Virus record (IMG/VR): IMGVR_UViG_3300031788_000007
Location: 1-64,000 of that record
Direction: 5' to 3' (one strand)
DNA length: 64,000 nt
Origin: a virus
Numbering within the stretch: position 1 is the first letter of the stretch; each line of letters starts with the position of its first letter. The position numbers and the translations under genes were made by a program. This document shows, piece by piece, positions 1 through 64,000 of this stretch. A model generated the notes under the pieces. The model had not been told where the DNA came from. It did no database searches and worked only from the letters and a program-made list of their open reading frames with translations.

Positions 1-29
1 AGGTCAAGGCATACGAACTTCAAGATGGA

Positions 30-452
30 ATGCTTCGCAAAGCGTATGAAGATTCAGGTGATGCGGGGCGGTTCACATGGAGTGGTTGGCTGCTGAAACT
101 TGTGCGCGATAATGCCGCGTTGGAGGCTGAGGTCAAGGCGGCAGGTACGGTCCAGCAGCCAGCCGGGCCGGAGCCGACGTTCACGCTGGAGCAGATCGAG
201 AAAGTCCGCGTAGCAATCCTAGCTCAAGATCACCAAGGAGGGCCTCTCCGCTGGCTTGAATTTGCAAAAGATGTGTGCAACCGTCTCGCTCCCGAGCCGC
301 AAAAGCAGGTGACTGTCTCTAAAAACTCTGTGCTTATAGATGGCGATGTTTGTGCGACATTTAGTGGCAAAGATTCCTTGGATGCCGCGCAGGATTACGC
401 TAGGCTGCGCATCGCCCGTCTCGCCGAGCTTGCGAAGGAGGCAGGACGTTGA
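30..452 (+). CDS. hypothetical phage protein (may extend 5' of window)
   Basis: 140-aa ORF whose stop overlaps the next start; no motif recognised. Confidence 0.55.
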   Translation: MLRKAYEDSGDAGRFTWSGWLLKLVRDNAALEAEVKAAGTVQQPAGPEPTFTLEQIEKVRVAILAQDHQGGPLRWLEFAKDVCNRLAPEPQKQVTVSKNSVLIDGDVCATFSGKDSLDAAQDYARLRIARLAELAKEAGR

Positions 453-619
453 GCGAGAAGAAAAAGTGTGGAGTATGTGGCGAAGAAATGGAACACAAAT
501 TCTTCAAGGGCGGATTCCCTCCAATATGGCGTTGTCGTAGGTGTGAATACGCAAAGCCAGCCGAGGTCAAGGCGGCTGCTAGCGCCGCAGCACCCCCGGC
601 AGACAAGGCGGGCGCATGA
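449..619 (+). CDS. small CxxC...CxxC zinc-ribbon protein (56 aa, TTG start)
   Basis: Translated by hand: MSEKKKCGVCGEEMEHKFFKGGFPPIWRCRRCEYAK...; AAGGAGG SD upstream; overlaps previous stop. Confidence 0.6.
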   Translation: MSEKKKCGVCGEEMEHKFFKGGFPPIWRCRRCEYAKPAEVKAAASAAAPPADKAGA

Positions 620-1207
620 GCACGCCAGTCCAAATTTTGGAGTAAAAACCGTGGTGTTCCGCGGGAAAGGAGGGCAGCCCTATGCGACGAACCGACCTGC
701 AAGACAATCAGAAGAGCAATTCGATGCGGTAGACGGGCGCCGGCCACGCCGGAGTTCAGTTGGAAGTAGCGCGGGCCTGGGGCAACCTGGGCTCGCGGTG
801 TTTTGGTCGTGAGATCTGGCCGTGGGGTTCGGGACTTCCTCAAAACCCACCTACGGCCGCAGCAGGATTGGCTGAGACGAGCCGGCGGCTGTCGGGTGGC
901 GTCGTAGCACGGCGGAATCGTCTACGGGGCGACAGCGGCCAGGAAACGGGGGCCTTGCGGGAGGGCTTGGAGCGGGGCAAGATGATTCAGGAGGAAGAAG
1001 CCATGCCTGAGCAGTTTTGGCACGTTTACAACTACTTGGCCCGTCAGTGGTACGAGACGGAATACGGGAAGGTTCCGTATGGGGATCGTTACTATGGGGT
1101 GGCGATGGATTATCTGTCTATGAGGGCAGCAACGGAGATGACTAGAATGGTCTGGGGTGAAAGCGATCAATCAACAGCGGCTTAGGCCGGGAGTAGGGGA
1201 GGAAACG

Positions 1208-2272
1208 ATGGGAATTAAGGAGAAGGTAGTTGAACTGCTTTGGGATTCTCTGAAAAGAGACCGCAGCAGCGGAAGTAATGACCGCAGGCTAACCGGCTGG
1301 GGAACGAAGACGCAAGACGGGCTGGTGGCCTGCATCGAGGAGATCACGAAGCAGCCGGAGCCGAAGGAAACTCCCTACGTTCCGAACGCGGTAGAGCTTG
1401 GCTTCATCGAGTACGCACGGGAGAACCTTGTCACCAACGAACTGGAGATCGACGACGGGCCAGACTGCAAGGGGAACTACCCAAAGGTGAGCCAGAGCGC
1501 AGACGGGGCTTTTGTAGCGGCCTGGGTATGGGTAAGCAACGAGCAGGCGGGAGTTGAGGAAGTGGAAGAGGAGGACACCGACGAAGTTTGCCCTCATTGT
1601 GGAGAGAAAGGCGTAGCGTATGGCGCTCACTGCAACATGGTCGATCACGAAGACACGCACATCTCAGAGGGATATTGCCCTGAGCATGGTCTGGTAAAAA
1701 CAGTAGACGACGCGGGTATTGACAAGTGCCCAGATTGCGGAAGAGCCACGTCTTTCGATGCGGAAGAGGCCGCACGTTTCGAGCATCAGGACGACGAGCC
1801 GGAAAGCAACTGCGAACGGGGCGAAGAGCCGATCAGCAAAGAAGGCTATGCGCGGGATGGGAATTGTGGTGGCGTGCTTTGCCGCACCTGCTCAATGAAG
1901 GACGACGCACTGCCGCCGGACCCGGAAGGCCAGAACGACGACCGGGCGAAGTGGGCAGGGGTGGCGCTCGATGCTTTTCAGTCCGAGACAGGAGCAGACG
2001 ACTGCGACAAGTTGGGCGACCTGTTGGGCGACCTCATGCACTGGTGCGACCGCAACAATCAAGAGTTTGAGTGGGCGCTTGACCGAGCCCGTGAGTATTA
2101 TCGCCAGGAGACGCTATCAGAGCCGGACGACGATCCAATGGACGTAGCCTCAACCGTTTGCCCCGAGGCCGTGAGGGGAAGCGCAGCCTGGGAAGCCAGC
2201 GGGCGGGAGCCGATGAGCATTTCTCCTCTTGAGGTATTGCTTCTAGCCGAGAAGGCTGGGGTGAAGCGTTGA
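1208..2272 (+). CDS. acidic, Cys-rich mosaic hypothetical early protein
   Basis: GGAGGA SD before ATG 1208; several CPxCG/CPxHG knuckles; C-terminal DLLGDLMHWCD...FEWALDRA motif typical of small phage proteins. Confidence 0.7.
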   Translation: MGIKEKVVELLWDSLKRDRSSGSNDRRLTGWGTKTQDGLVACIEEITKQPEPKETPYVPNAVELGFIEYARENLVTNELEIDDGPDCKGNYPKVSQSADGAFVAAWVWVSNEQAGVEEVEEEDTDEVCPHCGEKGVAYGAHCNMVDHEDTHISEGYCPEHGLVKTVDDAGIDKCPDCGRATSFDAEEAARFEHQDDEPESNCERGEEPISKEGYARDGNCGGVLCRTCSMKDDALPPDPEGQNDDRAKWAGVALDAFQSETGADDCDKLGDLLGDLMHWCDRNNQEFEWALDRAREYYRQETLSEPDDDPMDVASTVCPEAVRGSAAWEASGREPMSISPLEVLLLAEKAGVKR

Positions 2273-2437
2273 GGGCTAAGAGATGGCACGACCTCATCTT
2301 GGCGGGCTTTCTGATAGCGGCACTGGTTGAGCTTTTTATCCTTCCAGTGTGCAAGATCGTCATCGGTCATGCGGTATTGCCGATGGTGCAACGTTAACGA
2401 TTCACTATGGGGAAGAGAACAGAGGAGGAGTGCAACT

Positions 2438-2809
2438 ATGGGATGGGATGGAGCGCACGACCGCAGAAAGTGGCTAGAAGCGCAGAAAACAAAGACTTGG
2501 CCTTACGGTGAAAACACTTGCTCGTATCGCAAGCACCACGCGCACGGCCAGGAGGATTGGTTCATTGTTGACGTGAAAGCGCCGGATGGATCGTTGGTCG
2601 AATCGTTTATCGCCGTGACCTTGTGGGATGGGGGGTACAAGAAGGACATGAGCGAATCGATGGGTCCGTACTGCTACGGCTGCCCTATCGAGTGGCTTGA
2701 TGAAGTGCCGGAGCCGCCGCATCACCCGGATTACAACTGGCGCGACCGCCGCAGGAAGATCGAAGCGGACAGGCTGGAAGCAGGGGCATTGCTCTCTATG
2801 GGGAAGTAG
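2438..2809 (+). CDS. hypothetical protein (DUF6927-like KDMSESMGP..CP motif)
   Basis: GAGGAGGAG SD; motif YKKDMSESMGPYCYGCP recalled from mobile-element proteins. Confidence 0.6.
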   Translation: MGWDGAHDRRKWLEAQKTKTWPYGENTCSYRKHHAHGQEDWFIVDVKAPDGSLVESFIAVTLWDGGYKKDMSESMGPYCYGCPIEWLDEVPEPPHHPDYNWRDRRRKIEADRLEAGALLSMGK

Positions 2810-2844
2810 GAGACTATCAGTTATCGGCAACAGCCGATGGAGGA

Positions 2845-4330
2845 ATGGGGATGATTTTTCCAACACTGCACATGAACGGAACGAGCAAGCAACAATTGCT
2901 CGATGACTGTTGCGACATGGGCCATGCGCTCAATGCCGCAATGGAGAAGATGATCGAGAACGGTCCCAATGGCAGGGACTACTACCCTCAAGGCGACCAA
3001 GCCTTTGCTCAGGCCCGGAAAGAGCACATGGACCGCATCGCAAAGATTCACGCCGTTAAGGCTGAGATCGACCAGATTGCAGAGCACATTGCGGACGCGG
3101 AAGGAGGCCGATAGTGGTAAAAATCGGTAGGCGTTACGAGGAGATTGAGCGGCGCTACCCTCTGCTAATCGCGGCGATGAAGTGGGCGGCCATTCTCTCG
3201 ACGACCGAGGCCGTAGACTGCATCAAGGCAATTCAGGAGGAGCGCGGCAGCGGAGAGGCCGTGCAGCACTTTGGAGGCCCGGTGGCAGTGTTTGAGGGCG
3301 CGATGCGGTGCCGGAAGTGGGCGAAGCAGCTTCGCCAGGGAAGGAGGGCAATTTGAGGAGCCCTGATTTCATCATTAAGATCGCAGCCGACAGCATAGAT
3401 CGGTTGCGGCGTTCTGACGTGGAGCGCGTTCTGGAAAATTGCTCTGACGTGGAATTGGGTCCGACCGCAAAGTGGATTGTCGAGAACCGGGCGGATTTGG
3501 CCGTCAAAGTAGAAGACGAAGTGGCCTACCAGGAGGCACAGCGGTTTTCTCCGCATCGGCCAGCCTAAGCAGGGGCCTTGAATCTAAGGCCCACTCACTT
3601 CATTATGGGGATGGAGGCAGTCAATGAGAGCAACGGCACACAACACGAGAGGAGCCTGCCAGCGATGCGGCAAGGTAGGCTGTTTTGTTATGGCCGTAGC
3701 CTTCCAAGGAGACGGGACAGCAACCTTCCGTCACCTGTGCGCCAGTTGTGAGCGGATGGAGAAACACAAGAACGAGCCGCACCTGTTCATCGGGATCGAG
3801 TGGGTATTCATCGGGACGCCTGAGCCGGAGGAAGAGATCGAAGCGGAGCCGGTAGAAGTCTACAGCCCGCAAATGTGTTTGTTTTAATCGCGGCCCAGCC
3901 GCAGGAGGAGGGAAGAATGGAGACATGCCCACAATGTGAAGGAACGCCGGACCTGTGCAACGGCTATTGTGAAGGAACCGGCAAAGTGACGACCAGCCAT
4001 GCGGCAGAGTGGCATCGGCAGAATGATGAACCGAAGGCAGGGAAGACACTGGCCGACTTCGCCCACAGCGGGAAGCTCTTCAAGCGCCCGATGCACGCCA
4101 ACCCGCACGGATTTACGGCAGGCAGTGACAGCCTGAAAGAGATCCGCACATCGACATGGGGCGACCAGATCAACATTTGCTCAGACTTCCCACGGCTGAC
4201 CCGCGAAGACCTCACGGCGACCGACTGGGAAGAAGTAACACTCCCTAAAGAAGTCGAGGAGTACAGGAATTTCGGCGCGAACAACACCACGAACACCGGA
4301 GCCGACGGCCTGTTACCGGCGCTCAGTTAG
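2845..4330 (+). CDS. run of small hypothetical early genes (2845-3114, 3114-3356, ~3353-3568, 3624-3887, 3917-4330)
   Basis: Tightly packed same-strand ORFs with SD sites and overlapping stop/start codons. Confidence 0.6.
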
Positions 4331-4348
4331 TCCAAAATTTGGACTCGT

Positions 4349-4404
4349 GGCTTCTGGTGTTCTGGTGTCGTGGAATCTTCCAGAGCGCCGGGAGCCTTCT
4401 TTTT
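4349..4404 (+). terminator. rho-independent terminator
   Basis: GGCTTCTGGTGTTCTGG pairs with CCAGAGCGCCGGGAGCC (with G-U pairs), followed by TTCTTTTT; directly after palindrome 4329. Confidence 0.7.
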
Positions 4405-4548
4405 GCGGCGAGATCCGAAGGACAGGACGGCCGTCGGAAGCCCCAGGCCGGCGGGAGGGAAGGCAGGATTTAAGCCGCAGGGCAGGGGGATTGCAAACGC
4501 CAGGAACCGCGTTACAGTGAAGGAGTGGCAAGAGCCACAGGAGGAAAG

Positions 4549-6096
4549 ATGGAAGCCTATTACAACGTGTTTGTTCGCAACTGGTGGAGGCGCACGGCAA
4601 CCGGAAGGGAGCCAGGGGTGGGGAAGAAAACTTACCTCAGGAAGCACGTCACATACTCCGACGCCCGCGCGATCTGCAAGCAGTACAACGACACCCACGA
4701 ACCCGGCTACCTCAGCCGCAAAGCGGAATTTGAGGAAGCCTAACCACAGCGCGGAGCCAGCGCACAACCAACGGAGAAGAGGACAACATGAGCGAATACA
4801 CCGAACAGGCAGAGAATTTCTTAAAGGCGCATGGGCTGGAATTTCGGTCTGTGCTTGTGGGCGACGACTGCCCGAAGTTTTGCGAAGACGCCCAGGCAGG
4901 CCGGGACATGGACAAGGTAAACACCTTCCCCCGGAAGAGCCACATTCACGGCAAGCACTACCGCTGCACGATCAGCGGCACCGATCGCGGGCACGTTGAC
5001 TTTGACTTCTGGAATAGCTACGCGGACGAGGAATTTAACGCGCTCGGCTCGCCGGAATATCGGAAGGCGCAACAGGAAGGCCGGTTTGCGGTGGGGCTGT
5101 ACAAGTACGGTCGCATCAAACGGCCAGTGACGCCAGAGAACGCGGGCCTGTCTGCGTGGATGAATGGACCCAAGAAGACCCCGGAAGCCTACGACCTCCT
5201 AGCCTGCATCGAGAAGAACGAGCCCGGCACGTTCAAGGACTTTTGCGGCGATTTCGGATACTCTGACGACTCAATGAAGGCGTTCGACGTGTACCGCGCC
5301 GTGCAGGAGGAGTACGCCAAGTTCCGGCGCTTCTTCACAGCCGAAGAGATCGCCGAGGCGCAAGAAATATCGTAGCGCAACCCGCGACGGTGGGCAGCGC
5401 AGGCGGTAGGAGACTTGGGAAAGGACTCGCGGCCCGAACTGCCAAAGCATCGGCACTAGGACAAACCGATTGGAGCGCCCTACTCGGCCGAGAGGTTTCC
5501 TACTGCCTACCCTGCCCACTGACCGATAACCGGCGCAAGCCGCAACCGAAGGAAGGAGCACGAGAGAATGAAGAGCTTTTATGTGTCAATGTCTTACGAC
5601 CTGCTTCACGTCTATATCGAGTACAAGGCAGAGAGCGACAAAGCAGTGAGGCAGTACCTAGAGCGGCAATACCTGAGAAATGGAATTTGGAAGCTGCCCT
5701 GGTGCGCGATCTACACGGTATTACCAGCCAACGAGCCGGAGCGGATCATCGTAAAGGCTCAATGCGGAACGATCTACGAGGAGCCGGAAGAAATCGCGGC
5801 CCGGTAGACGGCCCCAGCCGCCAAGCCCCGCAGGGAAGGCGAGAGAGGCACTCAAAGGAAAGCGAGGAAAGCAAATGGACAGATACGAGAAGCGGCTTTT
5901 TATCGAAGACCTGTGTGACAGCATCAAGTTAACGGTAGTTGATTCAATCTCGAAGATGCCAGAAGAGTGGGACGGTTTCGAGCTTCGAGAACTCATCGCA
6001 GAGAAGGCTACGCAATCGGCGGGATGGTTGAACAAGCCAGAGAACAGGAAGCGCCGGAAAGACTACCGAAACACAGTCATTGTCAGGAACCTTTAA
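4549..6096 (+). CDS. hypothetical early genes (4549-4743, 4788-5375, 5568-5807, 5875-6096)
   Basis: Each has a purine-rich SD; 4788-5375 ends in YDLLACIEK..GTFKDFCGDFGYSDDS, a motif typical of small phage proteins. Confidence 0.65.
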
Positions 6097-6438
6097 CCAG
6101 GCTCGGGTATCGTTGCACCACCCCACCACAGGCACCGATACCCACCCACCCCTATACTAAATTCCCCTAATCTCTACTGCCCTTCCCCATACAAGAATCC
6201 CCCTACCCCCAGCCTCACCCCTTCAGCGCCAGCCCCACCTGAGCCAACCTAAAGCCCAAAACATCCACGAAACAGCCAGCGCAGCGGCCCAAGCCAACAC
6301 GAACACGGAGCCAGGGACGCGAAAGAGACGCGGCGGTAATCTCGTCTCGCCGTCCTCCAGCGCCCTCTTAGATGGCGCAATAGTGCCAATTGTATCGAGG
6401 TATCAAGATGCGTTGATGAGTGTGTTAGACTCGCCGAC

Positions 6439-6476
6439 GGTACTATGTGTCCAACCCTAGTGGTACTATGTGTCCA
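6439..6476 (+). promoter_or_regulatory. tandem 15-bp direct repeat GGTACTATGTGTCCA containing TACTAT -10-like boxes
   Basis: Exact copies at 6439-6453 and 6462-6476; the second has a TGn extended -10 and overlaps the next start. Confidence 0.6.
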
Positions 6477-6766
6477 TGTACAAACAGGTGATGGCATTTG
6501 AGTGTAGGTGTGATTTGTGCGGGCATCGTTGGATAAGTGAGGCGAAGCCGGTCAGGTGCGCGAAGTGTAAGAGCCGCATCTGGAACTGTGACGATAAGAC
6601 CGTTGATCCCGTGGTCGTAGAGTCGCGGAGTCCTGGAGCCGTGGTCTCAAAGGAAGAGAAACCGAAACCGATAATCATTCAAGAGGAAGCGAAACCAGCG
6701 GCCAGGTCGAGCGGCTGCTTGAAGTGTGGCGCGTTGGGTGGCGTCCACATGAAAGGCTGCAAGTAG
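6470..6766 (+). CDS. zinc-ribbon protein, possible regulator
   Basis: CxCxxCGHxW...CAKCKS and a C-terminal CxxC..H..C. Confidence 0.65.
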   Translation: MSMYKQVMAFECRCDLCGHRWISEAKPVRCAKCKSRIWNCDDKTVDPVVVESRSPGAVVSKEEKPKPIIIQEEAKPAARSSGCLKCGALGGVHMKGCK

Positions 6767-6817
6767 GGGTATTGAACCCTTAGCGGTTTGGGGCGATAGT
6801 TGAGGCATGGAGGAAGT

Positions 6818-8429
6818 ATGCACAGCCCACACAAATACACGGCAGTTGATTACATGGGCCACCGTCCCGGCCTCTGCGATATTTGCAATGAAGCGGAGGG
6901 CGCACCCATCCACGTTTACACCTTCGCCGGCCTTGAAACCTGCGACCAGGACAGGGAAGCAGCCTTAGCCATTAGCCAGCGCGAGGAGATGGAGACGCGC
7001 CTACGGTCTACCAGAGGCGATATTTCGGCCCGATCTGGCAAGATGGAGCGGCACAGCCCGCTATTCTTCGGGACGGGAGACAACCCGCTGCTTTGGTAGC
7101 GTACCGATGTATTAACTGTCGGCATAGTTGCGTTAGCTTTGCCGATGCGGTCCCGGCCTGCGGCTGGTGTGGGTCTGGACCTATCTTTCAGAGAGTGGAG
7201 CACAGAGAGCCAGCAGAATGACAACCGCAAGAGGAGGCAGGAGCAATGCACATGATGGAGCGGATTTTAACGAACGCCATCAACGCCGGATTCGTGGGGA
7301 TGATTCCGGCAACCGTGGGAGCCGTGGAGCAAGAGACGCGGTATCAACAGGAGCTCGACCGGCAGGAAGAGCAATTCAGGCAGGAGCAGGCACAGCGAGC
7401 GCGGCGCCGGATACTGCGGCTTGGCTGCGAATAGGCGCCACCGTCACGGACTGGGGTCAGCTTCGGCTGGCCCCTTGCCGTCAGGAGGAAACAGGGACAC
7501 AGTAAGAGGAGAGGAGAAACAACCGATGAGCAACTTGGCAACGATCACCCACACACACCTTTATGCAGTAGTCATGCCACCGGCAGGGTACAAAGACGAT
7601 GTGGATTTCCAGCTTCGCACCCTCGCCCACAAAGAAGAGGCACTTGCACGGCAAGCGAGAGACCAGCGGCGGAACCTCGACGCCCAGACCCACGCCGACA
7701 GAGCGATTCGTTACCACCTGGAAGCGGAAGGCCGTTACGCGCCGACGATTCAACCAAGGCGGATAGTGGCTGATCTCCCGGCAGGAGAGAAGATAGCGAT
7801 TGCGTTCTTTACCTTCACGGCAGCTTGCGGCCTGTTCGGCTGGCTGGCAGGTATTCTGTAGGACAACGGCACGGCACCGGCGAACCCGGAGGAGATGAGG
7901 AGACATGGAAGCAGCGGAGAGAATAGGGAAACTGGTAGCGGCTCGATGCTTCAAAGAGCGCGGCAACCATTCACAGGCCCACTTGCTACAGGTAGAACTG
8001 GCGGGCTGGTGTCAGGTAGCGGCAGAGCTAGCCTTGAGAGTGGCAGACAACGCGCACACGGCGGCCCTGATGGAACCCAGCGACCGGCAGGACTGCGAGA
8101 CCTCAGAAGTGACGGAAGAGGCGAAAGCAGCTAACCGGGCGATGATAGCGGAGATGGAGCAGGACGGCGGCAGGACGCGGATCGGCAACACTCCAAGTTG
8201 TGATCTATGCGGAGAGCAGCACAGCGAGGAGCGGTCATGCGAGGAGCGTACAGCGATCGTCAACACGCCACGGTTTAAGGCAACCCATCGCGGTCAGGTT
8301 ATAGGTTGGTACGACACAGCCGCAGAGGCGGAGGCGGCAATAGACGCCGAAGCGGCAGGCTGCGACGAGTGCGGAGAGATCGACGGCCACGGCCCGGCCT
8401 GCTCCCTCAATCACGCCAACTTCGTCTAG
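6818..8429 (+). CDS. hypothetical genes (~6818-7099, 7246-7434, 7526-7861 with C-terminal TM helix, ~7905-8429)
   Basis: SD-preceded same-strand ORFs. Confidence 0.55.
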
Positions 8430-8450
8430 CACTCCAGAATTTGGACTCAC

Positions 8451-8480
8451 GCCCCCGGCTTCGGCTGGGGGCTTTCTTTT
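8451..8480 (+). terminator. strong rho-independent terminator
   Basis: GCCCCCGGC-TTCG-GCTGGGGGC followed by TTTCTTTT. Confidence 0.9.
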
Positions 8481-9077
8481 GCCCGGAACCCGGCCAGGGG
8501 CGGAACCGGCAGGGAACGAGGCACGACGTTGCCCCAGGACGCGCCGCCGCATCGGTGGACATACTACGGCACCCGGCAAACGCCAGCCGCAGGACGCCCA
8601 CAGCCAGCCCCAGCCGCCAGCCCCGCAGGGAGGGAAGAGCAGAGCATCCAAGAGGAGAGAGGCATAAGGTAGGAGACGGCACCGCAGTACCACCCTGTTA
8701 CATCGCACTTCCCCAGCCCAGCCAGCTATCGACGCCACCCGCCCGGCAGGCTGCACCGCTTTCAACCCGGCCCCCCGGCCCCTGCCCTGCCCGGCCCGCC
8801 CGCCCCGCGCCCCGCTCGACCGCCGCGCCGCCGCCGCCCCTCCTTCGACGCGCACAGGTGGGGGCAAGGGGGTCGGGTACCCCGTCGCCTTCGGCGACTA
8901 TGTCCATCAGCACAAAACCGAGTTCTCATTTTTGATGTAGGCAGGAAATAGATTTGATTTTGAATTTGAGATTTTAATTTTCAATTCAAGAAAAGTGGGA
9001 GATTTTAAATTTAGCAGTTGCAGGGTATTGTGTTTTGTGAGTGTGGGTTGTATGGTTTGTGAGAGGGTAAGACGGGG
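8481..9077. other. non-coding compositional switch (candidate genome terminus, pac or origin region)
   Basis: C-rich/GC-rich 8760-8850, GGGTACCC palindrome ~8876, AT-rich tract 8925-9012, then G/T-rich + strand. Confidence 0.45.
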
Positions 9078-9359
9078 GTGGGGATGGACATTGGGGTTCA
9101 GGAGTTGATTGATAATTTAGGAAAGATCGCGTTGGTGCGTCAGCATCCTACGGTGCTAGTGATTGTCCACAGTGAGGTTGACTTGGAGATGATGTCGTCA
9201 ACGGGGGATTTTGTAATGAAGATGGGGATGTTGGATGTGGCGAAGCTGATGGTGGTAGACATACATACGCGGTTGAACGAGGAGAACGCGGAGATGTGCC
9301 GGAGGGCAGGGGAAGCGGCAGTGGCGGCTTTGGCGGTAAAACCAGGGAAGGCGAACTAG
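9078..9359 (+). CDS. hypothetical protein
   Basis: 93-aa ORF starting the next gene run. Confidence 0.6.
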   Translation: MGMDIGVQELIDNLGKIALVRQHPTVLVIVHSEVDLEMMSSTGDFVMKMGMLDVAKLMVVDIHTRLNEENAEMCRRAGEAAVAALAVKPGKAN

Positions 9360-9362
9360 GGT

Positions 9363-9662
9363 ATGAACAAGTTTCTGTGGCGGCTATTCGGGATTGAGGA
9401 CGAAGAAGAGTTTGTCGACCTAAGCCGACGCGGGTTCTTGCGTGGGGTGGGAGCGGCAGCGGTTTTGGTGGCGGCTGGACCAAAATTTTTTCTTCCGCCG
9501 ATTGGCGGGTGGAGCCCGGCGGTTGCGGAGCCTGTGTATCAGTTCGGGTTTCTGGAGTGGAAGGATTTGACTGCGGTTACCAACAACTACATCGTGCCGT
9601 TGCTGACAGACAATGTATTCAAGCCAAGCCCATTATTTACAAAGTTGAGGAGGTCGAACTGA
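9363..9662 (+). CDS. Tat-like signal peptide fused to a copy of the major capsid N-terminus
   Basis: SRRGFLR plus hydrophobic stretch; a 33-aa C-terminal segment is 22/33 identical to MCP residues 2-34. Confidence 0.85.
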   Translation: MNKFLWRLFGIEDEEEFVDLSRRGFLRGVGAAAVLVAAGPKFFLPPIGGWSPAVAEPVYQFGFLEWKDLTAVTNNYIVPLLTDNVFKPSPLFTKLRRSN

Positions 9663-9663
9663 T

Positions 9664-10071
9664 ATGGGGACAGAAGCGGAAGAGAAAGAACTGGCGGCTG
9701 CGCGGGAGCATTTAGGGTACTGGCAACGGGAGTTGCGGCTTGACCACGTAGACTTCGAGATTATCTTGATGGCGCCAGAAGACAACAACGGGAACCTGGG
9801 AGACTGCAAGCACTCGTTCGGCCGGCACAGGCAAAAGATTCGGTTGTACAATCCGGCAGACCGGACGGATAAAGACCGAGCGGTTTTCCGGCGCGATTTG
9901 GAAGTTGTGATTGTGCATGAGTTATTGCACACCAAGGAAATGCCGTGGCGGGATCACCCGAAGGTAGATGAGATTTTCGACAAAGACAAGTGGCTGGAGG
10001 GTCTACATGAGGACAGCCTGGACGCGGTGGCCGAGGCTCTTGTGCGGGCTCGGAGAGGGATGAGGAGGTAA
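9664..10071 (+). CDS. zincin-like HExxH metallopeptidase-family protein
   Basis: VIVHELLH motif with a downstream E. Confidence 0.6.
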   Translation: MGTEAEEKELAAAREHLGYWQRELRLDHVDFEIILMAPEDNNGNLGDCKHSFGRHRQKIRLYNPADRTDKDRAVFRRDLEVVIVHELLHTKEMPWRDHPKVDEIFDKDKWLEGLHEDSLDAVAEALVRARRGMRR

Positions 10072-10073
10072 GT

Positions 10074-11194
10074 ATGGGGATGGAAATAATCGACAAGAGG
10101 GCGGAGAAGCGGGCGGCTGAGGCGGCTGCACCGAAAGAGCCAACGGTTTTGGAAATCTGCGAGGATCGCGCACAACGAGCGGCAGAGGCGATTGCGAACG
10201 GGGACATGGAGACAATCAACGCGGTAGCGGCTGAGTGCAAGAATCCGCCGTCGACGTATGGTGATGTCGTTCCGTTCAAGAAGACGGTGCGTGGCGAAGT
10301 GCAGATGTGGAAGAGTGTCGGGTACGTGGTGGCTTTTCTTCCTCTCGGGCAGAATCAGGTGTTGATGGTCCGAGCGGCGGGTTTGCGGTCGGACGGGATG
10401 CTGTTCACTGCGGACTACGCGATGCCTCCAGTGTGGGAGGATGGGACGGATTTCACGGGTGAGGCGCGGAAGCGGCTTGACACGTTCAAGGGGTGTTCGT
10501 GCGACAAACGGGGGAGGTGCAAGTTCCACGGCGAGGTATGTCCGGGGCCGGCCGGGCCTGGGCGGTGGCTGGAGGATGACATCAAGCGGTTACAGGCGAT
10601 CCAGGGGCAGCAGTTGCCGGAGGCTGTCGAGGTGTTGATGCGTGCTGAGGCCAACAAGCCGAATATCATCGTGCCGGGGAGGGGATGATGGACAACCCAA
10701 AGATGACATTCTCGGGTTGGCGCGGGCCAAAGGAGCCAGTACGTGTCGTAATTCCAGAGGGAATGCTTCAAGTCGGTCGAGCGGCATACAACGCCTACGT
10801 AACGGCAGATAGAGGTGCGATATTTATTCTCGAAGCGGCCCTTCGCTGGCTGTCGGAGAACCCGGTGGTGCCGACACCAGAGCAGACTAAAAAACTTCTT
10901 GCCACGGTGCAGTTCGGGGCAGGAAGAGAAATTGATCCTCATTTGATCGAAAACTTATTGTTGGCGTGGCAGCGCCGCATGTTCCTCGCGCCCGAGCCGG
11001 AAGTTCCGGAGGCGATCAAAGATTTGCTGTACGCTGGCAATGGCTTGACGAGTGGCGACATTGATAAGAAAGTGATCGAAGCCTACCGCCGCGGCCAGAA
11101 AGCGGCCTGCCCAACTTGCGGCAACACCCTGGGATGCGTCTCGTGCTTCGATGAAGCCAAAACGCCGACGGCGGAAAAGGCGGCGCAAAGATGA
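10074..11194 (+). CDS. two hypothetical proteins (10074-10688, 10685-11194)
   Basis: Overlapping stop/start codons, SD sites. Confidence 0.65.
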
Positions 11195-11288
11195 AAGCCC
11201 ACCTTGGAAATTTATGGCGTGAGAGGGCAGACGAAATACTCTGTCTCGGGAAGTACCGTCGATCCCTGATGGCGTTGAAAGTTACGCT

Positions 11289-11939
11289 ATGGGAACTTCA
11301 AAGCCTGTTCGTGGAGAGGTAGCCTTGAAACTCTATTTCTTCGGGTCAGAGATGGTTTCGCAATCGGCGTATCTTGAGATCGAAATTCTCTACCCGCAAG
11401 AGTTAGAATACCTTCGGAACATTGAAGCGCACATGCTTGCGGTCATCAACGAGTTTGGGATACCGGGGTTGGCCGCTCCACAGATCGGGTTTCCGATTCA
11501 GATGGTAGTGGTGAGGTTATCGGGAGGGAAGCGGTTGACGCTTTTGAATCCTCATATCGAGAGGATGTACGGAGCGGAGACAGAATATCCCGAAGGCTGC
11601 ATAAGTTGCCCTCCAGGCGGAAACCGATGCCCTACGGCGAGGATGCAATTCATCAACGTAATAGGGAGTTCGATCGAAGAGCCGGCAGTTGTGAAAGACT
11701 GGCATTTCTCCAGCAGGGATGCGAGGGTGGTGCAGCATGAAGTAGATCACTTGGCGGGGACATTCTTTGTAGACAGAGCGAGTGTGGTGGAGAAGTCGAA
11801 GGTGTTGGATCAGTTCCACCAGTGGAAGCACACATTCAAACAGAATGGGAGTCCAAATTTTGGACTCACACGAGGAGGACACAATGGCAGAGCAACCACC
11901 AGTACCCAGGCGCAGCATTCCCGAACAGTCACCGCTTGA
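11289..11939 (+). CDS. def: peptide deformylase (copy 1, divergent)
   Basis: GLAAPQIG, EGCIS and QHEVDHLAG motifs. Confidence 0.9.
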   Translation: MGTSKPVRGEVALKLYFFGSEMVSQSAYLEIEILYPQELEYLRNIEAHMLAVINEFGIPGLAAPQIGFPIQMVVVRLSGGKRLTLLNPHIERMYGAETEYPEGCISCPPGGNRCPTARMQFINVIGSSIEEPAVVKDWHFSSRDARVVQHEVDHLAGTFFVDRASVVEKSKVLDQFHQWKHTFKQNGSPNFGLTRGGHNGRATTSTQAQHSRTVTA

Positions 11940-13287
11940 GGGTGGAACAGTCATTTGCGGCGGCTGTGGTAAGGCAATGACCATGACGGTCAAGATGGGG
12001 CGCCGTGGCGTCGACTCATTGCGCTACGAGTGTTTCAACGAAGAGCGCGGGTGCTCCTACGGCTTTGACCGGAAGGTGTACGTGAGCAACACGGAGATGA
12101 AGGGGATACGGAAGGACGGGACCGAAGTCAAGGTTCCCGAAGCGAGGGTGTGATGGGTACATGCTCTGCCTGCGGAACACGAATCGAACTTGGGTCTTCG
12201 ATAACCAAAGGGTGCAAAGAGTGCTTCTTTGGATATTTGAAGCTGCGAGAGGCTGCTAAGGAGTCTGGGGGGAAGGTATACCCGTTGGCGCCTTGGGTTG
12301 GGAAAGTGAAAGATAAGTGGGAAAGTTTTTTGTCGAGGTGGAGTTAAATGAACCAGACGTGGATGAAGGGGACAGTTATCGAGTATCACGGAGAAAAGTT
12401 CGTGGCGGCCGATGACGAGATCCTTGGATTGCTTGAAGAGGCAACGATCTTTGAGAGAGGGGGATCGGCGAGTCTCCACGAGGCATTCAGGGTGGCAATA
12501 GGGTGCGGGAGACTAATTCCTCACTTTTTGACAGAGAGGGTATGATTATGGGTACGAACATCGGACCTGACATTAAGTACAAGTGCAACAACGATTGCAG
12601 CCAGATGGGTTGCCCTGGACACACTATGCGAATGGACGACAGCCGCTCAAGTGATGTGATTTCATTTGTGATGGACGGAGACCCTCTCATCTATCTCGAT
12701 GAAAACCAGTGGAAGGCCATGCAGGACGCCGAGAAAGAACATGCCAAGAAATACAACTGGAATCTCGACATTCTAAAAAGTTCGCTAGTGGAGGGGATAT
12801 GAACCAGATACTCAGCGGCCTAGCCGGGGCGGTGATCCTCGCAGCGGCCTACGCAACCTTTGTGTTGGCTCGAAGGATCGGCGCTGGCGCCAAGCAATTG
12901 ACGGCGGCCTTGAACGGGATACCAAAGTTGGTGAAGTCTCAGCAAGAGGTCGCCGTGGCCTTGCATCGCTTCTCGGGGGAGTTGGAGTTCCTTCGGACAG
13001 CCATGATCGGAGGGACGCCAGAGGCAGAGCCAGGGGAAGCAGCCAACCCTACAGCGCAGCCGAGGCCGAGGGGTGGACCGATTCCATCATTCCCTCAGTG
13101 GCAGCCTTTCGTAGCGTCTCCGGCTGATGTTCCTGATGCGGCGGTGGAGGATACCGAAGTGATCGACACCTCCGACGAAGATTTTGTCCAGCAAGAGCAG
13201 ATCGAGGAAATCCGCGGCCAAGGGTTCGCGGCTGGACCCGAGGCTGACCCGATGGAAAATCCGCCGGGGGTAACAGCAAACGTATGA
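11884..13287 (+). CDS. small hypothetical genes (11884-12153 Zn-ribbon, 12150-12347, 12348-12545, ~12542-12802, 12799-13287 TM plus acidic tail)
   Basis: Translationally coupled ORF chain. Confidence 0.6.
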
Positions 13288-13889
13288 GCCCAGCCATTTC
13301 AAGACGGCCGGCAGCGAGAGACGCCCGTCACCTCATGCGCTACATTAAGGCGAAGGGTGGGATGGCACCTGCGGCCATTGCTAAGTCGGAAAAAGTGTCT
13401 CTTTCGACGGTAGTGGAATCGATCAAGTCGATCGAGGTGTACGAACAGCAGAACACTGAGGGACAGTTGCAGTTGGCTGTGCGGGATCTGGTAATCTCGA
13501 CCATCCCGCAGGCGAAAGAGACCCTGCACGGCTTGCTGACCGCTACGGAAGTGGTGATGAAAAAGAACCTCAAGACCGGCAAGGATGAGTATGTGACGGT
13601 CGACGACAAGACGACGCGGCTTGAGGGAACCCGTCTTGTGCGGGATTTGGTGATAGGGATGCAGCCGAAGGGGCCGGGGGTAGCTGTCCAAGTGAACAAT
13701 AACAATCAACCAACAGTGAACCTTGGAACAACTGAAACTACGGAAGAGAGGATGAAACGCCTTCGTGCTCAAGCTCAGGCTTTCAACTTGCTTCCCCCAC
13801 AAGTGACGGCAGTTCCTCAGCATATAGATGAGGGTGAGGATTCTCCCGACGACGAACACGATGAGGATGACGACGAAGAGGGCGAGTAA
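13284..13889 (+). CDS. terS: probable terminase small subunit
   Basis: Immediately upstream of TerL; N-terminal HTH-like segment, VAVQVNNN strand, acidic tail. Confidence 0.6.
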   Translation: MSPAISRRPAARDARHLMRYIKAKGGMAPAAIAKSEKVSLSTVVESIKSIEVYEQQNTEGQLQLAVRDLVISTIPQAKETLHGLLTATEVVMKKNLKTGKDEYVTVDDKTTRLEGTRLVRDLVIGMQPKGPGVAVQVNNNNQPTVNLGTTETTEERMKRLRAQAQAFNLLPPQVTAVPQHIDEGEDSPDDEHDEDDDEEGE

Positions 13890-16052
13890 ATGGGAATCCG
13901 TCGCGCAAATCCTCACTTAGAAGAAATTATTGAGGTGTTGGACCTCCATCTCCAAAAGTACAGTGGCGATCAAGCGAAGGCCCGCGAGTATCTTTCTAAA
14001 GATGACAATGCTTGGATAGATGCAGAGATACTCCACTGCATGACTGAGCGACGTTACTTCCTATCCAACTACTATGCCATCAAAACTGAGGACCGCGGCT
14101 TCACCGGGTTGTACCCGTTTTGGGATTCGCAGGAGATTCTGCATGACGAATTCCGCCGGCTGGAGAAGCAGTTTGGACGCGTAAAAGCAATCGTCAACAA
14201 GGCTCGACAGATGGGGGGCAGCACGTATGTCTCAGGGGAAGTCTTCGCGGCAACAATCTTCAGTGAGCATGTAAACTCCATCGTCGTAGCTCAGGACGCC
14301 GATGTGACCCGGTACATCCTCGATATGTACGCAGCGGCTCTTGACTTTTTACCGTGGTGGATGCGTCCCCGAATTCGCTATCAAGAGGCCGGAAAATTCA
14401 TCGACTTTGATGAGAAAGACGAAACCCTGCGAATCACTCGCCCAGGACTGAAGACGCGCATCTACGGAGACAACGGGAACAAGCCGACCGGAGTGGGGAG
14501 GTCTAAAACTTTCGCAAGAGCCCACCTCGACGAGTTGCCGTTCTGGACCGATCCAAGCCAACTTACTAAAGCACTATTCCCAACCTTCAACTCCCCCGAC
14601 GGCTTCTATGTAATGATTTCAACCCCTAAGGGGCGTAATAATCCTTGGCACAATATGTGGCGTAAAGCGGAAGCTGGAGACATTGACTGGAACCCGGTCT
14701 ATATTCCGTTTTACAGGCGCGAAAAGACGTACTCTCTGCCGATTCCCAAAGGCGAAGTCTTTACGTTGACGAAGGACGAGGAAGAGATAAAATACCTCGT
14801 TCTCAAAAAAGACGGCTTCGCGATGAAGAACGAAGTCTTCAACTGGCGCCGGAAGAGGATTCAGGAATTCATCGCTAACGATGGCGACGACAAAATGTTC
14901 AATCAGGAATACAGCCTTACCGCAGAGGAGTCTTTCCAGACCTCCGCAGTCACCGCATATCCGTTGGGCATCATCAACAAGCTGATGAAACGAGTGCTGA
15001 ACCCGAAGTGGATTGGGGAGATCAGTTACGACTTCGACGCTGGCCGGCCGAAGGTGATGGTCCGCGAAGTGGAGCCGACTGCCGACTTGGAGTATCCAAA
15101 GCACCACAACCGCTTCAGTGTATGGAAGCGTGAGCGGCCAGGCGCGGTCTATGTCGTAGGGGTGGACGTGAGCCTTGGAAACGACGGCGGCGACTTCTCA
15201 TCAGTCACGGTAATCGACATATCTCTAGACCTGCCGAAGGATGAAGTGGTGGCAGTGTGGCACGGCTATATTGATCCCGAGTCGCTGGCTGATGTAACTC
15301 TAGCAATTTGCTGGATGTACAACGAGGCTCTGGCGGCCGTGGAAGTAAATTCGATGGGCATGGTGACGAACAACAAGTTGGTCCGCCAGTACGAGTACGA
15401 GAACATCTATCGGTACAAGCACCTCGACAAACTGACTCATTGGATGACCGACATTATCGGCTTTTGGACGAATGACAAGACCAAGCGGGCCTTGATGTCG
15501 AAGATGTCGAAGACGCTGATTGATGACTTGCTCAACATTCCAGACAAATTCACCGTCGACGAGTTTTATGATTTCACTGAAGATGGAGCCGAGGGAGACG
15601 GGGCTAGGGACGACCTTATGATGAGTCTTCACATCGCTCTTTACTGCGGCCACGAGGCTGAGTACCGCGAGATGCGGGAGGGGACCAGCAAGCAGGAATC
15701 GACAAAGCAGCAGAATGAATTCAAAATCCTCGACCGATTCGGTACAATCATTCAGACGACGAACTCGCAGCATGAAGCGGAGCGAGTGTCGAAGAAGAAC
15801 ATCGGAAGCAGTATCGTGAGGACGGCGGGGGCGACCGCTACAGTCAACCTGAAGGGATTGGGGGAAAGGAAAGTACCTAGCGATTTTCAGAATAGCGAGT
15901 ACAGCCCTGTGTTTGACGGCAATGGGACGGCTTCGCGCATGTACGAGGACGGGATCGATCCGGAGCTGATAACTCCAGAGGCGATAGCCCAGTACGAGGC
16001 GGATCAGGCGGAACTGGACTCGGATGACGAGAATTCATGGCTTTATCAGTGA
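13890..16052 (+). CDS. terL: terminase large subunit
   Basis: KARQMGGST Walker A, HLDE Walker B, ISTP coupling motif, YVVGVDVSLG..GD/VEVNS/DD RNase-H nuclease; ~130-aa C-terminal extension. Confidence 0.95.
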   Translation: MGIRRANPHLEEIIEVLDLHLQKYSGDQAKAREYLSKDDNAWIDAEILHCMTERRYFLSNYYAIKTEDRGFTGLYPFWDSQEILHDEFRRLEKQFGRVKAIVNKARQMGGSTYVSGEVFAATIFSEHVNSIVVAQDADVTRYILDMYAAALDFLPWWMRPRIRYQEAGKFIDFDEKDETLRITRPGLKTRIYGDNGNKPTGVGRSKTFARAHLDELPFWTDPSQLTKALFPTFNSPDGFYVMISTPKGRNNPWHNMWRKAEAGDIDWNPVYIPFYRREKTYSLPIPKGEVFTLTKDEEEIKYLVLKKDGFAMKNEVFNWRRKRIQEFIANDGDDKMFNQEYSLTAEESFQTSAVTAYPLGIINKLMKRVLNPKWIGEISYDFDAGRPKVMVREVEPTADLEYPKHHNRFSVWKRERPGAVYVVGVDVSLGNDGGDFSSVTVIDISLDLPKDEVVAVWHGYIDPESLADVTLAICWMYNEALAAVEVNSMGMVTNNKLVRQYEYENIYRYKHLDKLTHWMTDIIGFWTNDKTKRALMSKMSKTLIDDLLNIPDKFTVDEFYDFTEDGAEGDGARDDLMMSLHIALYCGHEAEYREMREGTSKQESTKQQNEFKILDRFGTIIQTTNSQHEAERVSKKNIGSSIVRTAGATATVNLKGLGERKVPSDFQNSEYSPVFDGNGTASRMYEDGIDPELITPEAIAQYEADQAELDSDDENSWLYQ

Positions 16053-16066
16053 AAAAGGAGGAAACA

Positions 16067-16273
16067 ATGGAAAATCAAATGAAGGTCTGTTTTATCACGC
16101 TGGATCAGTACAACAGGATTTGGGCGAAGTTACAGCCACAGGAGAGGTTCGTTGTGGAGATGCCAACACTGGGCCTGATGCACAGAAAGGCAAACGCGCT
16201 TCTCATTGTCGGGAAGCAGGAAGATTTCATTGCAGACGTGAAGACGGTCATTCGACCAGATTGGTTGGCGTAA
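16067..16273 (+). CDS. hypothetical protein
   Basis: AAGGAGGA SD before ATG 16067. Confidence 0.65.
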   Translation: MENQMKVCFITLDQYNRIWAKLQPQERFVVEMPTLGLMHRKANALLIVGKQEDFIADVKTVIRPDWLA

Positions 16274-16275
16274 AC

Positions 16276-16596
16276 ATGGACGTATCAAGAAGGAAGTTCT
16301 TCGGAGTAGGAGCAACAGTAATGGCGGCAGCAGCTATCCCGGCAGTAGCAGCCGAGAAGCCTGCGGACGAGGCCGTAGGGCCGATGATGTTTGAACATAC
16401 CTGCGACAGAGGAGCATCGCGACTGACGCCTGAAGAGGTGACGGAGATTCAGAAGGAGGCTCCGTGGATGTATCGAGGCTGCGGAACACGCTTTCGGTGG
16501 TGGTTTGGAATGCCGGTGATCTGCCCGAACTGCGGCTGGCACTATGTGTTCACAATCGAAGATGTGAAGACCAACTTTTACAAGCGGGTTCAGTAG
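16276..16596 (+). CDS. Tat-signal-bearing Cys-rich small protein
   Basis: MDVSRRKFF, hydrophobic core and AVAA site; C...C...CPNC. Confidence 0.75.
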   Translation: MDVSRRKFFGVGATVMAAAAIPAVAAEKPADEAVGPMMFEHTCDRGASRLTPEEVTEIQKEAPWMYRGCGTRFRWWFGMPVICPNCGWHYVFTIEDVKTNFYKRVQ

Positions 16597-16623
16597 TCCA
16601 AATTTTGGAGCCGAGGAGGGGTT

Positions 16624-16929
16624 ATGGAATGGGTGAAGCGTAGAGTATTCCAGTTTCAAAAAAAAGACCCGTGCCACACGGAGATTGAGCATGTATGTTT
16701 CTTCAGGCTCCGCAGCGACGGGACGATGTGGTATCAGGTGTCGCGGCTCTCAATGGCCGAAATGATTCATCGGCTTCCCGGCGGGTGGCTACATGATAAG
16801 TGGAAGCGGTTCTTGGCAGAGGAAACAAAAGTTCCGAAGGTAACAGTCGAAGAGTTCGATAGAGAGTTCGAGGCTTGCATGAACCGTATGCGCGGCGTCG
16901 AGGTCGAGTTGATGTTCAAAAACACGTAG
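16624..16929 (+). CDS. hypothetical protein flanked by two palindromes
   Basis: GAGGAGG SD; palindromes at 16595 and 16928. Confidence 0.7.
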   Translation: MEWVKRRVFQFQKKDPCHTEIEHVCFFRLRSDGTMWYQVSRLSMAEMIHRLPGGWLHDKWKRFLAEETKVPKVTVEEFDREFEACMNRMRGVEVELMFKNT

Positions 16930-16959
16930 TCCAAATTTTGGAGTAAGGGGAGGAGAAAG

Positions 16960-17589
16960 ATGCCAGCATTCAAGACGGAATTTAGCTGTCCGAAGTGCAA
17001 GCGTGAAACGGGGCAGTCGAACCAGATTTCAGCCGCCGAGGGAAGGTTGACGTGCCCGGCCAACTCGAATCATCGGTGGGACGACACCGCGGCCTTCTAC
17101 GCAGACGGGCCTCAAATGGAGTTCAAGGTAGGGCCGGCCAAGTTCCCACCTGTTGAGGGGCAGACGCCGATCACCCTGAAGATACCCTTGCGGATCAAGA
17201 CCGATCTATCCGCTCAGTGGGGGAGTGACGAGGCAGTTTCGGCCAGGGTAGCCGACATCCTTTTACAGATGGCCGAGGGCGAAGTGATGATCCTTGGGAT
17301 GACAGACAAAGGGCGTCTGTTTGACCGCCTTGGACAGAAGTTCTCAAATTCCAGTGAACTTGTTGGCATAGTCTATGCGAAGATGTGTGAAGTAGACGAA
17401 GCCAAGGGTGAGCGGGACGCAGCCGTAGAAGACCTAAAGGCTTACGAGTCGAGGTCGCCGGGGAGGGTTATCGTGGATTTGGGAGACCAGTTCGCAACCG
17501 CTCAGGCGAAGGCTAAGGATGCGGAGACCCCACTCAAGCTCTGGATCGAAGAGCGGACACGGATGGCACTTCAAGAGAACTGGTTTTGA
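16960..17589 (+). CDS. zinc-ribbon plus RHH-like/coiled-coil protein
   Basis: CPKC...CPANSNHRW; ITLKIPLRIK RHH-like strand. Confidence 0.6.
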   Translation: MPAFKTEFSCPKCKRETGQSNQISAAEGRLTCPANSNHRWDDTAAFYADGPQMEFKVGPAKFPPVEGQTPITLKIPLRIKTDLSAQWGSDEAVSARVADILLQMAEGEVMILGMTDKGRLFDRLGQKFSNSSELVGIVYAKMCEVDEAKGERDAAVEDLKAYESRSPGRVIVDLGDQFATAQAKAKDAETPLKLWIEERTRMALQENWF

Positions 17590-17600
17590 TAGGAACTCCA

Positions 17601-19436
17601 ATGACGCTGGACGATTTTCCCGAGATAAGGCAGAAGCCGAGCGAGGAAGATAAGCGGACCTCCTCACGAGCCGAGTATTACATCCAACTCAACAACTGGT
17701 GCGATTCGGTTGTAGAGGAGGGGATAGCACTCCAGCAGGACGTTCCTGAACTCAAGGACATCTCTAACGCCCTCGACTATCTGGTAGGGATGCAGTGGAA
17801 GGATGCAATGCCTTCCTACCGGGCGAAGCCGGTCTCGAACGAGTTCTTATCGATGTTCTGGGAGACGGTTGGGCTCATCACGGACATCCGGCCCACCTCG
17901 CACATCGTCGACATCTCCAACGACGGCAAGTATTCCGAGATTCAGAAAATCCTCAACAACTTGAATAAGGGCTGGGTATCGACCTCCGGGTACGAGCGCC
18001 GGATGGCGTTCTGCATCATGTGGGCGATGTTCACTTCGGCGCCGGCCATGCTGTACTATAACCCGTTCGCCAGGGGAGACAGCGGCGATCCCGAAGACGG
18101 CGACTTGACCCTTGAGGCTCTGCCGCCAAGCTCGATTCTGCGGTTGGGGATGGGTGAAGACCTTCAGGAAGACGAGTGCGTAGTCTATCGCAAGATGCGG
18201 ACGCTAGCGTGGATCAAGCGGGCCTACCCGACGATGGGCAAGTATGTTCAGGCCGAGGAGACCAAGAGCCGGTACACGGTCGACGTACAGAGTCCGATGG
18301 GCGTATCGCCGCAGTTGTACCCACCGCTATCGCCGGGCATGAAGCGGCTTTTAGGGGCAGGTGACAAACAATCCTACGAGAGCAACTTCCCCCAGGCCGA
18401 AGTGCAGCAGTTTCACCGGAAAGACGACTCGATCAATGAGGGTCGAGACAAGATTTGGATGGGTCCAAAGGGCGCACCTTGGGGATACTGGGTCGAGCCG
18501 GGGAAGAAGTTGTACCCCAGAGGCCGCTTATTCATCCGGGCCAACCGGGTCACCCTGTACGACCAGCCAAACCCCTACTTCCATCGGAAGAAGCCGTTCG
18601 CCTCTCTTGGGTTGTACGGAGTGCCGTGGCAGCAGTACGCGATGAGCGTAGTGAAGCCTTGGATGAGCCAGCAGGACATCTTGAATCAGATGATGGCTGG
18701 GATGCTCCAGACGGTAAAGAAGGCGATCAACCCTGCCTTGATGGCGGCCAAGTCAGCTATCAATCCAGCCGCGATGAAGGCGATCGACAGTTCCAAGCCG
18801 GGGTTGAAGATCACCTACAGCCAGAACGCGCCACATCCCCCAACGTGGCAGACGCCTCCAGTTCTGCCAACCTACGTCCTGCAAATCTACACGCAGATTC
18901 TCCAATCGATGAAGCAGAGTTCTGGAGCCGCGGCAATCGGGGATGCGCTCGGGAAGAAGCAGGTTCCTTCAGGAGACTCTCTCGACAAGATTCAGATGGC
19001 GAAGAACACCCCGATCCGGGTCATGGGCCGCAGCGTGGAATGGTTTGCCGACGACATTGGTCAACAGTGGTGCGCTGACGCCTTGCAGTTCTACAGCGCC
19101 GAGCGCCGGATGGAGTTGCTGGGCATGGCCGGTCTCACGAAGGAAGACATGGACGACAGGCCAGGTTCGCTCATCCCTGATGGAATCCAGTCAGAGGCAT
19201 TCGTAAGGCGCTACCACTATCGCACGGAGCGCGGAACCCTACTCCACGTCGAGCAGCAGGAGCGTGTTCCGATTGCGTTCGCTCTACGCAAGGGACGCGA
19301 CCTATCTCGGAAGCAGGTATTCAAGATCCTCAAGTGGAATATCGACCAACAGGCCAACGATGAAGAGTTGAAGGCTGAGGCCGCGGCAATGGCTCAGGCC
19401 CAAGCCGGCGCACCACCGAAAGCGGGGCATAAGTGA
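17601..19436 (+). CDS. portal protein
   Basis: ~610 aa between TerL and scaffold; NPYFHRKKPF...SVVKPWMSQQDILNQ pattern of podovirus-type portals. Confidence 0.85.
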   Translation: MTLDDFPEIRQKPSEEDKRTSSRAEYYIQLNNWCDSVVEEGIALQQDVPELKDISNALDYLVGMQWKDAMPSYRAKPVSNEFLSMFWETVGLITDIRPTSHIVDISNDGKYSEIQKILNNLNKGWVSTSGYERRMAFCIMWAMFTSAPAMLYYNPFARGDSGDPEDGDLTLEALPPSSILRLGMGEDLQEDECVVYRKMRTLAWIKRAYPTMGKYVQAEETKSRYTVDVQSPMGVSPQLYPPLSPGMKRLLGAGDKQSYESNFPQAEVQQFHRKDDSINEGRDKIWMGPKGAPWGYWVEPGKKLYPRGRLFIRANRVTLYDQPNPYFHRKKPFASLGLYGVPWQQYAMSVVKPWMSQQDILNQMMAGMLQTVKKAINPALMAAKSAINPAAMKAIDSSKPGLKITYSQNAPHPPTWQTPPVLPTYVLQIYTQILQSMKQSSGAAAIGDALGKKQVPSGDSLDKIQMAKNTPIRVMGRSVEWFADDIGQQWCADALQFYSAERRMELLGMAGLTKEDMDDRPGSLIPDGIQSEAFVRRYHYRTERGTLLHVEQQERVPIAFALRKGRDLSRKQVFKILKWNIDQQANDEELKAEAAAMAQAQAGAPPKAGHK

Positions 19437-19606
19437 TGGCCGATTCAGAAATGAGCAAAAAGATAGCCGAGCAGGACATCCCGAGAATCCTTGCCGCGAT
19501 TAAGAATGGGGTTGATTCCAAACAGTATTGGACATTGACGATCAAAGGCACTGACAACGGCGGGATCATCGACATTCGGCTAGTGAAAGAGCAGAGCTTC
19601 AAGTAG
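19436..19606 (+). CDS. small protein (56 aa, DUF2292-like)
   Basis: Translated by hand: MADSEMSKKIAEQDIPRILAAIKNGVDSKQYWTLTIKGTDNGGIIDIRLVKEQSFK; coupled to portal stop. Confidence 0.65.
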   Translation: MADSEMSKKIAEQDIPRILAAIKNGVDSKQYWTLTIKGTDNGGIIDIRLVKEQSFK

Positions 19607-19634
19607 TAATTTTGCAGGCGTGTTAAGAAATCGC

Positions 19635-19663
19635 TTGACGAAGCACGGACTGCGGATAATGAT
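19635..19663 (+). promoter_or_regulatory. sigma70-like promoter for head operon
   Basis: TTGACG-17 nt-AATGAT. Confidence 0.45.
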
Positions 19664-19670
19664 TCTCACA

Positions 19671-19856
19671 GGGCAAGAGTAGCGGTTACCGAGAAATCGG
19701 AGAGGCCGCAGCAGCCGCGCAAGGGAGAAATCCTGAGTGCGGCTTTTCTTTTGTCCGAGAGGCCCCAAATCTTTCCTGGGGGCAACCTCAGCGGTGGAGG
19801 CCGCCGGCCGAGCGATCGGTCGCAATAAAAAACCCAGGGGGCAACCCCGGAAAGGA
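19671..19856 (+). ncRNA. candidate structured RNA / leader with GNRA-capped hairpins
   Basis: Closing stem 19671-79/19748-56 enclosing twin GA-GAAA-TC hairpins; further GCAA and GCGA tetraloop stems. Confidence 0.65.
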
Positions 19857-19863
19857 CTACACC

Positions 19864-19914
19864 ATGGCACGCAAAAAGGGCCGCAAGGGTGGACGGAAGC
19901 ACGGCCGCAAGTAG
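19864..19914 (+). CDS. 16-aa protamine-like peptide MARKKGRKGGRKHGRK
   Basis: AAAGGA SD, ATG...TAG, 9/16 residues K/R. Confidence 0.7.
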   Translation: MARKKGRKGGRKHGRK

Positions 19915-19984
19915 TTCGCGGCAGTCAGCAGTAAACGGGGGGCGTTAACAGCGCCCCTCCATCACACCTCAAGGGGAGCATCCA

Positions 19985-20512
19985 ATGAAGAAGTCAGGCA
20001 TGGCCGAGAACATCGAGCAGGGCCACTACCTTGCTACCCCAAGCCCAAAATTGGGCAAGGGAACCTTCGATCAGGTGGGGACTTTCATAGACGAAGGCGA
20101 AATGACAACCACCACGCCAAAGGGCACGAGCGTCAACGTGAAGACCGGCAAGCTCCAGAACAACGAGAACGGATTCTAGTCCATGCCTCCAATGACACAG
20201 CCGCCGATGGCGCCGGATGTTCAAGCCCAGATGGGTGCTGGACCGCAGTTTGGGGCGGGCGTTGGTCAGGCGCAGCAGCAGATGGGGAAGAATCCGATTG
20301 AGCTTGCCGTGGGCACCGTGGAGAAAATCCTCAACGGGATTCAGGATGAAGCGATGCGCCCCTTCATTCAGAAGGCACTCGCCACCCTCAAGGTAGGTTT
20401 GGCGCAAGCACAGCAAAAACAACCACAGTCGGCCGGTATGGGGGCACCGCCTCCAGGTGGAGGCCCACCTCAGATACCGACGCCACCGACTCCGGGGCAG
20501 ATGCCGGGGTAG
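19985..20512 (+). CDS. two small head-module proteins (19985-20179, 20183-20512 Pro/Gln/Gly-rich)
   Basis: Adjacent ORFs between portal and scaffold; GGGGAG SD before the first. Confidence 0.7.
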
Positions 20513-20597
20513 GCAACGATAACAGGTAAGCAGTCGGAAACGGCGATCTTATCCCGAGCTTCGCGGAACCCGAAAGGGAAGCGAGGAAGGAAGTTAG

Positions 20598-21539
20598 ATG
20601 GCAGTCCAAACGTGGGAAGAAATTGTATCGGCAGCGCAGCTTAGTGCTGATGAACGCAAGCTCCTTGACAACATCGTGCAGAAAGTCCCCGAGTTCAAAG
20701 ATGGGCGGCTTCGGCAAGCGGACTACAGCCGGAAACTGACTGAGTTGCAGACGCAAGAGAAGGAATACACAGAAGCTCTTGCATACAACCAGAAGATGAA
20801 GGTGTGGGCTGACGAAAAGGTTCCGATCTGGGAATCCCTTGTAGAGCAAGGGGTGATCGACGAGGAATCGAAACCGTTATGGCCTGAAGAGAAGGCCAGG
20901 CTTGCAGCAGAACTTGAAGCGGCTAAGAAGGCAGCAGTTGGAGGCGAGATGGACCCGGCAGAGTTGGACAAGCGAGTGAAGGAAATCGTGGTGGCATCGG
21001 GCTTGAGCCTGAACGCCGAGCAATATCGAAACCTCTACGCCAGCGAGGGAAAGAAGTTGGTGGAAGAGACGATCAACGCCAAGTACACGGAGTTCGAGAA
21101 GAACTTCAACGAAAAGACGATTCCATTCACGACCGGATTCGCAACGTCCATGGCGATCATGGCGAACAAGTTTGAGAAGGAAACCGGGAAAGAGTTCACC
21201 GACGAAGATCAGAAGGCAGTATTCGATCTGATGTCGAAGGAGAAGGACTTCAATCCCAGGACCGCCGTGGAGAAGTACATGGAACCAACAGTCCGCGAGA
21301 AGAAGACGGCGGCCGACATTGAGCGGCTGGCTGAGGAGCGGGCGAACAAGATCATTGCCGAGCGCGGCGGTTTGCCGGGCGGCGGCAGCGAGGGTCACTT
21401 CCCAACAGGCGAAGCAAGGGGCAGTCTGCAAAAGATGTTGGAGCAAAGCGCCAAGGAGGGTGAGGGCGACGTTGAATCACTCACCATGGCGGCGGCAAGA
21501 ACAGCGGCGGCCGAACTTCGGAGTGTTGGCAAGTTTTAG
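20598..21539 (+). CDS. capsid scaffolding protein
   Basis: GRLRQADYSRKLTEL motif, helical and acidic, directly before MCP. Confidence 0.8.
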   Translation: MAVQTWEEIVSAAQLSADERKLLDNIVQKVPEFKDGRLRQADYSRKLTELQTQEKEYTEALAYNQKMKVWADEKVPIWESLVEQGVIDEESKPLWPEEKARLAAELEAAKKAAVGGEMDPAELDKRVKEIVVASGLSLNAEQYRNLYASEGKKLVEETINAKYTEFEKNFNEKTIPFTTGFATSMAIMANKFEKETGKEFTDEDQKAVFDLMSKEKDFNPRTAVEKYMEPTVREKKTAADIERLAEERANKIIAERGGLPGGGSEGHFPTGEARGSLQKMLEQSAKEGEGDVESLTMAAARTAAAELRSVGKF

Positions 21540-21766
21540 GTGGTGAGGCAGGCGGGACGCCTTGAGTTCCCGCAACTGCAATTCTCCAAGGAAGCATGGG
21601 TCCATGCGGAGCCTGAAGGGATAGCAGGGATGAGTTGAACGGGAAGCCGAGAGGCCGAGCCTGTGAGACTAGGGCGACAACGGCGAAGGCCGCGGTAATC
21701 AAACATCTCTGGCCCAATAGGGCGCTCGACAAGGGCTCAACCCGAGTCGAAGAAAGCAAAGGGCTT
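21540..21766 (+). ncRNA. candidate structured RNA in scaffold-MCP spacer
   Basis: At least 6 short hairpins (GCGGGA/TCCCGC, GCATGG/CCATGC, GCC-GAGA-GGC, CGGC-GAAG-GCCG, GCCC-AATA-GGGC, TCGAC/GTCGA). Confidence 0.55.
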
Positions 21767-22735
21767 ATGCTTACGTGGAATGATCTCACGGGCAAAACGA
21801 ACGATCATATCGTTCCGATCATCACCGACAACGTGTTCAAGTCTTCGCCGGTATTCACCCGCCTCCGCAAAAAGCGGAGATTCGCATTTCCCGGCGGCTT
21901 GACCATTCGCCATAACATCATGTACGCGCCGCTGAAGGGCGGGTTCTTCCAGCGCGGCCAAGCCTTTGACACCTCGGCAGTGCAGACGGACACGGCTCTT
22001 CAGTTCAACCTGAAGTACGCCTATGTGAACGTCACGCTGTATGGTGTGGATCAGGTTCTCAACCGCGGCGCAGAAGCCGCGATGAGTTACGTCTCCTCGA
22101 AGATGGTGAACGCTTCGGGCACGATGGCCCAGATCCTCGGCACCTCGGTCTTCGGTGACGGCCAGGGTACGCTGAACTCAACTCTTGAGTTGGATGGTTT
22201 ATCGGCGGCTGTTGACAACGGCGTGAACTACGCAACTTATGGTGGCATCACCCGGTCGGACATCTCCAGCACAGCGAACACTGGCATCAACTCTTACTAT
22301 GCGGCGCCATCGGCCTTTAACCTTTCTCAAATCCAGACAGCCTTTGGTGCGAGTTGGTTTGGGCAGGAGAAGCCGGACATGCTGCCGACCACGCAGCCGG
22401 TGTGGGATGCGTTCTGGAACAAGCTCCAGCCGCAGCAACGGTTCAACGACGAGACCTCCGACGTTCACGTTGGCTTCAAGTCGTTCAACTGGAACGGTGC
22501 GCAGGTGGTGGTTGACCAGTACCTCTCGGTCCTGGGCGGAACCTACACGATGTTTGGTCTCAACACCAACTACATCTACCTGTACGTCTCCGATGTGCCG
22601 AAGTACCAGTTTGGATTTACGGGCTGGAAGGAAGCGCAGAACACCGACGATGTGGCCGGACAGTATATGTTCGGTGGCAACATGGTTGTTGCCGCATCTC
22701 GCTTGATGTTCAGAGAGGCATTCACGGCCCTGTAA
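21767..22735 (+). CDS. major capsid protein (HK97 fold)
   Basis: 322 aa after scaffold; DNVFKSSP..., LQPQQRF, GFKSFNWNGAQVVVD patterns; highly biased codons. Confidence 0.9.
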   Translation: MLTWNDLTGKTNDHIVPIITDNVFKSSPVFTRLRKKRRFAFPGGLTIRHNIMYAPLKGGFFQRGQAFDTSAVQTDTALQFNLKYAYVNVTLYGVDQVLNRGAEAAMSYVSSKMVNASGTMAQILGTSVFGDGQGTLNSTLELDGLSAAVDNGVNYATYGGITRSDISSTANTGINSYYAAPSAFNLSQIQTAFGASWFGQEKPDMLPTTQPVWDAFWNKLQPQQRFNDETSDVHVGFKSFNWNGAQVVVDQYLSVLGGTYTMFGLNTNYIYLYVSDVPKYQFGFTGWKEAQNTDDVAGQYMFGGNMVVAASRLMFREAFTAL

Positions 22736-22760
22736 TCGGCCTGATTGAGAGGACAAGACA

Positions 22761-23432
22761 ATGGCATTTTTGAATTCGTCGAATCAACTTATCCAGATCG
22801 ACACTGGGAACGCACTCACCTACTGCTACAACCCATCTTTGGGGCTCGGCGCGGTGGCTGCCTATTCGGGACTCGGGCAAATCCAGGTTCTCGGCCAGAG
22901 GTACGTGGGGTATTCCGCGGCATACACTTCCACGAATCCCTACGGATACCCGTCAGCCTCCAACCCGGCTGGCTCTCCGGCGGTCTACGTACAGGCGAAG
23001 TATCTGGCGACTTCGGCACTCTCGCTGGCAAACTGGCAGGCGGCCAATGCTCCGGCGCCTGTGTACTGGACAGACAACACGTTTACCACGGTCACCGGCA
23101 TCACCACCGAAGCCTTGGGGGGAACGACTCTCGGGTTGAACTTCCCGGCCGGCTTTATGATGGTCAACTATGCCTCGGCGCCGAAGTTGACGCTGGCGCA
23201 GTTGCTTGGCGGGTATGTGTTGGTGCAGGTGGCCGGTTACCTCAAGGGAGCCTACATTTCAGGCACATCAGCCCCCGGTATCGGATCTTCGATCATCCCG
23301 GTAGCTGGCACCCTGAGCGCGAACTCACTTGCGGCCGGCACGGCCCCAACCTACCGTCCATTCGGCCGGCAACTCACAGCGTTGGTCAGCACCAACTACT
23401 GCGATGTCATGGTCGAGTCCGACAACTTCTAA
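22761..23432 (+). CDS. capsid decoration/cement protein
   Basis: Follows MCP; A/G/T-rich; GYVLVQVAGY motif. Confidence 0.65.
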   Translation: MAFLNSSNQLIQIDTGNALTYCYNPSLGLGAVAAYSGLGQIQVLGQRYVGYSAAYTSTNPYGYPSASNPAGSPAVYVQAKYLATSALSLANWQAANAPAPVYWTDNTFTTVTGITTEALGGTTLGLNFPAGFMMVNYASAPKLTLAQLLGGYVLVQVAGYLKGAYISGTSAPGIGSSIIPVAGTLSANSLAAGTAPTYRPFGRQLTALVSTNYCDVMVESDNF

Positions 23433-23444
23433 CCGGAGGGCAGC

Positions 23445-23798
23445 ATGGGTTACGTAATCACGAAACAGCCCGACGGCGATGTAAGCTGGGGGAACCTAAA
23501 CGGCGAGTTAGTGTCGCTGTCGGATTCCGTCTCGGATTACGCCACCGGAGGGTACGCAATCATCAGCGGGGAGACGGCGAATACCAACAACACGCCGCAA
23601 CTCATCAACTGCGACCTCTGGCGCATCCTTACCCTTATCCCGGTTGGTGGGCAAGGCGGATTCCAGCCTGTTTGGAATCCCAACACGCAGAAGATGCAGG
23701 TGTACTGCAATGGATCACTAAACGGTCCAGACAACGAAGTAGCCAACGGTTATGACTTGTCGGGGTACGTGTTTCAGTTCTTCTTGTTCGGGTACTAA
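23445..23798 (+). CDS. virion structural protein
   Basis: YATGGY motif, position in head operon. Confidence 0.6.
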   Translation: MGYVITKQPDGDVSWGNLNGELVSLSDSVSDYATGGYAIISGETANTNNTPQLINCDLWRILTLIPVGGQGGFQPVWNPNTQKMQVYCNGSLNGPDNEVANGYDLSGYVFQFFLFGY

Positions 23799-23851
23799 GC
23801 CCTTCGGGGCAATTACCGGGGGGCCGCTCTTTACCGGGCGGCCTTTCGTTT
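23799..23851 (+). terminator. cUUCGg hairpin plus terminator ending the capsid transcript
   Basis: GCCC-TTCG-GGGC, then GGCCGCTC/GGGCGGCC followed by TTTCGTTT. Confidence 0.75.
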
Positions 23852-23864
23852 GTAGGAGGGTGTC

Positions 23865-24783
23865 ATGTACGGATACGCATACGGGTTTCTTCCAATGCAG
23901 TTGCTTGACAGCTACGACGACGATGGCCCCTCTCTCGGAGAACACGTCTCAGAGACGAAGCGTGAAACAAAACAAGGCAAGAGCGACAGGGCGAAGAGTA
24001 CCGCGGGCGCGATTGGAAGTTCCCTGAGTAGCATGGGAAAAGACGAATCCGACCGTGCATCGTCGATCTCGCAAAACATCCGTCCGGTCCAGTACCGCAA
24101 GGGTGGCAAGGTCCGCAAGACGGGCCGAGCCATCGTCCACAAGAATGAGCGTGTAATCCCTGCCAGCAAGCGCAAGAAGGCCGAGAAGGTCATGCGGAAG
24201 GCTGGGATGAGGCTCACGAATAAGAAGGGCCGGAAGTCTTCAGGGAGGTCGTAGCCTATGCCGTGGGGCAGCAAGGACGCCAAGAGGCACACAAAGAAGG
24301 CGAAGTTGCCTAAACATAAGCGGCAGTGGGCTCATGTGGCCGACTCGGTTCTTGAGAGGACAGGGGATGAAGGTGCCGCAGTACGGGCGGCAAATGGTGT
24401 CGTGAAGAAGTCTGGAAAGAAGCGAAAGTCAAAGCGGTCTAAGGGCCGCACGAAGGGAAGGTAGTCATGGCGAAGCGCGAGAAGGACGAGAAGCCCTCAG
24501 ACGAAGCCAGGGAGCACAGCGTTGGTTTCTTGAAGAAGGCGGAGCGGTTGGCGGAGAAGAAGAGCAATCGCGGCAAAAAGCGCAGCAGTAAGGGTCGCGG
24601 AAAGGGGAGGTCGTAATGGCATCCAGAACCGTCAAGAAGGCGCTTCCCGATCGAGAGGAAGCAAGGACTTGGAAGGGCGGTACGGTGAAGCGGGCTCTTC
24701 CTGAGCGCGAGACAGCGAAGCCGAAGAAGCAGCGTGGAAAGGTGAAGCGGGCCTTGCCGGTATCGAGAACACGTTCGCGGTAG
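23865..24783 (+). CDS. four small basic proteins (23865-24254, 24258-24464, 24467-24616, 24616-24783)
   Basis: All end in K/R/S/G tails; last two translated by hand (MAKREKDEKP...RGKGRS; MASRTVKKALP...RTRSR). Confidence 0.75.
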
Positions 24784-24803
24784 TCCAAAATTTGGAGTAA
24801 GAC

Positions 24804-25784
24804 ATGCCTGTTGTAATCACACAAAATCCGCAGTTCCCATATCAAGTCGGACCAAATGGGACGCAGGCATACGTCCAACAGCTCGGATTCAGACAAATGA
24901 TAAATCAGGTCTGCGCTTGGAACCCAGACCTAGACCCGATGTGGGCCGGCCGTTTCATCAACGACGCCTACCGTGAGGTGATTGACAGCTACCAATGGTA
25001 TGCCCTCAAGGTGCGCGGGAACATCAATATCCCCAAGATCACCACGACTGGGACTTGCATCCTCACAACCGGGAGCAACATCGTTCAAGGCATCGGAACA
25101 GCTTGGACAAACTCTCTCATCGGCTTTCAGTTCCGTGGCGGCTTTCAGGGGCCGTGGCGAACAATCAACAATGTCAACGCCATCACTCAGCAGTTGACGA
25201 TCGACACGCCTTACGGTGGCGCCACTCGGACAGGGGGCTACCAATGTCAATGCGTGTACGCAATGCTCGGCGCCAACGTCAAATATCTCCTTCACGCGAG
25301 GAACCAAAATCAAGGATGGCCGATCGAAGTCAACGGCAACCAGGAAACGATCGACGCCTGGGATGTGTGGAGAGTATCTCTCGGGTGGACAACGTACTTC
25401 GCAACGCTTCCACCGACTCCCGACGGACAATTTCAGATCGAGATGTGGCCGACGCCTTATCAGCCGCAGGTGTTTCCTTTTGAAGCATACATTCAGCCAC
25501 CAGACATGATGCTGGACAACGACTCGCCGGTATCCTTCATCCGTGCAGATGTGCTCGTGCGGAGAGCCATTGCCGATGCCAAGCTCTTTGGCGGCCGGCA
25601 GAGCAAATACTACGATCCACTCGTGGCCGGGCAGAAGATGAAAGAGTTCTACTCTACCCTTGAGCAGATGCAGAACGCCTCAAACATGCTTGACCAACAA
25701 GATGTTACCTGGCGGTACGGGGCGGAAGAGGGCCGCGTTGGATTCGGACCCGGTTCAACTTGGGTTCAGTCGCACGACGCCTAG
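24804..25784 (+). CDS. head-tail adaptor-like protein with beta-sandwich insert
   Basis: FINDAYREV..W...IEMWPTP pattern of podovirus adaptors. Confidence 0.65.
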   Translation: MPVVITQNPQFPYQVGPNGTQAYVQQLGFRQMINQVCAWNPDLDPMWAGRFINDAYREVIDSYQWYALKVRGNINIPKITTTGTCILTTGSNIVQGIGTAWTNSLIGFQFRGGFQGPWRTINNVNAITQQLTIDTPYGGATRTGGYQCQCVYAMLGANVKYLLHARNQNQGWPIEVNGNQETIDAWDVWRVSLGWTTYFATLPPTPDGQFQIEMWPTPYQPQVFPFEAYIQPPDMMLDNDSPVSFIRADVLVRRAIADAKLFGGRQSKYYDPLVAGQKMKEFYSTLEQMQNASNMLDQQDVTWRYGAEEGRVGFGPGSTWVQSHDA

Positions 25785-25841
25785 CAGAATCCAGTGGCAC
25801 TCATAGCCTCGGGGACGCATAATCATTCTGAGGAGTACAAG

Positions 25842-26246
25842 ATGCCGTTTCAGAAGATGTATTGTGCGGACCCCGGATGCCGGTGGCACACAGAGAGCAA
25901 AGGTGGGGAGTTTGTGTTCTCGGCTGAGAGGGGAGGATTCTACTGCCCCGAGTGCTTTCGAGCCGGGCCTCCAGTAATGAACTCAGCGAAGAATTTGTGG
26001 GACTTCACCACGACCCACTTCAACGGTGAGAAGATCCACGTTCGGGATGCGGCCCACTTGCAGCGGCTTGAGAAGCAGTTCGGAGTCTCGAATCAGGCTT
26101 TTCACAACGATCATGCACATTGGGATATTTCACCATCCTCGCGGCCGGAGCCGATGAATGCCGAGCTTGCAAGGTTCATAGGTAAGGCAAGCGAGATGGG
26201 GCGGATGGACAAAGGCTCTCGGGTATCAGGCGAGTGGCAGCGGTAG
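25842..26246 (+). CDS. FmdB-like zinc-ribbon protein
   Basis: GAGGAG SD; C..PGC...CPEC. Confidence 0.55.
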   Translation: MPFQKMYCADPGCRWHTESKGGEFVFSAERGGFYCPECFRAGPPVMNSAKNLWDFTTTHFNGEKIHVRDAAHLQRLEKQFGVSNQAFHNDHAHWDISPSSRPEPMNAELARFIGKASEMGRMDKGSRVSGEWQR

Positions 26247-26258
26247 GGAAGCGGCCTA

Positions 26259-27124
26259 TTGGCCGAAGGAGACGTAACCGTGAAACGAAAGACAAGCCAA
26301 AGCGCGATCGAAACGCACGATACATCGTCAAGGCAGTTCCCAATGCCGGGGACGGACCTGGGGACCACGAACGCCATACCGTTCAACGAGGCGTGTGACG
26401 TTGACTTTAGCGGCGGCCGGCAGAGCCGGTATTGTCTCGGGCACGGGGACGACAGCAGTAACGAGTCCGTGTTGGTCGAGGACCGTAAAGGGATTCTCAT
26501 TCCGGCGACGAATCCGACAAGGAGTAAGGCGCCGCGGCCGTCATGGGAAACGCCCATGTCTTTCAGTAAGGAGATCGAATAGCCATGTTCAGAACCTTTG
26601 GACTTCAAGCATTGACGGGAGTTTCACAGCCGTTGTTTGGCGACAAGTTGACTGCGGCCATGCCAATCCCACAAGCGGGAGTGGATGCGATAGCGCAGGT
26701 AGCGAACACAGCCATCTACCAAGTTGGCGACAGGATCACTTTTGATCCCTATACGGCGAACCAAGACACGTTGATGGTGAGCAAGATCCTCACCTCCACG
26801 ACCATGCAGGTCACATCTCAGGGAGGCGCTCCGCAACATGCTCATGCTTCCAGTGCAGTTATGTGTTTATCAATTTCCGTAGGGGAGTTGATTATCGAGC
26901 CCTTAGATGGAGGGCAAGGACAAGTCTACCTTGGTTCTGATAACACAGTGACGGCTGGCGGCGGCGGAAACACGTTCTATAAGCTCTTGAAGGTCGCCGC
27001 AGGAACGATGCCGAACATCTTCAGGGCAACGAACAGCATAGCCTTCAATCCGGTCAGGACTGATGACATATGGATTGCGGGCTCGGCGAGCGACTCGTAC
27101 TACGCTGGGGCTGAGATCATTTAA
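26259..27124 (+). CDS. hypothetical (26259-26582) and virion structural protein (26585-27124)
   Basis: Position in the structural run; second is beta-rich with A/T/G bias. Confidence 0.55.
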
Positions 27125-27135
27125 GGTGGGTATGA

Positions 27136-27831
27136 ATGGCGACGACGCTGGCGACACTTCTTCCAGACGTACTCGGGAGGATAGAAGAAGAAAATCCTCC
27201 CGTTTTCTGGAATGAGACTTACGAGGTTCTTCCGGCGCTCGTAGATGCAATGTTCGAGGCCGCGCTGATAACAGGGACCGTGCAGGCTATCAATGTGCCG
27301 GTCACCCTTCCGGCTAACACCACCTTCATCTCCCTCCAGAACAACACAGCCATCGGCATACCAGCGGGCGTGATTGCGGCCCTGCGGTTAAGGTTGCCGT
27401 GGCCGATCAGGAAGACGACACTGAAGGGGTTGAGTGACGTGATACCAGGGTGGGAGAACGAGGCACCGGCGTATCAGTTGAGGGCGTGGTTTCCTCTCGG
27501 GGTGTCCCAGTTTGGAATCTATCCGCAGTTGGCCTACTCACAGATTGCGGTGATGGACTTCATTGTGGCTCCAACCACCGCGGCCAGGCCGTACACGACG
27601 GCGATAGCAGTTCCTTTTCAGGAGGAGTTCTCGTCGGCCTTTCCTGAGTACGCGGCGGTGATGTTAAGGACGAAAGAACTCGGATTGGAAGCGGAAGCGG
27701 CCAGCACCGTCTTGAACGAGTATATGGAGCAGATGAAGGCTCTCTCGATCTTCCAAGGCCGAATCGACAGTTTGGTTATGACGAACACTTACGGAGCCCG
27801 AGCAGCGGTCAATCGTAGAGAGGTAGTCTAA
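27136..27831 (+). CDS. head-tail adaptor/tail tube-like protein
   Basis: FWNETYEV..., FGIYPQ motif; position. Confidence 0.6.
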   Translation: MATTLATLLPDVLGRIEEENPPVFWNETYEVLPALVDAMFEAALITGTVQAINVPVTLPANTTFISLQNNTAIGIPAGVIAALRLRLPWPIRKTTLKGLSDVIPGWENEAPAYQLRAWFPLGVSQFGIYPQLAYSQIAVMDFIVAPTTAARPYTTAIAVPFQEEFSSAFPEYAAVMLRTKELGLEAEAASTVLNEYMEQMKALSIFQGRIDSLVMTNTYGARAAVNRREVV

Positions 27832-28709
27832 TGCCCGTGCAAGGTGTTGGCGCCCTCATCGCCAATGACATTTTGACCGATGTGGCGTTCTGGCTGATCG
27901 AGCCGTGCGTAAATACCATCATCCCGGCAGGTGGCATAGGCGCAGGCTCACAGACGGTCAACGTATGGGATGCAAGCCTCTACGTAGGCGCCCAAGTGCT
28001 TGTAGGGGTGCTTGGAGGCAATTTAGAGGTAGTCACGTTAACAGCCACGGTGCCTGGCGTCTCTTTCACGGCTACCTTCACTGTTCCGCACATTGCAGGG
28101 GAAGCGATCATAGGAGCTACCTTCCCGGTTCAAAACACGGCCGGCGATCCATTCTTTACCCAGGCCGAGATGCTTCAGTACCTCTCCAACGCCGTCAACG
28201 AGTTCCTACTTGCCGTACCGTTGGTTTACAACGTCACCGATGCCATCTCCATGCCGCCAACGCAGCAGTTCACGGCTCTACCTTCGGACTGTATGCTCCC
28301 GGTGCGTATAAGCGCCTTTGGCATCGGTTTGAGGGAGACCTCACAGAGCAATCTCGACGGAGTGGACTACAGGTGGATGATGGAGACCGGGAATCCTCCC
28401 ATGGTTTACTACCGGGACAAGATTGGAGTGCAGAACTTCGGGATCTGGCCCGTGCAGGCAAACACTACTCCAGTGGAGATCGTGTACCAGCAGCGCGGCC
28501 AGGAGACGATGGGGCTGGGTGATGGGTTCTTAGTGTCTGATCCGTTCCTTGTCTACGTCAAAGCCCGTGTGCTTGAGTTCGCTTATTCCAAAGATGGGGA
28601 GCAGTCCTCTCCGGCTCTGGCGAGGTTCTGGAACGGCCGCTACGAAGTGGGCTGCAAAATCTCGAAGATATTCCTCGAAGCGGTTATCGAAGATCCCAAT
28701 ATGCAGTGA
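27831..28709 (+). CDS. head-tail adaptor-like protein
   Basis: FFTQAEMLQYLSNA, GNP..YY, FGIWPV, AYSKDGE patterns. Confidence 0.6.
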   Translation: MPVQGVGALIANDILTDVAFWLIEPCVNTIIPAGGIGAGSQTVNVWDASLYVGAQVLVGVLGGNLEVVTLTATVPGVSFTATFTVPHIAGEAIIGATFPVQNTAGDPFFTQAEMLQYLSNAVNEFLLAVPLVYNVTDAISMPPTQQFTALPSDCMLPVRISAFGIGLRETSQSNLDGVDYRWMMETGNPPMVYYRDKIGVQNFGIWPVQANTTPVEIVYQQRGQETMGLGDGFLVSDPFLVYVKARVLEFAYSKDGEQSSPALARFWNGRYEVGCKISKIFLEAVIEDPNMQ

Positions 28710-28766
28710 GCAATCTGGAACATCCTTCAGTTTCCTAAAGGGCATCTACTCAACCCGAGGTGCCTT

Positions 28767-28973
28767 ATGCTTTCGCTGCTTATAACTATTCTCGTGGTCT
28801 GCATCATCTTCGCGTTGATCTGGTGGATTCTCACACAGATTCCCCTGCCACCACCCTTCGCACAGATCGTGCGCGTTGTCGTGGTCGTGATTTTTTGTAT
28901 TTGGTTGATCTACATGCTGTTGCCGCTTGCTGGCGGCCTTGGCGGTGGATTGGGGCGTCCGTTGGGGAGATAG
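28767..28973 (+). CDS. small two-TM membrane protein (Thivi_2564-like; possible holin)
   Basis: Two hydrophobic helices separated by IPLPPPF. Confidence 0.7.
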   Translation: MLSLLITILVVCIIFALIWWILTQIPLPPPFAQIVRVVVVVIFCIWLIYMLLPLAGGLGGGLGRPLGR

Positions 28974-28989
28974 GACTCCAAAATTTGGA

Positions 28990-29205
28990 CTATTCTCGGA
29001 ACGGATCAATCCCCCGCTCTCGCAGGAACACCAGATCCTTCTGAGTGAACTCCAGCAGCGGCGACTCGACAATCACAAACACATCTTCGCAGCGAGGGGC
29101 TTCAAATATCCTCAAGCCCTCCTGTGGCCGGTGATCCGAGTTGGGGATGGGTCTAAGGTAGTGGCGTATGCTCATGCGCTTGCTCCAAGGGAAGAGTCTT
29201 CTCAT
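28990..29205 (-). CDS. hypothetical protein
   Basis: Coupled to the def copy 2 stop; ends at palindrome 28975. Confidence 0.55.
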   Translation of the reverse strand: MRRLFPWSKRMSIRHYLRPIPNSDHRPQEGLRIFEAPRCEDVFVIVESPLLEFTQKDLVFLRERGIDPFRE

Positions 29206-29687
29206 TACTGCTTTCCTGCGGCTGTGGCGAACTCTTCCAAGCCCGCTCGTACCGAGAACAGAACCCCGTCCAGATGATCGAGTTCATGCTGAAACACCCT
29301 AGCCTCCAAGTTACGGAGGGAGCCCCAGTGTACGTCTCCAGAGAGCGTCTGTGAGACGAAGTGCAGGTAGGTTGCCCTGCGGACGTTCAGGAAGAGCCCA
29401 GGCATCGAGAGACAGCCCTCCTCATCGACGGCGCTACCCGTTGCGGCCTCAAGTTGCGGGTTGATGAACGCGAGTGGGTTGTGGGGCTTCTTGCTGTTGC
29501 GAACGTCCATGACGAAGATACGCTTCAATTCCCCGATCTGTGGCGCGGCCAGGCCCACGCCGTCGCTGGAATACATTGTCTGGAAGAGGTCTTCCACCAG
29601 GTCGTTGAGTTGTTTATCGAAAGACTTCACAGGCTCGCAGACGGTGGTCAAGCGGTCGTCTGGAAAAATGATTATTGGTCGTTTCAT
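29205..29687 (-). CDS. def: peptide deformylase (copy 2, canonical)
   Basis: GVGLAAPQIG, EGCLS and QHELDHLDG motifs; GGGGGA SD. Confidence 0.95.
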   Translation of the reverse strand: MKRPIIIFPDDRLTTVCEPVKSFDKQLNDLVEDLFQTMYSSDGVGLAAPQIGELKRIFVMDVRNSKKPHNPLAFINPQLEAATGSAVDEEGCLSMPGLFLNVRRATYLHFVSQTLSGDVHWGSLRNLEARVFQHELDHLDGVLFSVRAGLEEFATAAGKQ

Positions 29688-30097
29688 CCCCATTCCCCCA
29701 TGCCGAAGAATATAGCACAGCCGGCATTCCTGCCGGATGAGTGCCAGCAAGAGAGGATGATTTGGTTTGCAAGAATGAGACTTCGAGGCGGGACTGTGCT
29801 GCGCGGAATTTCAAGTGGAGCTGGCTGTTGAAGGAATTGTACACCAAACACACCACGGTCCCCGGAGGCAAGCCGGAGGCCGTGGTGCAGAAGGAGGGAG
29901 AATGAACAACCAGCGGAGTATGCGACCCGAACTCCAGTCGCCGTAGATTGAAGAGTACACCGGGTCAAATAAAAATGCAAACACCAAACCCCTCTTTCGA
30001 GGGGCTGGGTGCGCTCTTAGCGAAACTGTCGAGGGATCGGAAAAGAGACGGCGGCCGTGGCGACCACACTCATAAGATACATGATTTTAGAAAGTAG

Positions 30098-30126
30098 TTG
30101 CAAATTAAATCGCGTTGAATTACTGT
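30098..30126 (+). promoter_or_regulatory. sigma70-like promoter
   Basis: TTGCAA-17 nt-TACTGT after an AT-rich UP-like tract. Confidence 0.5.
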
Positions 30127-30529
30127 GAATTCGTCGAGGTTGATGCGGAAAATTGAGATGCAGGAAAGTGCCTCTCATTCCCCCATTCATTTGTACCCGG
30201 CAAGCTGATACGTGGCAGCCAGCTTTATGCTGGCCGGTGGGTTCGCGGCACTCCTTACTCCGAAGAAGCAACGGGCCGCTTTTGCAGTGAAAGCGTACAG
30301 ACATAGGCACTGATGACGACACGGGAATGGCGAAACCCAGGCAACGGGCAGGTGGTTGACTCCTGCATACGCGGCTACGCCCTGGTCCTACGGGATTGGG
30401 CGTGAGCCCTTTCGCATACTAAGCCTTCACCCGGTCGTCAAGACGCTTCAGCCACGTAGAGAATAGCGGCCACTTAGGAGCTTATCCCTAGGGAAGCCGC
30501 GCTCTGTCTAAGAGGGAAAGAGAGGGAAG

Positions 30530-31132
30530 ATGGGATTGTCGAAGTCGGTTCGGTTTGAGGTCTTCGCAAGAGATGGGTTCACCTGCCAGTATTGCGGCCG
30601 GCGGCCTCCAGATGTGGTTTTGGAATGTGACCATATCCACCCTCAGTCGAAGGGCGGCAAGAATGATCTGACGAACCTTATCACATCTTGCTTTGACTGC
30701 AACCGCGGGAAGTCAGCTAAGGTAATCTCGGAGGTGGCGCCCAGGCCCGACGCTGATCTTGCATTTTTGAAGACACAGCAGGAGATTGCGGAGGTTCAGA
30801 GATTCCTTGAGGCGAAGAAAAGACAGGACGAGTTGAACGATCAACTCTGCGATGCGTTGCGGGACTTGTGGTGCCAATCTCTCACTCCAAAGAACGAGCC
30901 GAGCAACTTTTTACTCCTTCCCTGGATTGCGCAATACGGAGCAGAAGAGATAGCGGAAGCAATCAAAATTGCGACTCTTCCATATCTTCGTGGTCAGTTC
31001 TACGGATGTGATGAGTTTAGAAAATTGGTGAAGTATATTGGTGCCGTGATGCGCAACCGAAAGAAAGAACCGGAAAAGTGGGGGGTTGACGTAAGCAAAG
31101 ACAAGGAACAATCTGAAGTAGGGACCATGTGA
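30530..31132 (+). CDS. HNH endonuclease-domain protein
   Basis: RFEVFARDGFTCQYCG...DHIHP..GG...NL...C..CN.GK. Confidence 0.9.
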   Translation: MGLSKSVRFEVFARDGFTCQYCGRRPPDVVLECDHIHPQSKGGKNDLTNLITSCFDCNRGKSAKVISEVAPRPDADLAFLKTQQEIAEVQRFLEAKKRQDELNDQLCDALRDLWCQSLTPKNEPSNFLLLPWIAQYGAEEIAEAIKIATLPYLRGQFYGCDEFRKLVKYIGAVMRNRKKEPEKWGVDVSKDKEQSEVGTM

Positions 31133-31206
31133 AGCCTAGCGCAGCGGAGAAAAAGCATGGCGTGTTGAATACGCGCAACCATAGAGGAAAAGAGGAGGAT
31201 TGTTCA

Positions 31207-33277
31207 ATGGTGGGAAAAGAGAAAAGATTACCGGAGCATCCAAGAGCAAAGTGCATCCATCACGGCGAGATATTCATAGTCGTCGCGTGGGATGCTTTCT
31301 TTGCGGTCGGGCCGTTGCTTGGGCAGGGGAGCACGGCAGATGAAGCCTGGGAGAGCGCAGGGCGGCCTACGATGGCATCGGTGATGCCTACTGTTAACGC
31401 AGCGGTTCTCAGCGGAGAGCGGTATTTCAGGAAGCATCGGGGAAAGAGGTAGTTATGGCAATCACACTAAACTTCGCCTGCAACGATCCCGACAACGGGA
31501 ACTTTGTAGGCCGCTTCGACCGGATGGACTTAGACGCCGGGGATCTTCACATGGAGTTCGAGGGAAGTGAGACTTCAGTTGAGTTCGACTTCCCTACTCG
31601 TGGCGGCTATGGGAACGTCACGGTCGGAGAGAAGCAGACGACCTCGCTGGCATACAAAGAGTGGTATGGGAATTGGTGCTGGAATGCGGCGTCTTTTACC
31701 TGGGCGGAAGCGTTGGAGATCATCAACTATCTTGGCGCTACAGGTGAGTGGAGCATGACCGAGGGGCCTTGCTCTCTGTTTGATGCGTTCAACAAGCGTC
31801 ACAGGATTACACAGACGGAGTGGAAGACTGAGAACGAAGCGGGGAGGGTAGGCTGTGAAAGTTTGGATACTAGAACGCGACCATGAGCCGATCACGACGC
31901 TCCGCGATACCCCTGAAGGCACGGCTGCTGCTAGAAGTATCCTCAACAGCCTTCCAACGGGAGAGGATCACTACTACGACGCAGTTCTTTACGAGCGCAT
32001 TGAGCCGGGGCCGCGAGTCCAAAATTTGGAGTCACGATGATTACCTGCCGATACTGCGGAGAGAAGATTGTGCCGGATACCCGCGAGGGTTGGCTGCTCG
32101 ACATTCACCAGCCGGCGGGGGTGTTTAAGAGGGTCTGGGGCCGCACAGGAGGAATCTTCGGCTGGATGCACGCTCCGAAGACCGCGAAGGCCCGCCATTG
32201 CGATTACTGGGCCGAGGCTAGACCGAACTGGCGCCGGGCGCTCAGGGGCCGCAGGGAGAGGATAGGGAGGGTTTCAGCATGAAGATCAAACTAGAACTCG
32301 AAGACTTCCGTTTCGCCACGACAAGGGGAGCGACTTTCGGCGATGTCCGCTGGCTACTTGTGGATGTAGGAGGTAAGCCTTTTTCGGTGTACACCACGAT
32401 GAGCCCACAGCCATTTCAGTCGCCAGAGAAGAGCGAATACTACGACCGCCTGTTGATCGAGAAGATGGAGTTAATGCTTCGGATGGTGTTCGTGGATGCT
32501 TGTGCAGCGATACCGCCGGGGACGGCGATACTTGACGAGGAAGTGCGATGAGCGACGAGAGCATCCTTGGACTTCTCCTTCGGGCGCACAAAGATTGCTG
32601 TGCTCAGGCTTATGGGGAAGAGTTTATCCACAAAAACGTCAGCGCTATGTGCTGTTACCAACAGGCGGCACAGAGCATCGAGTCTGCAATCAAGTCGGTA
32701 TTCATGGCTCAAGCTCACGTGATTGCCGACAAGAAGCCGAGGGGGTGACAATGAGCAACTGGGTCTATGACAAGTGGATGGAGCCGAAGGTGGTCAAGAC
32801 GGAGATACTGCCTCCCGAGACTGCGCAAGAGCGGGCGTACCGCGATCCCATGTACTTCGCAAAGCACTATCTGCTTGGCGAGTGGCCGGTCAACGATGCC
32901 GTCTACAGCCGCGAGGAAGTGGAGAAAATGGTGAATCGGGGAGAGATTTTCCCAGCGCGGGCGGATGAGTTGCTGCGGCTTCGCTACGAGGTTAAGCGCA
33001 AGGGAGAGAAGGTGCAGGTATGCGAAAAGTAAGGATCACAGCAATGGGGCCTTTGGGTTGGAAGGACACAGAGGACATCTTCGAGGAGGACGATTTGGTT
33101 CTTATCTCGAACGGTCGAGTGAAGCCGGTTCGTCAGTTGCGGGAGGGGGAAGTTCTGGTACGGTTCAACGGCCAGCCGGGGACTCCGCAGTGGTGGACGG
33201 TGATGAAGATGGAGTGGTTGAGGAGGGATCATCATAGAAGTCATCTTGACAAACCATCTTTGGGGACGGACACTTAA
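31207..33277 (+). CDS. run of small hypothetical genes (~31207-31452, 31455-31886, 31855-32040, 32037-32282, 32279-32551, 32548-32748, 32751-33032, 33020-33277)
   Basis: Translationally coupled ATGA/GTGA overlaps. Confidence 0.6.
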
Positions 33278-33337
33278 ACCACGAAACGCGAAGCGCGACC
33301 TTGGGGGTCTTGATAGACCCCCGATTTTTGGGGGAAG

Positions 33338-34324
33338 ATGGGGAGGAAGTACATGGGGACACAGACACACAAAGTAGAAGTCGTGCGTATTCAGATCGAA
33401 GCGCATCCCAATGCAGATCGCCTCGATGTTGCCCGAATCTTTGGGTTTACCTGTTGTGTAGCCAGAGGCCAATTCCAAGACGGACAACTTGCCGCCTACG
33501 TCCAACCGGACTCGGTTGTAGACTCGGCGCGGCCGGAATTTGAGTTTCTAGTGGGGCATGAGCGCATCCGCGTGAAGAAGTTGCGCGGGGTGGTTTCGAT
33601 GGGACTCTTGCTTCCCGCTCCCGATGGAGCGCAAGAAGGCGACGATTTGGCAGAGCATTTCGGCGTTACCCACTATGAGCCTCCGATCCCTGGAGAACGC
33701 TGTGGCGAGGTCGAGGGCGGTCCTGTCGGCATCTGGGCTCCAAAGTATGATGTGGAGTCAATGTACCGCTATAAGCGCCTATTTGAGCCAAGAGAGCTTG
33801 TTGTAGCAACCGAGAAGATTCACGGAGCCAACAGTCGTTTCGTGTTCGCACAAGCCGAGGATCGGATGTATTGCGGAAGCCGCGGTGAGTGGAAAGCTCC
33901 GAACCCTGCTGACATTTGGTGGAAGGCACTTAAAACGAATCCTTGGATTGAGGAGTTCTGCCGCCAATTTCCAGGTGACGTGCTTTACGGAGAAGTGTTT
34001 GGAAATGTCCAGAGTCTCAAGTACGGAGCCGGGCCGGGAGAGGTGTTCTTCCGAGCTTTTGACGTGCTGAGAGGCAGCGCATGGAGAGAGTACAACGACT
34101 GGACTCAATACATCTCGGCAGATCATCGCGTCCCGGTGGTCTATGGTGGAGCGTTTGATTTCGACATGCTCGTTAAGTTATCAGACGGACCAAGTTTGAT
34201 ACCGGGAGCGAACCACTGCCGAGAGGGGATTGTAGTGCGACCTATCCCCGAGCGCATCCATGAACACCTTGGCCGCATCCATCTCAAGTTGGTTAGCAAC
34301 ACTTATCTGGAAAAGGAGAAGTGA
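33338..34324 (+). CDS. ATP-dependent RNA ligase (DRB0094-like, N-terminal OB-like domain)
   Basis: TEKIHGAN (motif I), YGEVFG, AFDV, REGIVV, LKLVS. Confidence 0.9.
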   Translation: MGRKYMGTQTHKVEVVRIQIEAHPNADRLDVARIFGFTCCVARGQFQDGQLAAYVQPDSVVDSARPEFEFLVGHERIRVKKLRGVVSMGLLLPAPDGAQEGDDLAEHFGVTHYEPPIPGERCGEVEGGPVGIWAPKYDVESMYRYKRLFEPRELVVATEKIHGANSRFVFAQAEDRMYCGSRGEWKAPNPADIWWKALKTNPWIEEFCRQFPGDVLYGEVFGNVQSLKYGAGPGEVFFRAFDVLRGSAWREYNDWTQYISADHRVPVVYGGAFDFDMLVKLSDGPSLIPGANHCREGIVVRPIPERIHEHLGRIHLKLVSNTYLEKEK

Positions 34325-35520
34325 TGGCACCTATTCCCCTCCTTCTTGTTAGCGACTCCCCTGCGGCCCCAACAGGGCTTGGCAGGATCACGCGAGAGCT
34401 TGCAGTCCGCATCCACGAGAACCTGGGGGACACCTTCCGGCTGGCAACACTGGGCTACGGGGGGAACTATTCCAGCCGCTTCAAGTGGCCGCAGTATCAG
34501 ATTTCCAGACTTGAAGCGTGGAGTGTTCCTGATCTTCCGAGGGTTTGGAAGGACTTCGCTGGCGACGAGAAGGGAATAATTCTGACCATCTGGAATCCTT
34601 CATGGTTGCCCTGGTTGGCCGATCCCGAGAAGTTGGCGCCGGGGACTTTGAAAGACTTCCTGAAAACGAAGCCGTTCGAGCGGTGGGGATACTTCCCCGT
34701 GGATGCGGAAGGCCCGAACGGGAAGCTGCCGGCGGAAGTGGAGATGGTAATTAAGGGGTTCGACAGGCCATTGATGTATACCCAGTGGGCCTCAGACCTT
34801 GTTGAGAATACGTGCGGCTTGAAGGTGCCTCACCTTCCTCACGGGACCGACACGAACATCTTCTATCCCCGCGACAAGAGGGAGATGCGGAAGACGTTCC
34901 TGCGGACGGTGAACGGCTTGGGAGAGCCGAAGGAAGGCGAGAACCCGATGCTGATGGCCGACAGCGTGTTCTTGGTCGGAGCGATTGCCACCAACAGCGC
35001 CCGCAAGGATTGGAACCTCTGCTTCGAGGTGTGCCAGGAGTTGCTTCGCCGCGGAGTCAACGTAGGTCTGTGGGCTCACACAAACGCTCTCAGCAAGCAC
35101 TGGAACATCATGGGGCTGGCGAAGGCTTACGGGATGGAGGGAAGGATCGTTCCAACGGTCACGGAGCTTACAGACGAACAGATGGCCGAGGCGCAGTGCG
35201 CTTGCGATGTGACGATAATGCCGAGTCTGGGAGAAGGTTTTGGACTGCCGATTTTTGAGTCCCTCGCGTGTGGTGTTCCATGTATCCATATCGACTACGC
35301 AGGAGCGGCTGAGTTTCTTCCAGACGAGTACAAAGTGAAGCCGGTTGCTTTTTATGGAGAGGGGTTTTACGCTAACCGGCGCCCTGTCTCTACCCCGTCA
35401 GATTGGGCAGACAAGATTCAAGCGGCATACGGAACTAAGGCGGAACTGCCGAGCAAGTTGACTTGGGAAAATCTGTGGCCGAGGTGGAAGGCGTGGCTTG
35501 AGGATGGGGTAAATGGGTAA
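34321..35520 (+). CDS. glycosyltransferase family 4 (GT-B)
   Basis: SDSPAAPTGLGR, PHGTD, PSLGEGFGLPIFESLACGVP. Confidence 0.92.
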   Translation: MMAPIPLLLVSDSPAAPTGLGRITRELAVRIHENLGDTFRLATLGYGGNYSSRFKWPQYQISRLEAWSVPDLPRVWKDFAGDEKGIILTIWNPSWLPWLADPEKLAPGTLKDFLKTKPFERWGYFPVDAEGPNGKLPAEVEMVIKGFDRPLMYTQWASDLVENTCGLKVPHLPHGTDTNIFYPRDKREMRKTFLRTVNGLGEPKEGENPMLMADSVFLVGAIATNSARKDWNLCFEVCQELLRRGVNVGLWAHTNALSKHWNIMGLAKAYGMEGRIVPTVTELTDEQMAEAQCACDVTIMPSLGEGFGLPIFESLACGVPCIHIDYAGAAEFLPDEYKVKPVAFYGEGFYANRRPVSTPSDWADKIQAAYGTKAELPSKLTWENLWPRWKAWLEDGVNG

Positions 35521-36328
35521 GATTATCGATCTTGAGGGTCAGAGGTTTGGACTACTTGTTGCTCGTAATCGAGCGGGTGTCAATAGGCATGGACAGTCTC
35601 GATGGCTATGCCTGTGCGACTGCGGGGAAGAGACAATTGTGGTTATTGGTAATTTACGCAATGGCATCACGAGGAGTTGCGGATGCTTGAAACACTACGT
35701 ATGCCAAACAAAGTTTAGGACGCACGGAAATTCAAGCGGTGGAGTAAAAACACGAGAATATACAACATGGAGAAACATGCGATCTCGCTGTGGAAATCAA
35801 AATAACACCGAGTGGAAAAACTACGGAGGTCGCGGAATATCTGTTTGCGAGCGTTGGGAATCGTTTGAGAATTTTCTTTTCGATATGGGGAAAAAACCGG
35901 ATGGGTTAAGCCTTGAAAGAGAGGACGTAAACGGAAACTATACCCCGGAAAACTGTCGATGGGCAACACCAAAAGAACAAGTAAAGAACAGGAGAGGAAG
36001 GACTAAATGTAAGCGAGGGCACGAACTAGTGAAGGGTAATGTCTATATCTCCGGTGGGACTCGACACTGCCGAAAGTGTGTTTTGGCGAGAACCTCCAAA
36101 TCCAAGAAACCAACAAATCAGGTTAAGGCTAGAGAATCGTTGGCTTGGGCTGTCAGGTCAGGAAAGATGAAACGACAACCATGTGAAGTCTGCGGAGATC
36201 CTCAATCACATGGGCATCACGAAGATTACAACCACCCATTGTTGGTATCGTGGTTGTGCCCAAAACATCACCTCGACAGACATCATCAACTGCGTCTCCT
36301 TAAGGGAGTGAATGGGGAGACACTGTAG
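35513..36328 (+). CDS. HNH-type homing endonuclease (free-standing)
   Basis: GQRFGLL..WLCLCDCG, YGGRGISVCERW, LEREDVNGNY.PENCRWAT; A-rich relative to neighbours. Confidence 0.85.
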   Translation: MGKIIDLEGQRFGLLVARNRAGVNRHGQSRWLCLCDCGEETIVVIGNLRNGITRSCGCLKHYVCQTKFRTHGNSSGGVKTREYTTWRNMRSRCGNQNNTEWKNYGGRGISVCERWESFENFLFDMGKKPDGLSLEREDVNGNYTPENCRWATPKEQVKNRRGRTKCKRGHELVKGNVYISGGTRHCRKCVLARTSKSKKPTNQVKARESLAWAVRSGKMKRQPCEVCGDPQSHGHHEDYNHPLLVSWLCPKHHLDRHHQLRLLKGVNGETL

Positions 36329-36331
36329 AGA

Positions 36332-37756
36332 ATGAAGATTTGCCTCATCACGCCGCCGTCTCCCTTCTTGCTAGATCAGCGAGTATTCCCCTCACTCGGA
36401 ATCTTGAAGGTCGCGGCGGTTCTGGAGCAAGCCGGTGTACAGGTGGACCATCTCGATCTAACCGGAGTGTCGAACTATGAAGAAGCTGCTAGGGAATATC
36501 AAGGAAATGCTGACGTTTATGCTTTTACCTCCACAACCCCGCAACTGCCAGCAGCTATTAGAATCCGCAGAGCAATTGGTGGACGAAGCGTGCTCGGCGG
36601 TCCTCATGCAACACTCGTACACGCCGCAGCAAAACGTGGAAATTCAAGAGCTAAATCGGCACTGGAAGGCTTGCTTGCGGAGTTTGGAACCGTCGTTGCT
36701 GGAGATGGAGAGAAGGCTATCTTTACGGCGCTTCACTCGCGGGGACTGGTAGACGCCGACGATCCGAAGGGCATCCTTTGGCAGTCGTCTAAAGACTTCA
36801 GCGAGTCACCCTGGCCGGCGCGTCACCTGCTCGACATGGAGAGCTACCACTACAGCATCGACGGCGCCAAGGCGGGGCATTGCATCGGGCAACTTGGATG
36901 CCCCTACCACTGCACGTTCTGCTCCGGCCGTAATTCTCCCATGTTGCGCCAGATCCGGCTAAGGACGCCTGACAGCGTTCTCGCCGAGGTTCGCCACCTG
37001 TATCAAACCTACGGCTTCACCGGAATCAACTTCTTCGACGACGAGTTGAACGTGAACCGGGAGATGATCCCACTGATGCGCGGCATGGCTTCTCTGGCAA
37101 AAGAATTGGGTATCGAGTGGAAGTTGCGCGGATTCATCAAATCAGAACTGTTCAACGAGGAGCAAGCGGAGGTCATGTACGAGGCCGGGTTCCGCTGGAT
37201 TCTGACCGGCTTTGAGAGTGGGTCTGACCGCATCTTGAAGAACATTCAGAAGATGGCCACCCGCGACCAAAACACCCGCTGTATGGAGATTGCCCATACT
37301 CACGGATTGAAAGTGAAGGCGCTGATGAGCTTGGGCCATGCCGGAGAGTCTCTTGAGACGGTGATGGACACCTGTAGTTGGCTATTGGAGACGAAGCCGG
37401 ACGACCTCGACGTTACGGTGATTACCCCGTATCCGGGTTCTCCGTATTGGGATGATGCAGTTCACCTCCGCGACAACGTGTGGCGATACACAGCCACCAA
37501 GACAGGCGACTTTCTCTACATGGAGGAGGTGGACTTCACACAGACAGCCGACTACTACAAAGGCGTTGCCGGGGAGTACGTGAGTCACGTCTGGACAGAT
37601 GAGTTGTCGCAGAAGGATTTAGTCGACTCTCGTGACTGGCTGGAGTGTGTCACAAAGGCAGAGTTAGGGATTGCCATGCCTACTAGCCAGCCAGCAATCG
37701 CTTATGAATCGTCGATGGGTATGACCTCAAAAATCCTTCGGAGTAGTGTAAAATGA
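36332..37756 (+). CDS. cobalamin-binding radical SAM enzyme (class B methyltransferase-like)
   Basis: N-terminal PSLGIL/GGPHAT/GDGE B12-binding pattern; GCPYHCTFC; FFDDEL; GFESGS; PYPGSP. Confidence 0.92.
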   Translation: MKICLITPPSPFLLDQRVFPSLGILKVAAVLEQAGVQVDHLDLTGVSNYEEAAREYQGNADVYAFTSTTPQLPAAIRIRRAIGGRSVLGGPHATLVHAAAKRGNSRAKSALEGLLAEFGTVVAGDGEKAIFTALHSRGLVDADDPKGILWQSSKDFSESPWPARHLLDMESYHYSIDGAKAGHCIGQLGCPYHCTFCSGRNSPMLRQIRLRTPDSVLAEVRHLYQTYGFTGINFFDDELNVNREMIPLMRGMASLAKELGIEWKLRGFIKSELFNEEQAEVMYEAGFRWILTGFESGSDRILKNIQKMATRDQNTRCMEIAHTHGLKVKALMSLGHAGESLETVMDTCSWLLETKPDDLDVTVITPYPGSPYWDDAVHLRDNVWRYTATKTGDFLYMEEVDFTQTADYYKGVAGEYVSHVWTDELSQKDLVDSRDWLECVTKAELGIAMPTSQPAIAYESSMGMTSKILRSSVK

Positions 37757-38367
37757 GGGCATCAGGCGTTGTAGCGCCCGACAAAAGTCACCGAGATAGG
37801 AGTCTCAGGATGCCCCATGACCAGTTTATCTTAGATCGTCACGAAGTATTCATGGAGAGGTTCTTGGCCAAAATTGAGGTCGTTGGTGAGTGTTGGCTAT
37901 GGATTGGAGCCAAACAGAATCCACGAAGAAGCCAGCCTGTCGGTTACGGAGTCATGGTTGTTTGTCCCCGTCCGAGATATGCAATGTTAGCTCATCGTTT
38001 GAGTTGGGTGTTGCATCATGGGCTAATTCCAGAAGGTTTGGGAGTCCTGCATAAATGCGATAATCCTCCGTGTGTAAATCCAGATCATCACTTTCTTGGA
38101 GATCAGAAGGATAACATGGAGGATTGCGTAACCAAGGGTAGGAAGGAATATGGAGAAAATCACTCTCGGGCTACGCTTACCGAGTCTAAGGTTTTGGAAA
38201 TCAGGAGACTCGCCGATTCTGGGGTAGGACTACCCGAGATTGCATCTCGGTTTAACTCTCCTCACCCCACGATTTGGGCCGTAGCTAAAAGAAAGTCTTG
38301 GAGGTATCTCCCAGAAGAATATTCGATGGGGATGGGATTACCACCGTCGATTCTAAGGACAACATGA
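37753..38367 (+). CDS. HNH homing endonuclease
   Basis: CWLWIGA, AHRLSW, VLHKCDNPPCVNPDH..LG..KDNM; C-terminal HTH-like segment. Confidence 0.9.
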   Translation: MRASGVVAPDKSHRDRSLRMPHDQFILDRHEVFMERFLAKIEVVGECWLWIGAKQNPRRSQPVGYGVMVVCPRPRYAMLAHRLSWVLHHGLIPEGLGVLHKCDNPPCVNPDHHFLGDQKDNMEDCVTKGRKEYGENHSRATLTESKVLEIRRLADSGVGLPEIASRFNSPHPTIWAVAKRKSWRYLPEEYSMGMGLPPSILRTT

Positions 38368-38903
38368 ACATTGAACGAGCACTAGCAACGGAAGGATTCA
38401 TGGCTGAAAGCGAGTTGACCTATCTGGCCGAGCTTGCCACAAAGTCAAAGGCCATCGCTGAGGTTGGAACGTGGCAGGGAAGAAGCGCGATAGCTTTTGC
38501 GGAGAATACTCGGGGGAGTGTTCTTTGCGTCGACACATGGGCTGACAACGCCTACGGTAGCGCCTCCGCTGAGATGACGTGCCATCCAAACTGGCTGTGG
38601 GATGCGTTCATGCGGAACACGATTGATCTGGGAAACATCCACGCATGGCGCATGAACTCGGTCGAGGGAGCGAGTAAGGCGAAATCGTTGGGGATGACTT
38701 TTGATCTTGTCTTCATCGACGCCGGTCACAACTACGAGGATGTTGTTTCTGACATCAAAGCGTGGAGTTCAATGCTGGCTCCCGATGGAGTCTTGTGCGG
38801 CCACGACTATGCCGAATATCACCCCGGAGTGATGAAGGCTGTCGATGAACTCGTTTTGAAGTTCAGAGTAGTGGGGACGATCTGGACCACGGAGGGTGCA
38901 TGA
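38364..38903 (+). CDS. class I SAM-dependent methyltransferase (Methyltransf_24-like)
   Basis: EVGTWQGRS, VDTW, DLVFIDAGHNYE, GGV-like GVLCGHDY. Confidence 0.9.
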   Translation: MNIERALATEGFMAESELTYLAELATKSKAIAEVGTWQGRSAIAFAENTRGSVLCVDTWADNAYGSASAEMTCHPNWLWDAFMRNTIDLGNIHAWRMNSVEGASKAKSLGMTFDLVFIDAGHNYEDVVSDIKAWSSMLAPDGVLCGHDYAEYHPGVMKAVDELVLKFRVVGTIWTTEGA

Positions 38904-39490
38904 GGTTTACGATCATCACCCCAACCGTTCAGCGCCAGAGTCTCCTGAAGGCTTGTGCGTCTGTGGATTCTCAGGTGGGAGTTGAGTGGGAACACGTCGT
39001 CATGGTGGACTCCGCAGAGTTTAATGCCGACATGATGCTCTCTCTCGCTCATCCCCGGAGGACGATTCTCCATTGCGACCGGCCGCATCGGAACGGAGGG
39101 AACACTTGCCGGCACAATGCCTGGGCTCTGGCGACCGGGGACTATTTCTTTTACCTCGACGACGACAACTACTTGGCCGACGAGAAGATTCTCGAAGACC
39201 TGTCGATTGCTTTGGAGCAGGCAGGAAACCCTCAGTGGGGAATCTTCCCGATCCTTCGTCACGGTCAGAGGTTCTATTTCAATCCCCCGCAGCCCTGCTA
39301 CGTTGACACAGGGAACGTCGTAGTGAGGCGGGAGGTAGGTAGGTGGCCCGACATCCCCGATTACTGCTCAGACGCGGTTTGGGTGGAGGGGTTGAAGCAG
39401 TATCCATTCGCGGCATTTCCCGATTCCAGGCCGATCATGGTGATGCCGGATTCTAGTTTTGGAGCAGGAGGAGGAATCAATGGGCAGTAA
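38900..39490 (+). CDS. glycosyltransferase family 2
   Basis: FTIITPT, EHVVMVD, ATGDYFFYLDDDN. Confidence 0.88.
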   Translation: MRFTIITPTVQRQSLLKACASVDSQVGVEWEHVVMVDSAEFNADMMLSLAHPRRTILHCDRPHRNGGNTCRHNAWALATGDYFFYLDDDNYLADEKILEDLSIALEQAGNPQWGIFPILRHGQRFYFNPPQPCYVDTGNVVVRREVGRWPDIPDYCSDAVWVEGLKQYPFAAFPDSRPIMVMPDSSFGAGGGINGQ

Positions 39491-40181
39491 TCCAGTTTTG
39501 ATCTTGACCCACAACTGCCTTGAGTTGACGAAGAAGTGCGTGGAGTCGGTGAGGAAGCAGGACGTTCCAACGTATCTCTGCGTTATTGACAACGGTTCTA
39601 CGGATGGAACGGTTGAGTGGTTTCTTTCACAAGGAGTTGATGGAGGTTTGTGCAAAAGTTTTGTGAGCAACGAGGGGGTATCGGCGGGGTGGAATGTCGG
39701 ACTCGAAATTTGTTTCAATGTGGATAAGGCGGATCATGTGCTTGTGGTCAACAATGACACGATCCTTCCACCATGGCTCTATCGCTCTCTGTTGGCCTAC
39801 GACGTGCCGTTTGTGACCGGGGTAAGTGTTGGGGAGATGGAGGCCATTGCAGCGCCACAGCCGCCCAAGGAACTCGCTCCGTGCCCTGATTTTTCGGCAT
39901 GGCTGATGCGCCGGGACTGTTGGGATAAGGTGGGAAGGTTTGACGAGCGCATGAAGCACTACGCCTCTGATAACGATTATCACGTCCGAGCGCACCGGGC
40001 GGGTGTTCCTTTGATGAACGCGGGAGTACACTTCTATCACGAGCGGTCTTCGACTCTGAAGCTGGCTCCTCCTGAAGAGCATCTGGAGATTTGCCGACAG
40101 GCAGACGCTGACCGGGAAGTTTTCAAGAGCATCTACGGATGTATGCCGTGGGAGCCGGGATACGCAGAGTTGTTCAAGTGA
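39480..40181 (+). CDS. glycosyltransferase family 2
   Basis: IDNGSTDGT, GWNVG, VVNNDT, VGRFDE..YASDND. Confidence 0.9.
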   Translation: MGSNPVLILTHNCLELTKKCVESVRKQDVPTYLCVIDNGSTDGTVEWFLSQGVDGGLCKSFVSNEGVSAGWNVGLEICFNVDKADHVLVVNNDTILPPWLYRSLLAYDVPFVTGVSVGEMEAIAAPQPPKELAPCPDFSAWLMRRDCWDKVGRFDERMKHYASDNDYHVRAHRAGVPLMNAGVHFYHERSSTLKLAPPEEHLEICRQADADREVFKSIYGCMPWEPGYAELFK

Positions 40182-40287
40182 AGAAGTTGAGACCGGGCAT
40201 CCTCCGTTGGTTGAAGTATCAGCAGGAGGGCAGGAAGATTTTCAGGGTGACGGAGGCGTACCGTAGGTTTATCGCCAGGGAGGGGAA

Positions 40288-40917
40288 ATGAATCATCCGA
40301 TAACGTGGGGAGAAGTGGTAACGGTCATCATTTGCATCTGGTTGGGGTTGCTTGTGCTTAGATTAGTCTTCGGAGTGATAGGAGCCTTGTTTATCCACCG
40401 GAAAGACATGAAGACCGACGAGGAAGTGGAAACGCATGAGCCATACGCAGGCAAGACTTTGGGCCTGTAGTCCAAAATTTGGAGTGACAAGGAGAGTGAT
40501 ATGGGAGATATGCGATGGTTGAGAATGGAGTGGGTGAAGCCGTTTCCGATAGAACGCGACGACGGATACGGGGGAAAGATCAAAGTGGGCGTCCAGATGT
40601 TGCGGGCGCTGAGAAGCGATGGGCAACTATTCGAGGTCCACGTTGAAGTTAATGAGGTTCCGTTCGATCTTACCGTGAAGCAGTTGAGGTTGACCCTAGA
40701 CGCCATGCTCGACAATCCAGCATTGCCGCCTTCGTTAGACGAAGAGAGCGGCTTGCCGATGACACGGAAGGTTCACTCAGAAACCTTCAAAGGGCAAGGG
40801 AATTGGTTCGAGGCGGCAGATTGGGATAAGTGGGTCGAGTGGATGAATACTTATACCCCAACCCCTGACAACTGGTGGCTATTCTCGTCATTTAAAGACA
40901 AGTTACGGGAGGCGTGA
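40288..40917 (+). CDS. small TM protein (40288-40470) and hypothetical (40501-40917)
   Basis: SD sites; separated by palindrome 40469. Confidence 0.6.
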
Positions 40918-40918
40918 C

Positions 40919-41497
40919 ATGGGCAGACGCAAGGGATTTGGCAAGACCAAAGCGAAGAAGCTGCCTCCGTTCGAGTTGATCGACCACGAGGCAAAGCCGC
41001 AACTGGAACCCTACAAACTGTTGGCCGAGATCAGGAAGGCCCACCACCCGGACATCAAAGAGGCGAAGATTGTTCTCGCCTGGCAGAAGGGCATCAAGGC
41101 CGACAAAGACGGTCACGTAATGCTCGGGAAGTGCATCAAGATCGGCGACCTCCAGAAAGAGCTTGCCGACTGGGATTTTGTGATTACCCTCAACTTCGAG
41201 GTGTGGCAGTCGAGCGAGTGGACCCGCGAGAAGAAGCTGGCCCTACTCGACCACGAGTTGATGCACGCTGATGAGTCGCTCGACAAAGACGGTGAGCCCA
41301 AGGTAGACGCCAAAGGCCGGCGGCAGTGGCGGATTCGGAAGCATGACGTTGAGGAGTTTTCGGCCATCATCGAGCGCCACGGAATCTGGAAGCGCGACCT
41401 TCAGCGGTTCGCAGAAGCCATTATGAAGACGACACAGAAGACGCTGGAGTTCCCTCCCGTGGCGGCCGACGCCAGCGAGCAAGTGGTGGTGCAGTAG
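40919..41497 (+). CDS. putative phage metallopeptidase
   Basis: ALLDHELMH...KHDVEEF..IIERHG. Confidence 0.8.
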   Translation: MGRRKGFGKTKAKKLPPFELIDHEAKPQLEPYKLLAEIRKAHHPDIKEAKIVLAWQKGIKADKDGHVMLGKCIKIGDLQKELADWDFVITLNFEVWQSSEWTREKKLALLDHELMHADESLDKDGEPKVDAKGRRQWRIRKHDVEEFSAIIERHGIWKRDLQRFAEAIMKTTQKTLEFPPVAADASEQVVVQ

Positions 41498-41540
41498 GAA
41501 TTCAGATGAAAGTCTACCGGCACAGCGGTAGACTCTTCTC

Positions 41541-44500
41541 ATGGCAGACGCTCCGTACCAGACGCAAAACTTTTTGCTCAAGAGCCTTGGGGTAGTCGCC
41601 CGTCCGGCAGACGACGCGGTTGATCCTGGGCATTATTTGCAACTCGACAGCCTCGAAGAGATAGAAGAAAACTCTCTTGCAAGTCGCCTTGGAACCACGA
41701 TCTTAAACAAGGTCGGCACAGCCGCTATGCCTATAGCGGGGTCTTTTCTTATAGGAAATCCGAACGTCCATAGCCTCCAGAAACTCAGTTCTATTCCAGC
41801 GCAAGGCAACGTTTCTGGAGCGTGGCGGTATGCTTCCAGAGGTGCAAGGCTCTACCGTATAGCAGGATTGAATCCAGGCGCATATACGCTCCTCTCCGCT
41901 TCTCTTAACGGCCAGCCGTGGGGAAGCGCGGTCTATTCTCCGTCTGTGACCGGCTACCCTTACCTTTACATTGCCGACTTGAACGGAATGTTGAAGGATA
42001 ACGGTTCTTTGGCTGCTCCACAGAAAGCGGGGATATTCCAGCCGCAGTATCCCGTACAGGCGCAAGCGCAGCCGTTATCGGAGATTGTTCTTGACTCCTT
42101 TGTGGGTTCCACTTATGCGACTTCCGGAGTGGGGGCATTTACAGCAAACACCACAGTCAACACTTCGACAAGTGGTTCTGCGATCGCCGTGACCGGCTTG
42201 CAGGAAGTTGTGTTTGCAGCATCGTGGAGGGATTTGTTTCAATCTCTAATCTTCGATGTTGGAGGGGCAAATCAAGAAACAGTTCTAGTTTTGCAGGTTA
42301 CAGATACGGGATTTGTCGCCAACTTCACCAAGACTCACCTTACCGGGGTGACCGTCAATGAAGCGGGTTGGACGGGAACGGTTGCAACCTCGACCACGGC
42401 GACGGTGAGCAAGACGTTTGTGGGAACGCCGATTGCGGCGTGGCCGACGACACTGGACCCAGCAGACTACATCGGGCTTTCACTGTACGTTGGAGATCCG
42501 AACGCGATTCAGTCGATCACCCTTCAATTCAATACGGCGAACGGGGCCTACTTTTACAGGACAATCGGCCAGGGGCCGCTCCAGCAGGCATTGAACGCCC
42601 AGACCGACAGTTCTACGGCCGCCGAGACTGCGGTGTTGACCGACACTCTCGGGGTGTACACGCCGGCCTCGGGAGGAGTGACTTCACTTAACACGGTCCC
42701 AGGTTGGACCCCATTTCTGGTGCAGTTGGAAAGTTTTTCGGGAGCAGGAGGAGCGGACTTCAATGATCCTGTGACGAACTGGCAGAACGTCACGGGCTAC
42801 CAGATAACGATTGTGACTGGGGCCGGGATAGCGACCACCTCATTTCCCATCACGATCAAAGCGGGGTCTTTGCTGCTTCTTGGCGGGGCCGGTCCAGACA
42901 CCTTTGCCGGAGTGGCCTACGATTATCTCGTCACCTACTTCAACATCAACGACTACACGGAATCCAACCCGTCGATGTCGATGACGAATGTAAATCCTCC
43001 ATCGAACACGAACTGGGTCTACCCGCGGCGCCAGCCTGTGCTGTTGACGATCACGAATGGAAGTTCCGACACTCAGATCACTCACCTTCGGATTTACCGC
43101 AGAGGAGGGACACTCGGAGACAACTACCGCAGGATCGACCAAGTGCCGTTGACGGCCGGCACAGGAGGGACTCAGACCTACCTCGACATCTGGAGTGACG
43201 CGGACATCCAGCAGGCGGATGTAGTCAGTTTCACCAATGATGTTCCAGTCACATCTCCGCTTCCCGTTCCGATGAATAACACTCTCGGATCGGCTATCGT
43301 CACCACGAATGGGGTTGTGACGGTAGTCTTGACGAATCAATACGACACATTGACGGGTGGTTTCACTGTTCCCTTATGGGTCGGACAACAGGTGAATATC
43401 GGAAATGTGGTGGCCGCGAATTTCGAGACGGTGATCGTTCTGACTGTTACCCGTGTAGGAATTTTAGGGAGGTTCATTACAGGGTTCACAGCATTTGTGC
43501 AGAACACTCACGCATTGAATGAACCTCTTTCCGCTACAGCGAAGTATGGACAGCCGTTCAACATCATGGCCGTGGCGTTCGATCAGGGGTGGTATGCAGG
43601 CGACTATCAGAATCCCTCATATCTGTACTGGACCCCCAAGGGGAATTTACAGGCGGTAAGCAGCGCATCCTACGAGCCGGTGAGCAGCCCAGGCGATGGC
43701 ATTACAGCGATCGTGGGGACGGCGGCCAATCTATTTGTGAGCACATTGCAGAGATGGTGGTCGGTGGCGCCAGGCAGCAACGTCAACTCTAGCCCGACAA
43801 TCTATCCGACCAATGTAGATCACGGTTGCGTAGGGCCGAGAGCGTGGACGCTGAAAGATGGAACGGTATTCTATCTTGGGTTAGATGGACTCCGCACGAT
43901 GCGTGGAGGTGGAGGGGAGTACATCTCTGAAATCATCGAGTTCGTATGGCAGAACACAGGGCCGACGCCTATTCCGATTGCAGACCCAACGCAGTTTGCG
44001 ACCGTGCAGGCGAGTTGGTGGAATCGGTGGGTGTTCTTCAGCTACATCGCCCTCGACGGGAACCGGCACAGAATCATTCTTGATGTGGACAACAAGCGGT
44101 ATCGCTGTGATGACCTCGATGCCCATAGCATGTTCTTAGAGGAGGATACCGGGACTCTGGTTTGGGGAGACTCTCAAGGGCTTATCCACCTCGACCGGCA
44201 GCTTGTCCAGTACGACGAAACGAACGTGGCCGGAACGGTGACGCAGAGCCCAATAGCGTTCACACTGCAAACACCATACGGGAACCAGGGGATGCCGGAG
44301 GTCCAGAAGCAGTACCAGGAGTTCACGCTGGACTGCAACACAAACGGAAATCCAGTTGGAGTGACTCTTTCGTTTGACGATGGAGAAACGACGGAATTCA
44401 TTGGGACTGTGACGACGACCGTGAGGGAGAGAATCAATCTCAACATCAACAACGGGGAAGGTTTTCAAGCGTACAAGGCGTCCTTGCTGTTGACGGGATC

Positions 44501-44888
44501 GGGAATAACTCGCATCTACCTATTCCAAGCGAAGTTGAAGTACCTGCCGCTGGCGATGACGCGGCAGAGCCTTGACACGTATTGGCTTCGGTTTGGAACC
44601 GACGAGAGCAAGATCTGCAAGCAGGCTTACTTCGAGTACAACGCGGGAGCGGTCATCAGCGGAGCGGTCTACTACGATGACAGCCCTACGGTCGGATTTC
44701 CGTTTACATTGCCACAGTATTCTGGAATCAGAAACCCGCTTCGGGTTCGGTTTCCTGCCGTAAAATTCAGGATGATGCGCTGTATTCTCACGAGCGCGGC
44801 AGACTTCCAAGTGTGGAATGAGAGTAACTTTGAAGTAAAGCCGCTGTGCCAGGGGAAGGGATACGCTAAGTTCCCGATGATGCCGTAA
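41541..44888 (+). CDS. tail hub/nozzle (P22 gp10 / T7 gp12-like) with inserted beta domains
   Basis: 1115 aa, T/G/V-rich; IYRRGG, YLYWT..GCVGP...FYLGLDG beta-propeller pattern; precedes ejection genes. Confidence 0.7.
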   Translation: MADAPYQTQNFLLKSLGVVARPADDAVDPGHYLQLDSLEEIEENSLASRLGTTILNKVGTAAMPIAGSFLIGNPNVHSLQKLSSIPAQGNVSGAWRYASRGARLYRIAGLNPGAYTLLSASLNGQPWGSAVYSPSVTGYPYLYIADLNGMLKDNGSLAAPQKAGIFQPQYPVQAQAQPLSEIVLDSFVGSTYATSGVGAFTANTTVNTSTSGSAIAVTGLQEVVFAASWRDLFQSLIFDVGGANQETVLVLQVTDTGFVANFTKTHLTGVTVNEAGWTGTVATSTTATVSKTFVGTPIAAWPTTLDPADYIGLSLYVGDPNAIQSITLQFNTANGAYFYRTIGQGPLQQALNAQTDSSTAAETAVLTDTLGVYTPASGGVTSLNTVPGWTPFLVQLESFSGAGGADFNDPVTNWQNVTGYQITIVTGAGIATTSFPITIKAGSLLLLGGAGPDTFAGVAYDYLVTYFNINDYTESNPSMSMTNVNPPSNTNWVYPRRQPVLLTITNGSSDTQITHLRIYRRGGTLGDNYRRIDQVPLTAGTGGTQTYLDIWSDADIQQADVVSFTNDVPVTSPLPVPMNNTLGSAIVTTNGVVTVVLTNQYDTLTGGFTVPLWVGQQVNIGNVVAANFETVIVLTVTRVGILGRFITGFTAFVQNTHALNEPLSATAKYGQPFNIMAVAFDQGWYAGDYQNPSYLYWTPKGNLQAVSSASYEPVSSPGDGITAIVGTAANLFVSTLQRWWSVAPGSNVNSSPTIYPTNVDHGCVGPRAWTLKDGTVFYLGLDGLRTMRGGGGEYISEIIEFVWQNTGPTPIPIADPTQFATVQASWWNRWVFFSYIALDGNRHRIILDVDNKRYRCDDLDAHSMFLEEDTGTLVWGDSQGLIHLDRQLVQYDETNVAGTVTQSPIAFTLQTPYGNQGMPEVQKQYQEFTLDCNTNGNPVGVTLSFDDGETTEFIGTVTTTVRERINLNINNGEGFQAYKASLLLTGSGITRIYLFQAKLKYLPLAMTRQSLDTYWLRFGTDESKICKQAYFEYNAGAVISGAVYYDDSPTVGFPFTLPQYSGIRNPLRVRFPAVKFRMMRCILTSAADFQVWNESNFEVKPLCQGKGYAKFPMMP

Positions 44889-44981
44889 ATGATTGTTGTG
44901 GATAGGGAGGTTCGGAGGTATACTGAGGGTGTCGGGAGTGCGAATCCCGGCCAAGCCTAATCGCTACTGGAGGTAGCAACC

Positions 44982-46124
44982 ATGACACCCTCAAACATCA
45001 ATTTAACACCTTTCACAAAACTGTGCCGCAAGGGTCTTCACGAGTACGACGCAACCAAGAAGCTCTGTCCTGAATGTTCCCGAGCCACAAAAGCATCTTG
45101 TCAATTGAGGAACAGAGAAAGATATGTAAAAGCCAACAGCGATAGATACTATTCAAACTATGAACGAAGCAAGGCAGAACATGCGGAATATAGGAAGAAG
45201 AATAGAGAGAAAATCAACGCAAGGCAACTAAAATCTTATCATGAGAACTTAGAGCTAAGGAGAAAACAATCAGCTAAGTATTGCCAGAAAAACAGGGAAC
45301 TGGCGGTGTGGAGAGCGATGGTTCTGCGCTGCACGGATACTAAAAATAAACAATATGAGGATTACGGAGCCAGGGGAATCAATGTTCACAGCGAATGGCT
45401 TGGAGAGAATGGGTATAAGGTTTTTCTCCGAGATATGGGGAAGAGACCAAGCGACAAACATACTCTCGACCGGAAGAATAACGATTTAGGGTACACCCCA
45501 GACAACTGCCGGTGGGTTTTGCCTATAGTCCAAGGAAGGAACAAAAGAAACAATCACCTTATCGAGTACAACGGAAAAACTCAATGCTTGTCTGCGTGGG
45601 CAGGGGAAGTCGGTGTGGGTTCTTCTACTCTGGCAAGGAGAATAACCTTCTGGGGTATAGATAGAGCCATGACCCAGAAACCGCGAATTGTGAACCAAGG
45701 GTTTCACCGTCAACTATGCGACCGAGGCGCAGCATGGTTACGCGACGAGAAATCGTGCCATACAGTCTTTACCGAGTGCGCCCGTAACGTGGACGAAAAA
45801 CCCGACGCAATTGGATGGAGTGGTGAATCTACGTACCTCGTTGAATGTAAGACAACGCGTACCAACTTCTTCGACGATGCCAAGAAAAAGATGAGGTTAC
45901 ACCCAGATAGAGGTGTCGGTTTATTCAGGTACTATCTAGTCCCAAAAGGCATGGTTCTACCAAAAGACGTTCCTGAAAAATGGGGACTCCTGTACGATGG
46001 AGATGTAGTGCAAATAGTCAAAGAGGCTGTTCGGTTCGATGTGAGAAATATCGAAGCAGAGACGCACATTCTTTCTCCGCGGCCTGGAAGGTGGAAAAAT
46101 GGGGCAAACAAATCAACTCCCTAA
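44982..46124 (+). CDS. HNH-type endonuclease fused to an MmcB-like PD-(D/E)xK domain
   Basis: YGARGINV..W, LDRKNND.GY.PDNCRW; then PDAIGW...LVECKTTR..F..D, RYYLVP, WGLL. Confidence 0.75.
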   Translation: MTPSNINLTPFTKLCRKGLHEYDATKKLCPECSRATKASCQLRNRERYVKANSDRYYSNYERSKAEHAEYRKKNREKINARQLKSYHENLELRRKQSAKYCQKNRELAVWRAMVLRCTDTKNKQYEDYGARGINVHSEWLGENGYKVFLRDMGKRPSDKHTLDRKNNDLGYTPDNCRWVLPIVQGRNKRNNHLIEYNGKTQCLSAWAGEVGVGSSTLARRITFWGIDRAMTQKPRIVNQGFHRQLCDRGAAWLRDEKSCHTVFTECARNVDEKPDAIGWSGESTYLVECKTTRTNFFDDAKKKMRLHPDRGVGLFRYYLVPKGMVLPKDVPEKWGLLYDGDVVQIVKEAVRFDVRNIEAETHILSPRPGRWKNGANKSTP

Positions 46125-46515
46125 ACCGACATTCATTGGAATTACGCAGGATCATCAACGATTTCTTAGCCAACTGACCGACGCGACGAACACCTTGCTT
46201 GGGTACAACGGCACGATCCCGATGGTCAACACGCTCGATCTCAACAACAACCCCATTCAAAACGTAGCCGCTCCGGTAGCGCCCACAGATGCCTTGAACC
46301 TCGGGACGGCGGAAGCTAAATACGCTCCATCAGTGACCGGCCCTCAGTTGGATGTGGGAGGGTCGAACTCGTTGAAGGGGGTGACGTACCTCTACACTTG
46401 GAAGAACAAGGGTTTGAGCGTAACGATCACGACGGCGAAGCTGACGGGCGGGGGGACGAACGGGAGTATGACCTTCACTGCGGGCCTCTTGACCGCGCAG
46501 GTCCAAGCCACTTAG
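46099..46515 (+). CDS. small tail/needle-like structural protein
   Basis: LDLNNNPIQNVAAPVAPTDA repeat typical of tail fibres. Confidence 0.6.
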   Translation: MGQTNQLPKPTFIGITQDHQRFLSQLTDATNTLLGYNGTIPMVNTLDLNNNPIQNVAAPVAPTDALNLGTAEAKYAPSVTGPQLDVGGSNSLKGVTYLYTWKNKGLSVTITTAKLTGGGTNGSMTFTAGLLTAQVQAT

Positions 46516-46561
46516 GAGTATGCTGTTGTGGGGAGTCCAAAATTTGGACTGAGGAGGGGAT

Positions 46562-47365
46562 ATGGGGACAGCAACATCATTGACTCTGGATATGCTCAAG
46601 GTGATGACGCCAGATAAAGGTCTGGTGTCGGTCGGCGAGGGGCCTTGGGGAGAGATTTACGCCGATTACCTGAAGAACGCCGGAAACAGGAACATTGTTT
46701 GGAAGCGTCGGCAATTGGGTATGACGACGTTCTCTCTGGCGCGAGGGTTCTTGAAGGCCGCCGAAGGGAAGACCTGCATCATCGTTGCCCATCAGTTTGC
46801 TGGAGCGGATTACCTTTGGGATATGGTGGAGACATTCATCGCTAACCTTCCTGCTCCACTGCCGATCAAGTGGAAGAATAGTCAGAAGCGCTATTTTGGA
46901 TTGGATGGGCGCTTCCCAGCGCAATTCCAAATTGGTCACTTGATGATGGCTGGATTTGGATTAGGAATGAATGTAGACTTTGTTCACTTGCAAGAGTTTG
47001 CATGGTGGCCGAGGCGCGATCAGGAGAGGGTGTGGCAGGCTTTGGCTCCATGTCTAAAACCAGACGCCGAGGTAATCATTGAATCCGCTCCAAAAGAAGA
47101 AGATAACGGACTGTTTGACGAAATATGGAAAGGAGCACCCGCATACGGATTCACCCGTCACTTCTTCCCGTGGTGGAGGGATTCTCGTTACGTTGCCGAG
47201 CCCGTCGATCCTAAGAGTCTGAAGAAGGCCGAGAAGGAATTGATTGACGATCATGGATTGACGCTGGAGCAAATCGGCTGGAGGCGCAAGCAGTGTGACA
47301 GATTCATGGAACTCTACGGAAGTGAGAAGATGTTCAAGATGGAGTACAGTGAATCGGTCCAGTAA
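46562..47365 (+). CDS. stand-alone, degenerate terminase ATPase domain
   Basis: WKRRQLGMTT, IIVAH, HLQEFAWW, IIESAP, FFPWW, WRRKQ, MFKMEYS collinear with TerL N-half. Confidence 0.85.
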   Translation: MGTATSLTLDMLKVMTPDKGLVSVGEGPWGEIYADYLKNAGNRNIVWKRRQLGMTTFSLARGFLKAAEGKTCIIVAHQFAGADYLWDMVETFIANLPAPLPIKWKNSQKRYFGLDGRFPAQFQIGHLMMAGFGLGMNVDFVHLQEFAWWPRRDQERVWQALAPCLKPDAEVIIESAPKEEDNGLFDEIWKGAPAYGFTRHFFPWWRDSRYVAEPVDPKSLKKAEKELIDDHGLTLEQIGWRRKQCDRFMELYGSEKMFKMEYSESVQ

Positions 47366-47381
47366 GAAGAGGGGGTAAGGG

Positions 47382-47984
47382 ATGTACGGATGGGGATGGT
47401 ACGGAACGAAAAGTCTTCAAGTGGTTCCTGTAATGAAGGGGACGCCATGCTTTCTCGACGGCATGATGAGCCACTTGTATTACGAGACGAAGCGGCTTGG
47501 TAAAATCCGGCAAACATTCTGTGGAGACGAGTTCTCGCATGACCACTTCATAGCCTACTTCGAGGCTCTGAAAACCGCTCAAGTTCTCTGCCGGGTGACC
47601 GATGAGGGGAAGTTGATTCCGGTCGGATACAGTTGGGTGAGCAATCCGCGAGGGGTAGACGGAGGCCGGGCCGCGCAGTGCGGGTTCTGCTTCTTGGAGG
47701 ACGGCAGTTCGGGGAAGTCGAGCGCAAGGGACTTGGCGAGATTGGCTGTAGCGTATGCTTTCGAGGATTTGCGGATTGACACAATCCACGGCGTCCAGGT
47801 CATCGACAACATCGCGGCCAGAAACTTCTCCATGCGGCTCGGCTTCAAGCCGGTAGCGGTGGTCCCTGATTACCATGCCATCGACGGCAAGTTGGTAGCG
47901 GCTCAGGTGATGATGCTCAGGAAAGCCGATTTTTGGCCTGGGTTTGTGGCGTGGAAAGAAAAGCAGCCGAAGGTGGGCGAGTGA
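47382..47984 (+). CDS. GNAT-family acetyltransferase-like virion-module protein
   Basis: AYAFEDL..., N.AARNF..RLGF motif; syntenic with P22-like gp14. Confidence 0.7.
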   Translation: MYGWGWYGTKSLQVVPVMKGTPCFLDGMMSHLYYETKRLGKIRQTFCGDEFSHDHFIAYFEALKTAQVLCRVTDEGKLIPVGYSWVSNPRGVDGGRAAQCGFCFLEDGSSGKSSARDLARLAVAYAFEDLRIDTIHGVQVIDNIAARNFSMRLGFKPVAVVPDYHAIDGKLVAAQVMMLRKADFWPGFVAWKEKQPKVGE

Positions 47985-48222
47985 ACACGATCGAAGAGAA
48001 TCTTGACGAGAAGACGAAGGCCGCCTTGAAGGCGTTTCGAGAAAGTCTTTGCGCAGCGGCGAAGAAGGCGTATTCTGATTCCAGCATCGGAGCGAAGGGC
48101 GACTTCTCACCTACTCGGATTGAACATCCAAACGGAGCCAGCCCTTCCGATGTTTCTGACAATCATTAAAATCCAGTAGAAAACTTCGCACAGGTGTCGT
48201 ACCCTCCCTGTAGGAGTGCCGC

Positions 48223-48999
48223 GTGTCGAAACCTGTAAGTAGTGCCGGTGCAGAAGTGGCGCAGGACAACCTCGCTAATCAAATGGCCGCTACGGGGGCC
48301 TCAATGACGGCGGAGAACCAGCAACTCTTTGGAATGGCTCTCCCCGGCCTCCAGCAAGCGGAGACGTACTACGGGACGCTGGCCTCTGGCGATCCGAACG
48401 CTTTAGCAAGGGCGAACGCTCCAGCGATTCAGGCGCTCACGAAGTCTACAGACTCAGCCAAGAAAAACATTATGCAAGACAATCCGAGAGGAGGGGAACG
48501 GAACCTCGCCCTTGAGGAAGCGGATTTGTCGAAGGGCGCCCAGATCGGGCAACTGGAGACGGGATCGTATCTTTCATCCTTCGGTTCACTGGCGAGTCTG
48601 GGTGGTCAGAACGTCGGGCAGGGGACATCGGCAGCTTCGAGCGGGTTGCAGGGAATGAACGCGGCGGCGAACCAGTACGGAAACATTCAGCAGATCAATG
48701 CAGCGAACAAGGCGCAGACGATGGGCACGGTTTCTGATTTTGCCGGGATGGCGATGGAAGGTGCGGCGATGTGCTGGGTGGCGGCTGAGTTGTTCGGTGG
48801 CTGGACTGACCGTAGGACGCACATGGTCCGGTACTGGCTCAAGAACGTGTACTCGAAGACTCTCATCGGGTCGATATTCTGCCGGCTGTATCGGCGGTAC
48901 GGGGAGTGGACTGCCAAGCAGGTACGGACTTACAGGCCGGTTCGGTTCGCGGTCAAGCCGATCTTTGACCACTTTTTGATGGAATCTCAAACAATATGA
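48223..48999 (+). CDS. DNA ejection (pilot) protein with C-terminal CWVA domain
   Basis: A/G/Q/N-rich helical body; CWVAAELFG...LYRRYGE tail. Confidence 0.65.
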   Translation: MSKPVSSAGAEVAQDNLANQMAATGASMTAENQQLFGMALPGLQQAETYYGTLASGDPNALARANAPAIQALTKSTDSAKKNIMQDNPRGGERNLALEEADLSKGAQIGQLETGSYLSSFGSLASLGGQNVGQGTSAASSGLQGMNAAANQYGNIQQINAANKAQTMGTVSDFAGMAMEGAAMCWVAAELFGGWTDRRTHMVRYWLKNVYSKTLIGSIFCRLYRRYGEWTAKQVRTYRPVRFAVKPIFDHFLMESQTI

Positions 49000-49006
49000 G
49001 GAGGAA

Positions 49007-49765
49007 GTGATGGGTAAAGAGAAATACGAACCGATCAACACCGCAAGAGAAGATCAAAAGACTATCACCTTTGTGTGCTCTTGCTGCGGTTCCCTCGTCA
49101 GGTCGGACTACACAGACGCACACGACAGGAAATGCGGGACGCCTGCGGAAAAGGGGATGGATGTGGTGTCAAATATGACTACCAAAGTTCTCGAATTAGT
49201 TGATGAGAGGAGAAAATCGGCTCCATCTCCGATACAAATATGGAGATTCCCTGAACCTGGGAAGTCCTATATTTTAGCGGCTGATCCCTGTACGGGGAGC
49301 GAGGGAGGAGACAATGCGGCGATTGAAGTGATCGACGCAGAGACGGGGGAGCAATGCGCCGAGTTTGCCGCAGTGGTTTCCCCGGAAGACTTAGCTCCCA
49401 TAATCCTTGATTTGGCGCAAAGGTACAACAGTGCGGAAGTGGCAGTCGAGGTGAACAGCGTCGGGCTGATTACAAACAACATCCTGATACGCCAATACGA
49501 GAACGTCTATCGCTATAAGCGCCTAGATAGGGTCAACCATACCGTGACCGATCTTATCGGTTGGTGGACGGACGTAAAAAAAACGAAGGCACTGATGGAA
49601 TCAGCATTCCGCGTAAGCGTTGAGAGGAATCCAAAACTGCTTAACAGCGCGGGCCTGATTGCCGAAATCCTTGCCTATGACGAGAATGGGTATGAGAAGA
49701 ATGATCGGTTCTCGGCGATGATGATTGCTCAAGCGGTTCGTGCCGAAAGAATGGTTACAGTCTAG
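49007..49765 (+). CDS. stand-alone terminase nuclease domain with N-terminal Cys knuckle
   Basis: YILAADPCTG..GGD, AVEVNS; 29/43 identical to TerL over AVEVNS...IGWWT. Confidence 0.9.
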   Translation: MMGKEKYEPINTAREDQKTITFVCSCCGSLVRSDYTDAHDRKCGTPAEKGMDVVSNMTTKVLELVDERRKSAPSPIQIWRFPEPGKSYILAADPCTGSEGGDNAAIEVIDAETGEQCAEFAAVVSPEDLAPIILDLAQRYNSAEVAVEVNSVGLITNNILIRQYENVYRYKRLDRVNHTVTDLIGWWTDVKKTKALMESAFRVSVERNPKLLNSAGLIAEILAYDENGYEKNDRFSAMMIAQAVRAERMVTV

Positions 49766-49789
49766 TCCAAATTTTGGACCGAGGGAATC

Positions 49790-51496
49790 ATGGCTGTTGA
49801 CACACCTCAAATCTCGATAGACCCGTATCGCTCTCAGGTTCCCCTCGTCCAGATCCCTCAACAGGACTTGCAGGGACCGCCTCCGCAGGGAGCCATCTAC
49901 AGCAAGACTGGCGGGATTGCGACCATTGCCGATGGAGCAATGAAGGGGCTGTTGAAGGGCCTCCAAATGAAGGAGGAGAAGAAATACAAGACGGCCGAGG
50001 CGGTGATGAACGCCCAGGACGCTGGAATCTCAGCAGCAAAGAAGAACTACGAAGACCTCTTGACGACCGAAGGGGCGTGGACGGTCAGTAGTGATGGAGT
50101 GGCGAAGACGCCGAACTTGAAGACCCAGGCAGCTTATGCGGCCTGGCAGACGGCAGTGAACGCAGCCGCAGCGCAGCGGCAAGCATTCGCTGTTCCCGAG
50201 AAGACGGCGAAGCCGAAGAAGGGCGAGAAAAAAGACAAGACGGCAGCCGATGGAGCGCCGGCTGCGCCGGGGTTTGGCGGCGCCCTGAAGCAATTCTTCG
50301 AGAGGAACCCGCACGTCCTACCGGAACTGACAATCACAGCATGGAAGGCCGGTCAGAACACACCCTACGGGCAGATGTCGCCGGAAGCCTTACAGGCTCA
50401 GAGGCAGAACACCTCCGCTCAACGGCAGGATGCGACCGAGCAGATTCAACTTCAAGGAGCGCAGCGGACGGCGAACGCTCAGAAGGTCTACGACCAGTAT
50501 TCAGGGTTGAGTGCCGAGGAGTTGGCGAAACTGCCGAGGGAGACGCAGCAAGCCTTCCAAGCAGCCAAGAACGTCCTTGTTCCAATTCCAAGGGCGTCGT
50601 CTACAGAGCGTGAATACACATCTCCAGACGGAAAGCAGAGGGAGTGGTATATCCCAGGCACAGAACCGCAGGGGTGGAACGCTACGGCCAATCCAAGTTC
50701 GGGGACATTGAAGGTTGGGACGGAGCCGGAATTCACTTCTCAGGCATTGAAGGGGTACGGCTACACCGCTGACACTGCACCGCCTGCTTTGTTGAAGTAC
50801 CTGCATGACTCGTGGGCCTACAAAGCGGCGCAAACAACCTCTGGCACATCCGAGCACATGGAGACGGACCCGAAGACCGGGGAGTTGGTTGCGGTCAAGA
50901 CGGGCAGTTCGACGACTCGCGGGGCAGCGGCGCCAAAGCCGCCGGCCGGATTCTCTCCTCTCGGAGAGAATGGGCTACCACAAGAATCAGCCGCAGCGAA
51001 GCCAGCGGGGGACACCGCCTCATCGGCGGCCACGCCGAAGACTGGGAAGATGAGCAAGCCTCCAGCCGCGCCGGGCGCAGGAAAAGGAACGATGACGGCC
51101 GCTCCACTGCCGCCGGGAGTGCGTGACACCGGAATCAAATCACTAGCCGGAGTGCAGTTCGACGTTCACTCTGAGGAGTCAACGGCGAAGTCGTATGATA
51201 CGGCGACCCAAGCGTACAACAATCAAATCAACAAGAATCGGTCAAAGGCCGCGGACGCGAAGAGCTTGGAGGCATTGAACGCTACAGCCCGAGAGGACTA
51301 CGAGAAGGCGAAGGCGAGGATCATCATGTCTAGGGCTGCACACATCAAGACGACCGGCGGTGATCCGTGGAAGGTAGTGAAGCACGGCGGTAAGGATGTT
51401 CAATTTTCTCAAGGCCCAGATGGTGTTTACGGAACGATGGATGGAATAAATTGGGTGAACATCAATACGGGAATGCCGTATTCTGGACAGCAGTAA
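49790..51496 (+). CDS. internal virion/ejection protein
   Basis: A/Q/T/P-rich, between pilot and giant protein. Confidence 0.6.
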   Translation: MAVDTPQISIDPYRSQVPLVQIPQQDLQGPPPQGAIYSKTGGIATIADGAMKGLLKGLQMKEEKKYKTAEAVMNAQDAGISAAKKNYEDLLTTEGAWTVSSDGVAKTPNLKTQAAYAAWQTAVNAAAAQRQAFAVPEKTAKPKKGEKKDKTAADGAPAAPGFGGALKQFFERNPHVLPELTITAWKAGQNTPYGQMSPEALQAQRQNTSAQRQDATEQIQLQGAQRTANAQKVYDQYSGLSAEELAKLPRETQQAFQAAKNVLVPIPRASSTEREYTSPDGKQREWYIPGTEPQGWNATANPSSGTLKVGTEPEFTSQALKGYGYTADTAPPALLKYLHDSWAYKAAQTTSGTSEHMETDPKTGELVAVKTGSSTTRGAAAPKPPAGFSPLGENGLPQESAAAKPAGDTASSAATPKTGKMSKPPAAPGAGKGTMTAAPLPPGVRDTGIKSLAGVQFDVHSEESTAKSYDTATQAYNNQINKNRSKAADAKSLEALNATAREDYEKAKARIIMSRAAHIKTTGGDPWKVVKHGGKDVQFSQGPDGVYGTMDGINWVNINTGMPYSGQQ

Positions 51497-51516
51497 GTTG
51501 ATAGAGAGGGAGTCCA

Positions 51517-54500
51517 GTGGCAGTTCTCGACCAGACCGAGGCTCAAATTCCTGTCGGGTTGACCCCAATCCCACTCGGGCAAGCGCCATCTAGTGAGGCA
51601 AAAATCCCTGCCGGGCTTACTCCTATCCCACTCGGTAGTCAGCAATCGAGTCCAAATTTTGGAGTGAAGTCGCAGACTCAGGCGACTCACGCCGTTACCC
51701 CTCCAGTAGATGTAAAGAGTTCTATCCCTGCCGGATTGACGCCCATTCCTAAGGAAGATTCTCACGTTGACGCTTTCATGGCGGGAATCAGGAAGCCAGC
51801 GGCTCTCCGTCAGCAGGTCTACGACTACACAGTGGGGTCTGGTTATAACGCAGACCAAGGACGCCAGCGCCAGAATGAGTACGACTACGCCATCAAGAAC
51901 GGGATGAACCCACAGCGAGCGCAGGAGTTCGCCCTGGGGATGCAGTTCGAGGGCGGGACACCGAAGTACAATCTCACAGACCAAGAGAAGTCCGATCTCT
52001 ACGGGAAGGCGAAACAGGCCGCAGAGGGATTTAAGAGCGGCCAGCAGAAAACGATTGAAAGTCATTTCCTTGGAGAATCATTATTGCCGGGGGATGACGA
52101 AACATATCGTCAAAACATCGACCCCGACGAATACGCAAGAAACTATGTCAAGGGGTATACCTACGCTCGGTCTCAGGGATGGGATGAAGGGAAGGCGCAA
52201 GAGTACGCCACGTCTGATGCCGCATCGCAGTGGATGACTCGGGCTGGAGAGTGGATTGATCCGAAGTGGCACTCCGTCAAAAGCGCGATTCTCAACGTCA
52301 TTCCCGGCATCTCGAAGCCGGAGGAGAGAGCGGAGAACCCGTTCTTTGCGACGAATCAGGGGTATCGAGAGAATCAGTTCCACGTCTACCATGAGGCTGC
52401 TTGGCTGGATGAGCACGTAGGCAAGGTAGCTGGCAGCGTAGACGCTGGGCTCGGAAACGTGGTCAACGGCTTTTCTACTCCCGGCATGGCAGCATTGATG
52501 GTTGCCAGCGAAGGGCAGGGACTTCTTGCCCGTGGCGGTATAGGGGCGGCCGAAGAAGTCGAGACTGCGAATCTGGCTACACGTGCACTTGGAAGGGTGG
52601 CGCGGGCCGGGGGAAGACAACTTGGCCGGTCGGCAGCGGCAAGCGAGGAGATTGATTCAGCGCAGGCTCTCAGGGCGGCAGAGAACGCAGAAAAGGCCAT
52701 CCGAGCAATTCGTGACGCGAGACTTCCTGTGTCGGCACAGAAGGTGGCGAGAACGTTCAATAAACTCGTCACGGTAGGCTTTACGGCTCAGATGGCGCAA
52801 GGTTCCGCTGAACAACTGGAGCAGGCCGCTAAAACCGCGTTCCCCGGAGAAGGGAAGGACGGCGACAGTGCGCTGGCTGTCGAGTATGCGGTTGAGGGTC
52901 TTGTCAGCGGGTTGATGGCCGTGCAGGGTGGAAACCATCTTCGGCATGAGCATCTTCTCACGTCCGATCTCAACTCAAAGACCGCCGAGATGTACGGGCC
53001 GCAAAAGCTCTCGGATGTTGGCGGCTTACATGAGGGTCCGAGACAGAACGCCGCGACCAAATTTGGCGACCTCGACCCGTATCGACAGGCCGCAGTCATT
53101 CAGCGGTTGATTGAAGATGATCCGAAGTATAAAGCCGCAGAGGATGCAAGCGAGAAGGAGCAAAAGCGGCTTGCGAAGAAGATAGCCTACCGCTACAACA
53201 CAGCATTGCAGCAGGCGTGGAATCCCAACGCGGTAGATCGCATGGTGCGGGTGATTGACAACCATCGCGCAGCGAACGAATGGTACGGCGCAAGACAGAA
53301 GGCGGAGGATGAGGCTCGGAAGCACTACCTCGACCAGATCACGAAGCTCATTGACCTCCACAAGCAAGACAAAGCCGACGAAGAGGAACTTGTTAAGGCT
53401 GAGGCAGAGCGCCGGGCCGCGGCAAGGGAAGGCCGTCCGGTACGGAAGACTGTAGACGCGCAGAAGAGGGAAGAGAGTCGCAAGGTAACTCTGACGAACG
53501 CGGCGCAGATTGCCGAGCATCGGCAGGGGGTAGTAGATGCCCGCGATGTAGCGGATAAGGAAACGGCCGAGCAGGAGAGATCGGAGGCTCAGGACTCCAC
53601 CACGAACTCTCAAAAAGAATGGGACGATCGGTATGCTCGCGTCTACGGTATGCACGCCAGGAATAACCCTGATTGGTCTATGCCTCGTCTCCACGGTGAG
53701 ACGCTAGATATTGTCGGAGAAAGGCCCAAGGAGGATAAACAGGGAGAGTTACGCCACCCGGACGAGGTGACCGACGACCAAGGGTATGTGTCGTACCGTA
53801 GTCAGGTGTTTGGAGGGGAAGAGCACCACTTCGGCGTAGCTCAGACTCCAGACGGGAAGTGGGGAGTCTATCGGAAGACGCCGGATGGGATTGAATACCT
53901 GGGAGCCGGGGGAATCTTTGACGGCCAGCCGCAAGAAAGCTACCTTGCGCCCAATGAAGAGACGGCCAAGGCTCTCGCTCAGATCACTTCCCTTCGGGTC
54001 AATGCCGATTACGCTCTTGAGGAGCATGGAACCACGCCGGAGCGGGAAGCGGAACGGAAGCAACTCCGCGACTTAGAGCACAGTCTGGTAGATGGCACGA
54101 TCACGGGAGAGCAAGCACGCAAAGCCGCCGGACTGCCGGAGGAAGCGCAAGAAGCGCAGGCCAAGGAAAAGGCTAATCACGAGATCGAAGCCGCCAGAGC
54201 AGGAGCATTGAACGGTCCCCTTCACGGCAGAACGAAAGCTCAATACGAAGACGAGTTCCTTGCTGGGCTGGAAGAGGCGGGATGGGAGCCGGAGACGATC
54301 GAAGCGATGATCGACACCCTCCCTCTTCAACTTCGGATGGAGGCTGAGAACAATCTCCACTACGTCGGCCGTTCGGGAGACTGGATTGCCTCGAAGAAGG
54401 GTGTGACCTGGGTTCTCGACTCGAAGGGCATGTTGCAGCCGGACGATGGGATGAGTGCGCCGATCCCACTGATGAAGAATGGCCGCTACTCGACGCAGGC

Positions 54501-57500
54501 AATCGATCTGTCAATGTCGGGAAGGGTTGGATTCGGGCAGCGCAGTTGGGAAGACGCCAAAGTTGAAGAAGCGAAGGAGCGCGAAGCCAATCAGCAGTTG
54601 GAGAATCTTGTCGGAAACGTAGCCGATGAACTCCAGAGAGCCATTGAACTCTCGAAGCAGAACGCTGGCTTACAGATGGAAGCCGGGGAACTCCCTCTTG
54701 AGCGGCCGGCGCCGAAGCCGAGAAGCAGGTTCGCACCTCCAGTCGAAGGCCAAATGGCGGAATCTCCCGAGCGGGAGACTGACCGGGCCGTACAGGAAGG
54801 TCACGAGGCCATCCAAGCCGAGCAGAGGGCATTCGATGAAGCGTGGATTACCTTCATGGCCGAGGATCTGGCTGCGAACCATGAGACTCCGTGGCAGTTG
54901 ATTGAGAGGGTAGCCAAGAACAGCGGCATGACCCCGCAGGAAGTCTTGGCTCTCCAACTTGAGCGGTTGGCTCCTACAGACACCGTAGACGGCAGGATTC
55001 AACGGTTGAAGGCCGGGGACACCATCACCGACAAGATGGGCTTGCCGTGGGTGGTGAGGGCCGACAGGAACGGAACTCTGTATCTCCGTAAGGGGCAGGG
55101 AGCCAGAATCCACGTCAACAAGTTCAAGCCGTCAGACGACGTGCGGAGGATTGTTGGAACGGGAGAAGTTCAGCCGGCGCCAGGGCCGCGGTGGACTCCC
55201 GAAGACGTGCGGAAGGCCGCTTATGAACCTGCCTACATATCCCGCCGCAATGAAGTCATTGAAGAGGTGAAGCAAAGAGAGACGGGAGAGATTAAGGAGC
55301 ATCCACCGGCCACGCCAGAGGTTGCGGAGCGGCAAGCGGTGGCGGCAGAAGACCGTGAAACTCAGGTGAACGATGCGGCAGTAGCGGCAACCGCTGCGGC
55401 TGTTGATCCTCCACCAAAGGCGACCGACAAAGAGATCGACGAAGCCATTTCTAAGGCCGAGGAATTGCGGAAGGTTACCGAGGCCGCAGCGAGACAGGCG
55501 GCAGCCGCCAGAGGGCGCACAGCCGGGCCGGGAGAGTACCCACAGAAGGCGCCCATCACATCGAAGAGGGTTCCAGGGAGAGCATGGGCCGTAGGGCATG
55601 ACGGCTATATCCAGACGATCGCCAGCAAGATTCCCATGCACCGCGAACTCGTTAAATTGAATCAACTCACTCCATCCTTCAGATGGAACGGAAATATGCT
55701 AGAGAGGGTTACTGAGTATCCAGAGCAGATGCAGGATGTCCCCCCCGACGAAGCGACACGTTCACAACTTCTAGCAGATGCCCAGCCGGTCAGGTATGAC
55801 GTTGACCAATTTCTCGACCCAGGTTACGGCCCCGAGCGGGGACCGTCCATTGTGGACATTGGCGGCGATGTAGTTGGAGGGAACCGCCGCTTGCTCAGGA
55901 TGCTGAAGTACCTTGAGTTGATCCATGGAGACAAGGAAGCTCTTGCCGCGTTTCGAGCCAAGATGGCCGAATACGCCGGGAAGAACGGGATGGTGTACCC
56001 AGAGGGAGATGAAATCTACATCCCAGTTCGGATGCTTGACGAGCCGATAGGGACGATAGCCAAAGCGACTGAGTTAGGGCACTTATTCAACAAGAAGGCA
56101 TCTCATGGAATCGACGAAAACGCGAAGTCGATCACCTATGGACGGATGCTTTACGAAGCCCAGAGGACGGAAGAGGCACTAGGACGCAATGGAGTTCTGG
56201 ACCGTATAGCCGATGAGTTCAATAGAGCCGAGACGCCGCGAGATGCAATGGCTAACAAACCTGGATTCTTCGCCAATATAGTGCGAAATGAACTCGGGAT
56301 AGGCGGTGAAGATCAATCAGATTGGTTTAACAAAAACCCGAAGGGAGAATATGAGTTTCTGAGTACGAATGGTAAAGAGAAGCTAGAGAAAGCCCTGCTT
56401 GCCACCGTATTGAAGAATCCGTCTACGATCGACGCATTGGGAAGCTCGACGGCCTACGATTCGTTGCTGAAGTCGATTGGCCCTCTCACGCGCTTACGTG
56501 CCGTTCCAGACAAGGACATCATCAGTGTCATCGAAGAGGCAATTTCAGCCACGGCCACGACCGAGCGGAAAAGGGTTGATGGAGACTCCCCGAGGGTACG
56601 GTGGAATAAGACATTTGGAGAGCGAGAGTTTTTCTCGGACGAGAAGCCCCTCGATGAGCCGGGCCGGATGGTGGAAGCGATTTGGAGGGCATTGCATGAC
56701 CGGAAGACCACACGGTTCAAGAACGCTCTCAATGATTATTTGGTAGGCGAGGGAACCCAGCGTGGATTCTTTGACCCGGCAGAGCATGGATTGAAGACTC
56801 CCGCCGACCTTTTCAATGCGGCCTTCGAGGATGAACTGAAGGACGTGCGCGACTCTCGTGGACTGCAATTGGATGAGGCGAAGAGCGGGAAGTTCAAGGG
56901 CGATAACGCAAGTGGGATGAGAACATTCCTCGACACGCTTTCTTGGGAACTTACTCAGGATCAATTCGACGCTGCTCTTGAAAACCGCGACAATTACGGT
57001 GACGAATCGGTTGAGGATGCGAAGCGGTCAGAGGAAGGGAAGCCGCCACAGGAAGCGCCGAAGCCTGAAGGCGTGTCGAAGAAAATGTTCATCACGAAAC
57101 AAGATGAACGTGACCTGAAAGGACTCGGTTGGAAGCAAGAGCAGATCAATGCGATGAAGCCCGAAGAGGCGCAGGAGATTCTGTCTCTCGGGAAGCAAGC
57201 GCCGAAAGGGTTCAAGCCCCCAGAGCCCCCAGCGCCGAAGCCAGAAGCCGACCTCTCAGCGGCCAAAGCCGAGAAAGGCTACGTCACCCCCGACGAACTG
57301 GAGAAGTTCATCTCTGACCATCCGGCCACCGCAGATCATGCTCCTGAGATCATGCGTACCGCAAGGATGATGGCAGAGTATGTCTTCGATTCAGACCCAC
57401 CGGAGGGAGTGGAGAAGAAAGACGCTCTCGCCTGGGTGTTGGAGCAGCGCGTAGCAAAGTTGGCCTATGAGGAAAAGGGGAAGGGGAGAGGCTCCTACTC

Positions 57501-60500
57501 TGACCCCGAGATCGAGAAGGGCATTGGCACCCGCATTTTGAAGTTGACGAAGGCTTCAGATGAGACGACCTTCATCCATGAGTTCGCGCACGTCATCTTC
57601 CCGATGCTCTCTCAAGAGGACATGCGGGCCATCGACACGATCACCGGAGAGAAGGGTGAGCACTGGAAGCATGGCGACCCGCTCCGCGGCGAAGCCTACA
57701 AAACTGTCAGCGAGAAGTTTGCGCACGGGCTTGAGAAGTTCCTGCGGGACGAGAACCCGACCGGCTTTAGTGCTGAGGTGAAGAAGGTACTCGCCAAGGT
57801 CAAGGAGATGTTCCAAGCGGCCTATCTTCGGTTCCGTAGCGACCCGCTCTCGACGTTCAATCTGAGTGAGGACGCGAAGGAAGTCTTTGCGAATATGTTC
57901 CACATCGAAGACCTCGACCCCGCAGACGACTTCAGAAAGCAGCGAGAGGAAGCTCGCAAAGCAGACGCCAAGCAGAAGAAGGGCATGGTGAAGCCGGAAG
58001 CGGCTTTGCACCCAATTCAGCAGTTGGCGAAAGACCTGGGGCCGAAGCCAGTCCAAATTTTGGAGTCGATTGACGGATCGGTTGAGGATTCTTCAGGGGA
58101 GCGCGTGGACCCGTCGAAGCCGATGGCTGCATTCGTTTACGACGATGAAGAACATGCAGCGCAAGCCTATCTAAAAGCCGCAGAGGAAGGCTCTGGCGTG
58201 GCCGGCGTGGAGTTCGTGCAGACGAAGGACGGAAAGTACGCTGTCCGGTTCAACGTCAAGGCCAAGGTGCCAAAAGACATTCTCTATCAGGACGCGCAAG
58301 AGAAGCACCCCGGCCTGAGACTTGAGGACATGGAAGCGAAGTTGAAGACGACAACCTCGCCGATCCTGAAGAAGTTCCTTGAGACTCAGATTGGCAGGTT
58401 GAAAGCGGAGATCCGTAACGAGCCAAGGCCGCAGGTAGAACCCGGTTTGGCGAAGCAGGCAATCGCGGAGGTGAAACGTGGCACAGAAGGGCGAAAGACA
58501 GACACGGGACGAGCGGGGGTATCCGACTTACGAGGAGTACCTGATGGAAATCCTGGGGATGCAAAGCAAGCAGGAGTTGGACGACTTTCTCGGCCGCCCA
58601 TCATGGGGATGCCTGGACATGCAAGTGCCGGAGGTGCCGCCGATCGAAATAGACCCGGAGGAGGAAGTTCTCAGCCAGTTAACCTCGCAAACGTAACGCC
58701 GGTCAGACTCCAGCCGTTCGAGAGGGGGCGCGGAACACCAGTTGGCATCCTCGCCGGAGAGAAGTTTGACGAGAAGGTGTGGAGAGATGGCCTAAAGAGG
58801 GCTGGCCTTCCAGAGAACATGCCAGCGCCGACAGTGACGCTCTCCCCCGAGGTTGCTCGGACATTGAAGTATGCAGGACAGAAGCAGATCGTTCAGACCG
58901 TCCTATCAGCACTGGAGCAAGGAGACGGGGCTGTGATTGCATCTGTGGCGGGTTCCGGCAAGACATGGACGGAGATGGGTGTGGTTAAGGAAACGATCCT
59001 TCGGAACCCCGACGCCAAAGTTCTTGTCATCACCATGAATCGCGGATTGCTAGAAGAGGGCGACGATGCCGTTCGACAGGTAGCGAAGAACGGCTACGAT
59101 TTGAAGGTTGAAACCGACATCCTCGACAAACCTCCCGAGCCGGGTGTTTACGGGGCAACCTACCAGCGGTTGCTCAATAACTCCATCTACGCTCAAACGC
59201 AGTGGGACTTGGTGATCGCCGACGAGTCAGGAGCAGCGCGTAACTGGTACAGAGATGAAAACCAGCAGGGCAAACTCCTGAAGGCTGTGATGGACAACGC
59301 CAAGAAGGGTGTGTACGTCTCGGCGACTCCGTTCCATTCGCCTAACGAATACGGCTACGCCGAAAAGTTGAACTTGTGGCCGAAGGGAGGATTTGAAGAC
59401 TGGATCAAGAACAACTTTGCCCACGAGAAAATCGGCGACAAGGTGGTTGCGAAGCTCGACCCGGCAAAGCAGGCAAAACTACGTGAGCAGATGGTTGAGC
59501 GTGGGCAGTTCATCTCGCAGCAAATCTCCTACGATGGATTCTCTGTCCACTTCGGAGTGGTCCCTGTAACCGACGTGGTGGAACGGAAGCTAGACCGCAT
59601 CCATCAAGGAATTGCAGTTATGAAGAGGGAGTTGCTGAAGCAGGGCAAGAAGGGACTCTCTGAGCGGGTATCTGCTTTTGAGGCGACGTACACGAAAGCC
59701 TATCTTGAGCGGTCGAGACTGCCAGAGGCCATCGAAGTCGCAAAGAAAGCAAGAGCGCAGGGATGGCAGGTAGCCATATTCTCAGAAACCACATCTGAAG
59801 ACCTTTTCCGCCGGCCGGTTGGCCCGAAGGAGGAGCCGGGAACGTATCGTCTGTTAGACGAGGAAACCGGCGGCCAAATATCGCGCATCATGCCAGAGTT
59901 CCCGAACATTGCGGACGAACTCAAAGCCGAGTTTGGCGATGAGATGGGTGATTACAGCGGCGTTGGGAATACCGACGCGCAGCGCGAAGAGGCGAAGCAA
60001 GCCTTTTTGAAGGGGAAGAAGAAAGTTCTCTACACTTCATATGCCGCAGGAGGAATCGGCATCAACCTGCAAGACAAAGACGGAGATAAGCCAAGAATCT
60101 CCATCTTCCTTGGGCCGCCGTACTCTGGAATTCTACTCGAACAATCATTGGCGAGAACGTGGCGATTGGGAGTGAAGTCGAACGCGAGGGCGGTGTTCCT
60201 TGCGACAGACTCAGAGCCGGACATTCGTTTGATGGCTACAAAGATTGGGCCTCGCATGAGGGCGTTGAGCGCGGCGGTTCTAGGCGACCGTGATTCTTTG
60301 GCTTCGGTGATGACGAACTACACCGACGAAGAGAAGATGCGTGAACATCAGGACATGATGGCGTTCGACCAGGGCAACGAAGTGAAGGTTGACGCTCAGG
60401 GCTTCCAAGTGCGGAGCAAGCGGAAGGTCAATTTCGACAACTGGAGTTCGATCACCTTCCCGAACGCTGAAGAAGCCAAGAACAAAGGTATGCAGGTGGA

Positions 60501-63003
60501 GATGTCTGGAGGAGGCAAGGGGTCAGATTGGGCCACTCTCTATCAGGAGAAGCCGAGACGGTGGGAGCCACCTAACAGACCGTTGACCATCGAAGACCTC
60601 AAGATTCGCCGGGCGGTCAATGCGGCGGCCGACAAAGCAGCGGCGAACCCACAGATACCGCACGAAGAGGTCACCATGACGGCTGCGAGGGCCGAGGAGG
60701 TCGCCAAAGCCGCGCCAGAGGGAGTCGACAAAGAGGCGGCGGGTAGAGATGCCGTTGGCGGGCACCTGAAGGGCCTTGGCTACGTCCAAGACCCTCTCAC
60801 TGGCGAGTGGAAGACCCCAGAGAAGATTGAGCCGGCGCCGCCCAGCGGAGAGATCGAGGCTGCCAATCGCTCAGTCGCCAACCGACTTGTCGGATTCACG
60901 TTAAGCCAAGAGCAGAACATCCTCTCAGAAACAAGGCGCATGGGAGTGCCAGAACTCGGGCGGCAAATTGTCGGTATGGGGCGCTCATACTCCGGGCTTG
61001 TAAAAAATCATCTAGCGGACCTGCGCAATTCCCTATCTACAATCATGCGAAACAATGGTCTGAACCCGCACAATGAGAAGGTGATGCGTGACATCTTCGA
61101 CGTTGTGATGGGGAAGAGGGCCGTTGCCGATCCGCGAGTCAACAAGGGCGCAGAAGAAGTGCGTGTTTTGATGGGAGACATCCGCGAGAAGGGAGCCGCT
61201 GGCGGGTTGGCGGTGCGGACTCCAGATGGAAGAATAGTGCCGTGGGCGGATTTTCAGAACGATCCGAGCTACATGCCGCGGATAGCGGACTGGAACGCGA
61301 AGTTCACGGACGCGGAAGGCAAGACGTACACCCTGAAGGAGATCATGGGCGGAACCTTCGGTGAGATCAGGGCGAAGGAGTTACTGGCAAAGAAACTCAA
61401 AGAAGACGGCAATCCCATGTCTGCCGACAGAGCCTATCAACTCATCAAGCGTGAGCGGCTACAGGCACCCGTGCAGGGCAATATCCAGAGAACGAACGAG
61501 GTGAACTTCCCGTTTATCAGGAAGGACTATGGGGCGATCGACAACTACTTCAAGCAGTATTCACGGGCAATGGCGACCGAGAAAGTGTTTGGCTCGGACC
61601 TAAGAAAACTGCAAAAGGAGATTGGGAAGATCCCGAACAAGCAATTCAGGACAGATGTAGAGCAGATGTTCGGCTATATGTTCACGCCGCAAAACTGGGA
61701 TTCGGACCTGGGGGCGGTCTACAACGTCCTGTCCGCAGCGGAGACGGCCACAAAGATGTTCCCGTTCTCTGTAACAAAGGTGTTGTTCCATGCTGGGAAC
61801 GCGCCAATGATTATCGGCAAGACAGGCCACTACATGCCCGTCCTGAAGGCTGCATTCAAGGCGGCAACTGACCTCAAGGCCGTCAAAGAGAACGCCTATT
61901 TGGTTGGCACGATCGCGCATGGTGTCGATCCGGCAGTGATGTATATGCCGGATACGAAGACACAGCACGGCCTTTTCAAGTGGACTGGATTTGAGTACAT
62001 CTACAACGTGGCGCGAGCCATTGGCGGAGAGTCTGCGCGGGTCTACCTCGACCAGTACGCCGCGAACGACCTGAAGAAAGGCGGCAATACTGAGGTGCGG
62101 GCGCGAAGACTTCTGAAGAACTCGCTGCTCATTGGAGATCACGCCATTGACGAGTTCTTGAGAACAGGTAAGTGGGACCGCGATAGTTACAGGCTTGCTC
62201 AGGTTGCATTTGCCGACGAGTCACTATACTCGGAAAATCCAATGCAGATGCCGGAGTTTGCGCGTAGGAGAATCGCAGGAGAGGGATTAAGCTCCACGGA
62301 CAAGTATCTGAATATGGGCCTCCGGGCGTCCTATTCTCTCCAGTCGTTCACCGCCAAGACCTACTCAATGCTGAAAGAGCATCTCTACGATGAAGTGGTA
62401 CTCCACCATAATCTTCGTCCGCTCGCTTACGCGATGGTTGTGTCGCCGGTTATCGGGCAAATGCTGCAAGGAGTATCCTCGGCCGCAAAGGGCGGGGTAC
62501 ACCGTTTGGCGCAGTACGGCTTAGATAGGCCGCATACCGAGGATGCCTGGGATAAGTGGCTTTCGCAATTCTCTGGGATGAAGGACCATCCCGCTGCAAC
62601 CTTTCTGAAACTCTATGTCGACGGTCTTTGCGCACAGTGGGCTCTTGAGCGGACGAAGCGGCTGGCGGATGCGTTGTTTAACCTGTCTATAGATGACAAG
62701 CCTAGCCTAAAATCTGCAAAAGATACCGGGATGTATTTGTTGAACGATGAGGTTGAGCAGGATATAGGCCCCATCTGGACAGACACGGTAATGCGACCTT
62801 TTATTGACTTCCCAGCGGCCGAGATACAATCGGAAGCAGTAAGCGAGTCGCAGGAGCATCACGGCAAGCCAAGCAGTTTTTGGGATCGAACGGGGAAAAA
62901 CGTTGTGCGGGAATTGAGGGATACTGTGCCTGTACTCAGACAAGAGCCGGATGTGGAAGAATATCTCGCGCCGAAAAAGAGTGGAAAGTGGCAGGTTCCT
63001 TAG
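51517..63003 (+). CDS. giant polyvalent internal virion protein (ParB-like, HExxH zincin, SF2/Strawberry-notch-like helicase)
   Basis: GPSIVD..VVGGNRR (~55840), FIHEFAH (57577), AGSGKT (58948), IADESG (59221), VSATP, AGGIGINL, EQSLARTWR. Confidence 0.85.
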   Translation: MAVLDQTEAQIPVGLTPIPLGQAPSSEAKIPAGLTPIPLGSQQSSPNFGVKSQTQATHAVTPPVDVKSSIPAGLTPIPKEDSHVDAFMAGIRKPAALRQQVYDYTVGSGYNADQGRQRQNEYDYAIKNGMNPQRAQEFALGMQFEGGTPKYNLTDQEKSDLYGKAKQAAEGFKSGQQKTIESHFLGESLLPGDDETYRQNIDPDEYARNYVKGYTYARSQGWDEGKAQEYATSDAASQWMTRAGEWIDPKWHSVKSAILNVIPGISKPEERAENPFFATNQGYRENQFHVYHEAAWLDEHVGKVAGSVDAGLGNVVNGFSTPGMAALMVASEGQGLLARGGIGAAEEVETANLATRALGRVARAGGRQLGRSAAASEEIDSAQALRAAENAEKAIRAIRDARLPVSAQKVARTFNKLVTVGFTAQMAQGSAEQLEQAAKTAFPGEGKDGDSALAVEYAVEGLVSGLMAVQGGNHLRHEHLLTSDLNSKTAEMYGPQKLSDVGGLHEGPRQNAATKFGDLDPYRQAAVIQRLIEDDPKYKAAEDASEKEQKRLAKKIAYRYNTALQQAWNPNAVDRMVRVIDNHRAANEWYGARQKAEDEARKHYLDQITKLIDLHKQDKADEEELVKAEAERRAAAREGRPVRKTVDAQKREESRKVTLTNAAQIAEHRQGVVDARDVADKETAEQERSEAQDSTTNSQKEWDDRYARVYGMHARNNPDWSMPRLHGETLDIVGERPKEDKQGELRHPDEVTDDQGYVSYRSQVFGGEEHHFGVAQTPDGKWGVYRKTPDGIEYLGAGGIFDGQPQESYLAPNEETAKALAQITSLRVNADYALEEHGTTPEREAERKQLRDLEHSLVDGTITGEQARKAAGLPEEAQEAQAKEKANHEIEAARAGALNGPLHGRTKAQYEDEFLAGLEEAGWEPETIEAMIDTLPLQLRMEAENNLHYVGRSGDWIASKKGVTWVLDSKGMLQPDDGMSAPIPLMKNGRYSTQAIDLSMSGRVGFGQRSWEDAKVEEAKEREANQQLENLVGNVADELQRAIELSKQNAGLQMEAGELPLERPAPKPRSRFAPPVEGQMAESPERETDRAVQEGHEAIQAEQRAFDEAWITFMAEDLAANHETPWQLIERVAKNSGMTPQEVLALQLERLAPTDTVDGRIQRLKAGDTITDKMGLPWVVRADRNGTLYLRKGQGARIHVNKFKPSDDVRRIVGTGEVQPAPGPRWTPEDVRKAAYEPAYISRRNEVIEEVKQRETGEIKEHPPATPEVAERQAVAAEDRETQVNDAAVAATAAAVDPPPKATDKEIDEAISKAEELRKVTEAAARQAAAARGRTAGPGEYPQKAPITSKRVPGRAWAVGHDGYIQTIASKIPMHRELVKLNQLTPSFRWNGNMLERVTEYPEQMQDVPPDEATRSQLLADAQPVRYDVDQFLDPGYGPERGPSIVDIGGDVVGGNRRLLRMLKYLELIHGDKEALAAFRAKMAEYAGKNGMVYPEGDEIYIPVRMLDEPIGTIAKATELGHLFNKKASHGIDENAKSITYGRMLYEAQRTEEALGRNGVLDRIADEFNRAETPRDAMANKPGFFANIVRNELGIGGEDQSDWFNKNPKGEYEFLSTNGKEKLEKALLATVLKNPSTIDALGSSTAYDSLLKSIGPLTRLRAVPDKDIISVIEEAISATATTERKRVDGDSPRVRWNKTFGEREFFSDEKPLDEPGRMVEAIWRALHDRKTTRFKNALNDYLVGEGTQRGFFDPAEHGLKTPADLFNAAFEDELKDVRDSRGLQLDEAKSGKFKGDNASGMRTFLDTLSWELTQDQFDAALENRDNYGDESVEDAKRSEEGKPPQEAPKPEGVSKKMFITKQDERDLKGLGWKQEQINAMKPEEAQEILSLGKQAPKGFKPPEPPAPKPEADLSAAKAEKGYVTPDELEKFISDHPATADHAPEIMRTARMMAEYVFDSDPPEGVEKKDALAWVLEQRVAKLAYEEKGKGRGSYSDPEIEKGIGTRILKLTKASDETTFIHEFAHVIFPMLSQEDMRAIDTITGEKGEHWKHGDPLRGEAYKTVSEKFAHGLEKFLRDENPTGFSAEVKKVLAKVKEMFQAAYLRFRSDPLSTFNLSEDAKEVFANMFHIEDLDPADDFRKQREEARKADAKQKKGMVKPEAALHPIQQLAKDLGPKPVQILESIDGSVEDSSGERVDPSKPMAAFVYDDEEHAAQAYLKAAEEGSGVAGVEFVQTKDGKYAVRFNVKAKVPKDILYQDAQEKHPGLRLEDMEAKLKTTTSPILKKFLETQIGRLKAEIRNEPRPQVEPGLAKQAIAEVKRGTEGRKTDTGRAGVSDLRGVPDGNPGDAKQAGVGRLSRPPIMGMPGHASAGGAADRNRPGGGSSQPVNLANVTPVRLQPFERGRGTPVGILAGEKFDEKVWRDGLKRAGLPENMPAPTVTLSPEVARTLKYAGQKQIVQTVLSALEQGDGAVIASVAGSGKTWTEMGVVKETILRNPDAKVLVITMNRGLLEEGDDAVRQVAKNGYDLKVETDILDKPPEPGVYGATYQRLLNNSIYAQTQWDLVIADESGAARNWYRDENQQGKLLKAVMDNAKKGVYVSATPFHSPNEYGYAEKLNLWPKGGFEDWIKNNFAHEKIGDKVVAKLDPAKQAKLREQMVERGQFISQQISYDGFSVHFGVVPVTDVVERKLDRIHQGIAVMKRELLKQGKKGLSERVSAFEATYTKAYLERSRLPEAIEVAKKARAQGWQVAIFSETTSEDLFRRPVGPKEEPGTYRLLDEETGGQISRIMPEFPNIADELKAEFGDEMGDYSGVGNTDAQREEAKQAFLKGKKKVLYTSYAAGGIGINLQDKDGDKPRISIFLGPPYSGILLEQSLARTWRLGVKSNARAVFLATDSEPDIRLMATKIGPRMRALSAAVLGDRDSLASVMTNYTDEEKMREHQDMMAFDQGNEVKVDAQGFQVRSKRKVNFDNWSSITFPNAEEAKNKGMQVEMSGGGKGSDWATLYQEKPRRWEPPNRPLTIEDLKIRRAVNAAADKAAANPQIPHEEVTMTAARAEEVAKAAPEGVDKEAAGRDAVGGHLKGLGYVQDPLTGEWKTPEKIEPAPPSGEIEAANRSVANRLVGFTLSQEQNILSETRRMGVPELGRQIVGMGRSYSGLVKNHLADLRNSLSTIMRNNGLNPHNEKVMRDIFDVVMGKRAVADPRVNKGAEEVRVLMGDIREKGAAGGLAVRTPDGRIVPWADFQNDPSYMPRIADWNAKFTDAEGKTYTLKEIMGGTFGEIRAKELLAKKLKEDGNPMSADRAYQLIKRERLQAPVQGNIQRTNEVNFPFIRKDYGAIDNYFKQYSRAMATEKVFGSDLRKLQKEIGKIPNKQFRTDVEQMFGYMFTPQNWDSDLGAVYNVLSAAETATKMFPFSVTKVLFHAGNAPMIIGKTGHYMPVLKAAFKAATDLKAVKENAYLVGTIAHGVDPAVMYMPDTKTQHGLFKWTGFEYIYNVARAIGGESARVYLDQYAANDLKKGGNTEVRARRLLKNSLLIGDHAIDEFLRTGKWDRDSYRLAQVAFADESLYSENPMQMPEFARRRIAGEGLSSTDKYLNMGLRASYSLQSFTAKTYSMLKEHLYDEVVLHHNLRPLAYAMVVSPVIGQMLQGVSSAAKGGVHRLAQYGLDRPHTEDAWDKWLSQFSGMKDHPAATFLKLYVDGLCAQWALERTKRLADALFNLSIDDKPSLKSAKDTGMYLLNDEVEQDIGPIWTDTVMRPFIDFPAAEIQSEAVSESQEHHGKPSSFWDRTGKNVVRELRDTVPVLRQEPDVEEYLAPKKSGKWQVP
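58478..58696 (+). CDS. candidate overprinted acidic 72-aa protein inside giant ORF
   Basis: GGAGGT SD before GTG; +1 frame reads like a natural protein while main frame is a G/R/P-rich linker. Confidence 0.55.
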   Translation: MAQKGERQTRDERGYPTYEEYLMEILGMQSKQELDDFLGRPSWGCLDMQVPEVPPIEIDPEEEVLSQLTSQT

Positions 63004-63050
63004 TAGGAGTATGATTTTAATGTCTTCAGATTTGAAGACGAGGAGGACGT

Positions 63051-63224
63051 ATGGAGAAAGCGATAACTTTTGTGGAAGGAACGCAAACATGGATTGGCAA
63101 CCTTACAGAGAAGCGCGACAGGCTTCTTCGGGACGCCGAGCGTGTCAGCAAAGCAATCGCCTTTCTAGAGGCGCACCCGGAATTGGTAGAACTGTATACG
63201 GAGTATGTGGAAATAATGCCCTAA
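63051..63224 (+). CDS. small hypothetical protein (57 aa)
   Basis: GAGGAGG SD; translated by hand MEKAITFVEG...YVEIMP; TATGAT box at 63010. Confidence 0.65.
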   Translation: MEKAITFVEGTQTWIGNLTEKRDRLLRDAERVSKAIAFLEAHPELVELYTEYVEIMP

Positions 63225-63874
63225 GTAGAAGACTGGGAAGTGGGCCGTTCCTTAACCGACTCCAAAATTTGGAGTACCTGTTGCGCCAACTTGACCTTTT
63301 GAGCGAAGTCGGCTTTCTGTGATTCAGTGACGATCATTGAAAGCCGCTGCTGGAGGGCTTCATCGGCGCGGAACTCTTTATCGGTAGGGATGAGTGAGAC
63401 TTCAGCCGACAGGCGGGAGCGGAAGAGTTCAATCATCTCGGAGAGCAAGAATGGCGCGAGTTGTTTATGGAGAGTCTTTTTAGACCTTTTGAGCATCGTT
63501 TCTCGCACAAACAACGGAGAGTAGAGAAAGTGTTTTTTATCAACCCGCACAGAAGGAATAGCGTGTCTCAGTACGTATCGTCCCATCATTATCTGGCTCA
63601 TGCCGAGGAGTTCGGCACACTCGCCCTGAGTGAGTAATGCTTTTTCAGTGAGGCCGGCGGGAACGGGGAAGTGGCGCCTGTGGATGATGGCGCCCAGGCG
63701 AAGCTGCTCTGCGTACTCGGGGGTGGGGTCGAGGTAACGCTTATCGGGGTTCTTCCCAATGACAGCCAAGCAGCCCTTCCGTTCGAGGGTACGGACCTGT
63801 CTAGGGGACAGCCGTAGGCGGTCACAGATGCCGGAGAGGGAGAGCCATGTCTGTTCAGAGGATGGGTTGTGCAT
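63221..63874 (-). CDS. MerR/excisionase-like HTH DNA-binding protein
   Basis: WLSLSGICDRLRLSPRQVR and LLTQGECAELLGMS...IPSVRV winged-HTH-like units. Confidence 0.7.
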   Translation of the reverse strand: MHNPSSEQTWLSLSGICDRLRLSPRQVRTLERKGCLAVIGKNPDKRYLDPTPEYAEQLRLGAIIHRRHFPVPAGLTEKALLTQGECAELLGMSQIMMGRYVLRHAIPSVRVDKKHFLYSPLFVRETMLKRSKKTLHKQLAPFLLSEMIELFRSRLSAEVSLIPTDKEFRADEALQQRLSMIVTESQKADFAQKVKLAQQVLQILESVKERPTSQSST

Positions 63875-64000
63875 TCTTGCGCCTCCGGGGATGGGATGCC
63901 GCGGCCATTGCGGAGAACGTATCCGAAGGCAGGTTGCGCTTCTCTGCGCTGACGGAGCCGAGCTTGCGGAAGAAGTCAGGATCGGCTTTCGATAGCTTGA

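Follow-up and report, generated by a model that had tools for sequence, protein, structure and literature searches.

Why does one 17-bp palindrome recur throughout the genome of this uncultivated peat phage, and what might read it? We analysed a 64-kb window (the whole stretch of DNA considered here), which comprises bases 1-64000 of a 78,982-bp IMG/VR record that is 81% complete. In agreement with the first-pass annotation, a motif search of the window recovered TCCAAAWTTTGGA 14 times exactly and once with a single mismatch (site 3, 8433, TCCAGAATTTGGA), all in the places reported, compared with a mean of 0.08 and a maximum of 1 in 100 dinucleotide-preserving shuffles. The full record contains 19 copies, 17 exact and two with one mismatch, giving an average density of about one per 4 kb, and the palindrome is the sole highly repeated word in the genome. 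Table 1 lists the sites by their 17-bp spans; the core starts used as labels in the text (e.g. 4331, 8433 and 24784) fall within those spans (4329..4345, 8431..8447 and 24782..24798).

The anatomy of the repeat was defined from 92 non-redundant sites on approximately 45 related peat-phage contigs. What they have in common measures exactly 17 bp, AGTCCAAAWTTTGGACT: information in the sequence logo is confined to positions -8 to +8, the flanks are uninformative, and the consensus is a perfect palindrome with equally conserved halves. The central base is neutral (44 A vs 41 T in gene orientation). Copies with zero or one mismatch are hugely enriched; those with two mismatches occur near the control level (24 vs 17), and only one of these 24 is compensatory. 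The symmetric 17 bp, neutral centre and uninformative flanks support the earlier suggestion of a site for a dimeric protein, although the ParB-like domain that accompanied it was not detectable (see below). A dimeric-protein site selected at the DNA level would thus be the best-supported reading, and a partly supported one.

In its specific form, that the copies are dispersed duplex-DNA sites for a homodimeric protein, serving as global operators or roadblocks, we consider this reading evenly poised between right and wrong. We infer protein binding from the pattern of conservation: AGTCCAAAWTTTGGACT would be the double-stranded-DNA recognition site of a sequence-specific homodimer, in which the GTCC/GGAC blocks, about one helical turn apart, would place two recognition elements on the same helix face, and the AAAWTTT centre would provide a narrow minor groove at the dyad. 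Approximately 23 sites are expected in the full genome; as dispersed operators, they could allow one protein to act chromosome-wide, most likely by blocking or modulating transcription through the long same-strand operons, in the manner of stoperators but from a symmetric site. A second possibility is that a protein loads at the sites and then spreads or slides across a few kb. The sequence is compatible alike with the roadblock, genome-organisation and injected-protein mechanisms proposed in the first-pass annotation.

Most commonly, a site occupies the gap from a stop codon to the ribosome-binding site that follows. Thirteen of the 19 are intergenic, compared with about 11% expected (P ~5e-9), and six lie in genes; seven of the 19 are not near a start codon. 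Most positional claims of the first-pass annotation were reproduced. Six copies fall on a TAG stop (4331, 16597, 16930, 24784, 40471 and 49766, all at distance 0 from the upstream stop), and the proposed proximity to Shine-Dalgarno sequences extends to most sites, which have a ribosome-binding site within 0-10 nt downstream. Five copies are indeed in coding sequences (11852, 32018, 51651, 58052 and 63261), two of them within the final codons of the gene upstream. Of the two copies said to precede terminators, 8433 does so, whereas 4331 is followed only by a weak, marginal hairpin at 4377-4394. Gaps between copies range from 333 to 8453 bp and are mostly 3-6 kb, as had been claimed. The spacing test against a random model that the annotation had proposed showed placement to be more even than random, with a gap coefficient of variation of 0.48 vs 0.95 (P ~4e-4). 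The same trend was seen in G001, a complete relative (P 0.02-0.07), and in the exact copies of G003 (P 0.02); by this test, spacing in G002 is not regular.

Table 1. Copies of the palindrome and adjoining features in the 64-kb window.
Feature	Position	Strand	Context
Site 1	627..643	.	AGTCCAAATTTTGGAGT; 9 nt past the stop of small gene 449-619
Site 2	4329..4345	.	AGTCCAAAATTTGGACT; its AG ends the TAG stop of gene 3917-4330
Site 3	8431..8447	.	One mismatch, ACTCCAGAATTTGGACT; between the stop of 7905-8429 and a terminator
Terminator-like hairpin	8451..8472	+	Strong, intrinsic type with T-run; immediately 3' of site 3
Site 4	11850..11866	.	Final codons of deformylase-like gene 11325-11939; 19 nt ahead of a strong ribosome-binding site and ATG at 11884
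Site 5	16595..16611	.	Fused to TAG stop; 14 nt ahead of ATG 16624
Site 6	16928..16944	.	Fused to TAG stop; 17 nt ahead of ATG 16960
Site 7	24782..24798	.	7 nt ahead of ATG of tail-fibre-like gene 24804-25784
Site 8	28975..28991	.	Poorly coding stretch between plus-strand operon end (28709) and minus-strand deformylase gene
Site 9	32016..32032	.	6 nt ahead of ATG 32037 of a small Cys-rich (CxxC) protein; overlaps end of 31855-32040
Site 10	40469..40485	.	Fused to TAG stop; 17 nt ahead of ATG 40501
Site 11	46534..46550	.	13 nt ahead of ATG of TerL-ATPase-like gene 46562-47365
Site 12	49764..49780	.	Fused to TAG stop of 49010-49765; 11 nt ahead of ATG 49790
Site 13	51649..51665	.	Truly within the 3828-aa gene (codons SPNFGV), between IPxGLTPIP peptide repeats
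Site 14	58050..58066	.	Within the 3828-aa gene (codons VQILES)
Site 15	63259..63275	.	Final codons of minus-strand gene 63221-63769
Candidate DNA-binding gene	63221..63874 (also 63221-63769)	-	Weak HTH_17 match, below cut-off

Site positions are conserved in relatives: orthologous junctions retain their sites while the flanks diverge. Site 7 is kept in seven relatives in which the upstream DNA cannot be aligned, site 6 is kept ahead of the orthologues in G001 and G003, the site 10 junction has nearby sites in G001, G002 and G003, and the site 11 junction carries sites in G002 and G003. At the position orthologous to the imperfect site 3, all four aligned relatives have a mismatch or a non-W centre. 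Counterparts of site 15 lie at and just beyond the end of the G003 orthologue. Site 14 does not map onto the sites of the G001 and G003 orthologues, and, more generally, in-gene positions within the 11.5-kb giant gene differ among G000, G001 and G003. The clearest case is gene 72163-72795, whose internal site is kept in orthologues with 40-48% amino-acid identity while its middle codon flips from ATT (Ile) to AAT (Asn) and the codons on either side diverge. Because the site is fixed despite this flip, selection acts on the nucleic-acid sequence rather than on the protein, as the first-pass annotation had argued from the in-gene copies.

Selection on nucleic acid could also operate on RNA. The transcribed palindrome would then be an intercistronic mRNA hairpin ahead of the ribosome-binding site, read by a host or phage protein for processing, stabilisation or translational control, which we consider unlikely. 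The 0-10 nt separating most sites from a ribosome-binding site is consistent with this proposal, and at 24784 and 32018 the ribosome-binding site is the GGAG of the palindrome itself (site 7 is only 7 nt from its ATG, so its GGAG acts in this capacity); thus, these two sites must be transcribed. The perfect 17-mer folds at -6.6 kcal/mol, and in Lentisphaerae the core is the middle hairpin of three. Two peat metatranscriptome contigs, a data set that covers the capsid region, also overlap sites, a weak point in that contigs cannot show RNA ends, and one that favours no model over another. The conservation pattern argues the other way, however, with its equal halves and a centre lacking strand preference. 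No compensatory changes were found among mismatch variants, and nine of the one-mismatch copies disrupt pairing while four retain a wobble pair. Pairing at +/-7 is not selected (52 observed vs 44.5 expected), and 11 of 15 sites in this genome are mismatched there, which leaves about -3 kcal/mol. Moreover, the seven sites away from start codons do not fit, and Rfam gave no family match for either the window or the bacterial repeat loci. Nor do the sites resemble intrinsic terminators, a candidate we rejected: the A/T run lies inside the stem-loop with no T-run after it, and the terminator scan flagged a single site, on the antisense strand.

Few sigma-70-like promoters are detectable in more than 60 kb of same-strand genes, and the sites lie just 5' of ribosome-binding sites. 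Each copy might therefore be a phage-specific promoter or part of one, with transcription starting at its 3' edge: either an N4-type hairpin for a giant virion RNA polymerase or a -10-like CAAAAT box. N4 early promoters resemble the 7-bp stem and 3-nt loop of the site, and an adjacent gene encodes a virion-type protein of 3828 aa. We regard this explanation as very improbable. The element is symmetric throughout and neither flank is directional, and the centre, which is the direction-setting base of a CAAAAT box, shows no orientation preference, so the -10-like version was rejected. N4-type hairpin promoters are confined to early genes of phages that encode a giant virion RNA polymerase; here the sites are symmetric and genome-wide, and neither in the giant protein nor elsewhere did we find an RNA polymerase domain (PF00940 gave no match, with a silent control), which led us to reject the N4-like version as well. 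At 24784 and 32018, where the sole ribosome-binding-like sequence lies in the site, a 3'-edge transcript would lose it. In addition, some sites precede a terminator, sit at convergent gene ends or lie deep in genes, and G004, from an unrelated phage group, has a clear TTGACA-N18-TATCAT promoter about 55 nt 5' of a site.

A point against the dimer-site reading is that the divergent switch-like region of this genome, 64065-64140, contains no copy and that we saw no recognisable promoters adjoining sites in this genome; thus, the classical repressor-operator-promoter layout is not seen. The equivalent region of G003 has one copy.

Outside the phage, the motif is rare in the candidate host family. 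One or two copies each are present in 20 of 201 Acidobacteriaceae-type genomes (19 of 200 when the unpublished G035 is excluded), compared with one genome for a reversed control word. This is about one copy per 40 Mb vs one per 4 kb in the phage, or approximately 10,000-fold rarer in the Acidobacteriaceae sampled, a candidate host family. Thus, the motif is phage-enriched and is not a repeat of this family, and the host-repeat explanation was rejected for it. A Chi-like nuclease-protection site was likewise rejected, since candidate host genomes hardly contain the motif; Chi sequences are short and asymmetric, unlike the 17-bp palindrome. Megablast of 12 kb against GenBank phages gave no match, and a literature search for the motif string returned no relevant paper.

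The motif does occur elsewhere. The unrelated G004-type phages carry it, motif pairs are present in mobile-looking islands of Acidobacteria genomes, and in Lentisphaerae and Planctomycetes it is the core of REP-like elements, flanked by two other hairpins. REP/BIME repeats are imperfect extragenic palindromes with many chromosomal copies, often compound and associated with a RAYT transposase. Victivallis has 24 copies in such dispersed repeats; in this genus and in Pirellulaceae the core sits in compound hairpin repeats, whereas phages conserve the bare 17-mer only. The REP-like context suggests that the core could act as a hairpin in some settings.

These occurrences point to a further alternative, in which the palindrome serves chiefly as a signal for recombination or mobility (REP/attC-like) that spreads and mediates the exchange of small cassettes, with regulation secondary. 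Similarity blocks with relatives begin or end at 8433, 16597, 16930 and 24784. The 101-aa cassette gene 16624-16929, bracketed by sites 5 and 6, is 99% identical in L020, compared with 77-78% for the genes beside it, and the Acidobacteria island pairs and Victivallis repeats fit the same picture, as does the gain and loss of cassettes between the repeats of Cluster O mycobacteriophages (PMC4351075). We nevertheless consider this distinctly unlikely. In the phages, conservation breaks off exactly at +/-8; neither a longer element nor a target duplication or hairpins in the flanks are present, and no transposase, integrase or RAYT-like genes were seen among the proteins scanned. Orthologous junctions hold evenly spaced sites over deep divergence, which is unexpected of a selfish spreader, and phage gene boundaries are mosaic junctions anyway.

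Returning to the dimer-site reading, its candidate binders gained little from domain searches. The first-pass annotation had named three. The HTH protein at 63221-63874 has a match that falls below the Pfam threshold; its gene is conserved in G001 and G003, and just one other minus-strand gene in the window is clearly coding. The candidate at 16960-17589 matches no family. The ParB-like domain ascribed to the giant protein was not detectable by domain searches: this 3828-aa protein has only SNF2/Strawberry-notch-type helicase domains and no PDB sequence match. The phage genome encodes several HTH proteins, among them HTH_3-type candidates at 64141-64341, 66884-67297 and 71397-71768 of the full record. 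The binder could be one of these three or the minus-strand 63221-63769 product; it could also be host-encoded, since an unrelated phage group without a shared regulator uses the same site.

Searches for a protein common to both groups support this last point. BLAST and profile searches detected no DNA-binding protein shared by G004-type phages and this phage. An XRE protein was rejected as the common factor, as G004 gives no HTH_3 match, and no close relatives of it were retrieved from IMG/VR. The only family common to this phage and the G004-type phages is that of the small protein 2851-3114, which was rejected as the binder: it is absent from G001-G003 and has no DNA-binding signature, and on two contigs that carry close homologues there is no site for 10 kb around. 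The two genes with an in-frame site, G004 gene A and 72163-72795, are not homologous, their shared VQNLD/LQILD peptide being simply the site translated in one reading frame, and the wHTH protein of G005 has no similarity to 72163-72795. We count the G004 sharing without a common binder, the REP-like hairpin context, the range of site density and the spacing in G002 against the dimer-site reading.

There is a small chance that the palindrome is instead a 'public' cis-code. Its reader would then be a DNA-binding protein that is host-encoded or widely mobile, not a phage-private factor, and the copies would be evenly spaced entry or anchor points from which the whole chromosome is silenced, coated or protected. 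A 13-17-bp core is common to unrelated phages of the same hosts, Acidobacteria islands and the REP-like repeats of Lentisphaerae and Planctomycetes, and the phage copies are spaced so that stretches of more than about 8 kb without one do not occur.

Even spacing, together with in-gene sites in the one very long gene, would also fit architectural sites (centromere-like or nucleoid-organising, of the parS/matS/NBS type), through which the phage chromosome would be partitioned, compacted or packaged and whose role would not be gene control. The 17-bp palindrome is of odd length with a degenerate centre, as is matS. The KorB operator shares this form (PMC11790492), and G001 encodes a ParB_N plus HTH protein, with a weak PF02195 match found only there. 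We consider this alternative quite improbable. PF02195 gave no match in this 81%-complete record, from which the segment equivalent to the ParB-gene region of G001 is absent. G001 and the unrelated G004 each have one perfect canonical parS (TGTTCCACGTGGAACA), distinct from the motif and the expected target of a ParB-type protein, and this weakens the parS-like option raised in the first-pass annotation. Moreover, site density differs about fivefold among relatives, and so strong a preference for intergenic positions is easier to reconcile with action at the level of genes.

Among known systems, the nearest match is the unexplained repeat of Cluster O mycobacteriophages, TGTTCGGNNNCCGAACA, a 17-bp dyad that the authors of the study read as a dimeric-protein site of unexplained function (PMC4351075). 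Both repeats have 7-bp arms around a 3-bp A/T-rich centre, invariant arms and no orientation rule; both mix intergenic, start-proximal and in-gene copies, at similar positions in relatives; and in both, cassettes are gained or lost between copies, as with the bracketed gene 16624-16929 (PMC4351075). The Cluster O repeat also has dozens of copies over a ~70-kb genome and is essentially absent from host genomes (PMC4351075). The two differ in sequence and lineage (a peat phage with a P22-like portal vs a Mycobacterium siphovirus). Here only the middle base of the A/T centre varies, copies are about half as dense as in Cluster O (19 per 79 kb vs 34 per ~70 kb), and, unlike in Cluster O, spacing is significantly even and the motif is common to unrelated phages and bacterial REP-like elements.

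Other dispersed sites match less fully. The orientation of stoperators is linked to transcription, and the same sequence doubles as the operator at the early lytic promoter, bound by the immunity repressor. The Cluster A stoperators of L5 and Bxb1 are repressor-bound sites that stop transcription elongation genome-wide and, like the palindrome, consist of one short site in many copies within short gaps of long operons (PMC9283540, PMC6550527). They are asymmetric and bound by a monomeric repressor (PMC9283540), whereas the site here is a perfect palindrome without orientation. No immunity repressor or integrase was identified among the scanned proteins of this genome. In phage P1, one repressor (C1) serves many scattered operators over a ~94-kb genome that also encodes a giant virion-borne helicase-type protein, but its operators are asymmetric and overlap promoters. 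Operators of KorB number about a dozen over a ~60-kb IncP-1 replicon. This operator, OB (TTTAGCSGCTAAA), resembles the palindrome in its odd length, degenerate centre and dispersed copies, and KorB slides from it to promoters up to 1.5 kb away (PMC11790492). KorB, however, is a ParB-family CTPase; this record is without ParB_N, and the ParB-like protein of G001 has its own canonical parS. Finally, the SAS/ESAS repeats of Cluster K, whose function and binder are unexplained, place a conserved 13-bp sequence a few bases before many starts, sometimes contain the upstream stop codon, as the palindrome does at its six TAG-fused sites, and are absent from the host (PMC3203893). SAS are non-palindromic, lie in one orientation 3-7 bp before starts, in the ribosome-binding position, and are limited to the non-structural genome half (PMC3203893), whereas the palindrome is symmetric and genome-wide, with seven of 19 copies off gene starts and usually a separate ribosome-binding site following.

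Genome-wide phage dyad repeats were already described, in Cluster O in 2015, and this peat phage, of different lineage and habitat, is a second, independent example; no later work explaining the Cluster O repeats was found in the literature searched. Selection at the DNA level (the Ile/Asn flip), even spacing with lineage-specific sites in the 11.5-kb gene, and sharing across phage groups make the question testable, and because the site is common to unrelated phages and bacterial repeats, the search for a binder narrows to either a mobile regulator or a factor of the host. Were the sites roadblocks or loading points, they would define whole-genome switching of a ~100-kb phage with its genes oriented on a single strand. 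For this peat-phage group, the exact 17-mer offers a practical marker as well and may help host assignment.

A search of the window for the dispersed palindrome TCCAAAWTTTGGA, allowing at most one mismatch, returned 15 matches, 14 of them exact, at the same positions as in the first-pass annotation; dinucleotide-preserving shuffles of the window gave a mean of 0.08. The IMG/VR viral record from which the window takes the first 64 kb is 78,982 bp long and estimated to be ~81% complete; in full, it has 17 exact copies and two with a single mismatch. A repeat search of this genome found no second word or palindrome comparably repeated. The genome has a G+C content of 55%, and its plus strand carries nearly all of the genes.

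Locations of phage genes, candidate binders, parS sites and bacterial hairpin repeats
Feature	Location	Strand
Large terminase	13890-16052	
P22-like portal	17601-19436	
Major head protein	21635-22735	
Tail-fibre-like protein	24804-25784	
Internal-virion-like protein	41541-44888	
3828-aa protein, SNF2/Strawberry-notch-type helicase domains (giant gene)	51517-63003	
Exonuclease, RecT, DnaB helicase, several HTH_3 proteins	record past window	
Candidate binder, HTH_3	64141-64341 (full record)	
Candidate binder, HTH_3	66884-67297 (full record)	
Candidate binder, HTH_3	71397-71768 (full record)	
Candidate binder, minus-strand pair	63221-63769 (weak HTH_17), 63855-64064	-
Canonical parS	G001 17907-17922 (L193)	
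Canonical parS	G004 52627-52642 (L204 12627-12642)	
Three-hairpin repeat with 13-bp core, Victivallis vadensis bin	L099, L118, L123, L136, L139, L143, L144, L147, L160, L174, L187	
13-bp core in hairpin repeat	L106 4365-4527	

An exact-pattern scan of IMG/VR identified 71 loci, ~45 of them at 50-57% G+C. The motif is enriched in phages. Relatives of this phage's proteins (~22-99% identity) are encoded in 46 of the 71 loci, and the remainder are A+T-rich singletons at chance-level expectation. For a sequence logo, sites were oriented by the local coding strand and near-identical contexts were dropped, which left 92. Information was confined to positions -8 to +8, the consensus was the perfect palindrome AGTCCAAAWTTTGGACT, and the centre base was A 44 times and T 41 times; outside +/-8 there was no information, except for the downstream purine richness of ribosome-binding sites. 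Complementarity at +/-7 was not above expectation (52 observed vs 44.5 expected), and most sites in this genome are mismatched there. Variant half-sites include AGTCC, ACTCC and, as in G003, ATTCC. Copies with two mismatches occurred at about the rate of a composition-matched control word, with a compensatory pair in 1 of 24. As RNA, the perfect 17-mer has a predicted folding energy of -6.6 kcal/mol, and the common mismatched forms ca. -3 kcal/mol. Judged from sequence, this anatomy is the signature of strict, two-fold-symmetric recognition of duplex DNA, and not that of a structure-selected hairpin or of a directional signal. A promoter is the least probable of the readings weighed here, given that directionality is wholly lacking and that protein domain searches found no phage RNA polymerase.

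The sites are biased toward intergenic positions, where 13 of 19 lie, vs ~11% expected (P ~5e-9). The usual layout runs from a stop codon through the site and 0-10 nt to a ribosome-binding site and ATG, with the AG of the site often part of the upstream stop codon. Because genes abut or overlap elsewhere in the genome, this nearness to ribosome-binding sites may just reflect minimal spacers. At sites 24784 and 32018, the site's own GGAG is the sole ribosome-binding-like sequence ahead of the start codon; thus, these copies must be transcribed. Sites 28977 and 63261 fall at a change of gene direction or in poor coding sequence, two sites are within the giant gene, and one is in gene 72163-72795 of the full record. 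Site 51651 is truly coding, since peptide repeats of the giant protein continue on both sides of it. The N-terminus of that protein (51517-51760) has three IPxGLTPIP(L/K) repeats, and the palindrome copy is between the second and third. One site is directly ahead of a strong terminator (8451-8472). This copy, which with the terminator takes up 8431-8472, follows the final gene of a left-hand block of small genes. Neither here nor in any of the four aligned relatives (L005, L020, L043 and L057) does it match the pattern exactly; the altered positions differ by genome, and the centre is G in L005. It may be deliberately weak, or decaying.

The motif is genuine and its statistical support overwhelming, and it is conserved throughout a phage family. 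The site 8-9 nt upstream of the tail-fibre-like gene is kept in seven relatives (58-84% protein identity), among which the DNA upstream of the site is unalignable and the site's centre base varies by genome. Likewise, two orthologues of 40-48% identity keep the site inside gene 72163-72795 intact, with diverged flanking codons and a middle codon that alternates between Ile and Asn; selection thus acts on the sequence and not on the protein, as the first-pass annotation had proposed. The more distant phage genomes G001, G002 and G003 again have sites at several of the same gene junctions. Site numbers turn over, from 8 in 104 kb of G001, a complete genome of 103.7 kb with terminal repeats, to 19 in 51 kb of G003. 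The edges of nucleotide-similarity blocks to relatives often coincide with a site. One relative has a 99% identical version of a small gene that has a site on either side, vs 77-78% for the neighbours of this gene. Such mosaic junctions favor a cassette-boundary or selfish repeat, a reading that we nevertheless consider quite unlikely, since the element stops sharply at 17 bp, its positions are conserved over deep divergence and its spacing is regular.

When compared with a random model, gaps between sites proved more even than expected (coefficient of variation 0.48 vs 0.95 for random placement; P ~4e-4), and the evenness was stronger still against random gene junctions. The same tendency was observed in G001 (P 0.02-0.07) and for exact copies in G003 (P 0.02); in G002, the same test found no even tendency. 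The giant gene has in-gene sites in this genome, G001 and G003, at different protein positions bar one apparently common to G001 and G003, a pattern that fits selection against long site-free stretches. The first-pass annotation had pointed to a ParB-like domain in the giant protein, but a profile search of this record found no ParB_N domain. G001 encodes a ParB_N and HTH protein (L197 8508-9326). A ParB-type protein would be expected to target canonical parS, of which a perfect copy, TGTTCCACGTGGAACA, occurs once each in the mutually unrelated phages G001 and G004, the latter from another phage group with the palindrome. Thus, the ParB idea is weakened both by the lack of ParB_N here and by the canonical parS in the relative that has a ParB-like gene. 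The parS of G004 is ~20 bp from a palindrome copy, between a small-terminase-like gene and a small-gene operon. An architectural or partition role, to which the spacing would lend itself, is very improbable, with the separate parS and the variable density of sites both counting against it.

With middling confidence, we propose that a homodimeric protein recognises the palindrome on duplex DNA and would act genome-wide, most plausibly through a set of transcriptional roadblocks or operators, or from loading points around which its range would be a few kb. The first-pass annotation had also suggested a dimeric protein; strict symmetry and sequence-level selection support that part, and we infer the binding itself, the protein and its effect. 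Candidate binders are three HTH_3 proteins and a minus-strand pair, which includes the HTH protein that the earlier annotation had placed at 63221-63874 and which is kept with a weak HTH_17 match. The pair faces a 66-aa Cro-like HTH_3 gene over a 76-bp gap (window 63221-64000 and L072 855-1341, the latter equal to 63855-64341 of the record), and together they form a switch-like divergent unit. The gap contains a TTGACA promoter. On the minus strand, a TATTAT box lies 6 nt ahead of the ATG, and the gene there looks leaderless. The unit, whose minus-strand members are among the few genes on that strand, is kept in G001 and G003, and no integrase was seen. A binder encoded by the host is a serious alternative, since no counterpart of the candidate proteins could be detected in the unrelated phage group.

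That second group (G004; L009, L021, L033, L053) uses the same palindrome and has only one protein in common with this phage, small and non-DNA-binding-looking; none was found in common with G001-G003. Its site precedes each of several small genes at one genome end, often beside a second palindrome, GTCTAGAWTCTAGAC. The latter is 15 bp, matches the main palindrome in its outer GTC...GAC and length, and adjoins it before several small genes (L009, L033, L053; G004 46.8-53.2 kb, L204), which suggests two related specificities.

A scan of prokaryotes, with one genome per species, returned at least 120 loci; among those listed, most are chance singletons in A+T-rich genomes, and at least nine are in Acidobacteriaceae/Acidobacteriota genome bins. 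Within the family of one Acidobacteria bin, 20 of 201 sampled genomes (19 of 200 without the unpublished genome G035) have one or two copies, vs one genome for the reversed control word. The motif occurs there roughly once per 40 Mb and is thus no repeat of this candidate host family, an origin for which the first-pass annotation had advised a host scan, though it is over-represented there. The Acidobacteria copies examined are in regions rich in small and defence-type genes and are sometimes paired. In a Victivallis vadensis genome bin, the core is found in 24 copies, each forming the central hairpin of a dispersed repeat of three hairpins with the layout CACACTAAAGTGTG-AAC-core-GTC-CAGCCTTTAGGCTG and a 13-bp core. 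In a Pirellulaceae genome (L148 4674-5735), the core is between two other hairpins with a period of ~150 bp. None of the bacterial hairpin-repeat loci matched an Rfam family. These triple hairpins, together with the position ahead of ribosome-binding sites, are the case for an RNA hairpin element, which we judge unlikely from the symmetry, the absence of covariation and the distance of some sites from gene starts.

Among described systems, the 17-bp dyad repeat of Cluster O mycobacteriophages comes closest. It is like the present site in size, in its plan of arms and centre, in its pattern of copies and in cassette behaviour, and its function is unexplained in that study (PMC4351075). The analogues best understood in function are stoperators, asymmetric sites to which a monomeric repressor binds (PMC9283540); KorB operators, bound by the sliding ParB-type clamp KorB (PMC11790492); and start-associated sequences, which are oriented and serve as ribosome-binding sites (PMC3203893). 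The present site misses at least one defining feature of each and is thus classed as none of them; it is grouped with the genome-wide dyad repeats of phages, a descriptive class that is known, yet unexplained. New to this kind are the even spacing and a site common to unrelated phages and to bacterial repeats, which make it a good test case.

Contig G005 (158.7 kb, 38% G+C) has four GTCCA-N5-TGGAC sites 28-32 bp apart (L208 4085-4351). The array, which looks like an operator or iteron array, ends 13 nt upstream of a promoter (TTGACA-N17-TATCAT) at the head of a small winged-helix-like gene. This phage has two peptide deformylase genes on opposite strands (11325-11939, +; 29205-29687, -), and its virion gene region 34321-37756 includes a group 1 (GT4-type) glycosyltransferase and a B12-binding radical SAM enzyme. 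Free-standing genes 46562-47365 and 49010-49765 each abut a palindrome copy and resemble parts of the phage's own large terminase, with identities to relatives' TerL of ~21-26% over ~255 aa and 35-37% over 160-215 aa. Several studies of peat metatranscriptomes yielded contigs that cover the scaffold and major-head region (19691-23885) at no less than 99% identity; thus, RNA libraries from peat contain this phage or one very closely related to it.

Follow-up and report, generated by a model that had tools for sequence, protein, structure and literature searches.

Large terminases (TerL), such as T4 gp17 and the enzyme of P74-26, are the closest described counterparts of two of the three genes analysed here. 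They combine an N-terminal ASCE P-loop ATPase and lid, carrying a Walker A motif, a catalytic Glu and a coupling motif, with a nuclease domain that, as in RB49 gp17, has an RNase-H fold and an Asp/Glu/Asp triad. Separate nuclease genes beside the terminase have been described as accessory packaging nucleases, for example HK97 gp74 (HNH), T4 gp49 (endonuclease VII) and T4 gp4 (PMC7824862 and, in part, general knowledge). Free-standing homing endonuclease genes, such as T4 seg and mob, are also found in phages (PMC10448857). Our literature search found no description of stand-alone terminase and capsid-arm genes of the kind reported below in the papers searched, and no paper describing terminase decoys.

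The window, that is, the whole stretch of 64,000 nucleotides that was analysed, is part of a 79-kb IMG/VR contig of an uncultured peat phage and is collinear with a complete 97-kb relative (G003). Independent contigs from other peat samples span the junctions p138-A-GNAT-C, C-D and D-P568, and these bridging contigs, together with the collinearity, exclude an assembly chimera. The A/D region is real DNA, being present in more than 20 runs from peat or permafrost. The features of the window are collected in Table 1.

Table 1. Features of the window discussed in the text.
Feature	Position	Strand	Description and basis
E	9363-9662	+	99-aa protein; conserved N-terminus MNKFLWRLFGI, Tat signal, variable linker, MCP N-arm copy
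Twin-arginine (Tat) signal of E	9420-9497	+	Residues 20-45, SRRGFLRGVGAAAVLVAAGPK; TIGR01409
MCP N-arm copy in E	9549-9653	+	Residues 63-97; match to MCP residues 1-35
TerL	13890-16052	+	Large terminase, intact, 720 aa; phrog_2, E 1.7e-20
Portal	17586-19436
Major capsid protein (MCP)	21767-22735	+	322 aa from ATG 21767; phrog_9953 major head protein, E 1.5e-41
Upstream context	41541-46515	+	1115-aa protein, HNH endonuclease (44982-46124), p138 (46099-46515)
Palindrome	46536-46548		TCCAAAATTTGGA; 13 nt upstream of the A start codon, directly before the A ribosome site
A	46562-47365	+	Free-standing TerL-type ATPase domain with lid, 267 aa; AlphaFold model, Foldseek, homologue clusters
GNAT-type acetyltransferase-like gene	47382-47984	+	Between A and D; Pfam Acetyltransf_3, E 2e-7
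C	48223-48999	+	258-aa protein, core gene of the module
D	49010-49765	+	Free-standing TerL RNase-H-fold nuclease domain, N-terminal CxxC...HxxxC (Cys2-His-Cys) knuckle, 251 aa
Palindrome	49766-49778		TCCAAATTTTGGA; abuts the D stop codon; the 568-aa gene starts 11 nt further on
Downstream context	49790-63003	+	568-aa protein and 3828-aa protein with SF2/Strawberry-notch-type helicase region

The initial annotation had described, besides an intact TerL and MCP, three and possibly four free-standing partial paralogues that copy the phage's own proteins, and had proposed that they act as a decoy or sponge arsenal or as dominant-negative poisons against co-infecting relatives. The intact genes are indeed present, in open reading frames at 13890-16052 and 21635-22735, the true start of the latter likely being ATG 21767. 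Both ATPase and nuclease motifs were seen in alignments of this TerL, which is 52% identical to that of G003, and the MCP has 1448 homologues in the representative library. Three of the partial paralogues, here named A, D and E, match TerL or MCP domains; the fourth candidate, at 32751-33032, has no paralogue elsewhere in the genome, and searches of Pfam, PHROG and NCBIfam gave no match for it. A, D and E are open and have GAGG-type ribosome sites or translational coupling, E being coupled to both neighbouring genes. As had been proposed, they are not products of decay: homologues of the same length occur at 47-87% identity, with dN/dS of 0.11-0.15 for A and D. In the comparison that had been set beforehand as a possible refutation, the fragments proved to be kept in close relatives, with dN/dS far from 1 for A and D. 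A, D and E are real genes maintained by selection, each derived from one domain of a morphogenesis protein.

Judged from its sequence, gene A encodes a TerL-type ATPase domain in full and descends from a foreign TerL lineage. Among the Foldseek matches of its AlphaFold model (pLDDT 86), the T4 gp17 ATPase domain is the best (E 5e-8), and the further top matches include the Avs3-bound PhiV-1 TerL (8dgc) and the P74-26 TerL ATPase. Homologues form at least eight clusters (263-273 aa, 50-87% identity, dN/dS 0.12-0.15), in which K48, R50, Q51, G53, T55, T56, E145, E174, S175 and P177 are invariant, and nearly all of these residues are common to full-length TerLs. None of the ATPase signature residues of its clade is missing from A. 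By both fold and residues A has the N-terminal ASCE P-loop ATPase of TerL, with a lid, a lambda-type deviant Walker A motif (KxRQxGxTT), the catalytic Glu and an ES(T/A)P coupling motif, which reads ESAP in the window and ESTP in the family. The position of the Walker-B Asp is occupied by Gln; a residue other than Asp is found there also in full-length Acidobacteriaceae-type TerLs. The C-terminus of A falls exactly at the ATPase-nuclease linker, and all members of the family are similar in length.

Residues 99-346 of the phage's own TerL are 25% identical to A (E 2e-11). Nevertheless, the claim that A is a copy of that protein had to be rejected, since A lies in a different TerL clade. With the A profile, Acidobacteriaceae-type TerLs score 120-168 bits and TerLs of the phage's own lineage 29-61 bits. 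In the tree, the A family is monophyletic (100/100) and is split from the own-lineage TerLs by a 100/100 branch, the support for A as sister of the Acidobacteriaceae TerLs being just 82/69. Among full-length proteins, A is nearest, at 33-37% identity, to TerLs encoded by a conserved, syntenic element in Acidobacteriaceae chromosomes that resembles a prophage or GTA; this TerL-portal element was found in at least 583 stretches, mostly of Acidobacteriaceae genomes.

Gene D has the reverse profile pattern, own-lineage TerLs scoring above Acidobacteriaceae-type TerLs, and it joins the own-lineage TerLs in the tree with 100/100 support. On these alignment and tree data, D is an old duplicate of the nuclease domain of this phage lineage's own TerL. 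The start of D is most likely ATG 49010 and not 49007, because its database cluster opens with MGKEKYE. The reading frame from 49007 to 49765 is 36% identical to own TerL residues 409-582, the nuclease domain (E 2e-31), and lacks the N-terminal ATPase domain of TerL. The structure and profile check that had been suggested for each fragment supports A by model and D by profile: the structure model of D is poor (pLDDT 50), and its family profile matches the RB49/T4 gp17 nuclease domain 3c6a (E 4e-19). Homologues of D form 15 clusters (dN/dS 0.11-0.15), and between genomes in which TerL identity is only 49-53%, that of D is 59-62%. D92, D100, E147 and D231 are all present in the window's D, and the catalytic triad D92/E147/D231 is retained in 11 of 13 clusters. 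Cluster P0013 (79% identity) has lost D92, D100 and D231 and has kept its full length, and an auxiliary Asp kept by all TerLs is missing in 5 of 13 clusters; catalysis by D may therefore be non-essential.

Unlike TerL, A and D are single domains encoded alone beside an intact TerL. In neither family do ATPase and nuclease share a polypeptide, the lengths are constant across family members, and the two genes come from different clades, lie outside the TerS-TerL-portal block here and are dispensable in relatives. Their distance from the intact TerL, which fills the packaging role, is about 30 kb. As in the case of the accessory packaging nucleases, D is a separate nuclease gene, and in G001 and G002 it lies between terL and the portal gene (p203-D-portal). 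However, its fold is the terminase-type RNase-H fold and not that of HNH, endonuclease VII or restriction-endonuclease proteins, its position is not fixed, and a role in packaging would be only conjectural.

The genes around A and D were also compared. The GNAT gene is a core gene of the module, conserved in L034, L035-L039, L049 and G003, and C is 62-75% identical in G003, L034 and L035 and about 34% identical in L049, with no family match in Pfam, PHROG and NCBIfam searches. The 568-aa and 3828-aa genes are conserved beside GNAT and C in relatives; the helicase region matches Pfam AAA_34, ResIII and Helicase_C_4 and the PHROG DNA helicase. Upstream, the HNH endonuclease matches phrog_3377 (E 2e-43), p138 is shorter than its orthologues in L035 and G003, which have 310-338 aa, and there is a weak match to phrog_511 'internal virion protein' (E 9e-4). 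The block of the 1115-aa protein, p138/p310, GNAT, C, the 568-aa protein and the giant helicase probably encodes internal-virion or ejection proteins, the label 'ejection module' being based on this one weak PHROG match and on gene order. The palindrome occurs 15 times in the window, versus 0.08 expected, and is conserved in relatives.

Within or beside this conserved block, A and D behave like cassettes, occupying different intergenic slots in otherwise collinear relatives. In G001/G002 D lies between terL and portal, in G003 it follows p338, and in the window its neighbours are C and the 568-aa gene; L035-L039, which have A, lack D in this last slot and have none within about 10 kb. Of the three genes, only D is present in the complete G003 and in G002, which is 91% complete, and the long form of D (about 250 aa) is found together with A on three contigs. 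A, D and E are thus not one system, their origins being separate and their phyletic patterns independent, and the single arsenal of own-protein copies is not supported.

Gene E differs from A and D in carrying a secretion signal. Its Tat signal passes TIGR01409 (26.4 bits versus a cut-off of 16.7, E 6e-6; the Pfam TAT_signal match is weaker, at 17.5 bits) and, like known Tat signal peptides, contains SRRGFL(K/R), a Gly/Ala-rich h-region and a basic residue after it. The passenger, which has about 55 residues and ends in a copy of the capsid N-arm, is neither an enzyme nor a cofactor protein and in this differs from the usual Tat cargo. No clear AxA cleavage site was found in E, so the protein may remain membrane-anchored. 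Homologues form 18 clusters (95-123 aa, 47-87% identity), with R22, R23, F25 and L26 of the Tat motif invariant in all 18 and I77, P79, D83 and K87 invariant as well. In the arm, 22 of 35 residues are identical to the start of the MCP (E 7e-13). The DNA of the two arms is 57% identical, with 10 of 35 third codon positions shared and different codons used at 14 of the 22 identical residues; the arm of E has been conserved as protein while synonymous sites became saturated. It is closest to the phage's own MCP (63% versus 49% for the MCPs of relatives), and IVPxLTDNVFKxSP is the best conserved stretch both of the E family and of the N-arm of the MCP family. E is not an HK97-fold MCP, as the A-domain, P-domain and E-loop are absent and the arm stretch alone was copied, extending to about residue 58 of the MCP in some E-family members.

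With odds that we place slightly above even, A and D are enzymes of independent origin that work outside the packaging motor, E displays the arm at the membrane or after export, and all three are selected accessory genes. On this view, the activity of A would be ATP-driven binding or translocation of DNA, and D would cut DNA in a metal-dependent way, either as an accessory enzyme of DNA processing or as a mobile nuclease of the selfish kind. E would end up in the inner membrane or, after export, on its far side, and there present the capsid arm motif to the arm's usual binder.

It is also possible, if unlikely, that D is specifically a selfish, free-standing homing-type endonuclease derived from the terminase nuclease domain, with A and E being unrelated 'moron' cassettes. 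D is small and, with its three slots and its absence from one of them in L035-L039, shows the distribution that marks a homing gene, occurring sporadically and at varying intergenic places in collinear genomes. It is conserved above the flanking vertical genes, HNH endonuclease genes lie in the same regions, the knuckle added in the long form could bind DNA, and the dead P0013 variant fits the degeneration phase of homing genes. On the other hand, the family is not a known homing family, the short form hardly extends beyond the nuclease domain and shows nothing that can be recognised as a DNA-targeting module, neither a target site nor a homing footprint was found, and purifying selection over a long divergence fits a phage-beneficial enzyme equally well.

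We regard as doubtful an explanation in which the nuclease-less A poisons the packaging motor of another element and E the capsid assembly of competitors, the targets being co-infecting phages or the resident TerL-portal element of Acidobacteriaceae genomes. Because A is nearest to the TerLs of that element and not to the phage's own TerL, the phage's motor might be spared, and the arm motif that E carries is kept throughout a large MCP family. However, the identity of A to those TerLs is low for subunit mixing, and its catalytic residues are invariant even though poisoning requires interfaces and not catalysis. The arm of E, being nearest to the own MCP, would poison the phage's own assembly unless E is exported.

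A decoy or sponge function is improbable. In it, A, D and E would tie up the host proteins that detect TerL and MCP (Avs-type STAND NTPases, CapRel, Lit), fail to switch them on, and thereby weaken abortive infection. The model of A superposes on the Avs3-bound TerL, so that binding of A by a sensor that recognises the fold is conceivable in principle; the intact P0013 D without acidic catalytic residues makes a binding role possible, and the three genes are accessory and patchy, as counter-defence genes often are. Yet a faithful mimic of the TerL fold is expected, from published Avs work, to trigger Avs and not to silence it. The invariant ATPase residues of A and the mostly retained triad of D would be needless in a decoy, and the free drift of catalytic residues is seen in neither. 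A and D lie among late or virion-type genes and not in an early region, and the bona fide Tat signal is predicted to carry E out of the cytoplasm and away from CapRel, Lit and Avs. Given these ATPase motifs, D triads and export signal, A, D and E are probably not passive cytoplasmic decoys. PADLOC gave no matches.

That A and D are the halves of a split terL, still assembling into a working two-piece second terminase, is very unlikely and was largely refuted by phylogeny and distribution: they follow each other in N-to-C order at a distance of 1.6 kb, flanked by two palindrome copies, with A ending at the linker and joined by the long-form D on three contigs, but their origins differ, D occurs without A in G002 and G003 and A without D within about 10 kb in L035-L039, the intervening GNAT and C are core genes and not intron, intein or homing insertions, and an intact TerL is present.

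Returning to A and D as enzymes outside the packaging motor and E as an arm display, a more specific and quite speculative version can be proposed, in which E is a periplasmic or membrane arm mimic that captures ejection or internal proteins carried by related phages as they enter, and A is a motor domain re-used in the ejection module. Proteins that normally dock on the capsid inner-surface N-arm inside the head would then be caught in the periplasm, and A might, for example, draw DNA into the cell and not, as in packaging, into the capsid. If this were true, the arm mimic E would represent a new kind of superinfection exclusion.

The genes of terminase and capsid proteins are regarded as hallmarks that occur in single copy, and their products are the chief patterns recognised by bacterial immune sensors. 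The phage genome analyzed here contains an ordinary head module (see the table of features), and self-comparison of both the window and the whole genome recovered the three partial paralogies that had been proposed in the initial annotation. Gene A, a free-standing TerL-type ATPase-domain gene, matches residues 99-346 of the phage's own TerL (25% identity, E 2e-11); gene D, a free-standing nuclease-domain gene, matches residues 409-582 of the same protein (36% identity, E 2e-31); and residues 63-97 of gene E match the first 35 residues of the major capsid protein (MCP), with 22 of the 35 identical (E 7e-13). All three genes have either a GAGG-type ribosome site or translational coupling. The evidence described below shows them to be real, separately derived, selected and movable genes. 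A fourth candidate had no paralogue in the genome and no family match. A further pair of paralogues (34% over 116 aa) was also observed, one member matching a phage peptide deformylase and the other lying in the tail region on the opposite strand.

The source record is a linear IMG/VR virus of 78,982 bp with a completeness estimate of 81%, and almost all genes of the window are carried on the + strand. Gene for gene, the genome runs collinear with G003, a complete relative of 97,230 bp bearing direct terminal repeats. The stretch 44900-51600 was found in more than 20 metagenome runs from peat and permafrost, and the junctions p138-A-GNAT-C, C-D and D-P568 (the gene of a 568-aa protein) are spanned by contigs from other samples; an assembly chimera or artefact is thus ruled out. 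The host of this phage lineage is probably a member of the Acidobacteriaceae in peat. Contigs of one peat metatranscriptome library fall on 47929-48393, 49445-49867 and 51536 onwards, where DNA carry-over is possible and the contigs give no expression level; the first of them overlaps the 238-bp gap between the GNAT and C genes, which has no called gene. A permafrost-metagenome contig of a strain about 95% identical (run X7) appears to skip 48991-49762, from the end of C to the palindrome after D, with only about 21 letters matching past the joint. This is a weak hint of a variant without D and was left out of the evidence.

Features of the window and of the related Acidobacteriaceae element
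Feature	Position	Remarks
Gene E	9363-9662	Tat signal and MCP N-arm copy
Paralogue	11289-11939 (+)	phrog_2890
TerS-like gene	13284-13889	head module
TerL	13890-16052	720 aa, phrog_2
Palindrome-bracketed cassette	16624-16929	
Portal	17586-19436	head module
MCP	21635-22735	phrog_9953; likeliest start ATG 21767
Paralogue	29205-29750 (-)	
Fourth candidate	32751-33032	
HNH endonuclease	35513-36328	phrog_3377
HNH endonuclease	44982-46124	phrog_3377
p138	46099-46515	
Gene A	46562-47365	
GNAT	47382-47984	acetyltransferase-like
GNAT-C gap	47985-48222	
C	48223-48999	258-aa protein
Gene D	49007-49765	most likely start ATG 49010
Helicase-bearing gene	51517-63003	single ORF, 3828 aa
Acidobacteriaceae element	L069-L148, e.g. 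L077:3242-16000	chromosomes

A phmmer search of the PDB with the single A sequence gave no match. The AlphaFold model of A, built from an alignment of eight family members, was confident (pLDDT 86, pTM 0.83), and its best structural match was the ATPase domain of T4 gp17 (E 5e-8); other top matches were the Avs3-bound TerL of PhiV-1 and the TerLs of P74-26, D6E and HK97. The C-terminus of A corresponds to the point where full-length TerLs run on into the linker and the nuclease domain. Homologues of 263-273 aa (87, 75, 69, 56, 56 and 50% identity) were found on contigs of up to 99 kb, and dN/dS against three relatives was 0.12-0.15, with dS near saturation. The residues K48, R50, Q51, G53, T55, T56, H142, E145 and E174-S175-P177 are invariant in the family, including a lambda-type deviant Walker A (KxRQxGxTT), and nearly all of them are common to full-length TerLs. 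The position of the Walker-B Asp is variable in A and is occupied by Ser in the full-length TerLs closest to it, so that it is a trait of the clade and does not signal inactivation.

For D, the AlphaFold model was too poor for a fold search (pLDDT 50), and sequence was relied on instead: the fold was identified by a profile search of PDB sequences, in which a profile of the D family and TerL nuclease domains matched the RB49/T4 gp17 nuclease domain (E 4e-19). D92, E147 and D231 of the window's D align with the gp17 catalytic positions. Among the 15 D clusters, three encode proteins of about 250 aa that carry a CxxC...HxxxC knuckle at the N-terminus, and the others are about 200 aa long and lack it. 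The dN/dS values were 0.11-0.15, and D identity was 59-62% in comparisons of genomes in which TerL identity was only 49-53%. The catalytic triad is retained in 11 of 13 clusters, but D92, D100 and D231 are lost in the close cluster P0013, and the auxiliary Asp (GGD), kept in every TerL, is lost in 5 of the 13. Catalysis is therefore likely, although not certain, to be what selection maintains in D.

E is the most unusual of the three genes. Its 18 clusters (95-123 aa) have a common four-part layout: they open with the conserved MNKFLWRLFGI, continue with a twin-arginine signal in which SRRGFL(K/R) precedes a stretch rich in Gly and Ala and then a basic residue, pass through a linker that varies, and end in a segment homologous to the beginning of the MCP. 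For the Tat signal, the TIGR01409 score of 26.4 bits lies above the curated NCBIfam cut-off of 16.7, and R22, R23, F25 and L26 are invariant. The best-conserved stretch of the whole family is IVPxLTDNVFKxSP, a motif that recurs as a conserved part of the MCP-family N-arm (consensus P..DN.F.S.PL..RL in 1448 MCP homologues), and in some members the MCP similarity reaches approximately residue 58. At the nucleotide level E and MCP are 57% identical, third positions agree in 10 of 35 codons, and different codons encode 14 of the 22 identical residues; conservation is therefore of the peptide, not of the DNA. The sole full E homologue found in IMG/VR is in L062, a record that is 40% complete and has no MCP to pair with its E, and whose TerL is only 24% identical to that of the window. 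Decaying pseudogenes were rejected as an explanation for A, D and E, since purifying selection keeps them.

A, D and E are not parts of one system, and the affinities of A and D are opposite. Compact full-length TerLs of one clade receive 120-168 bits from the A profile and 74-93 bits from the D profile, whereas own-lineage TerLs receive 29-61 bits and 127-155 bits, respectively. In the maximum-likelihood tree of ATPase domains the members of the A family form a single clade (100/100) that is sister to the compact-TerL clade (82/69), and a 100/100 branch separates it from own-lineage TerLs; in the corresponding nuclease tree the D family (98/98) joins own-lineage TerLs at 100/100. A is therefore a foreign ATPase domain, either captured or shared since ancient times, and D goes back to an early duplication of the nuclease domain of this lineage's TerL; the two cannot be halves of one split gene. 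The compact clade represents the TerL (about 460-490 aa) of an element present in at least 583 stretches, mostly from Acidobacteriaceae genomes, at 60-78% identity. About 38 of the 56 loci with complete flanks have one gene order: a pectate-lyase-like protein of 1552 aa comes first, then TerL, a HipA-like kinase, DUF3037, an HK97-type portal, p202 and p322 (a probable capsid, 81% identity). The element looks like a domesticated prophage, or GTA-like, and the kinase pair would be an insertion between its terL and portal genes.

The genes are patchily distributed and occupy several slots. D is present, with neither A nor E, in the complete G003 and in G002 (91% complete), and E is absent from G001-G003. 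Loci L035-L039 contain A (56% identical), D is missing from the roughly 10 kb to each side of it, and there the 568-aa homologue directly follows the C gene. In close relatives, a joint presence of A, long-form D and E is suggested only by contigs of matching length, those with the A homologues P0002, P0003, P0006, P0008 and P0041 being 85-99 kb long. A is located after p138 (window and L033), upstream of the gene of a 1115-aa protein (L035-L039), or between GNAT and C (L049); D is located in the p203-portal interval (G001/G002), after p338 (G003), or between C and the 568-aa gene (window). Where A follows it, p138 has about 138 aa and matches only the first 100 or so residues of orthologues of 310-338 aa (L035, G003), and A seems to have replaced the 3' two-thirds of the gene. 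The constant partners are the 1115-aa protein, p138/p310, GNAT, C, the 568-aa protein and the 3828-aa protein. The 1115-aa protein has a weak 'internal virion protein' match; the 568-aa protein (single sequence) had no phmmer match in the PDB, and ESM Atlas look-ups of both gave weak leads only. In every relative seen, the 3828-aa protein is encoded after the 568-aa protein; the G003 version is 41% identical over about 1500 aa. The only recognised domain of the 3828-aa protein is an SF2/Strawberry-notch-type helicase region at residues 2450-2930 approximately. A 13-bp palindrome, TCCAAAWTTTGGA, has 15 copies in the window, where 0.08 would be expected; it is also conserved in both G003 and L004. 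Its sites (e.g. 16597, 16930, 46536 and 49766, all read on the + strand) are mostly found in short gaps between genes, immediately upstream of a ribosome site, and pairs of them bracket cassettes, among them exactly the A-GNAT-C-D block. The two HNH endonuclease genes are paralogous to each other (37% over 120 aa); one lies inside a glycosyltransferase cluster, and the other between the 1115-aa gene and p138, a place from which it is absent in L033.

On the basis of their conserved catalytic signatures, A and D are most likely enzymes acting on DNA outside the packaging motor, and the recurring neighbourhood suggests a tie to ejection or to functions inside the virion. E most likely goes into or through the inner membrane and would show the N-arm motif to the arm's natural partner, for which neighbouring capsid subunits, the scaffold, putatively encoded at 20598-21539, and internal proteins are candidates. 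A serious alternative for D is a selfish homing-type nuclease, in keeping with its shifting position, its patchy presence and the HNH genes nearby. The initial annotation had suggested dominant-negative poisons or decoys that occupy immune sensors. The former has some colour from the kinship of A to the TerL of the resident Acidobacteriaceae element, but 33-37% identity is distant for subunit mixing. The decoy reading is disfavoured, because A and most D members retain catalytic residues, E bears an export signal, and A and D sit among late-type genes. A second packaging module was rejected. The 568-aa protein is not detectably a portal.

In the papers searched we found no terminase ATPase or nuclease encoded by a free-standing gene alongside an intact TerL, no terminase decoys and no fusion of a Tat signal to a capsid arm. 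Among the cultured phages of the GenBank collection there were no close homologues: DNA searches were empty, and protein searches gave only distant full-length TerLs (at most 28% identity). The three genes indicate that single terminase and capsid domains have been duplicated or captured, kept as separate genes by purifying selection and moved among slots, and annotation pipelines may mislabel genes of this kind as 'terminase' or 'capsid' fragments. All three families are small, conserved and easily expressed, so that the enzyme, decoy, poison and exclusion hypotheses are directly testable. Should A and D prove active, the ATPase and nuclease folds of terminase would have jobs beyond genome packaging; and if E is exported, a capsid peptide would be displayed outside the cytoplasm.

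Follow-up and report, generated by a model that had tools for sequence, protein, structure and literature searches.

The open reading frame (ORF) at positions 9363–9662 of the window, the 64,000-nucleotide stretch of viral DNA analyzed here, encodes a small protein (P0001) in which a leader of the twin-arginine (Tat) type is joined to two pieces copied from the major capsid protein (MCP) of the same phage. The gene is real, is under purifying selection, and is optional. Judged from its sequence, P0001 may be a membrane-targeted mimic of the capsid arm that catches a ligand of this arm in phage–host or phage–phage conflict; this reading is the preferred one, and it is held tentatively, as somewhat short of probable.

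Genomic setting of the mini-protein gene

The window corresponds to the first 64 kb of an IMG/VR record of 78,982 bp that is 81% complete, and all of its recognizable genes lie on the + strand (Table 1). In a tightly packed unit, the P0001 gene comes second. It begins 3 nt after the upstream 93-aa ORF, which is kept in the relative G012 and not in G015, and it ends 1 nt before the downstream 135-aa ORF, whose Shine-Dalgarno sequence (GAGGAGG) is found inside the last codons of the P0001 gene. The 135-aa product has an HExxH-type motif and no family match, and its gene is kept in relatives with or without the P0001 gene. The MCP gene lies 12.1 kb away, in agreement with the 12 kb given in an earlier note on this DNA.

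Several further features of the window were recorded. Positions 8483–9077, 3′ of the terminator-like hairpin, comprise approximately 600 nt without a convincing ORF; the stretch from 8480 to 8920 is very C-rich and is followed by an AT-rich segment (8925–9010) that may hold the promoter of the P0001 unit. The same transcription unit contains, upstream of the large terminase (TerL) gene, a peptide deformylase gene (11289–11939; PF01327, E 1.2e-21). Beyond the MCP gene, the window encodes an RNA ligase, glycosyltransferases, and an ORF of 3828 aa. Two separate ORFs are paralogues of parts of TerL: 46562–47365 resembles the ATPase part (TerL residues 99–346, 25% identity, E 4e-10) and 49007–49765 the nuclease part (TerL residues 411–579, 37% identity, E 8e-30). 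Both lack a Tat leader, and no match to them was found in PADLOC or NCBIfam. In the virion-gene region, ORFs 35513–36328 and 44982–46124 form an internal paralogue pair (37% identity over 120 residues, E 4e-18).

Table 1 Features of the window that bear on the P0001 gene and its two copied pieces
Feature	Position	Strand	Basis or remark
Intrinsic-terminator-like hairpin closing the preceding unit	8451–8482	+
Upstream 93-aa ORF, opens the transcription unit	9078–9359	+	No family match
Mini-protein gene (P0001), 99 aa, ATG start	9363–9662	+	ORF list and translation
N-peptide MNKFLWxLFGI and acidic linker, residues 1–19	9363–9419	+	Subfamily-specific
Tat-type signal, residues 20–45: SRRGFLR, Gly/Ala-rich h-region GVGAAAVLVAAG, then Pro-Lys	9420–9497	+
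Motif PKFFLPPIGGW behind the h-region, residues 40–50	9480–9512	+	P40, G49, and W50 invariant in alignment A1
Copy of MCP strand motif 278–289, residues 57–68	9531–9566	+	BLASTP
Copy of MCP N-terminal arm, residues 64–97	9552–9653	+	BLASTP to MCP 2–35
Downstream 135-aa ORF, HELLH motif, conserved right flank of the variable slot	9664–10071	+	Approximately 70% nucleotide identity in G012, G013, and G015
TerL	13890–16052	+
Portal	17586–19436	+
MCP, 322 aa, source of both copied pieces	21767–22735	+	N-arm codons 21770–21871; motif codons 22598–22633

The tail carries two pieces of the major capsid protein

Using BLASTP, the last third of P0001 was aligned to the MCP N-terminus without gaps (E 8e-15): 22 of 34 positions are identical and 29 of 34 are similar. 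This is the match that the earlier note had counted as 22/33. When the MCP was used to search the whole record, two sites only were returned, the MCP gene and the P0001 site (E 2.9e-11), and an all-versus-all BLASTP of the + strand frames of the window recovered the same P0001–MCP pair. A second copied piece was missed in the first reading: P0001 residues 57–68 (PVYQFGFLEWKD) match MCP residues 278–289 (PKYQFGFTGWKE) at 8 of 12 positions (E 0.001). The corresponding MCP motif is nearly invariant across 120 MCP relatives (58–94% identity), residues 281–284 within it are predicted to form a β-strand in the MCP model, and the homologue L015 has the sequence YQFGFTGWKE, which is identical to MCP 280–289 at 10 of 10 positions. 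In the P0001 tail, the two pieces meet at a resemblance between TGWKE and LTWND.

The arm copy is old. It shares 58% nucleotide identity with the MCP DNA, only 10 of 34 third positions are identical, and the longest identical run is 6 nt; these values bear out the divergence at the DNA level that had been claimed, and recent gene conversion between the tail and the MCP was rejected on them. A similarity that would reach upstream of the MCP start codon was also rejected, since MCPs begin with M-L-T-W and the upstream frames differ.

The identity of the MCP is well defined. Its sequence matches NF033394 (capsid_maj_Podo) with 150.9 bits (cut-off 80) and phrog_9953 with an E value of 1.5e-41. No solved structure was found for it by sequence, and the HK97 fold of its AF2 model (pLDDT 79.9, pTM 0.77) was confirmed by a Foldseek comparison with the PDB, which returned many phage capsids. 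The NF033394 model also matches the tails of 6 of the 19 members of the P0001 subfamily. P0001 is nevertheless not a capsid protein: in its tail, the homology to an NF033394 member covers the first 35 residues and the stretch 278–289, and with approximately 46 of 322 residues it lacks a full HK97-fold domain (N-arm, E-loop, P and A domains) and cannot form this fold. The AF2 model of P0001 itself is helical and of low confidence (pLDDT 55), and a complex prediction of the MCP with tail residues 44–99, made with no controls alongside, gave a score of 0.00 and allows no verdict.

A Tat-type leader precedes the tail

The leader region scores 26.4 bits with TIGR01409, the Tat model curated by NCBI (cut-off 16.7), and 18 of the 19 subfamily members match this model. 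With PF10518, P0001 reaches 17.5 bits, below the cut-off of 22.7, and 17 of the 19 members match at E≤0.1. The proposal of a Tat-like leader fused to the capsid N-arm is upheld as an architecture, with one of the two models passed and the other falling below its cut-off. SRRGFLR at residues 21–27 follows the twin-arginine consensus (S/T)-R-R-x-F-L-K, and R22, R23, F25, L26, and P40 are invariant in the 19 sequences of alignment A1. Among 165 members of the wider family described below, the residue before the arginine pair is N, S, D, or T, and FLK or FLR comes next in 129. The pair stands at residues 22–23 in P0001 and at 3–4 in most of the wider family. As in other Tat leaders, the position is N-terminal and the core is uncharged and moderately hydrophobic over approximately 12–20 residues: the median uncharged stretch of the 165 members is 15 residues, and 13-residue Kyte-Doolittle windows of P0001 give 1.5–1.9. 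The motif that follows the core in P0001 corresponds to the wider-family hallmark P-x-Y-F-F-A-P-x-G-G-W (F27, P30, G33, and W34 invariant in alignment A3). The Rieske/PetC signal-anchor model is touched by two members, and the nearest ESM Atlas clusters are Tat-signal proteins. AxA patterns in these Ala-rich cores are ambiguous, occurring in 72 of 165 members with a following Pro and in 68 of 165 without.

P0001 thus resembles Tat signals and Rieske-type anchors (TIGR01409, PF10518, PF25471) in the S-R-R-x-F-L-(K/R) motif, the short Gly/Ala-rich core, and the basic residue after it. Two differences set it apart. Its passenger is not a cofactor enzyme but approximately 45 residues of the shell protein of its own phage, and its subfamily adds a strictly conserved 19-residue extension before the arginine pair. 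Within this extension, M1, N2, F4, L5, W6, L8, F9, and D19 are invariant in alignment A1. Members of the wider family lack the N-peptide, most of them beginning 2–6 residues before the arginine pair, and no match to it was found elsewhere in the window. Such conservation is not expected of a Tat n-region and suggests that the N-peptide may make a cytoplasmic contact of its own.

The gene is under purifying selection

Metagenomes contain 18 homologues of P0001 (76–123 aa, 47–87% identity). Loss of the MCP-like tail in homologues, which the earlier note had named as a check on its proposal, was not seen: except in P0010, where the tail is truncated, both halves of the protein are kept in all of them. 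In eight DNA copies, the dN/dS ratio is 0.07–0.17 for the leader half and 0.2–0.5 for the tail, with synonymous sites at or near saturation. Six arm residues with no or almost no variation among MCPs (I15, P17, D21, K25, S27, and P28) are kept in 25–29 of 29 tails. Other MCP-invariant positions (K10, N12, T31, and R32) are free to vary in the tails, and the C-terminal ends of the homologues are ragged and vary in length. The tail is therefore under part of the constraint of the real arm, which suggests that the two may share a ligand. A search for longer, fused forms of P0001 found none at E≤0.01, which is weak evidence, and a tblastn search of 50,697 phage records with P0001 gave no match.

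The gene occupies a polymorphic slot

Three relatives with MCPs 92–97% identical to that of the window (G012, G013, and G015) are syntenic on both sides of the slot and contain an unrelated ORF of 78–116 aa inside it. In one of them (L031/G013), residues 1–50 of the MCP are identical to those of the window MCP, yet the P0001 gene is absent. Searches with either profile likewise found no copy in two complete relatives with terminal repeats (G002 and G003) and in a 91%-complete one (G001). The sister MCP clade is represented by 21 records, of which nine are at least 90% complete, and none of the 21 has a small gene. The tails of the A5 group resemble the MCP arm of this sister clade (up to 49 bits); with the small gene in 0 of the 21 records, the clade provides no direct proof that tail and MCP vary together.

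Over 20 metagenome runs from peat contain the window stretch. Four of these were examined; in three, some contigs carry the P0001 gene unchanged, whereas others carry an alternative cassette joined at position 9677; both alleles therefore coexist in nature. The P0001 sequence is identical or nearly so in contigs of several runs. The alternative cassette encodes a 78-aa protein in L084 (723–959) and a 116-aa ORF in L083 (2275–2625; 91 aa from an internal Met). Its product has no signal sequence and belongs to no family, and its end (…DRVRGL) joins the window at 9677 in three peat runs. A scan with the family motif found no copy in the species-representative genomes of GTDB (185,579 bacterial and archaeal species).

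P0001 belongs to a large family of leader mini-proteins

A profile of the 19 subfamily sequences was searched against 1.84 billion cluster representatives (E≤0.001), and the matches, clustered at 50% identity, form 201 clusters of proteins that are nearly all 75–150 aa long. These proteins share a layout of M-(N/D)-R-R-x-F-L-K, an Ala/Pro-rich core, and the hallmark motif described above, after which the tails are very heterogeneous. P0001, which the earlier note had treated as a single fusion, is instead part of a large family in phages of soil and peat, in which different pieces of the MCP are copied into the tails. The same note had suggested a search for RRxFL leaders joined to MCP N-termini in other phages, and such fusions do occur: the N-arm core motif is present in 25 of 145 family representatives compared with 0.03 expected from shuffled tails, a number to be read with the bias toward arm-like tails that results from the inclusion of the tail in the search profile. 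The motif stands behind at least three different middle modules. In P0164, the arm is followed by the next strand and then by QFGF, which is the opposite order to that in the window subfamily, where the strand motif precedes the arm. This reversal argues that the two MCP elements may work together; judged from HK97-fold topology, the C-proximal strands of the P domain would lie next to the strand that succeeds the N-arm. When 145 members were scanned against PHROGs, all of the annotated matches were to head proteins (MCPs of three families, a structural protein, and a portal).

Among the cases with a readable cognate MCP, the tail has its best match in its own MCP in five and no match in three. 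The window tail matches residues 2–35 of its MCP with 53.5 bits. In the Tunturiibacter phage Tunturi_2, gp99 matches residues 5–56 of gp8 (40% over 52 aa, 33.1 bits, E ~1e-7). The tail of L089 matches an internal motif of its MCP (55% over 29 aa, 44.7 bits, E 2.5e-10), that of L111 the N-terminal region (E 0.009), and that of L097 the C-terminal region (24.6 bits, E 0.002–0.003). For G020 (a complete genome), G019, and L087, no significant match of the tail to the own MCP was found. Compared with the window MCP, the Tunturi_2 tail gives an E value of 0.009 only, and the MCP type of L111 matches a related tail, P0157, with an E value of 3e-8. The MCPs of the matching cases are 22% identical to each other or cannot be aligned, and the tails match their own MCPs despite this divergence, so they track the capsids of their own phages, whether through co-divergence or repeated capture. 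The idea, prompted by L093 and L096, that tails also copy TerL motifs was rejected: the G020 tail compared with its own TerL has a z of 1.55, which is not significant, and 28 of 300 shuffles reach its score.

The position of the small gene varies among these phages. In L089 and L111, it lies between the portal gene and a scaffold-like gene, with the MCP gene behind the latter; in L089, its start overlaps the portal stop. It lies just upstream of the portal gene in L087 and L097, overlaps the TerL start in L091, and is 0.5 kb before a TerL-like gene in L090. In the window and in Tunturi_2, it is 3–4 kb upstream of TerL on the same strand. In a tblastn search of the 50,697 phage records with a wider-family query (P0155), Tunturi_1 and Tunturi_2 only were matched. 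These phages were cultured on Tunturiibacter psychrotolerans, and the family is thus present in phages of an Acidobacteriota genus. The paper that describes the Tunturi phages gives gp99 no function (PMC11924767). No description of such genes, with a leader and a capsid piece, was found in the literature.

A number of related loci were also observed. In record G020, a phage GroEL gene (L093, 10809–12479; phrog_5725, E 7e-118) lies 0.5 kb downstream of the leader mini-protein gene. Record G005, with an MCP 77% identical to that of the window, contains a 72-aa ORF on the − strand (L086, 2888–3106) that has an RRSFLK leader and an unrelated tail and adjoins a tail-fibre-like gene; it is possibly another leader mini-protein. 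A D-x-S-R-R-G-F-L-K-G leader precedes LysM and lytic-transglycosylase domains in L003 (9983–10870), L004, L007, L009, and L011; several of these leaders are placed hundreds of residues into very long frames, and the products may be exported lysins or the leaders may be buried. In two related viral contigs, the MCP gene is interrupted, by approximately 1.1 kb after codon 23 in L043 (~3387–4473) and by approximately 0.73 kb near codons 86–91 in L059 (~9272–10001). Both interruptions resemble intron or homing-endonuclease insertions, and L111 has an endonuclease-like ORF between its scaffold and MCP genes.

Discussion

If P0001 is a membrane-targeted mimic, the host Tat pathway would insert it into the membrane or export it. 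The leader would probably remain as an uncleaved N-in/C-out anchor, as in Rieske proteins, and the N-peptide would be cytoplasmic; the conserved Pro after the leader core suggests such an anchor, with the tail outside the cytoplasm. Alternatively, as Tat acts after folding, the tail could bind a partner first and carry it along. The tail would imitate the corner formed by the N-arm and the P domain of a capsid subunit. It keeps the invariant residues of the real arm and so should bind one natural ligand of the arm, which would be held at the membrane or beyond it. Candidate ligands are a host sensor that reads capsid protein, a protein from a related phage that superinfects, and a satellite protein. 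Because the phage can do without the gene, the slot varies within single samples, and prophages lack it, this ligand is taken to be a factor in conflict and not a core partner in assembly. Conflict genes usually show this signature of an optional gene at a site that varies within a sample. Several observations count against the mimic reading. The leader scores below the PF10518 cut-off, the position of the gene in the head modules of other phages looks morphogenetic, the similarity of the tail to the own MCP is not universal among the family, as the three cases without such a match show, and the search profile favored arm-like tails.

The three functions that the earlier note had put forward for the protein fare differently. 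The protein may be a decoy for a capsid sensor. To our knowledge, the known capsid sensors act in the cytoplasm, and the Tat leader would remove the tail from this compartment, which also counts against the mimic reading. Tethering of procapsids to the membrane is weakened by the close relatives that lack the gene while their MCP is identical over residues 1–50. Poisoning of the assembly of a competing phage fits least, as the tail resembles the own MCP best and the leader would export it from the compartment in which assembly takes place. A broader version of the mimic reading is that phages widely counter host or rival defences with export-tagged copies of their hallmark head proteins, a generalization considered rather unlikely. 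In such a scheme, the copied segment would bind a host sensor of that segment or the capsid-binding protein of a rival element, and the leader would pull the factor, once bound, to the inner membrane or across it, disarming it as capsid protein accumulates. Tat is able to move folded complexes.

The strongest alternative, which is judged doubtful although it is a real contender, is that P0001 helps or regulates head assembly: a membrane-associated, MCP-like arm would dock on the coat, scaffold, or portal and would nucleate, tether, or time procapsids. T4 gp40, which supports portal-initiated assembly at the membrane, offers a functional parallel. The retention of the arm's invariant residues is consistent with this role, as are the location of seven members (L089, L111, L087, L097, L091, L090, and L093) inside head or packaging modules and the same-strand placement 3–4 kb before TerL in the window and Tunturi_2. 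However, the gene is missing from close relatives with identical MCP residues 1–50 and also from complete genomes of relatives; it is therefore not needed for the assembly of this capsid. In addition, an N-in/C-out anchor of the Tat type would put the tail where no capsid assembles, and P0001 has no sequence relation to gp40 or to any PHROG family.

Less likely again is an origin of the tails as by-products, in which the leader or membrane module does the work (for example in lysis timing or injection blocking) and the tails are captured scraps of head genes under loose constraint. The leader half is indeed the more conserved by dN/dS, the C-termini are ragged, the tails of the 201 clusters are heterogeneous, and some, as in the complete genome G020, have no detectable source there; the microhomology at the joint of the two pieces is also like a recombination scar. 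Neutral scraps, though, would be expected to lose the MCP-invariant residues, which nearly all tails keep despite saturated synonymous sites. Both MCP elements are met again in other orders and with other middle modules, the enrichment of the arm motif far exceeds that of shuffled tails, and the window gene is not adjacent to the MCP gene.

That P0001 is the precursor of an exported signal, from which the leader is cleaved to release a capsid-derived peptide for phage–phage or phage–host signaling in the manner of AimP of arbitrium, is very unlikely. The small size, N-terminal export leader, variable C-terminal part, and an AVA-EP site at residues 53–57 would suit such a precursor, but this site is not conserved in the homologues, no receptor or peptidase gene is linked, and the conserved tail of 20–35 residues copies a structural element, for which a short signaling peptide has no need. 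A decaying remnant without function is hardly credible: only the absence of the gene from close relatives favors it, and against it stand a frame open in all 18 homologues, dN/dS ratios well below 1, and sequences that are identical or near-identical across peat runs.

Scans of P0001 for known families yielded only the Tat signal model in Pfam and no match in PHROGs, and PADLOC gave nothing meaningful for P0001 or its neighbors. Several known systems offer functional parallels. SaPI CpmB is a cytoplasmic protein of a satellite that copies the scaffold C-terminus and competes for a capsid-assembly site. Like CpmB and satellite capsid redirectors, P0001 is a small protein with a conserved copy of a segment from a capsid-assembly protein; that the arm is a binding segment of this kind is presumed from other HK97-fold phages. 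Unlike CpmB, it comes from a phage, the copied piece is the MCP arm of that phage itself, and an export leader is attached. Small membrane or periplasmic conflict proteins of lytic phages include T4 Imm, Sp, and the antiholin RI. P0001 is similar to these accessory proteins in its size range (approximately 80–100 residues), its weakly hydrophobic N-terminal anchor, and a short tail predicted to be extracytoplasmic, but it has no sequence relation to them, and none of them has a capsid copy or a Tat motif. Short conserved stretches or folded forms of the MCP are also read by host immunity: the Lit protease is triggered by the Gol peptide of T4 gp23, and capsid-sensing systems based on TIR domains were reportedly described by Roberts et al. 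in 2025, a study cited in the preprint bioRxiv 10.64898/2026.06.04.730250. A reader of this type could be the ligand of the mimic. Gol and similar elements are triggers themselves, whereas a free, phage-encoded copy that blocks sensing is not described among them.

If the tail is a mimic, these genes would represent a new design principle in phages, in which the most conserved and hence most recognizable stretch of the own shell is displayed on a membrane-targeting leader. The mimic would also point to a reader of this stretch, which may be an assembly partner, an immune sensor, or a rival phage's ejection protein. Even if the role of the family is morphogenetic, a Tat-targeted protein of the head module would be new. 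Very little is known of soil systems of the Acidobacteriota type, and here a large family with a cultured member is available that is small enough for genetics.

Follow-up and report, generated by a model that had tools for sequence, protein, structure and literature searches.

Put at its safest, the element described here is a conserved, cis-located leader of a phage head-gene mRNA. Judged from its sequence, it is an RNA family not contained in Rfam and of a familiar kind, namely a terminator-like hairpin followed by an array of hairpins next to the SD. What is new are the particular architecture and the association with a protamine-like micro-ORF, and a search of the literature found no described equivalent, either of a protamine-like phage peptide or of a late-operon leader with a terminator. 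The structured leader spans 19670-19866 on the + strand, with an untranslated part of ~195 nt, and consists of a three-way junction (module 1) and a hairpin array leading up to the ribosome-binding site (module 2). The individual features are given in Table 1.

The leader lies in a 64,000-nt stretch (hereafter the window) that makes up the first 64 kb of an IMG/VR record of 78,982 bp, which is linear and ~81% complete according to CheckV. All long ORFs of the window are carried by the + strand, and the leader lies in the interval that separates the head genes from a 57-codon ORF located 3′ of the portal gene. Beyond the large terminase, the portal and the major head protein (MCP), a PHROGs search recognised nothing, and a Pfam search of 30 ORFs, in which an antiterminator, a sigma factor and an RNA-binding protein were sought, gave zero matches above the curated cut-off. 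None of the MCPs of cultured phages is more than 31% identical to that of the present phage, Myxococcus phage Mx9 giving the top match, and blastn against cultured phages gave no match. The sequencing runs containing the stretch are, almost without exception, peat metagenomes; a 1.6-kb contig with an MCP identity of 92% has been binned in an uncultured Acidobacteria MAG, and this one contig points weakly to Acidobacteria as the host of the phage. Two further features of the window stand apart from the leader. A giant ORF of 3828 codons extends over 51517-63003, and before the MCP there is a long gap (21540-21770) with a moderate folding signal (z = -2.38; 6/200 shuffles as good), the true MCP start probably lying near 21767, given that the PHROG match sets in at residue 45 of the frame that opens at 21635.

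Table 1 Features of the leader, its surroundings and the RNA contigs covering it
Feature	Position	Strand	Basis or remarks
Large terminase	13890-16052	+	PHROGs
Portal	17586-19436	+	PHROGs
57-codon ORF, 3′ of the portal gene	end at 19606	+	
Sigma70-type promoter	19635-19663	+	consensus scan; TTGACG-17-AATGAT
-35 element, TTGACG	19635-19640	+	consensus scan
-10 element, AATGAT, after a 17-nt spacer	19658-19663	+	consensus scan
Predicted start, A within conserved (C/T)AG	19670	+	promoter register
Module 1, three-way junction	19671-19756	+	fold and covariation
Closing helix	19671-19679 with 19748-19756	+	MFE fold
Arm 1	19682-19709	+	outer stem, 1x3 internal loop, 4-bp inner stem, GAAA loop
Arm 1 tip, CCGA-GAAA-UCGG	within 19682-19709	+	
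Arm 2	19713-19744	+	tip GGGA-GAAA-UCCU
Arm 2 hairpin with U-run UUUUCUUUU	19713-19752	+	terminator/pause sequence features
U-run UUUUCUUUU	19744-19752	+	immediately after arm 2
Module 2	19757-19863	+	R2 covariance model and covariation
P3, inner stem CCCCA/UGGGG	19759-19789	+	
P4, GCGG-UGGAGG-CCGC	19791-19804	+	loop UGGAGG
P5, CGGCCGA-GCGA-UCGGUCG	19805-19822	+	
A-run	19824-19832	+	
P6	19834-19850	+	core GGGG-GCAA-CCCC, 19837-19848
SD GGAAAGGA	19849-19856	+	directly 3′ of the P6 core
Micro-ORF, 16 codons and stop, MARKKGRKGGRKHGRK	19864-19914	+	first reading frame of the transcript
GC-rich hairpin without U-run, between micro-ORF and next ORF	19936-19958	+	sequence
Next ORF, ATG	19985	+	
Major head protein (MCP)	21635-22735	+	PHROGs, match from residue 45
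Contig of run X4	19691-19996		word depth 33; Illumina adapter directly before 19691
Contig of run X22	19691-19860		
Contig of run X20	19711-19887		depth 49
Contig of run X21	19857-19993		adapters on both sides

Relatives of the leader were gathered by an MCP search, which gave 41 viral contigs, and by DNA-pattern scans anchored on the P6/SD region, which gave further viral and metagenome contigs. After deduplication, 33 distinct leader homologues from peat and soil contigs were obtained, and the covariance model of module 2 (R2) recovers all of them at 51 bits or more. Matches of R2 at 19-33 bits in unrelated contigs were set aside as sequences fetched by the search pattern and not members of the family. 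Eight unrelated contigs (L048, L053, L054, L055, L058, L068, L077 and L078) carry, with small variations, the unit UCAACCCAGGGGCUUCGGCCCCAGAAAGGACACCAUG, a UUCG-capped hairpin immediately 5′ of an SD and ATG that stands ahead of several different genes; the unit looks like P6 and the SD of the leader, but the search pattern itself retrieved it. Within the phage's own genome no second copy of the leader was found.

The leader appears to be transcribed from its own promoter. The sequence-only reading had placed a promoter just upstream and the structure at the beginning of the capsid-gene transcript, immediately 3′ of that promoter, and both placements were borne out. The register is kept in the 29 aligned leaders, where an AT-rich stretch, a -35 element TTGAC or TTGC, a -10 element AAnnAT and, seven bases on, the trinucleotide (C/T)AG are all fixed relative to one another. 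A weight matrix derived from the relatives scores 27.9 bits at the promoter of the window; since the runner-up in the 79-kb genome reaches 13.2 bits, within the range of shuffles (up to 17.9), the promoter is, as judged by the matrix, the operon's own and the sole one of its type in the genome. Transcription is predicted to start at ~19670, at the first base of the structure, and because the promoter register is conserved among the 29 leaders, the structure begins at the predicted +1/+2 in every relative. The -35 variant TTGAC(G/A) is found in 10/24 junction-bearing and 0/5 junction-less leaders of this alignment, a slight hint that stronger promoters may accompany the junction.

The structure as a whole is well supported by its folding energy. 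The + strand of 19660-19870 has an MFE of -92.1 kcal/mol and a z-score of -3.98, which 0/200 shuffles equal, while the - strand of the same segment gives z = +0.42; the assignment to the + strand in the sequence-only reading thus holds, and every stem that it had listed is present in both the sequence and the MFE fold. It had also recognised no known family, and Rfam 15 agrees, with 0 matches at gathering thresholds in the 64-kb window and 0 in 15 homologous loci. The best matches of a permissive Rfam scan have E-values of 1.3 or more and at most 17 bits against cut-offs of 50-80 bits, which is chance level. MAFFT with RNAalifold applied to whole leaders did not recover the stems, owing to register shifts, and a column-pair scan of module 1 was overwhelmed by purine/U-run pairings; both were replaced by covariance-model alignments. 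Covariation among collected homologues, by which the sequence-only reading had proposed to check the structure, is found in module 1 across 26 loci and in module 2 across the 33 leaders.

Of the two modules, the junction is the one with the stronger thermodynamic signature. Folded alone (19670-19760), module 1 has z = -5.23, its MFE structure is identical to the centroid and accounts for 43% of the ensemble, and the same junction was the MFE structure in 24 of the 24 homologous segments collected at that stage. In the family, the closing helix is formed by the 5′-most bases of the transcript, with the consensus GGCAAAG, and by the U-rich stretch plus a few further nucleotides behind arm 2. In arm 1, a small, asymmetric internal loop separates the outer stem from an inner stem of 4 bp, which is capped by a tetraloop; this tetraloop is GNRA in about two thirds of the sequences and not GNRA in about one third. 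Arm 2, a long GC-rich hairpin, is conserved at its base (AGCCGC/GCGGCU) and variable at its tip.

The covariance model of the junction (R1) finds exactly one copy per locus in 26 loci and no further copy in the window. In the R1 alignment, which was fitted to the model and so favours the structure, 76% of the cells pair compared with at most 47% when the partners are slid, two-sided changes occur in 22 of the 33 pairs with all four helices contributing, and 110 cells carry double changes versus 45.8 ± 5.9 in shuffles (0/500 reach the observed number). Compensatory exchanges can also be read directly from the raw sequences, as in the outer stem of arm 1, which appears as GCGGUU/GGCCGC, GGAGUU/GACUCU, GGACC/GGUCC, GGCUU/AAGCC and GUGACU/AGUCAC. 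An attenuator-style strand exchange between the stems of arms 1 and 2 was considered and dropped, as it is possible in the window's sequence only.

While the stems of the junction are maintained, the loops are not. The resemblance of the two arm tips in the window had earlier been taken to indicate duplicated protein-binding sites; the twin GA-GAAA-UC tips, however, occur in few relatives and are no feature of the family, so that this proposal was abandoned. The closest relative, L087, already has UUCG as the arm 2 loop, and across the family the arm 2 loops are GAAA, GAGA, UUCG, UAAC, UUUA, GCAA and others. Since stable tetraloops exchange freely among relatives, the comparison points to loops that act as structural caps rather than as sequence-specific sites, and the twin loops of the window are, by the same comparison, an accident of interchangeable stable tetraloops.

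The junction is also not universal, being present in 26 of the 33 leaders and absent from seven (L017, L083, L112, L063, L137, L021 and L026). In six of the seven, a short 5′ hairpin starting at +1/+2 takes its place, and in L083 and L026 this hairpin retains GGCAAG paired to CUUGC, as if it were the closing helix with both arms deleted. The junction-less forms belong to at least three sequence types of module 2, each with junction-bearing sequences as its nearest relatives; gain or loss of the junction therefore appears to have happened more than once. A helix at the extreme 5′ end, as counted from the predicted start, is found in 32 of the 33 leaders and is the sole feature shared across the junction-bearing and junction-less forms. 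Such a helix fits a role in 5′-end protection. Stabilising stem-loops at the 5′ terminus are known from bacterial mRNAs, for example the ompA 5′ UTR, and the leader resembles them in placing a helix within 1-2 bases of the predicted 5′ end in nearly all relatives. In contrast to them, the helix here is the closing element of a junction that measures 86 nt and has two covarying arms, which goes far beyond the needs of end protection.

The second conserved property of module 1 is the U-run behind arm 2. The arm 2 stem has a stability of ~-21 kcal/mol and the U-run lies ~75-83 nt after the predicted start, so that arm 2 with UUUUCUUUU has the sequence features of an intrinsic terminator, a GC-rich hairpin with a U-run immediately after it. 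A hairpin with a U-rich run of at least 7 U, usually with one interruption, is present in all 24 junction-bearing relatives inspected, despite changes in stem and loop. Main weight is carried by the fact that the run stays U, since a plain helix strand could drift to G-C pairs, and from this we infer that arm 2 and the U-run form an intrinsic terminator or a pause signal. A hairpin-plus-U-run scan of the + strand of the 79-kb genome gave three strong sites only, at 8473, 19744 and 78158; as the signal is this rare and is kept in relatives, it seems neither common nor accidental. The two other strong signals, at 8451-8481 and 78133-78166 (+ strand), are likely true terminators that split the one-strand gene array into a few transcription units. 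Comparison of the relatives revealed no conserved alternative fold in module 1 that could serve as an antiterminator, and no gene for antitermination or another regulator was recognised by Pfam among the 30 ORFs.

A leader of this kind recalls the late leader of phage lambda, in which the promoter PR′ is followed by the 6S RNA and the terminator tR′, which is read through with the help of Q. Both have a sigma70-type promoter before structural genes and a hairpin with a U-run within ~100-200 nt, and as in lambda, late expression in the present phage would depend on read-through. Unlike the lambda leader, no Q-like gene or Q-binding element was found here, the U-run is paired to the first bases of the transcript via a three-way junction, and the whole module is optional.

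RNA-library contigs covering the leader were found in four peat metatranscriptome runs from four studies and together span 19691-19996; such contigs carry no information on ends, strand or level, and DNA carry-over is possible. Contigs from three of the four studies bridge the U-run, which is supportive of the existence of read-through RNA or else reflects DNA carry-over in the libraries. Termination, if it occurs, is therefore incomplete. The word depth in run X4 is 33 over the leader, 0-8 over the upstream portal gene and 11-14 over the downstream head genes. Contigs from two studies share the first base 19691, which lies 21 nt after the predicted start and inside the stem of arm 1. The coincidence is a weak hint of a fixed 5′ end nearby; it could stem from the customary failure of library preparation to retain the 5′-terminal nucleotides of an RNA, or mark a site of processing. 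The segment 19670-19690 has no contig cover, which is not to be taken as absence of RNA. At the other side, X21 and X4, two runs from different studies, have contigs that end at 19993 and 19996, respectively, and the X4 depth falls from 33 to 14 behind the hairpin at 19936-19958, an equivalent of which is seen in relatives; the leader and the micro-ORF may accumulate as a separate stable RNA.

In contrast to the optional junction, module 2 is present in all 33 leaders. Taken alone, it is not unusually stable (z = -0.72, with a diffuse ensemble), and its support is accordingly conservation and covariation rather than thermodynamics. On a MAFFT alignment of 29 leaders made from sequence alone, 90.9% of the cells in P3, P4 and P6 pair versus at most 59.5% when slid, nine module 2 pairs change on both sides, and 0/500 shuffles reach any of the measures. 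The model-fitted R2 alignment of all 33 leaders gives 93.7% versus at most 58.5%, with two-sided changes in 11 of the 17 pairs and covariation in hairpins P3, P4 and P6. The most regular of these is P4, which is 100% paired in the 33 leaders with all four pairs covarying, and its loop always has the form UG...GG, frequently with GGAGG. P5 forms a clean hairpin in the L014 type as well as in that of the window, and is degenerate in the L018 type. The linkers of the module, that is GAUCGC after P3, GUAC before P4, the A-run and CCCAGGGCGA, are conserved in sequence as strongly as the stems. A pseudoknot between the GGAGG of the P4 loop and a CCUCC in P3 was rejected, being broken in several relatives with GAGUGG loops.

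The hairpins reach directly to the SD, and the sequence-only reading had suggested a competing pairing next to it. The complementarity itself stands, CCUGGG at 19775-19780 being complementary to CCCAGG at 19833-19838. More generally, the P3 3′ strand (CCGGGG or CUGGGG) is complementary to the P6 3′ strand together with the beginning of the SD region (CCCGGAA or CCCAGAA), and AUCGC is able to pair with GCGAU of the P6 loop. One position changes in step across three strands, with C-G replaced by U-A in five sequences (CCGG/CCGG versus CUGG/CCAG), and columns 35/153 of the alternative helix show five double changes. In most relatives, the SD is paired in the predicted ensemble to the loop and the 3′ strand of P3, and the SD/P3 duplex has a mean energy of -13.8 kcal/mol as against -4.8 for shuffles. 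The alternative helix pairs in 82.3% of the cells, a figure to be read beside the 69.6% that a slide by one column (-1) still yields; at the level of individual pairs its covariation is not above that of shuffles (151/500 reach it), and the P3 loop alone shows beyond-chance complementarity to the SD in 4/29 sequences only. Sequestration of the SD by alternative pairing is thus a hypothesis with which the sequences are compatible. Like SD-sequestering operators and riboswitch platforms, the leader has conserved hairpins abutting the SD and a P3 3′ strand complementary to P6 and the SD; unlike the riboswitches and leaders in Rfam, it has no similarity to any of them.

Two peculiarities of module 2 are restricted to the window and its closest kin. 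In the window's subclade, CCUGGGGGCAACCUC (the P3 3′ half, 19775-19789) is an almost identical direct repeat of CCCAGGGGGCAACCCC (P6, 19833-19848), and each can form a small GCAA-capped hairpin; the feature is absent from most relatives. The tip of P3 in the window is similar to what we take to be the helix 45 region of 16S rRNA, a likeness confined to the same subclade.

Module 2 and the micro-ORF are never found apart, and the module borders in every case on the SD and ATG of this ORF. In each of the 33 relatives, an ATG 6-13 bases behind the SD opens a frame, 12-27 codons long, for a peptide rich in Lys, Arg, Gly and His, like the one in the window. The length of the frame changes in frame across relatives, and a group beginning with MFETKRG displays synonymous third-position changes (TTC/TTT, GAG/GAA, CGT/CGC and GGC/GGA/GGT). 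The region is T-poor, so that an open frame by itself proves little; nevertheless, the combination of an SD and an ATG with indels that keep the frame and with synonymous changes makes it likely that the micro-ORF is a real gene. Its product may be protamine-like or resemble arginine-rich motifs.

Taken as a whole, the leader is best accounted for as a composite cis-acting element that protects the 5′ end, contains a terminator or pause signal and controls how the micro-ORF is translated, an explanation in which we place moderate confidence; a cis-regulatory role, as proposed in the sequence-only reading, remains the best-fitting account of its function. According to this model, the operon's own sigma70-type promoter would produce the head-morphogenesis mRNA from a start near 19670 with a ~195-nt 5′ untranslated leader that acts in cis. 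The first bases of the transcript would pair with the U-rich stretch behind arm 2, and the 5′ end, buried in this helix, would be protected against 5′-end-dependent decay. At ~80 nt from the start, arm 2 with its U-run would function as a leader terminator or pause that limits or times entry into the operon, and polymerases passing the U-run would give the full mRNA with the junction closed. As module 1 is dispensable in 7/33 relatives, its role would be modulatory. The four hairpins of module 2, leading up to the ribosome-binding site, most likely set how frequently the micro-ORF is translated, with the head genes behind it perhaps under the same translational control. One possible route would be the alternative pairing of the P3 3′ strand with the P6/SD region.

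An unlikely explanation would be that the leader plays a purely passive part in the mRNA, as a stabiliser of the 5′ end and a set of spacer hairpins that engage in no termination or switching and have no ligand or protein partner. The hairpins would then protect the head-gene mRNA and keep its ribosome-binding site exposed, in agreement with the 5′-terminal helix common to both leader forms, the free interchange of stable tetraloops, the RNA contigs that continue through the U-run and the weak covariation count of the alternative SD pairing. However, the U-run is conserved as a sequence and not just as a helix strand, and such signals are rare in the genome. Moreover, linkers as conserved as the stems (GAUCGC, GUAC and the A-run with CCCAGGGCGA) would not be expected of spacers.

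It is quite unlikely that module 1 is released as a Y-shaped small RNA of ~80 nt acting in trans on the host or the phage, with the head genes served by read-through. The layout of a promoter, a compact stable fold and a hairpin with a U-run would suit such an RNA, as would the ability of its 5′ and 3′ ends to pair, which is seen in many stable RNAs. Covarying pairs of the closing helix nevertheless lie beyond the expected stop, where GGC pairs with GCC or GUC after the U-run; since covariation extends past this point, it is the read-through form that appears to be under selection. No conserved single-stranded seed region is present either, and in the seven relatives that lack module 1 the promoter still drives the operon. 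The RNA-library contigs gave no sign of a discrete short RNA, although contigs would not reveal one.

An antiterminator, also among the suggestions of the sequence-only reading, is retained as a minority view, and the two arms directly behind a promoter invite comparison with the put sites of phage HK022. The putL RNA is ~70 nt long, consists of two stem-loops and lies just downstream of PL (PMC9378689). Put activity involves conserved polymerase-contacting nucleotides in both stems and the suppression of downstream terminators. Compared by description only, module 1 is like putL and putR a two-armed RNA of ~70-85 nt directly behind a promoter; unlike in put, its arms are not conserved in sequence, and it has a built-in terminator-like signal and a closing helix. 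Two more novel ideas have, between them, a slender chance of being right. A put-like RNA of a non-lambdoid lineage may fold during the pause at its own hairpin and U-run and bind the polymerase, making transcription of the head and tail genes resistant to terminators; alternatively, the Lys/Arg/Gly micropeptide may bind its own leader and feed back on termination or translation. That module 1 works in the manner of HK022 put itself, the nascent RNA binding its own polymerase to confer resistance to pauses and terminators along the head/tail operon, is very unlikely: the size and the position of the arms (two in 86 nt from +2) and the long one-strand gene array downstream would agree with it, but the arms vary freely with only the arm 2 base and the U-run conserved, the description of put includes no strong terminator-like signal of the kind found inside module 1, and module 1 is dispensable in the seven junction-less relatives. 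Finally, a packaging RNA, which had also been proposed from the sequence alone and would here resemble the phi29 pRNA, or an RNA scaffold binding the basic micropeptide or the portal, is scarcely credible, as the three-way junction with its paired 5′/3′ helix beside the portal gene and the very basic peptide encoded directly behind the leader are outweighed by arm loops that are both GAAA, mutually non-complementary and independently variable in relatives, by the location within an mRNA leader, by the ordinary large terminase of the phage and by the absence of the junction from 7/33 relatives.

Few structured leaders are known from operons of phage structural genes, and the leader described here adds to them a well-supported covarying family, with 33 variants from many peat and soil samples in a phage lineage with almost no recognisable protein families. 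Its layout is modular, the core being module 2 with the micro-ORF and the optional part being the junction that ties the U-run to the 5′ end, and the natural deletion variants of module 1 constitute a natural experiment. Should the terminator reading be true, these phages, which likely infect Acidobacteria, would be expected to possess an unknown mechanism of antitermination or timing for their late genes. If the micropeptide does feed back on its own leader, the leader and the micro-ORF would represent a self-contained RNA-peptide regulatory unit, and if the translational reading is true, it would explain how a potentially toxic protamine-like peptide is dosed.
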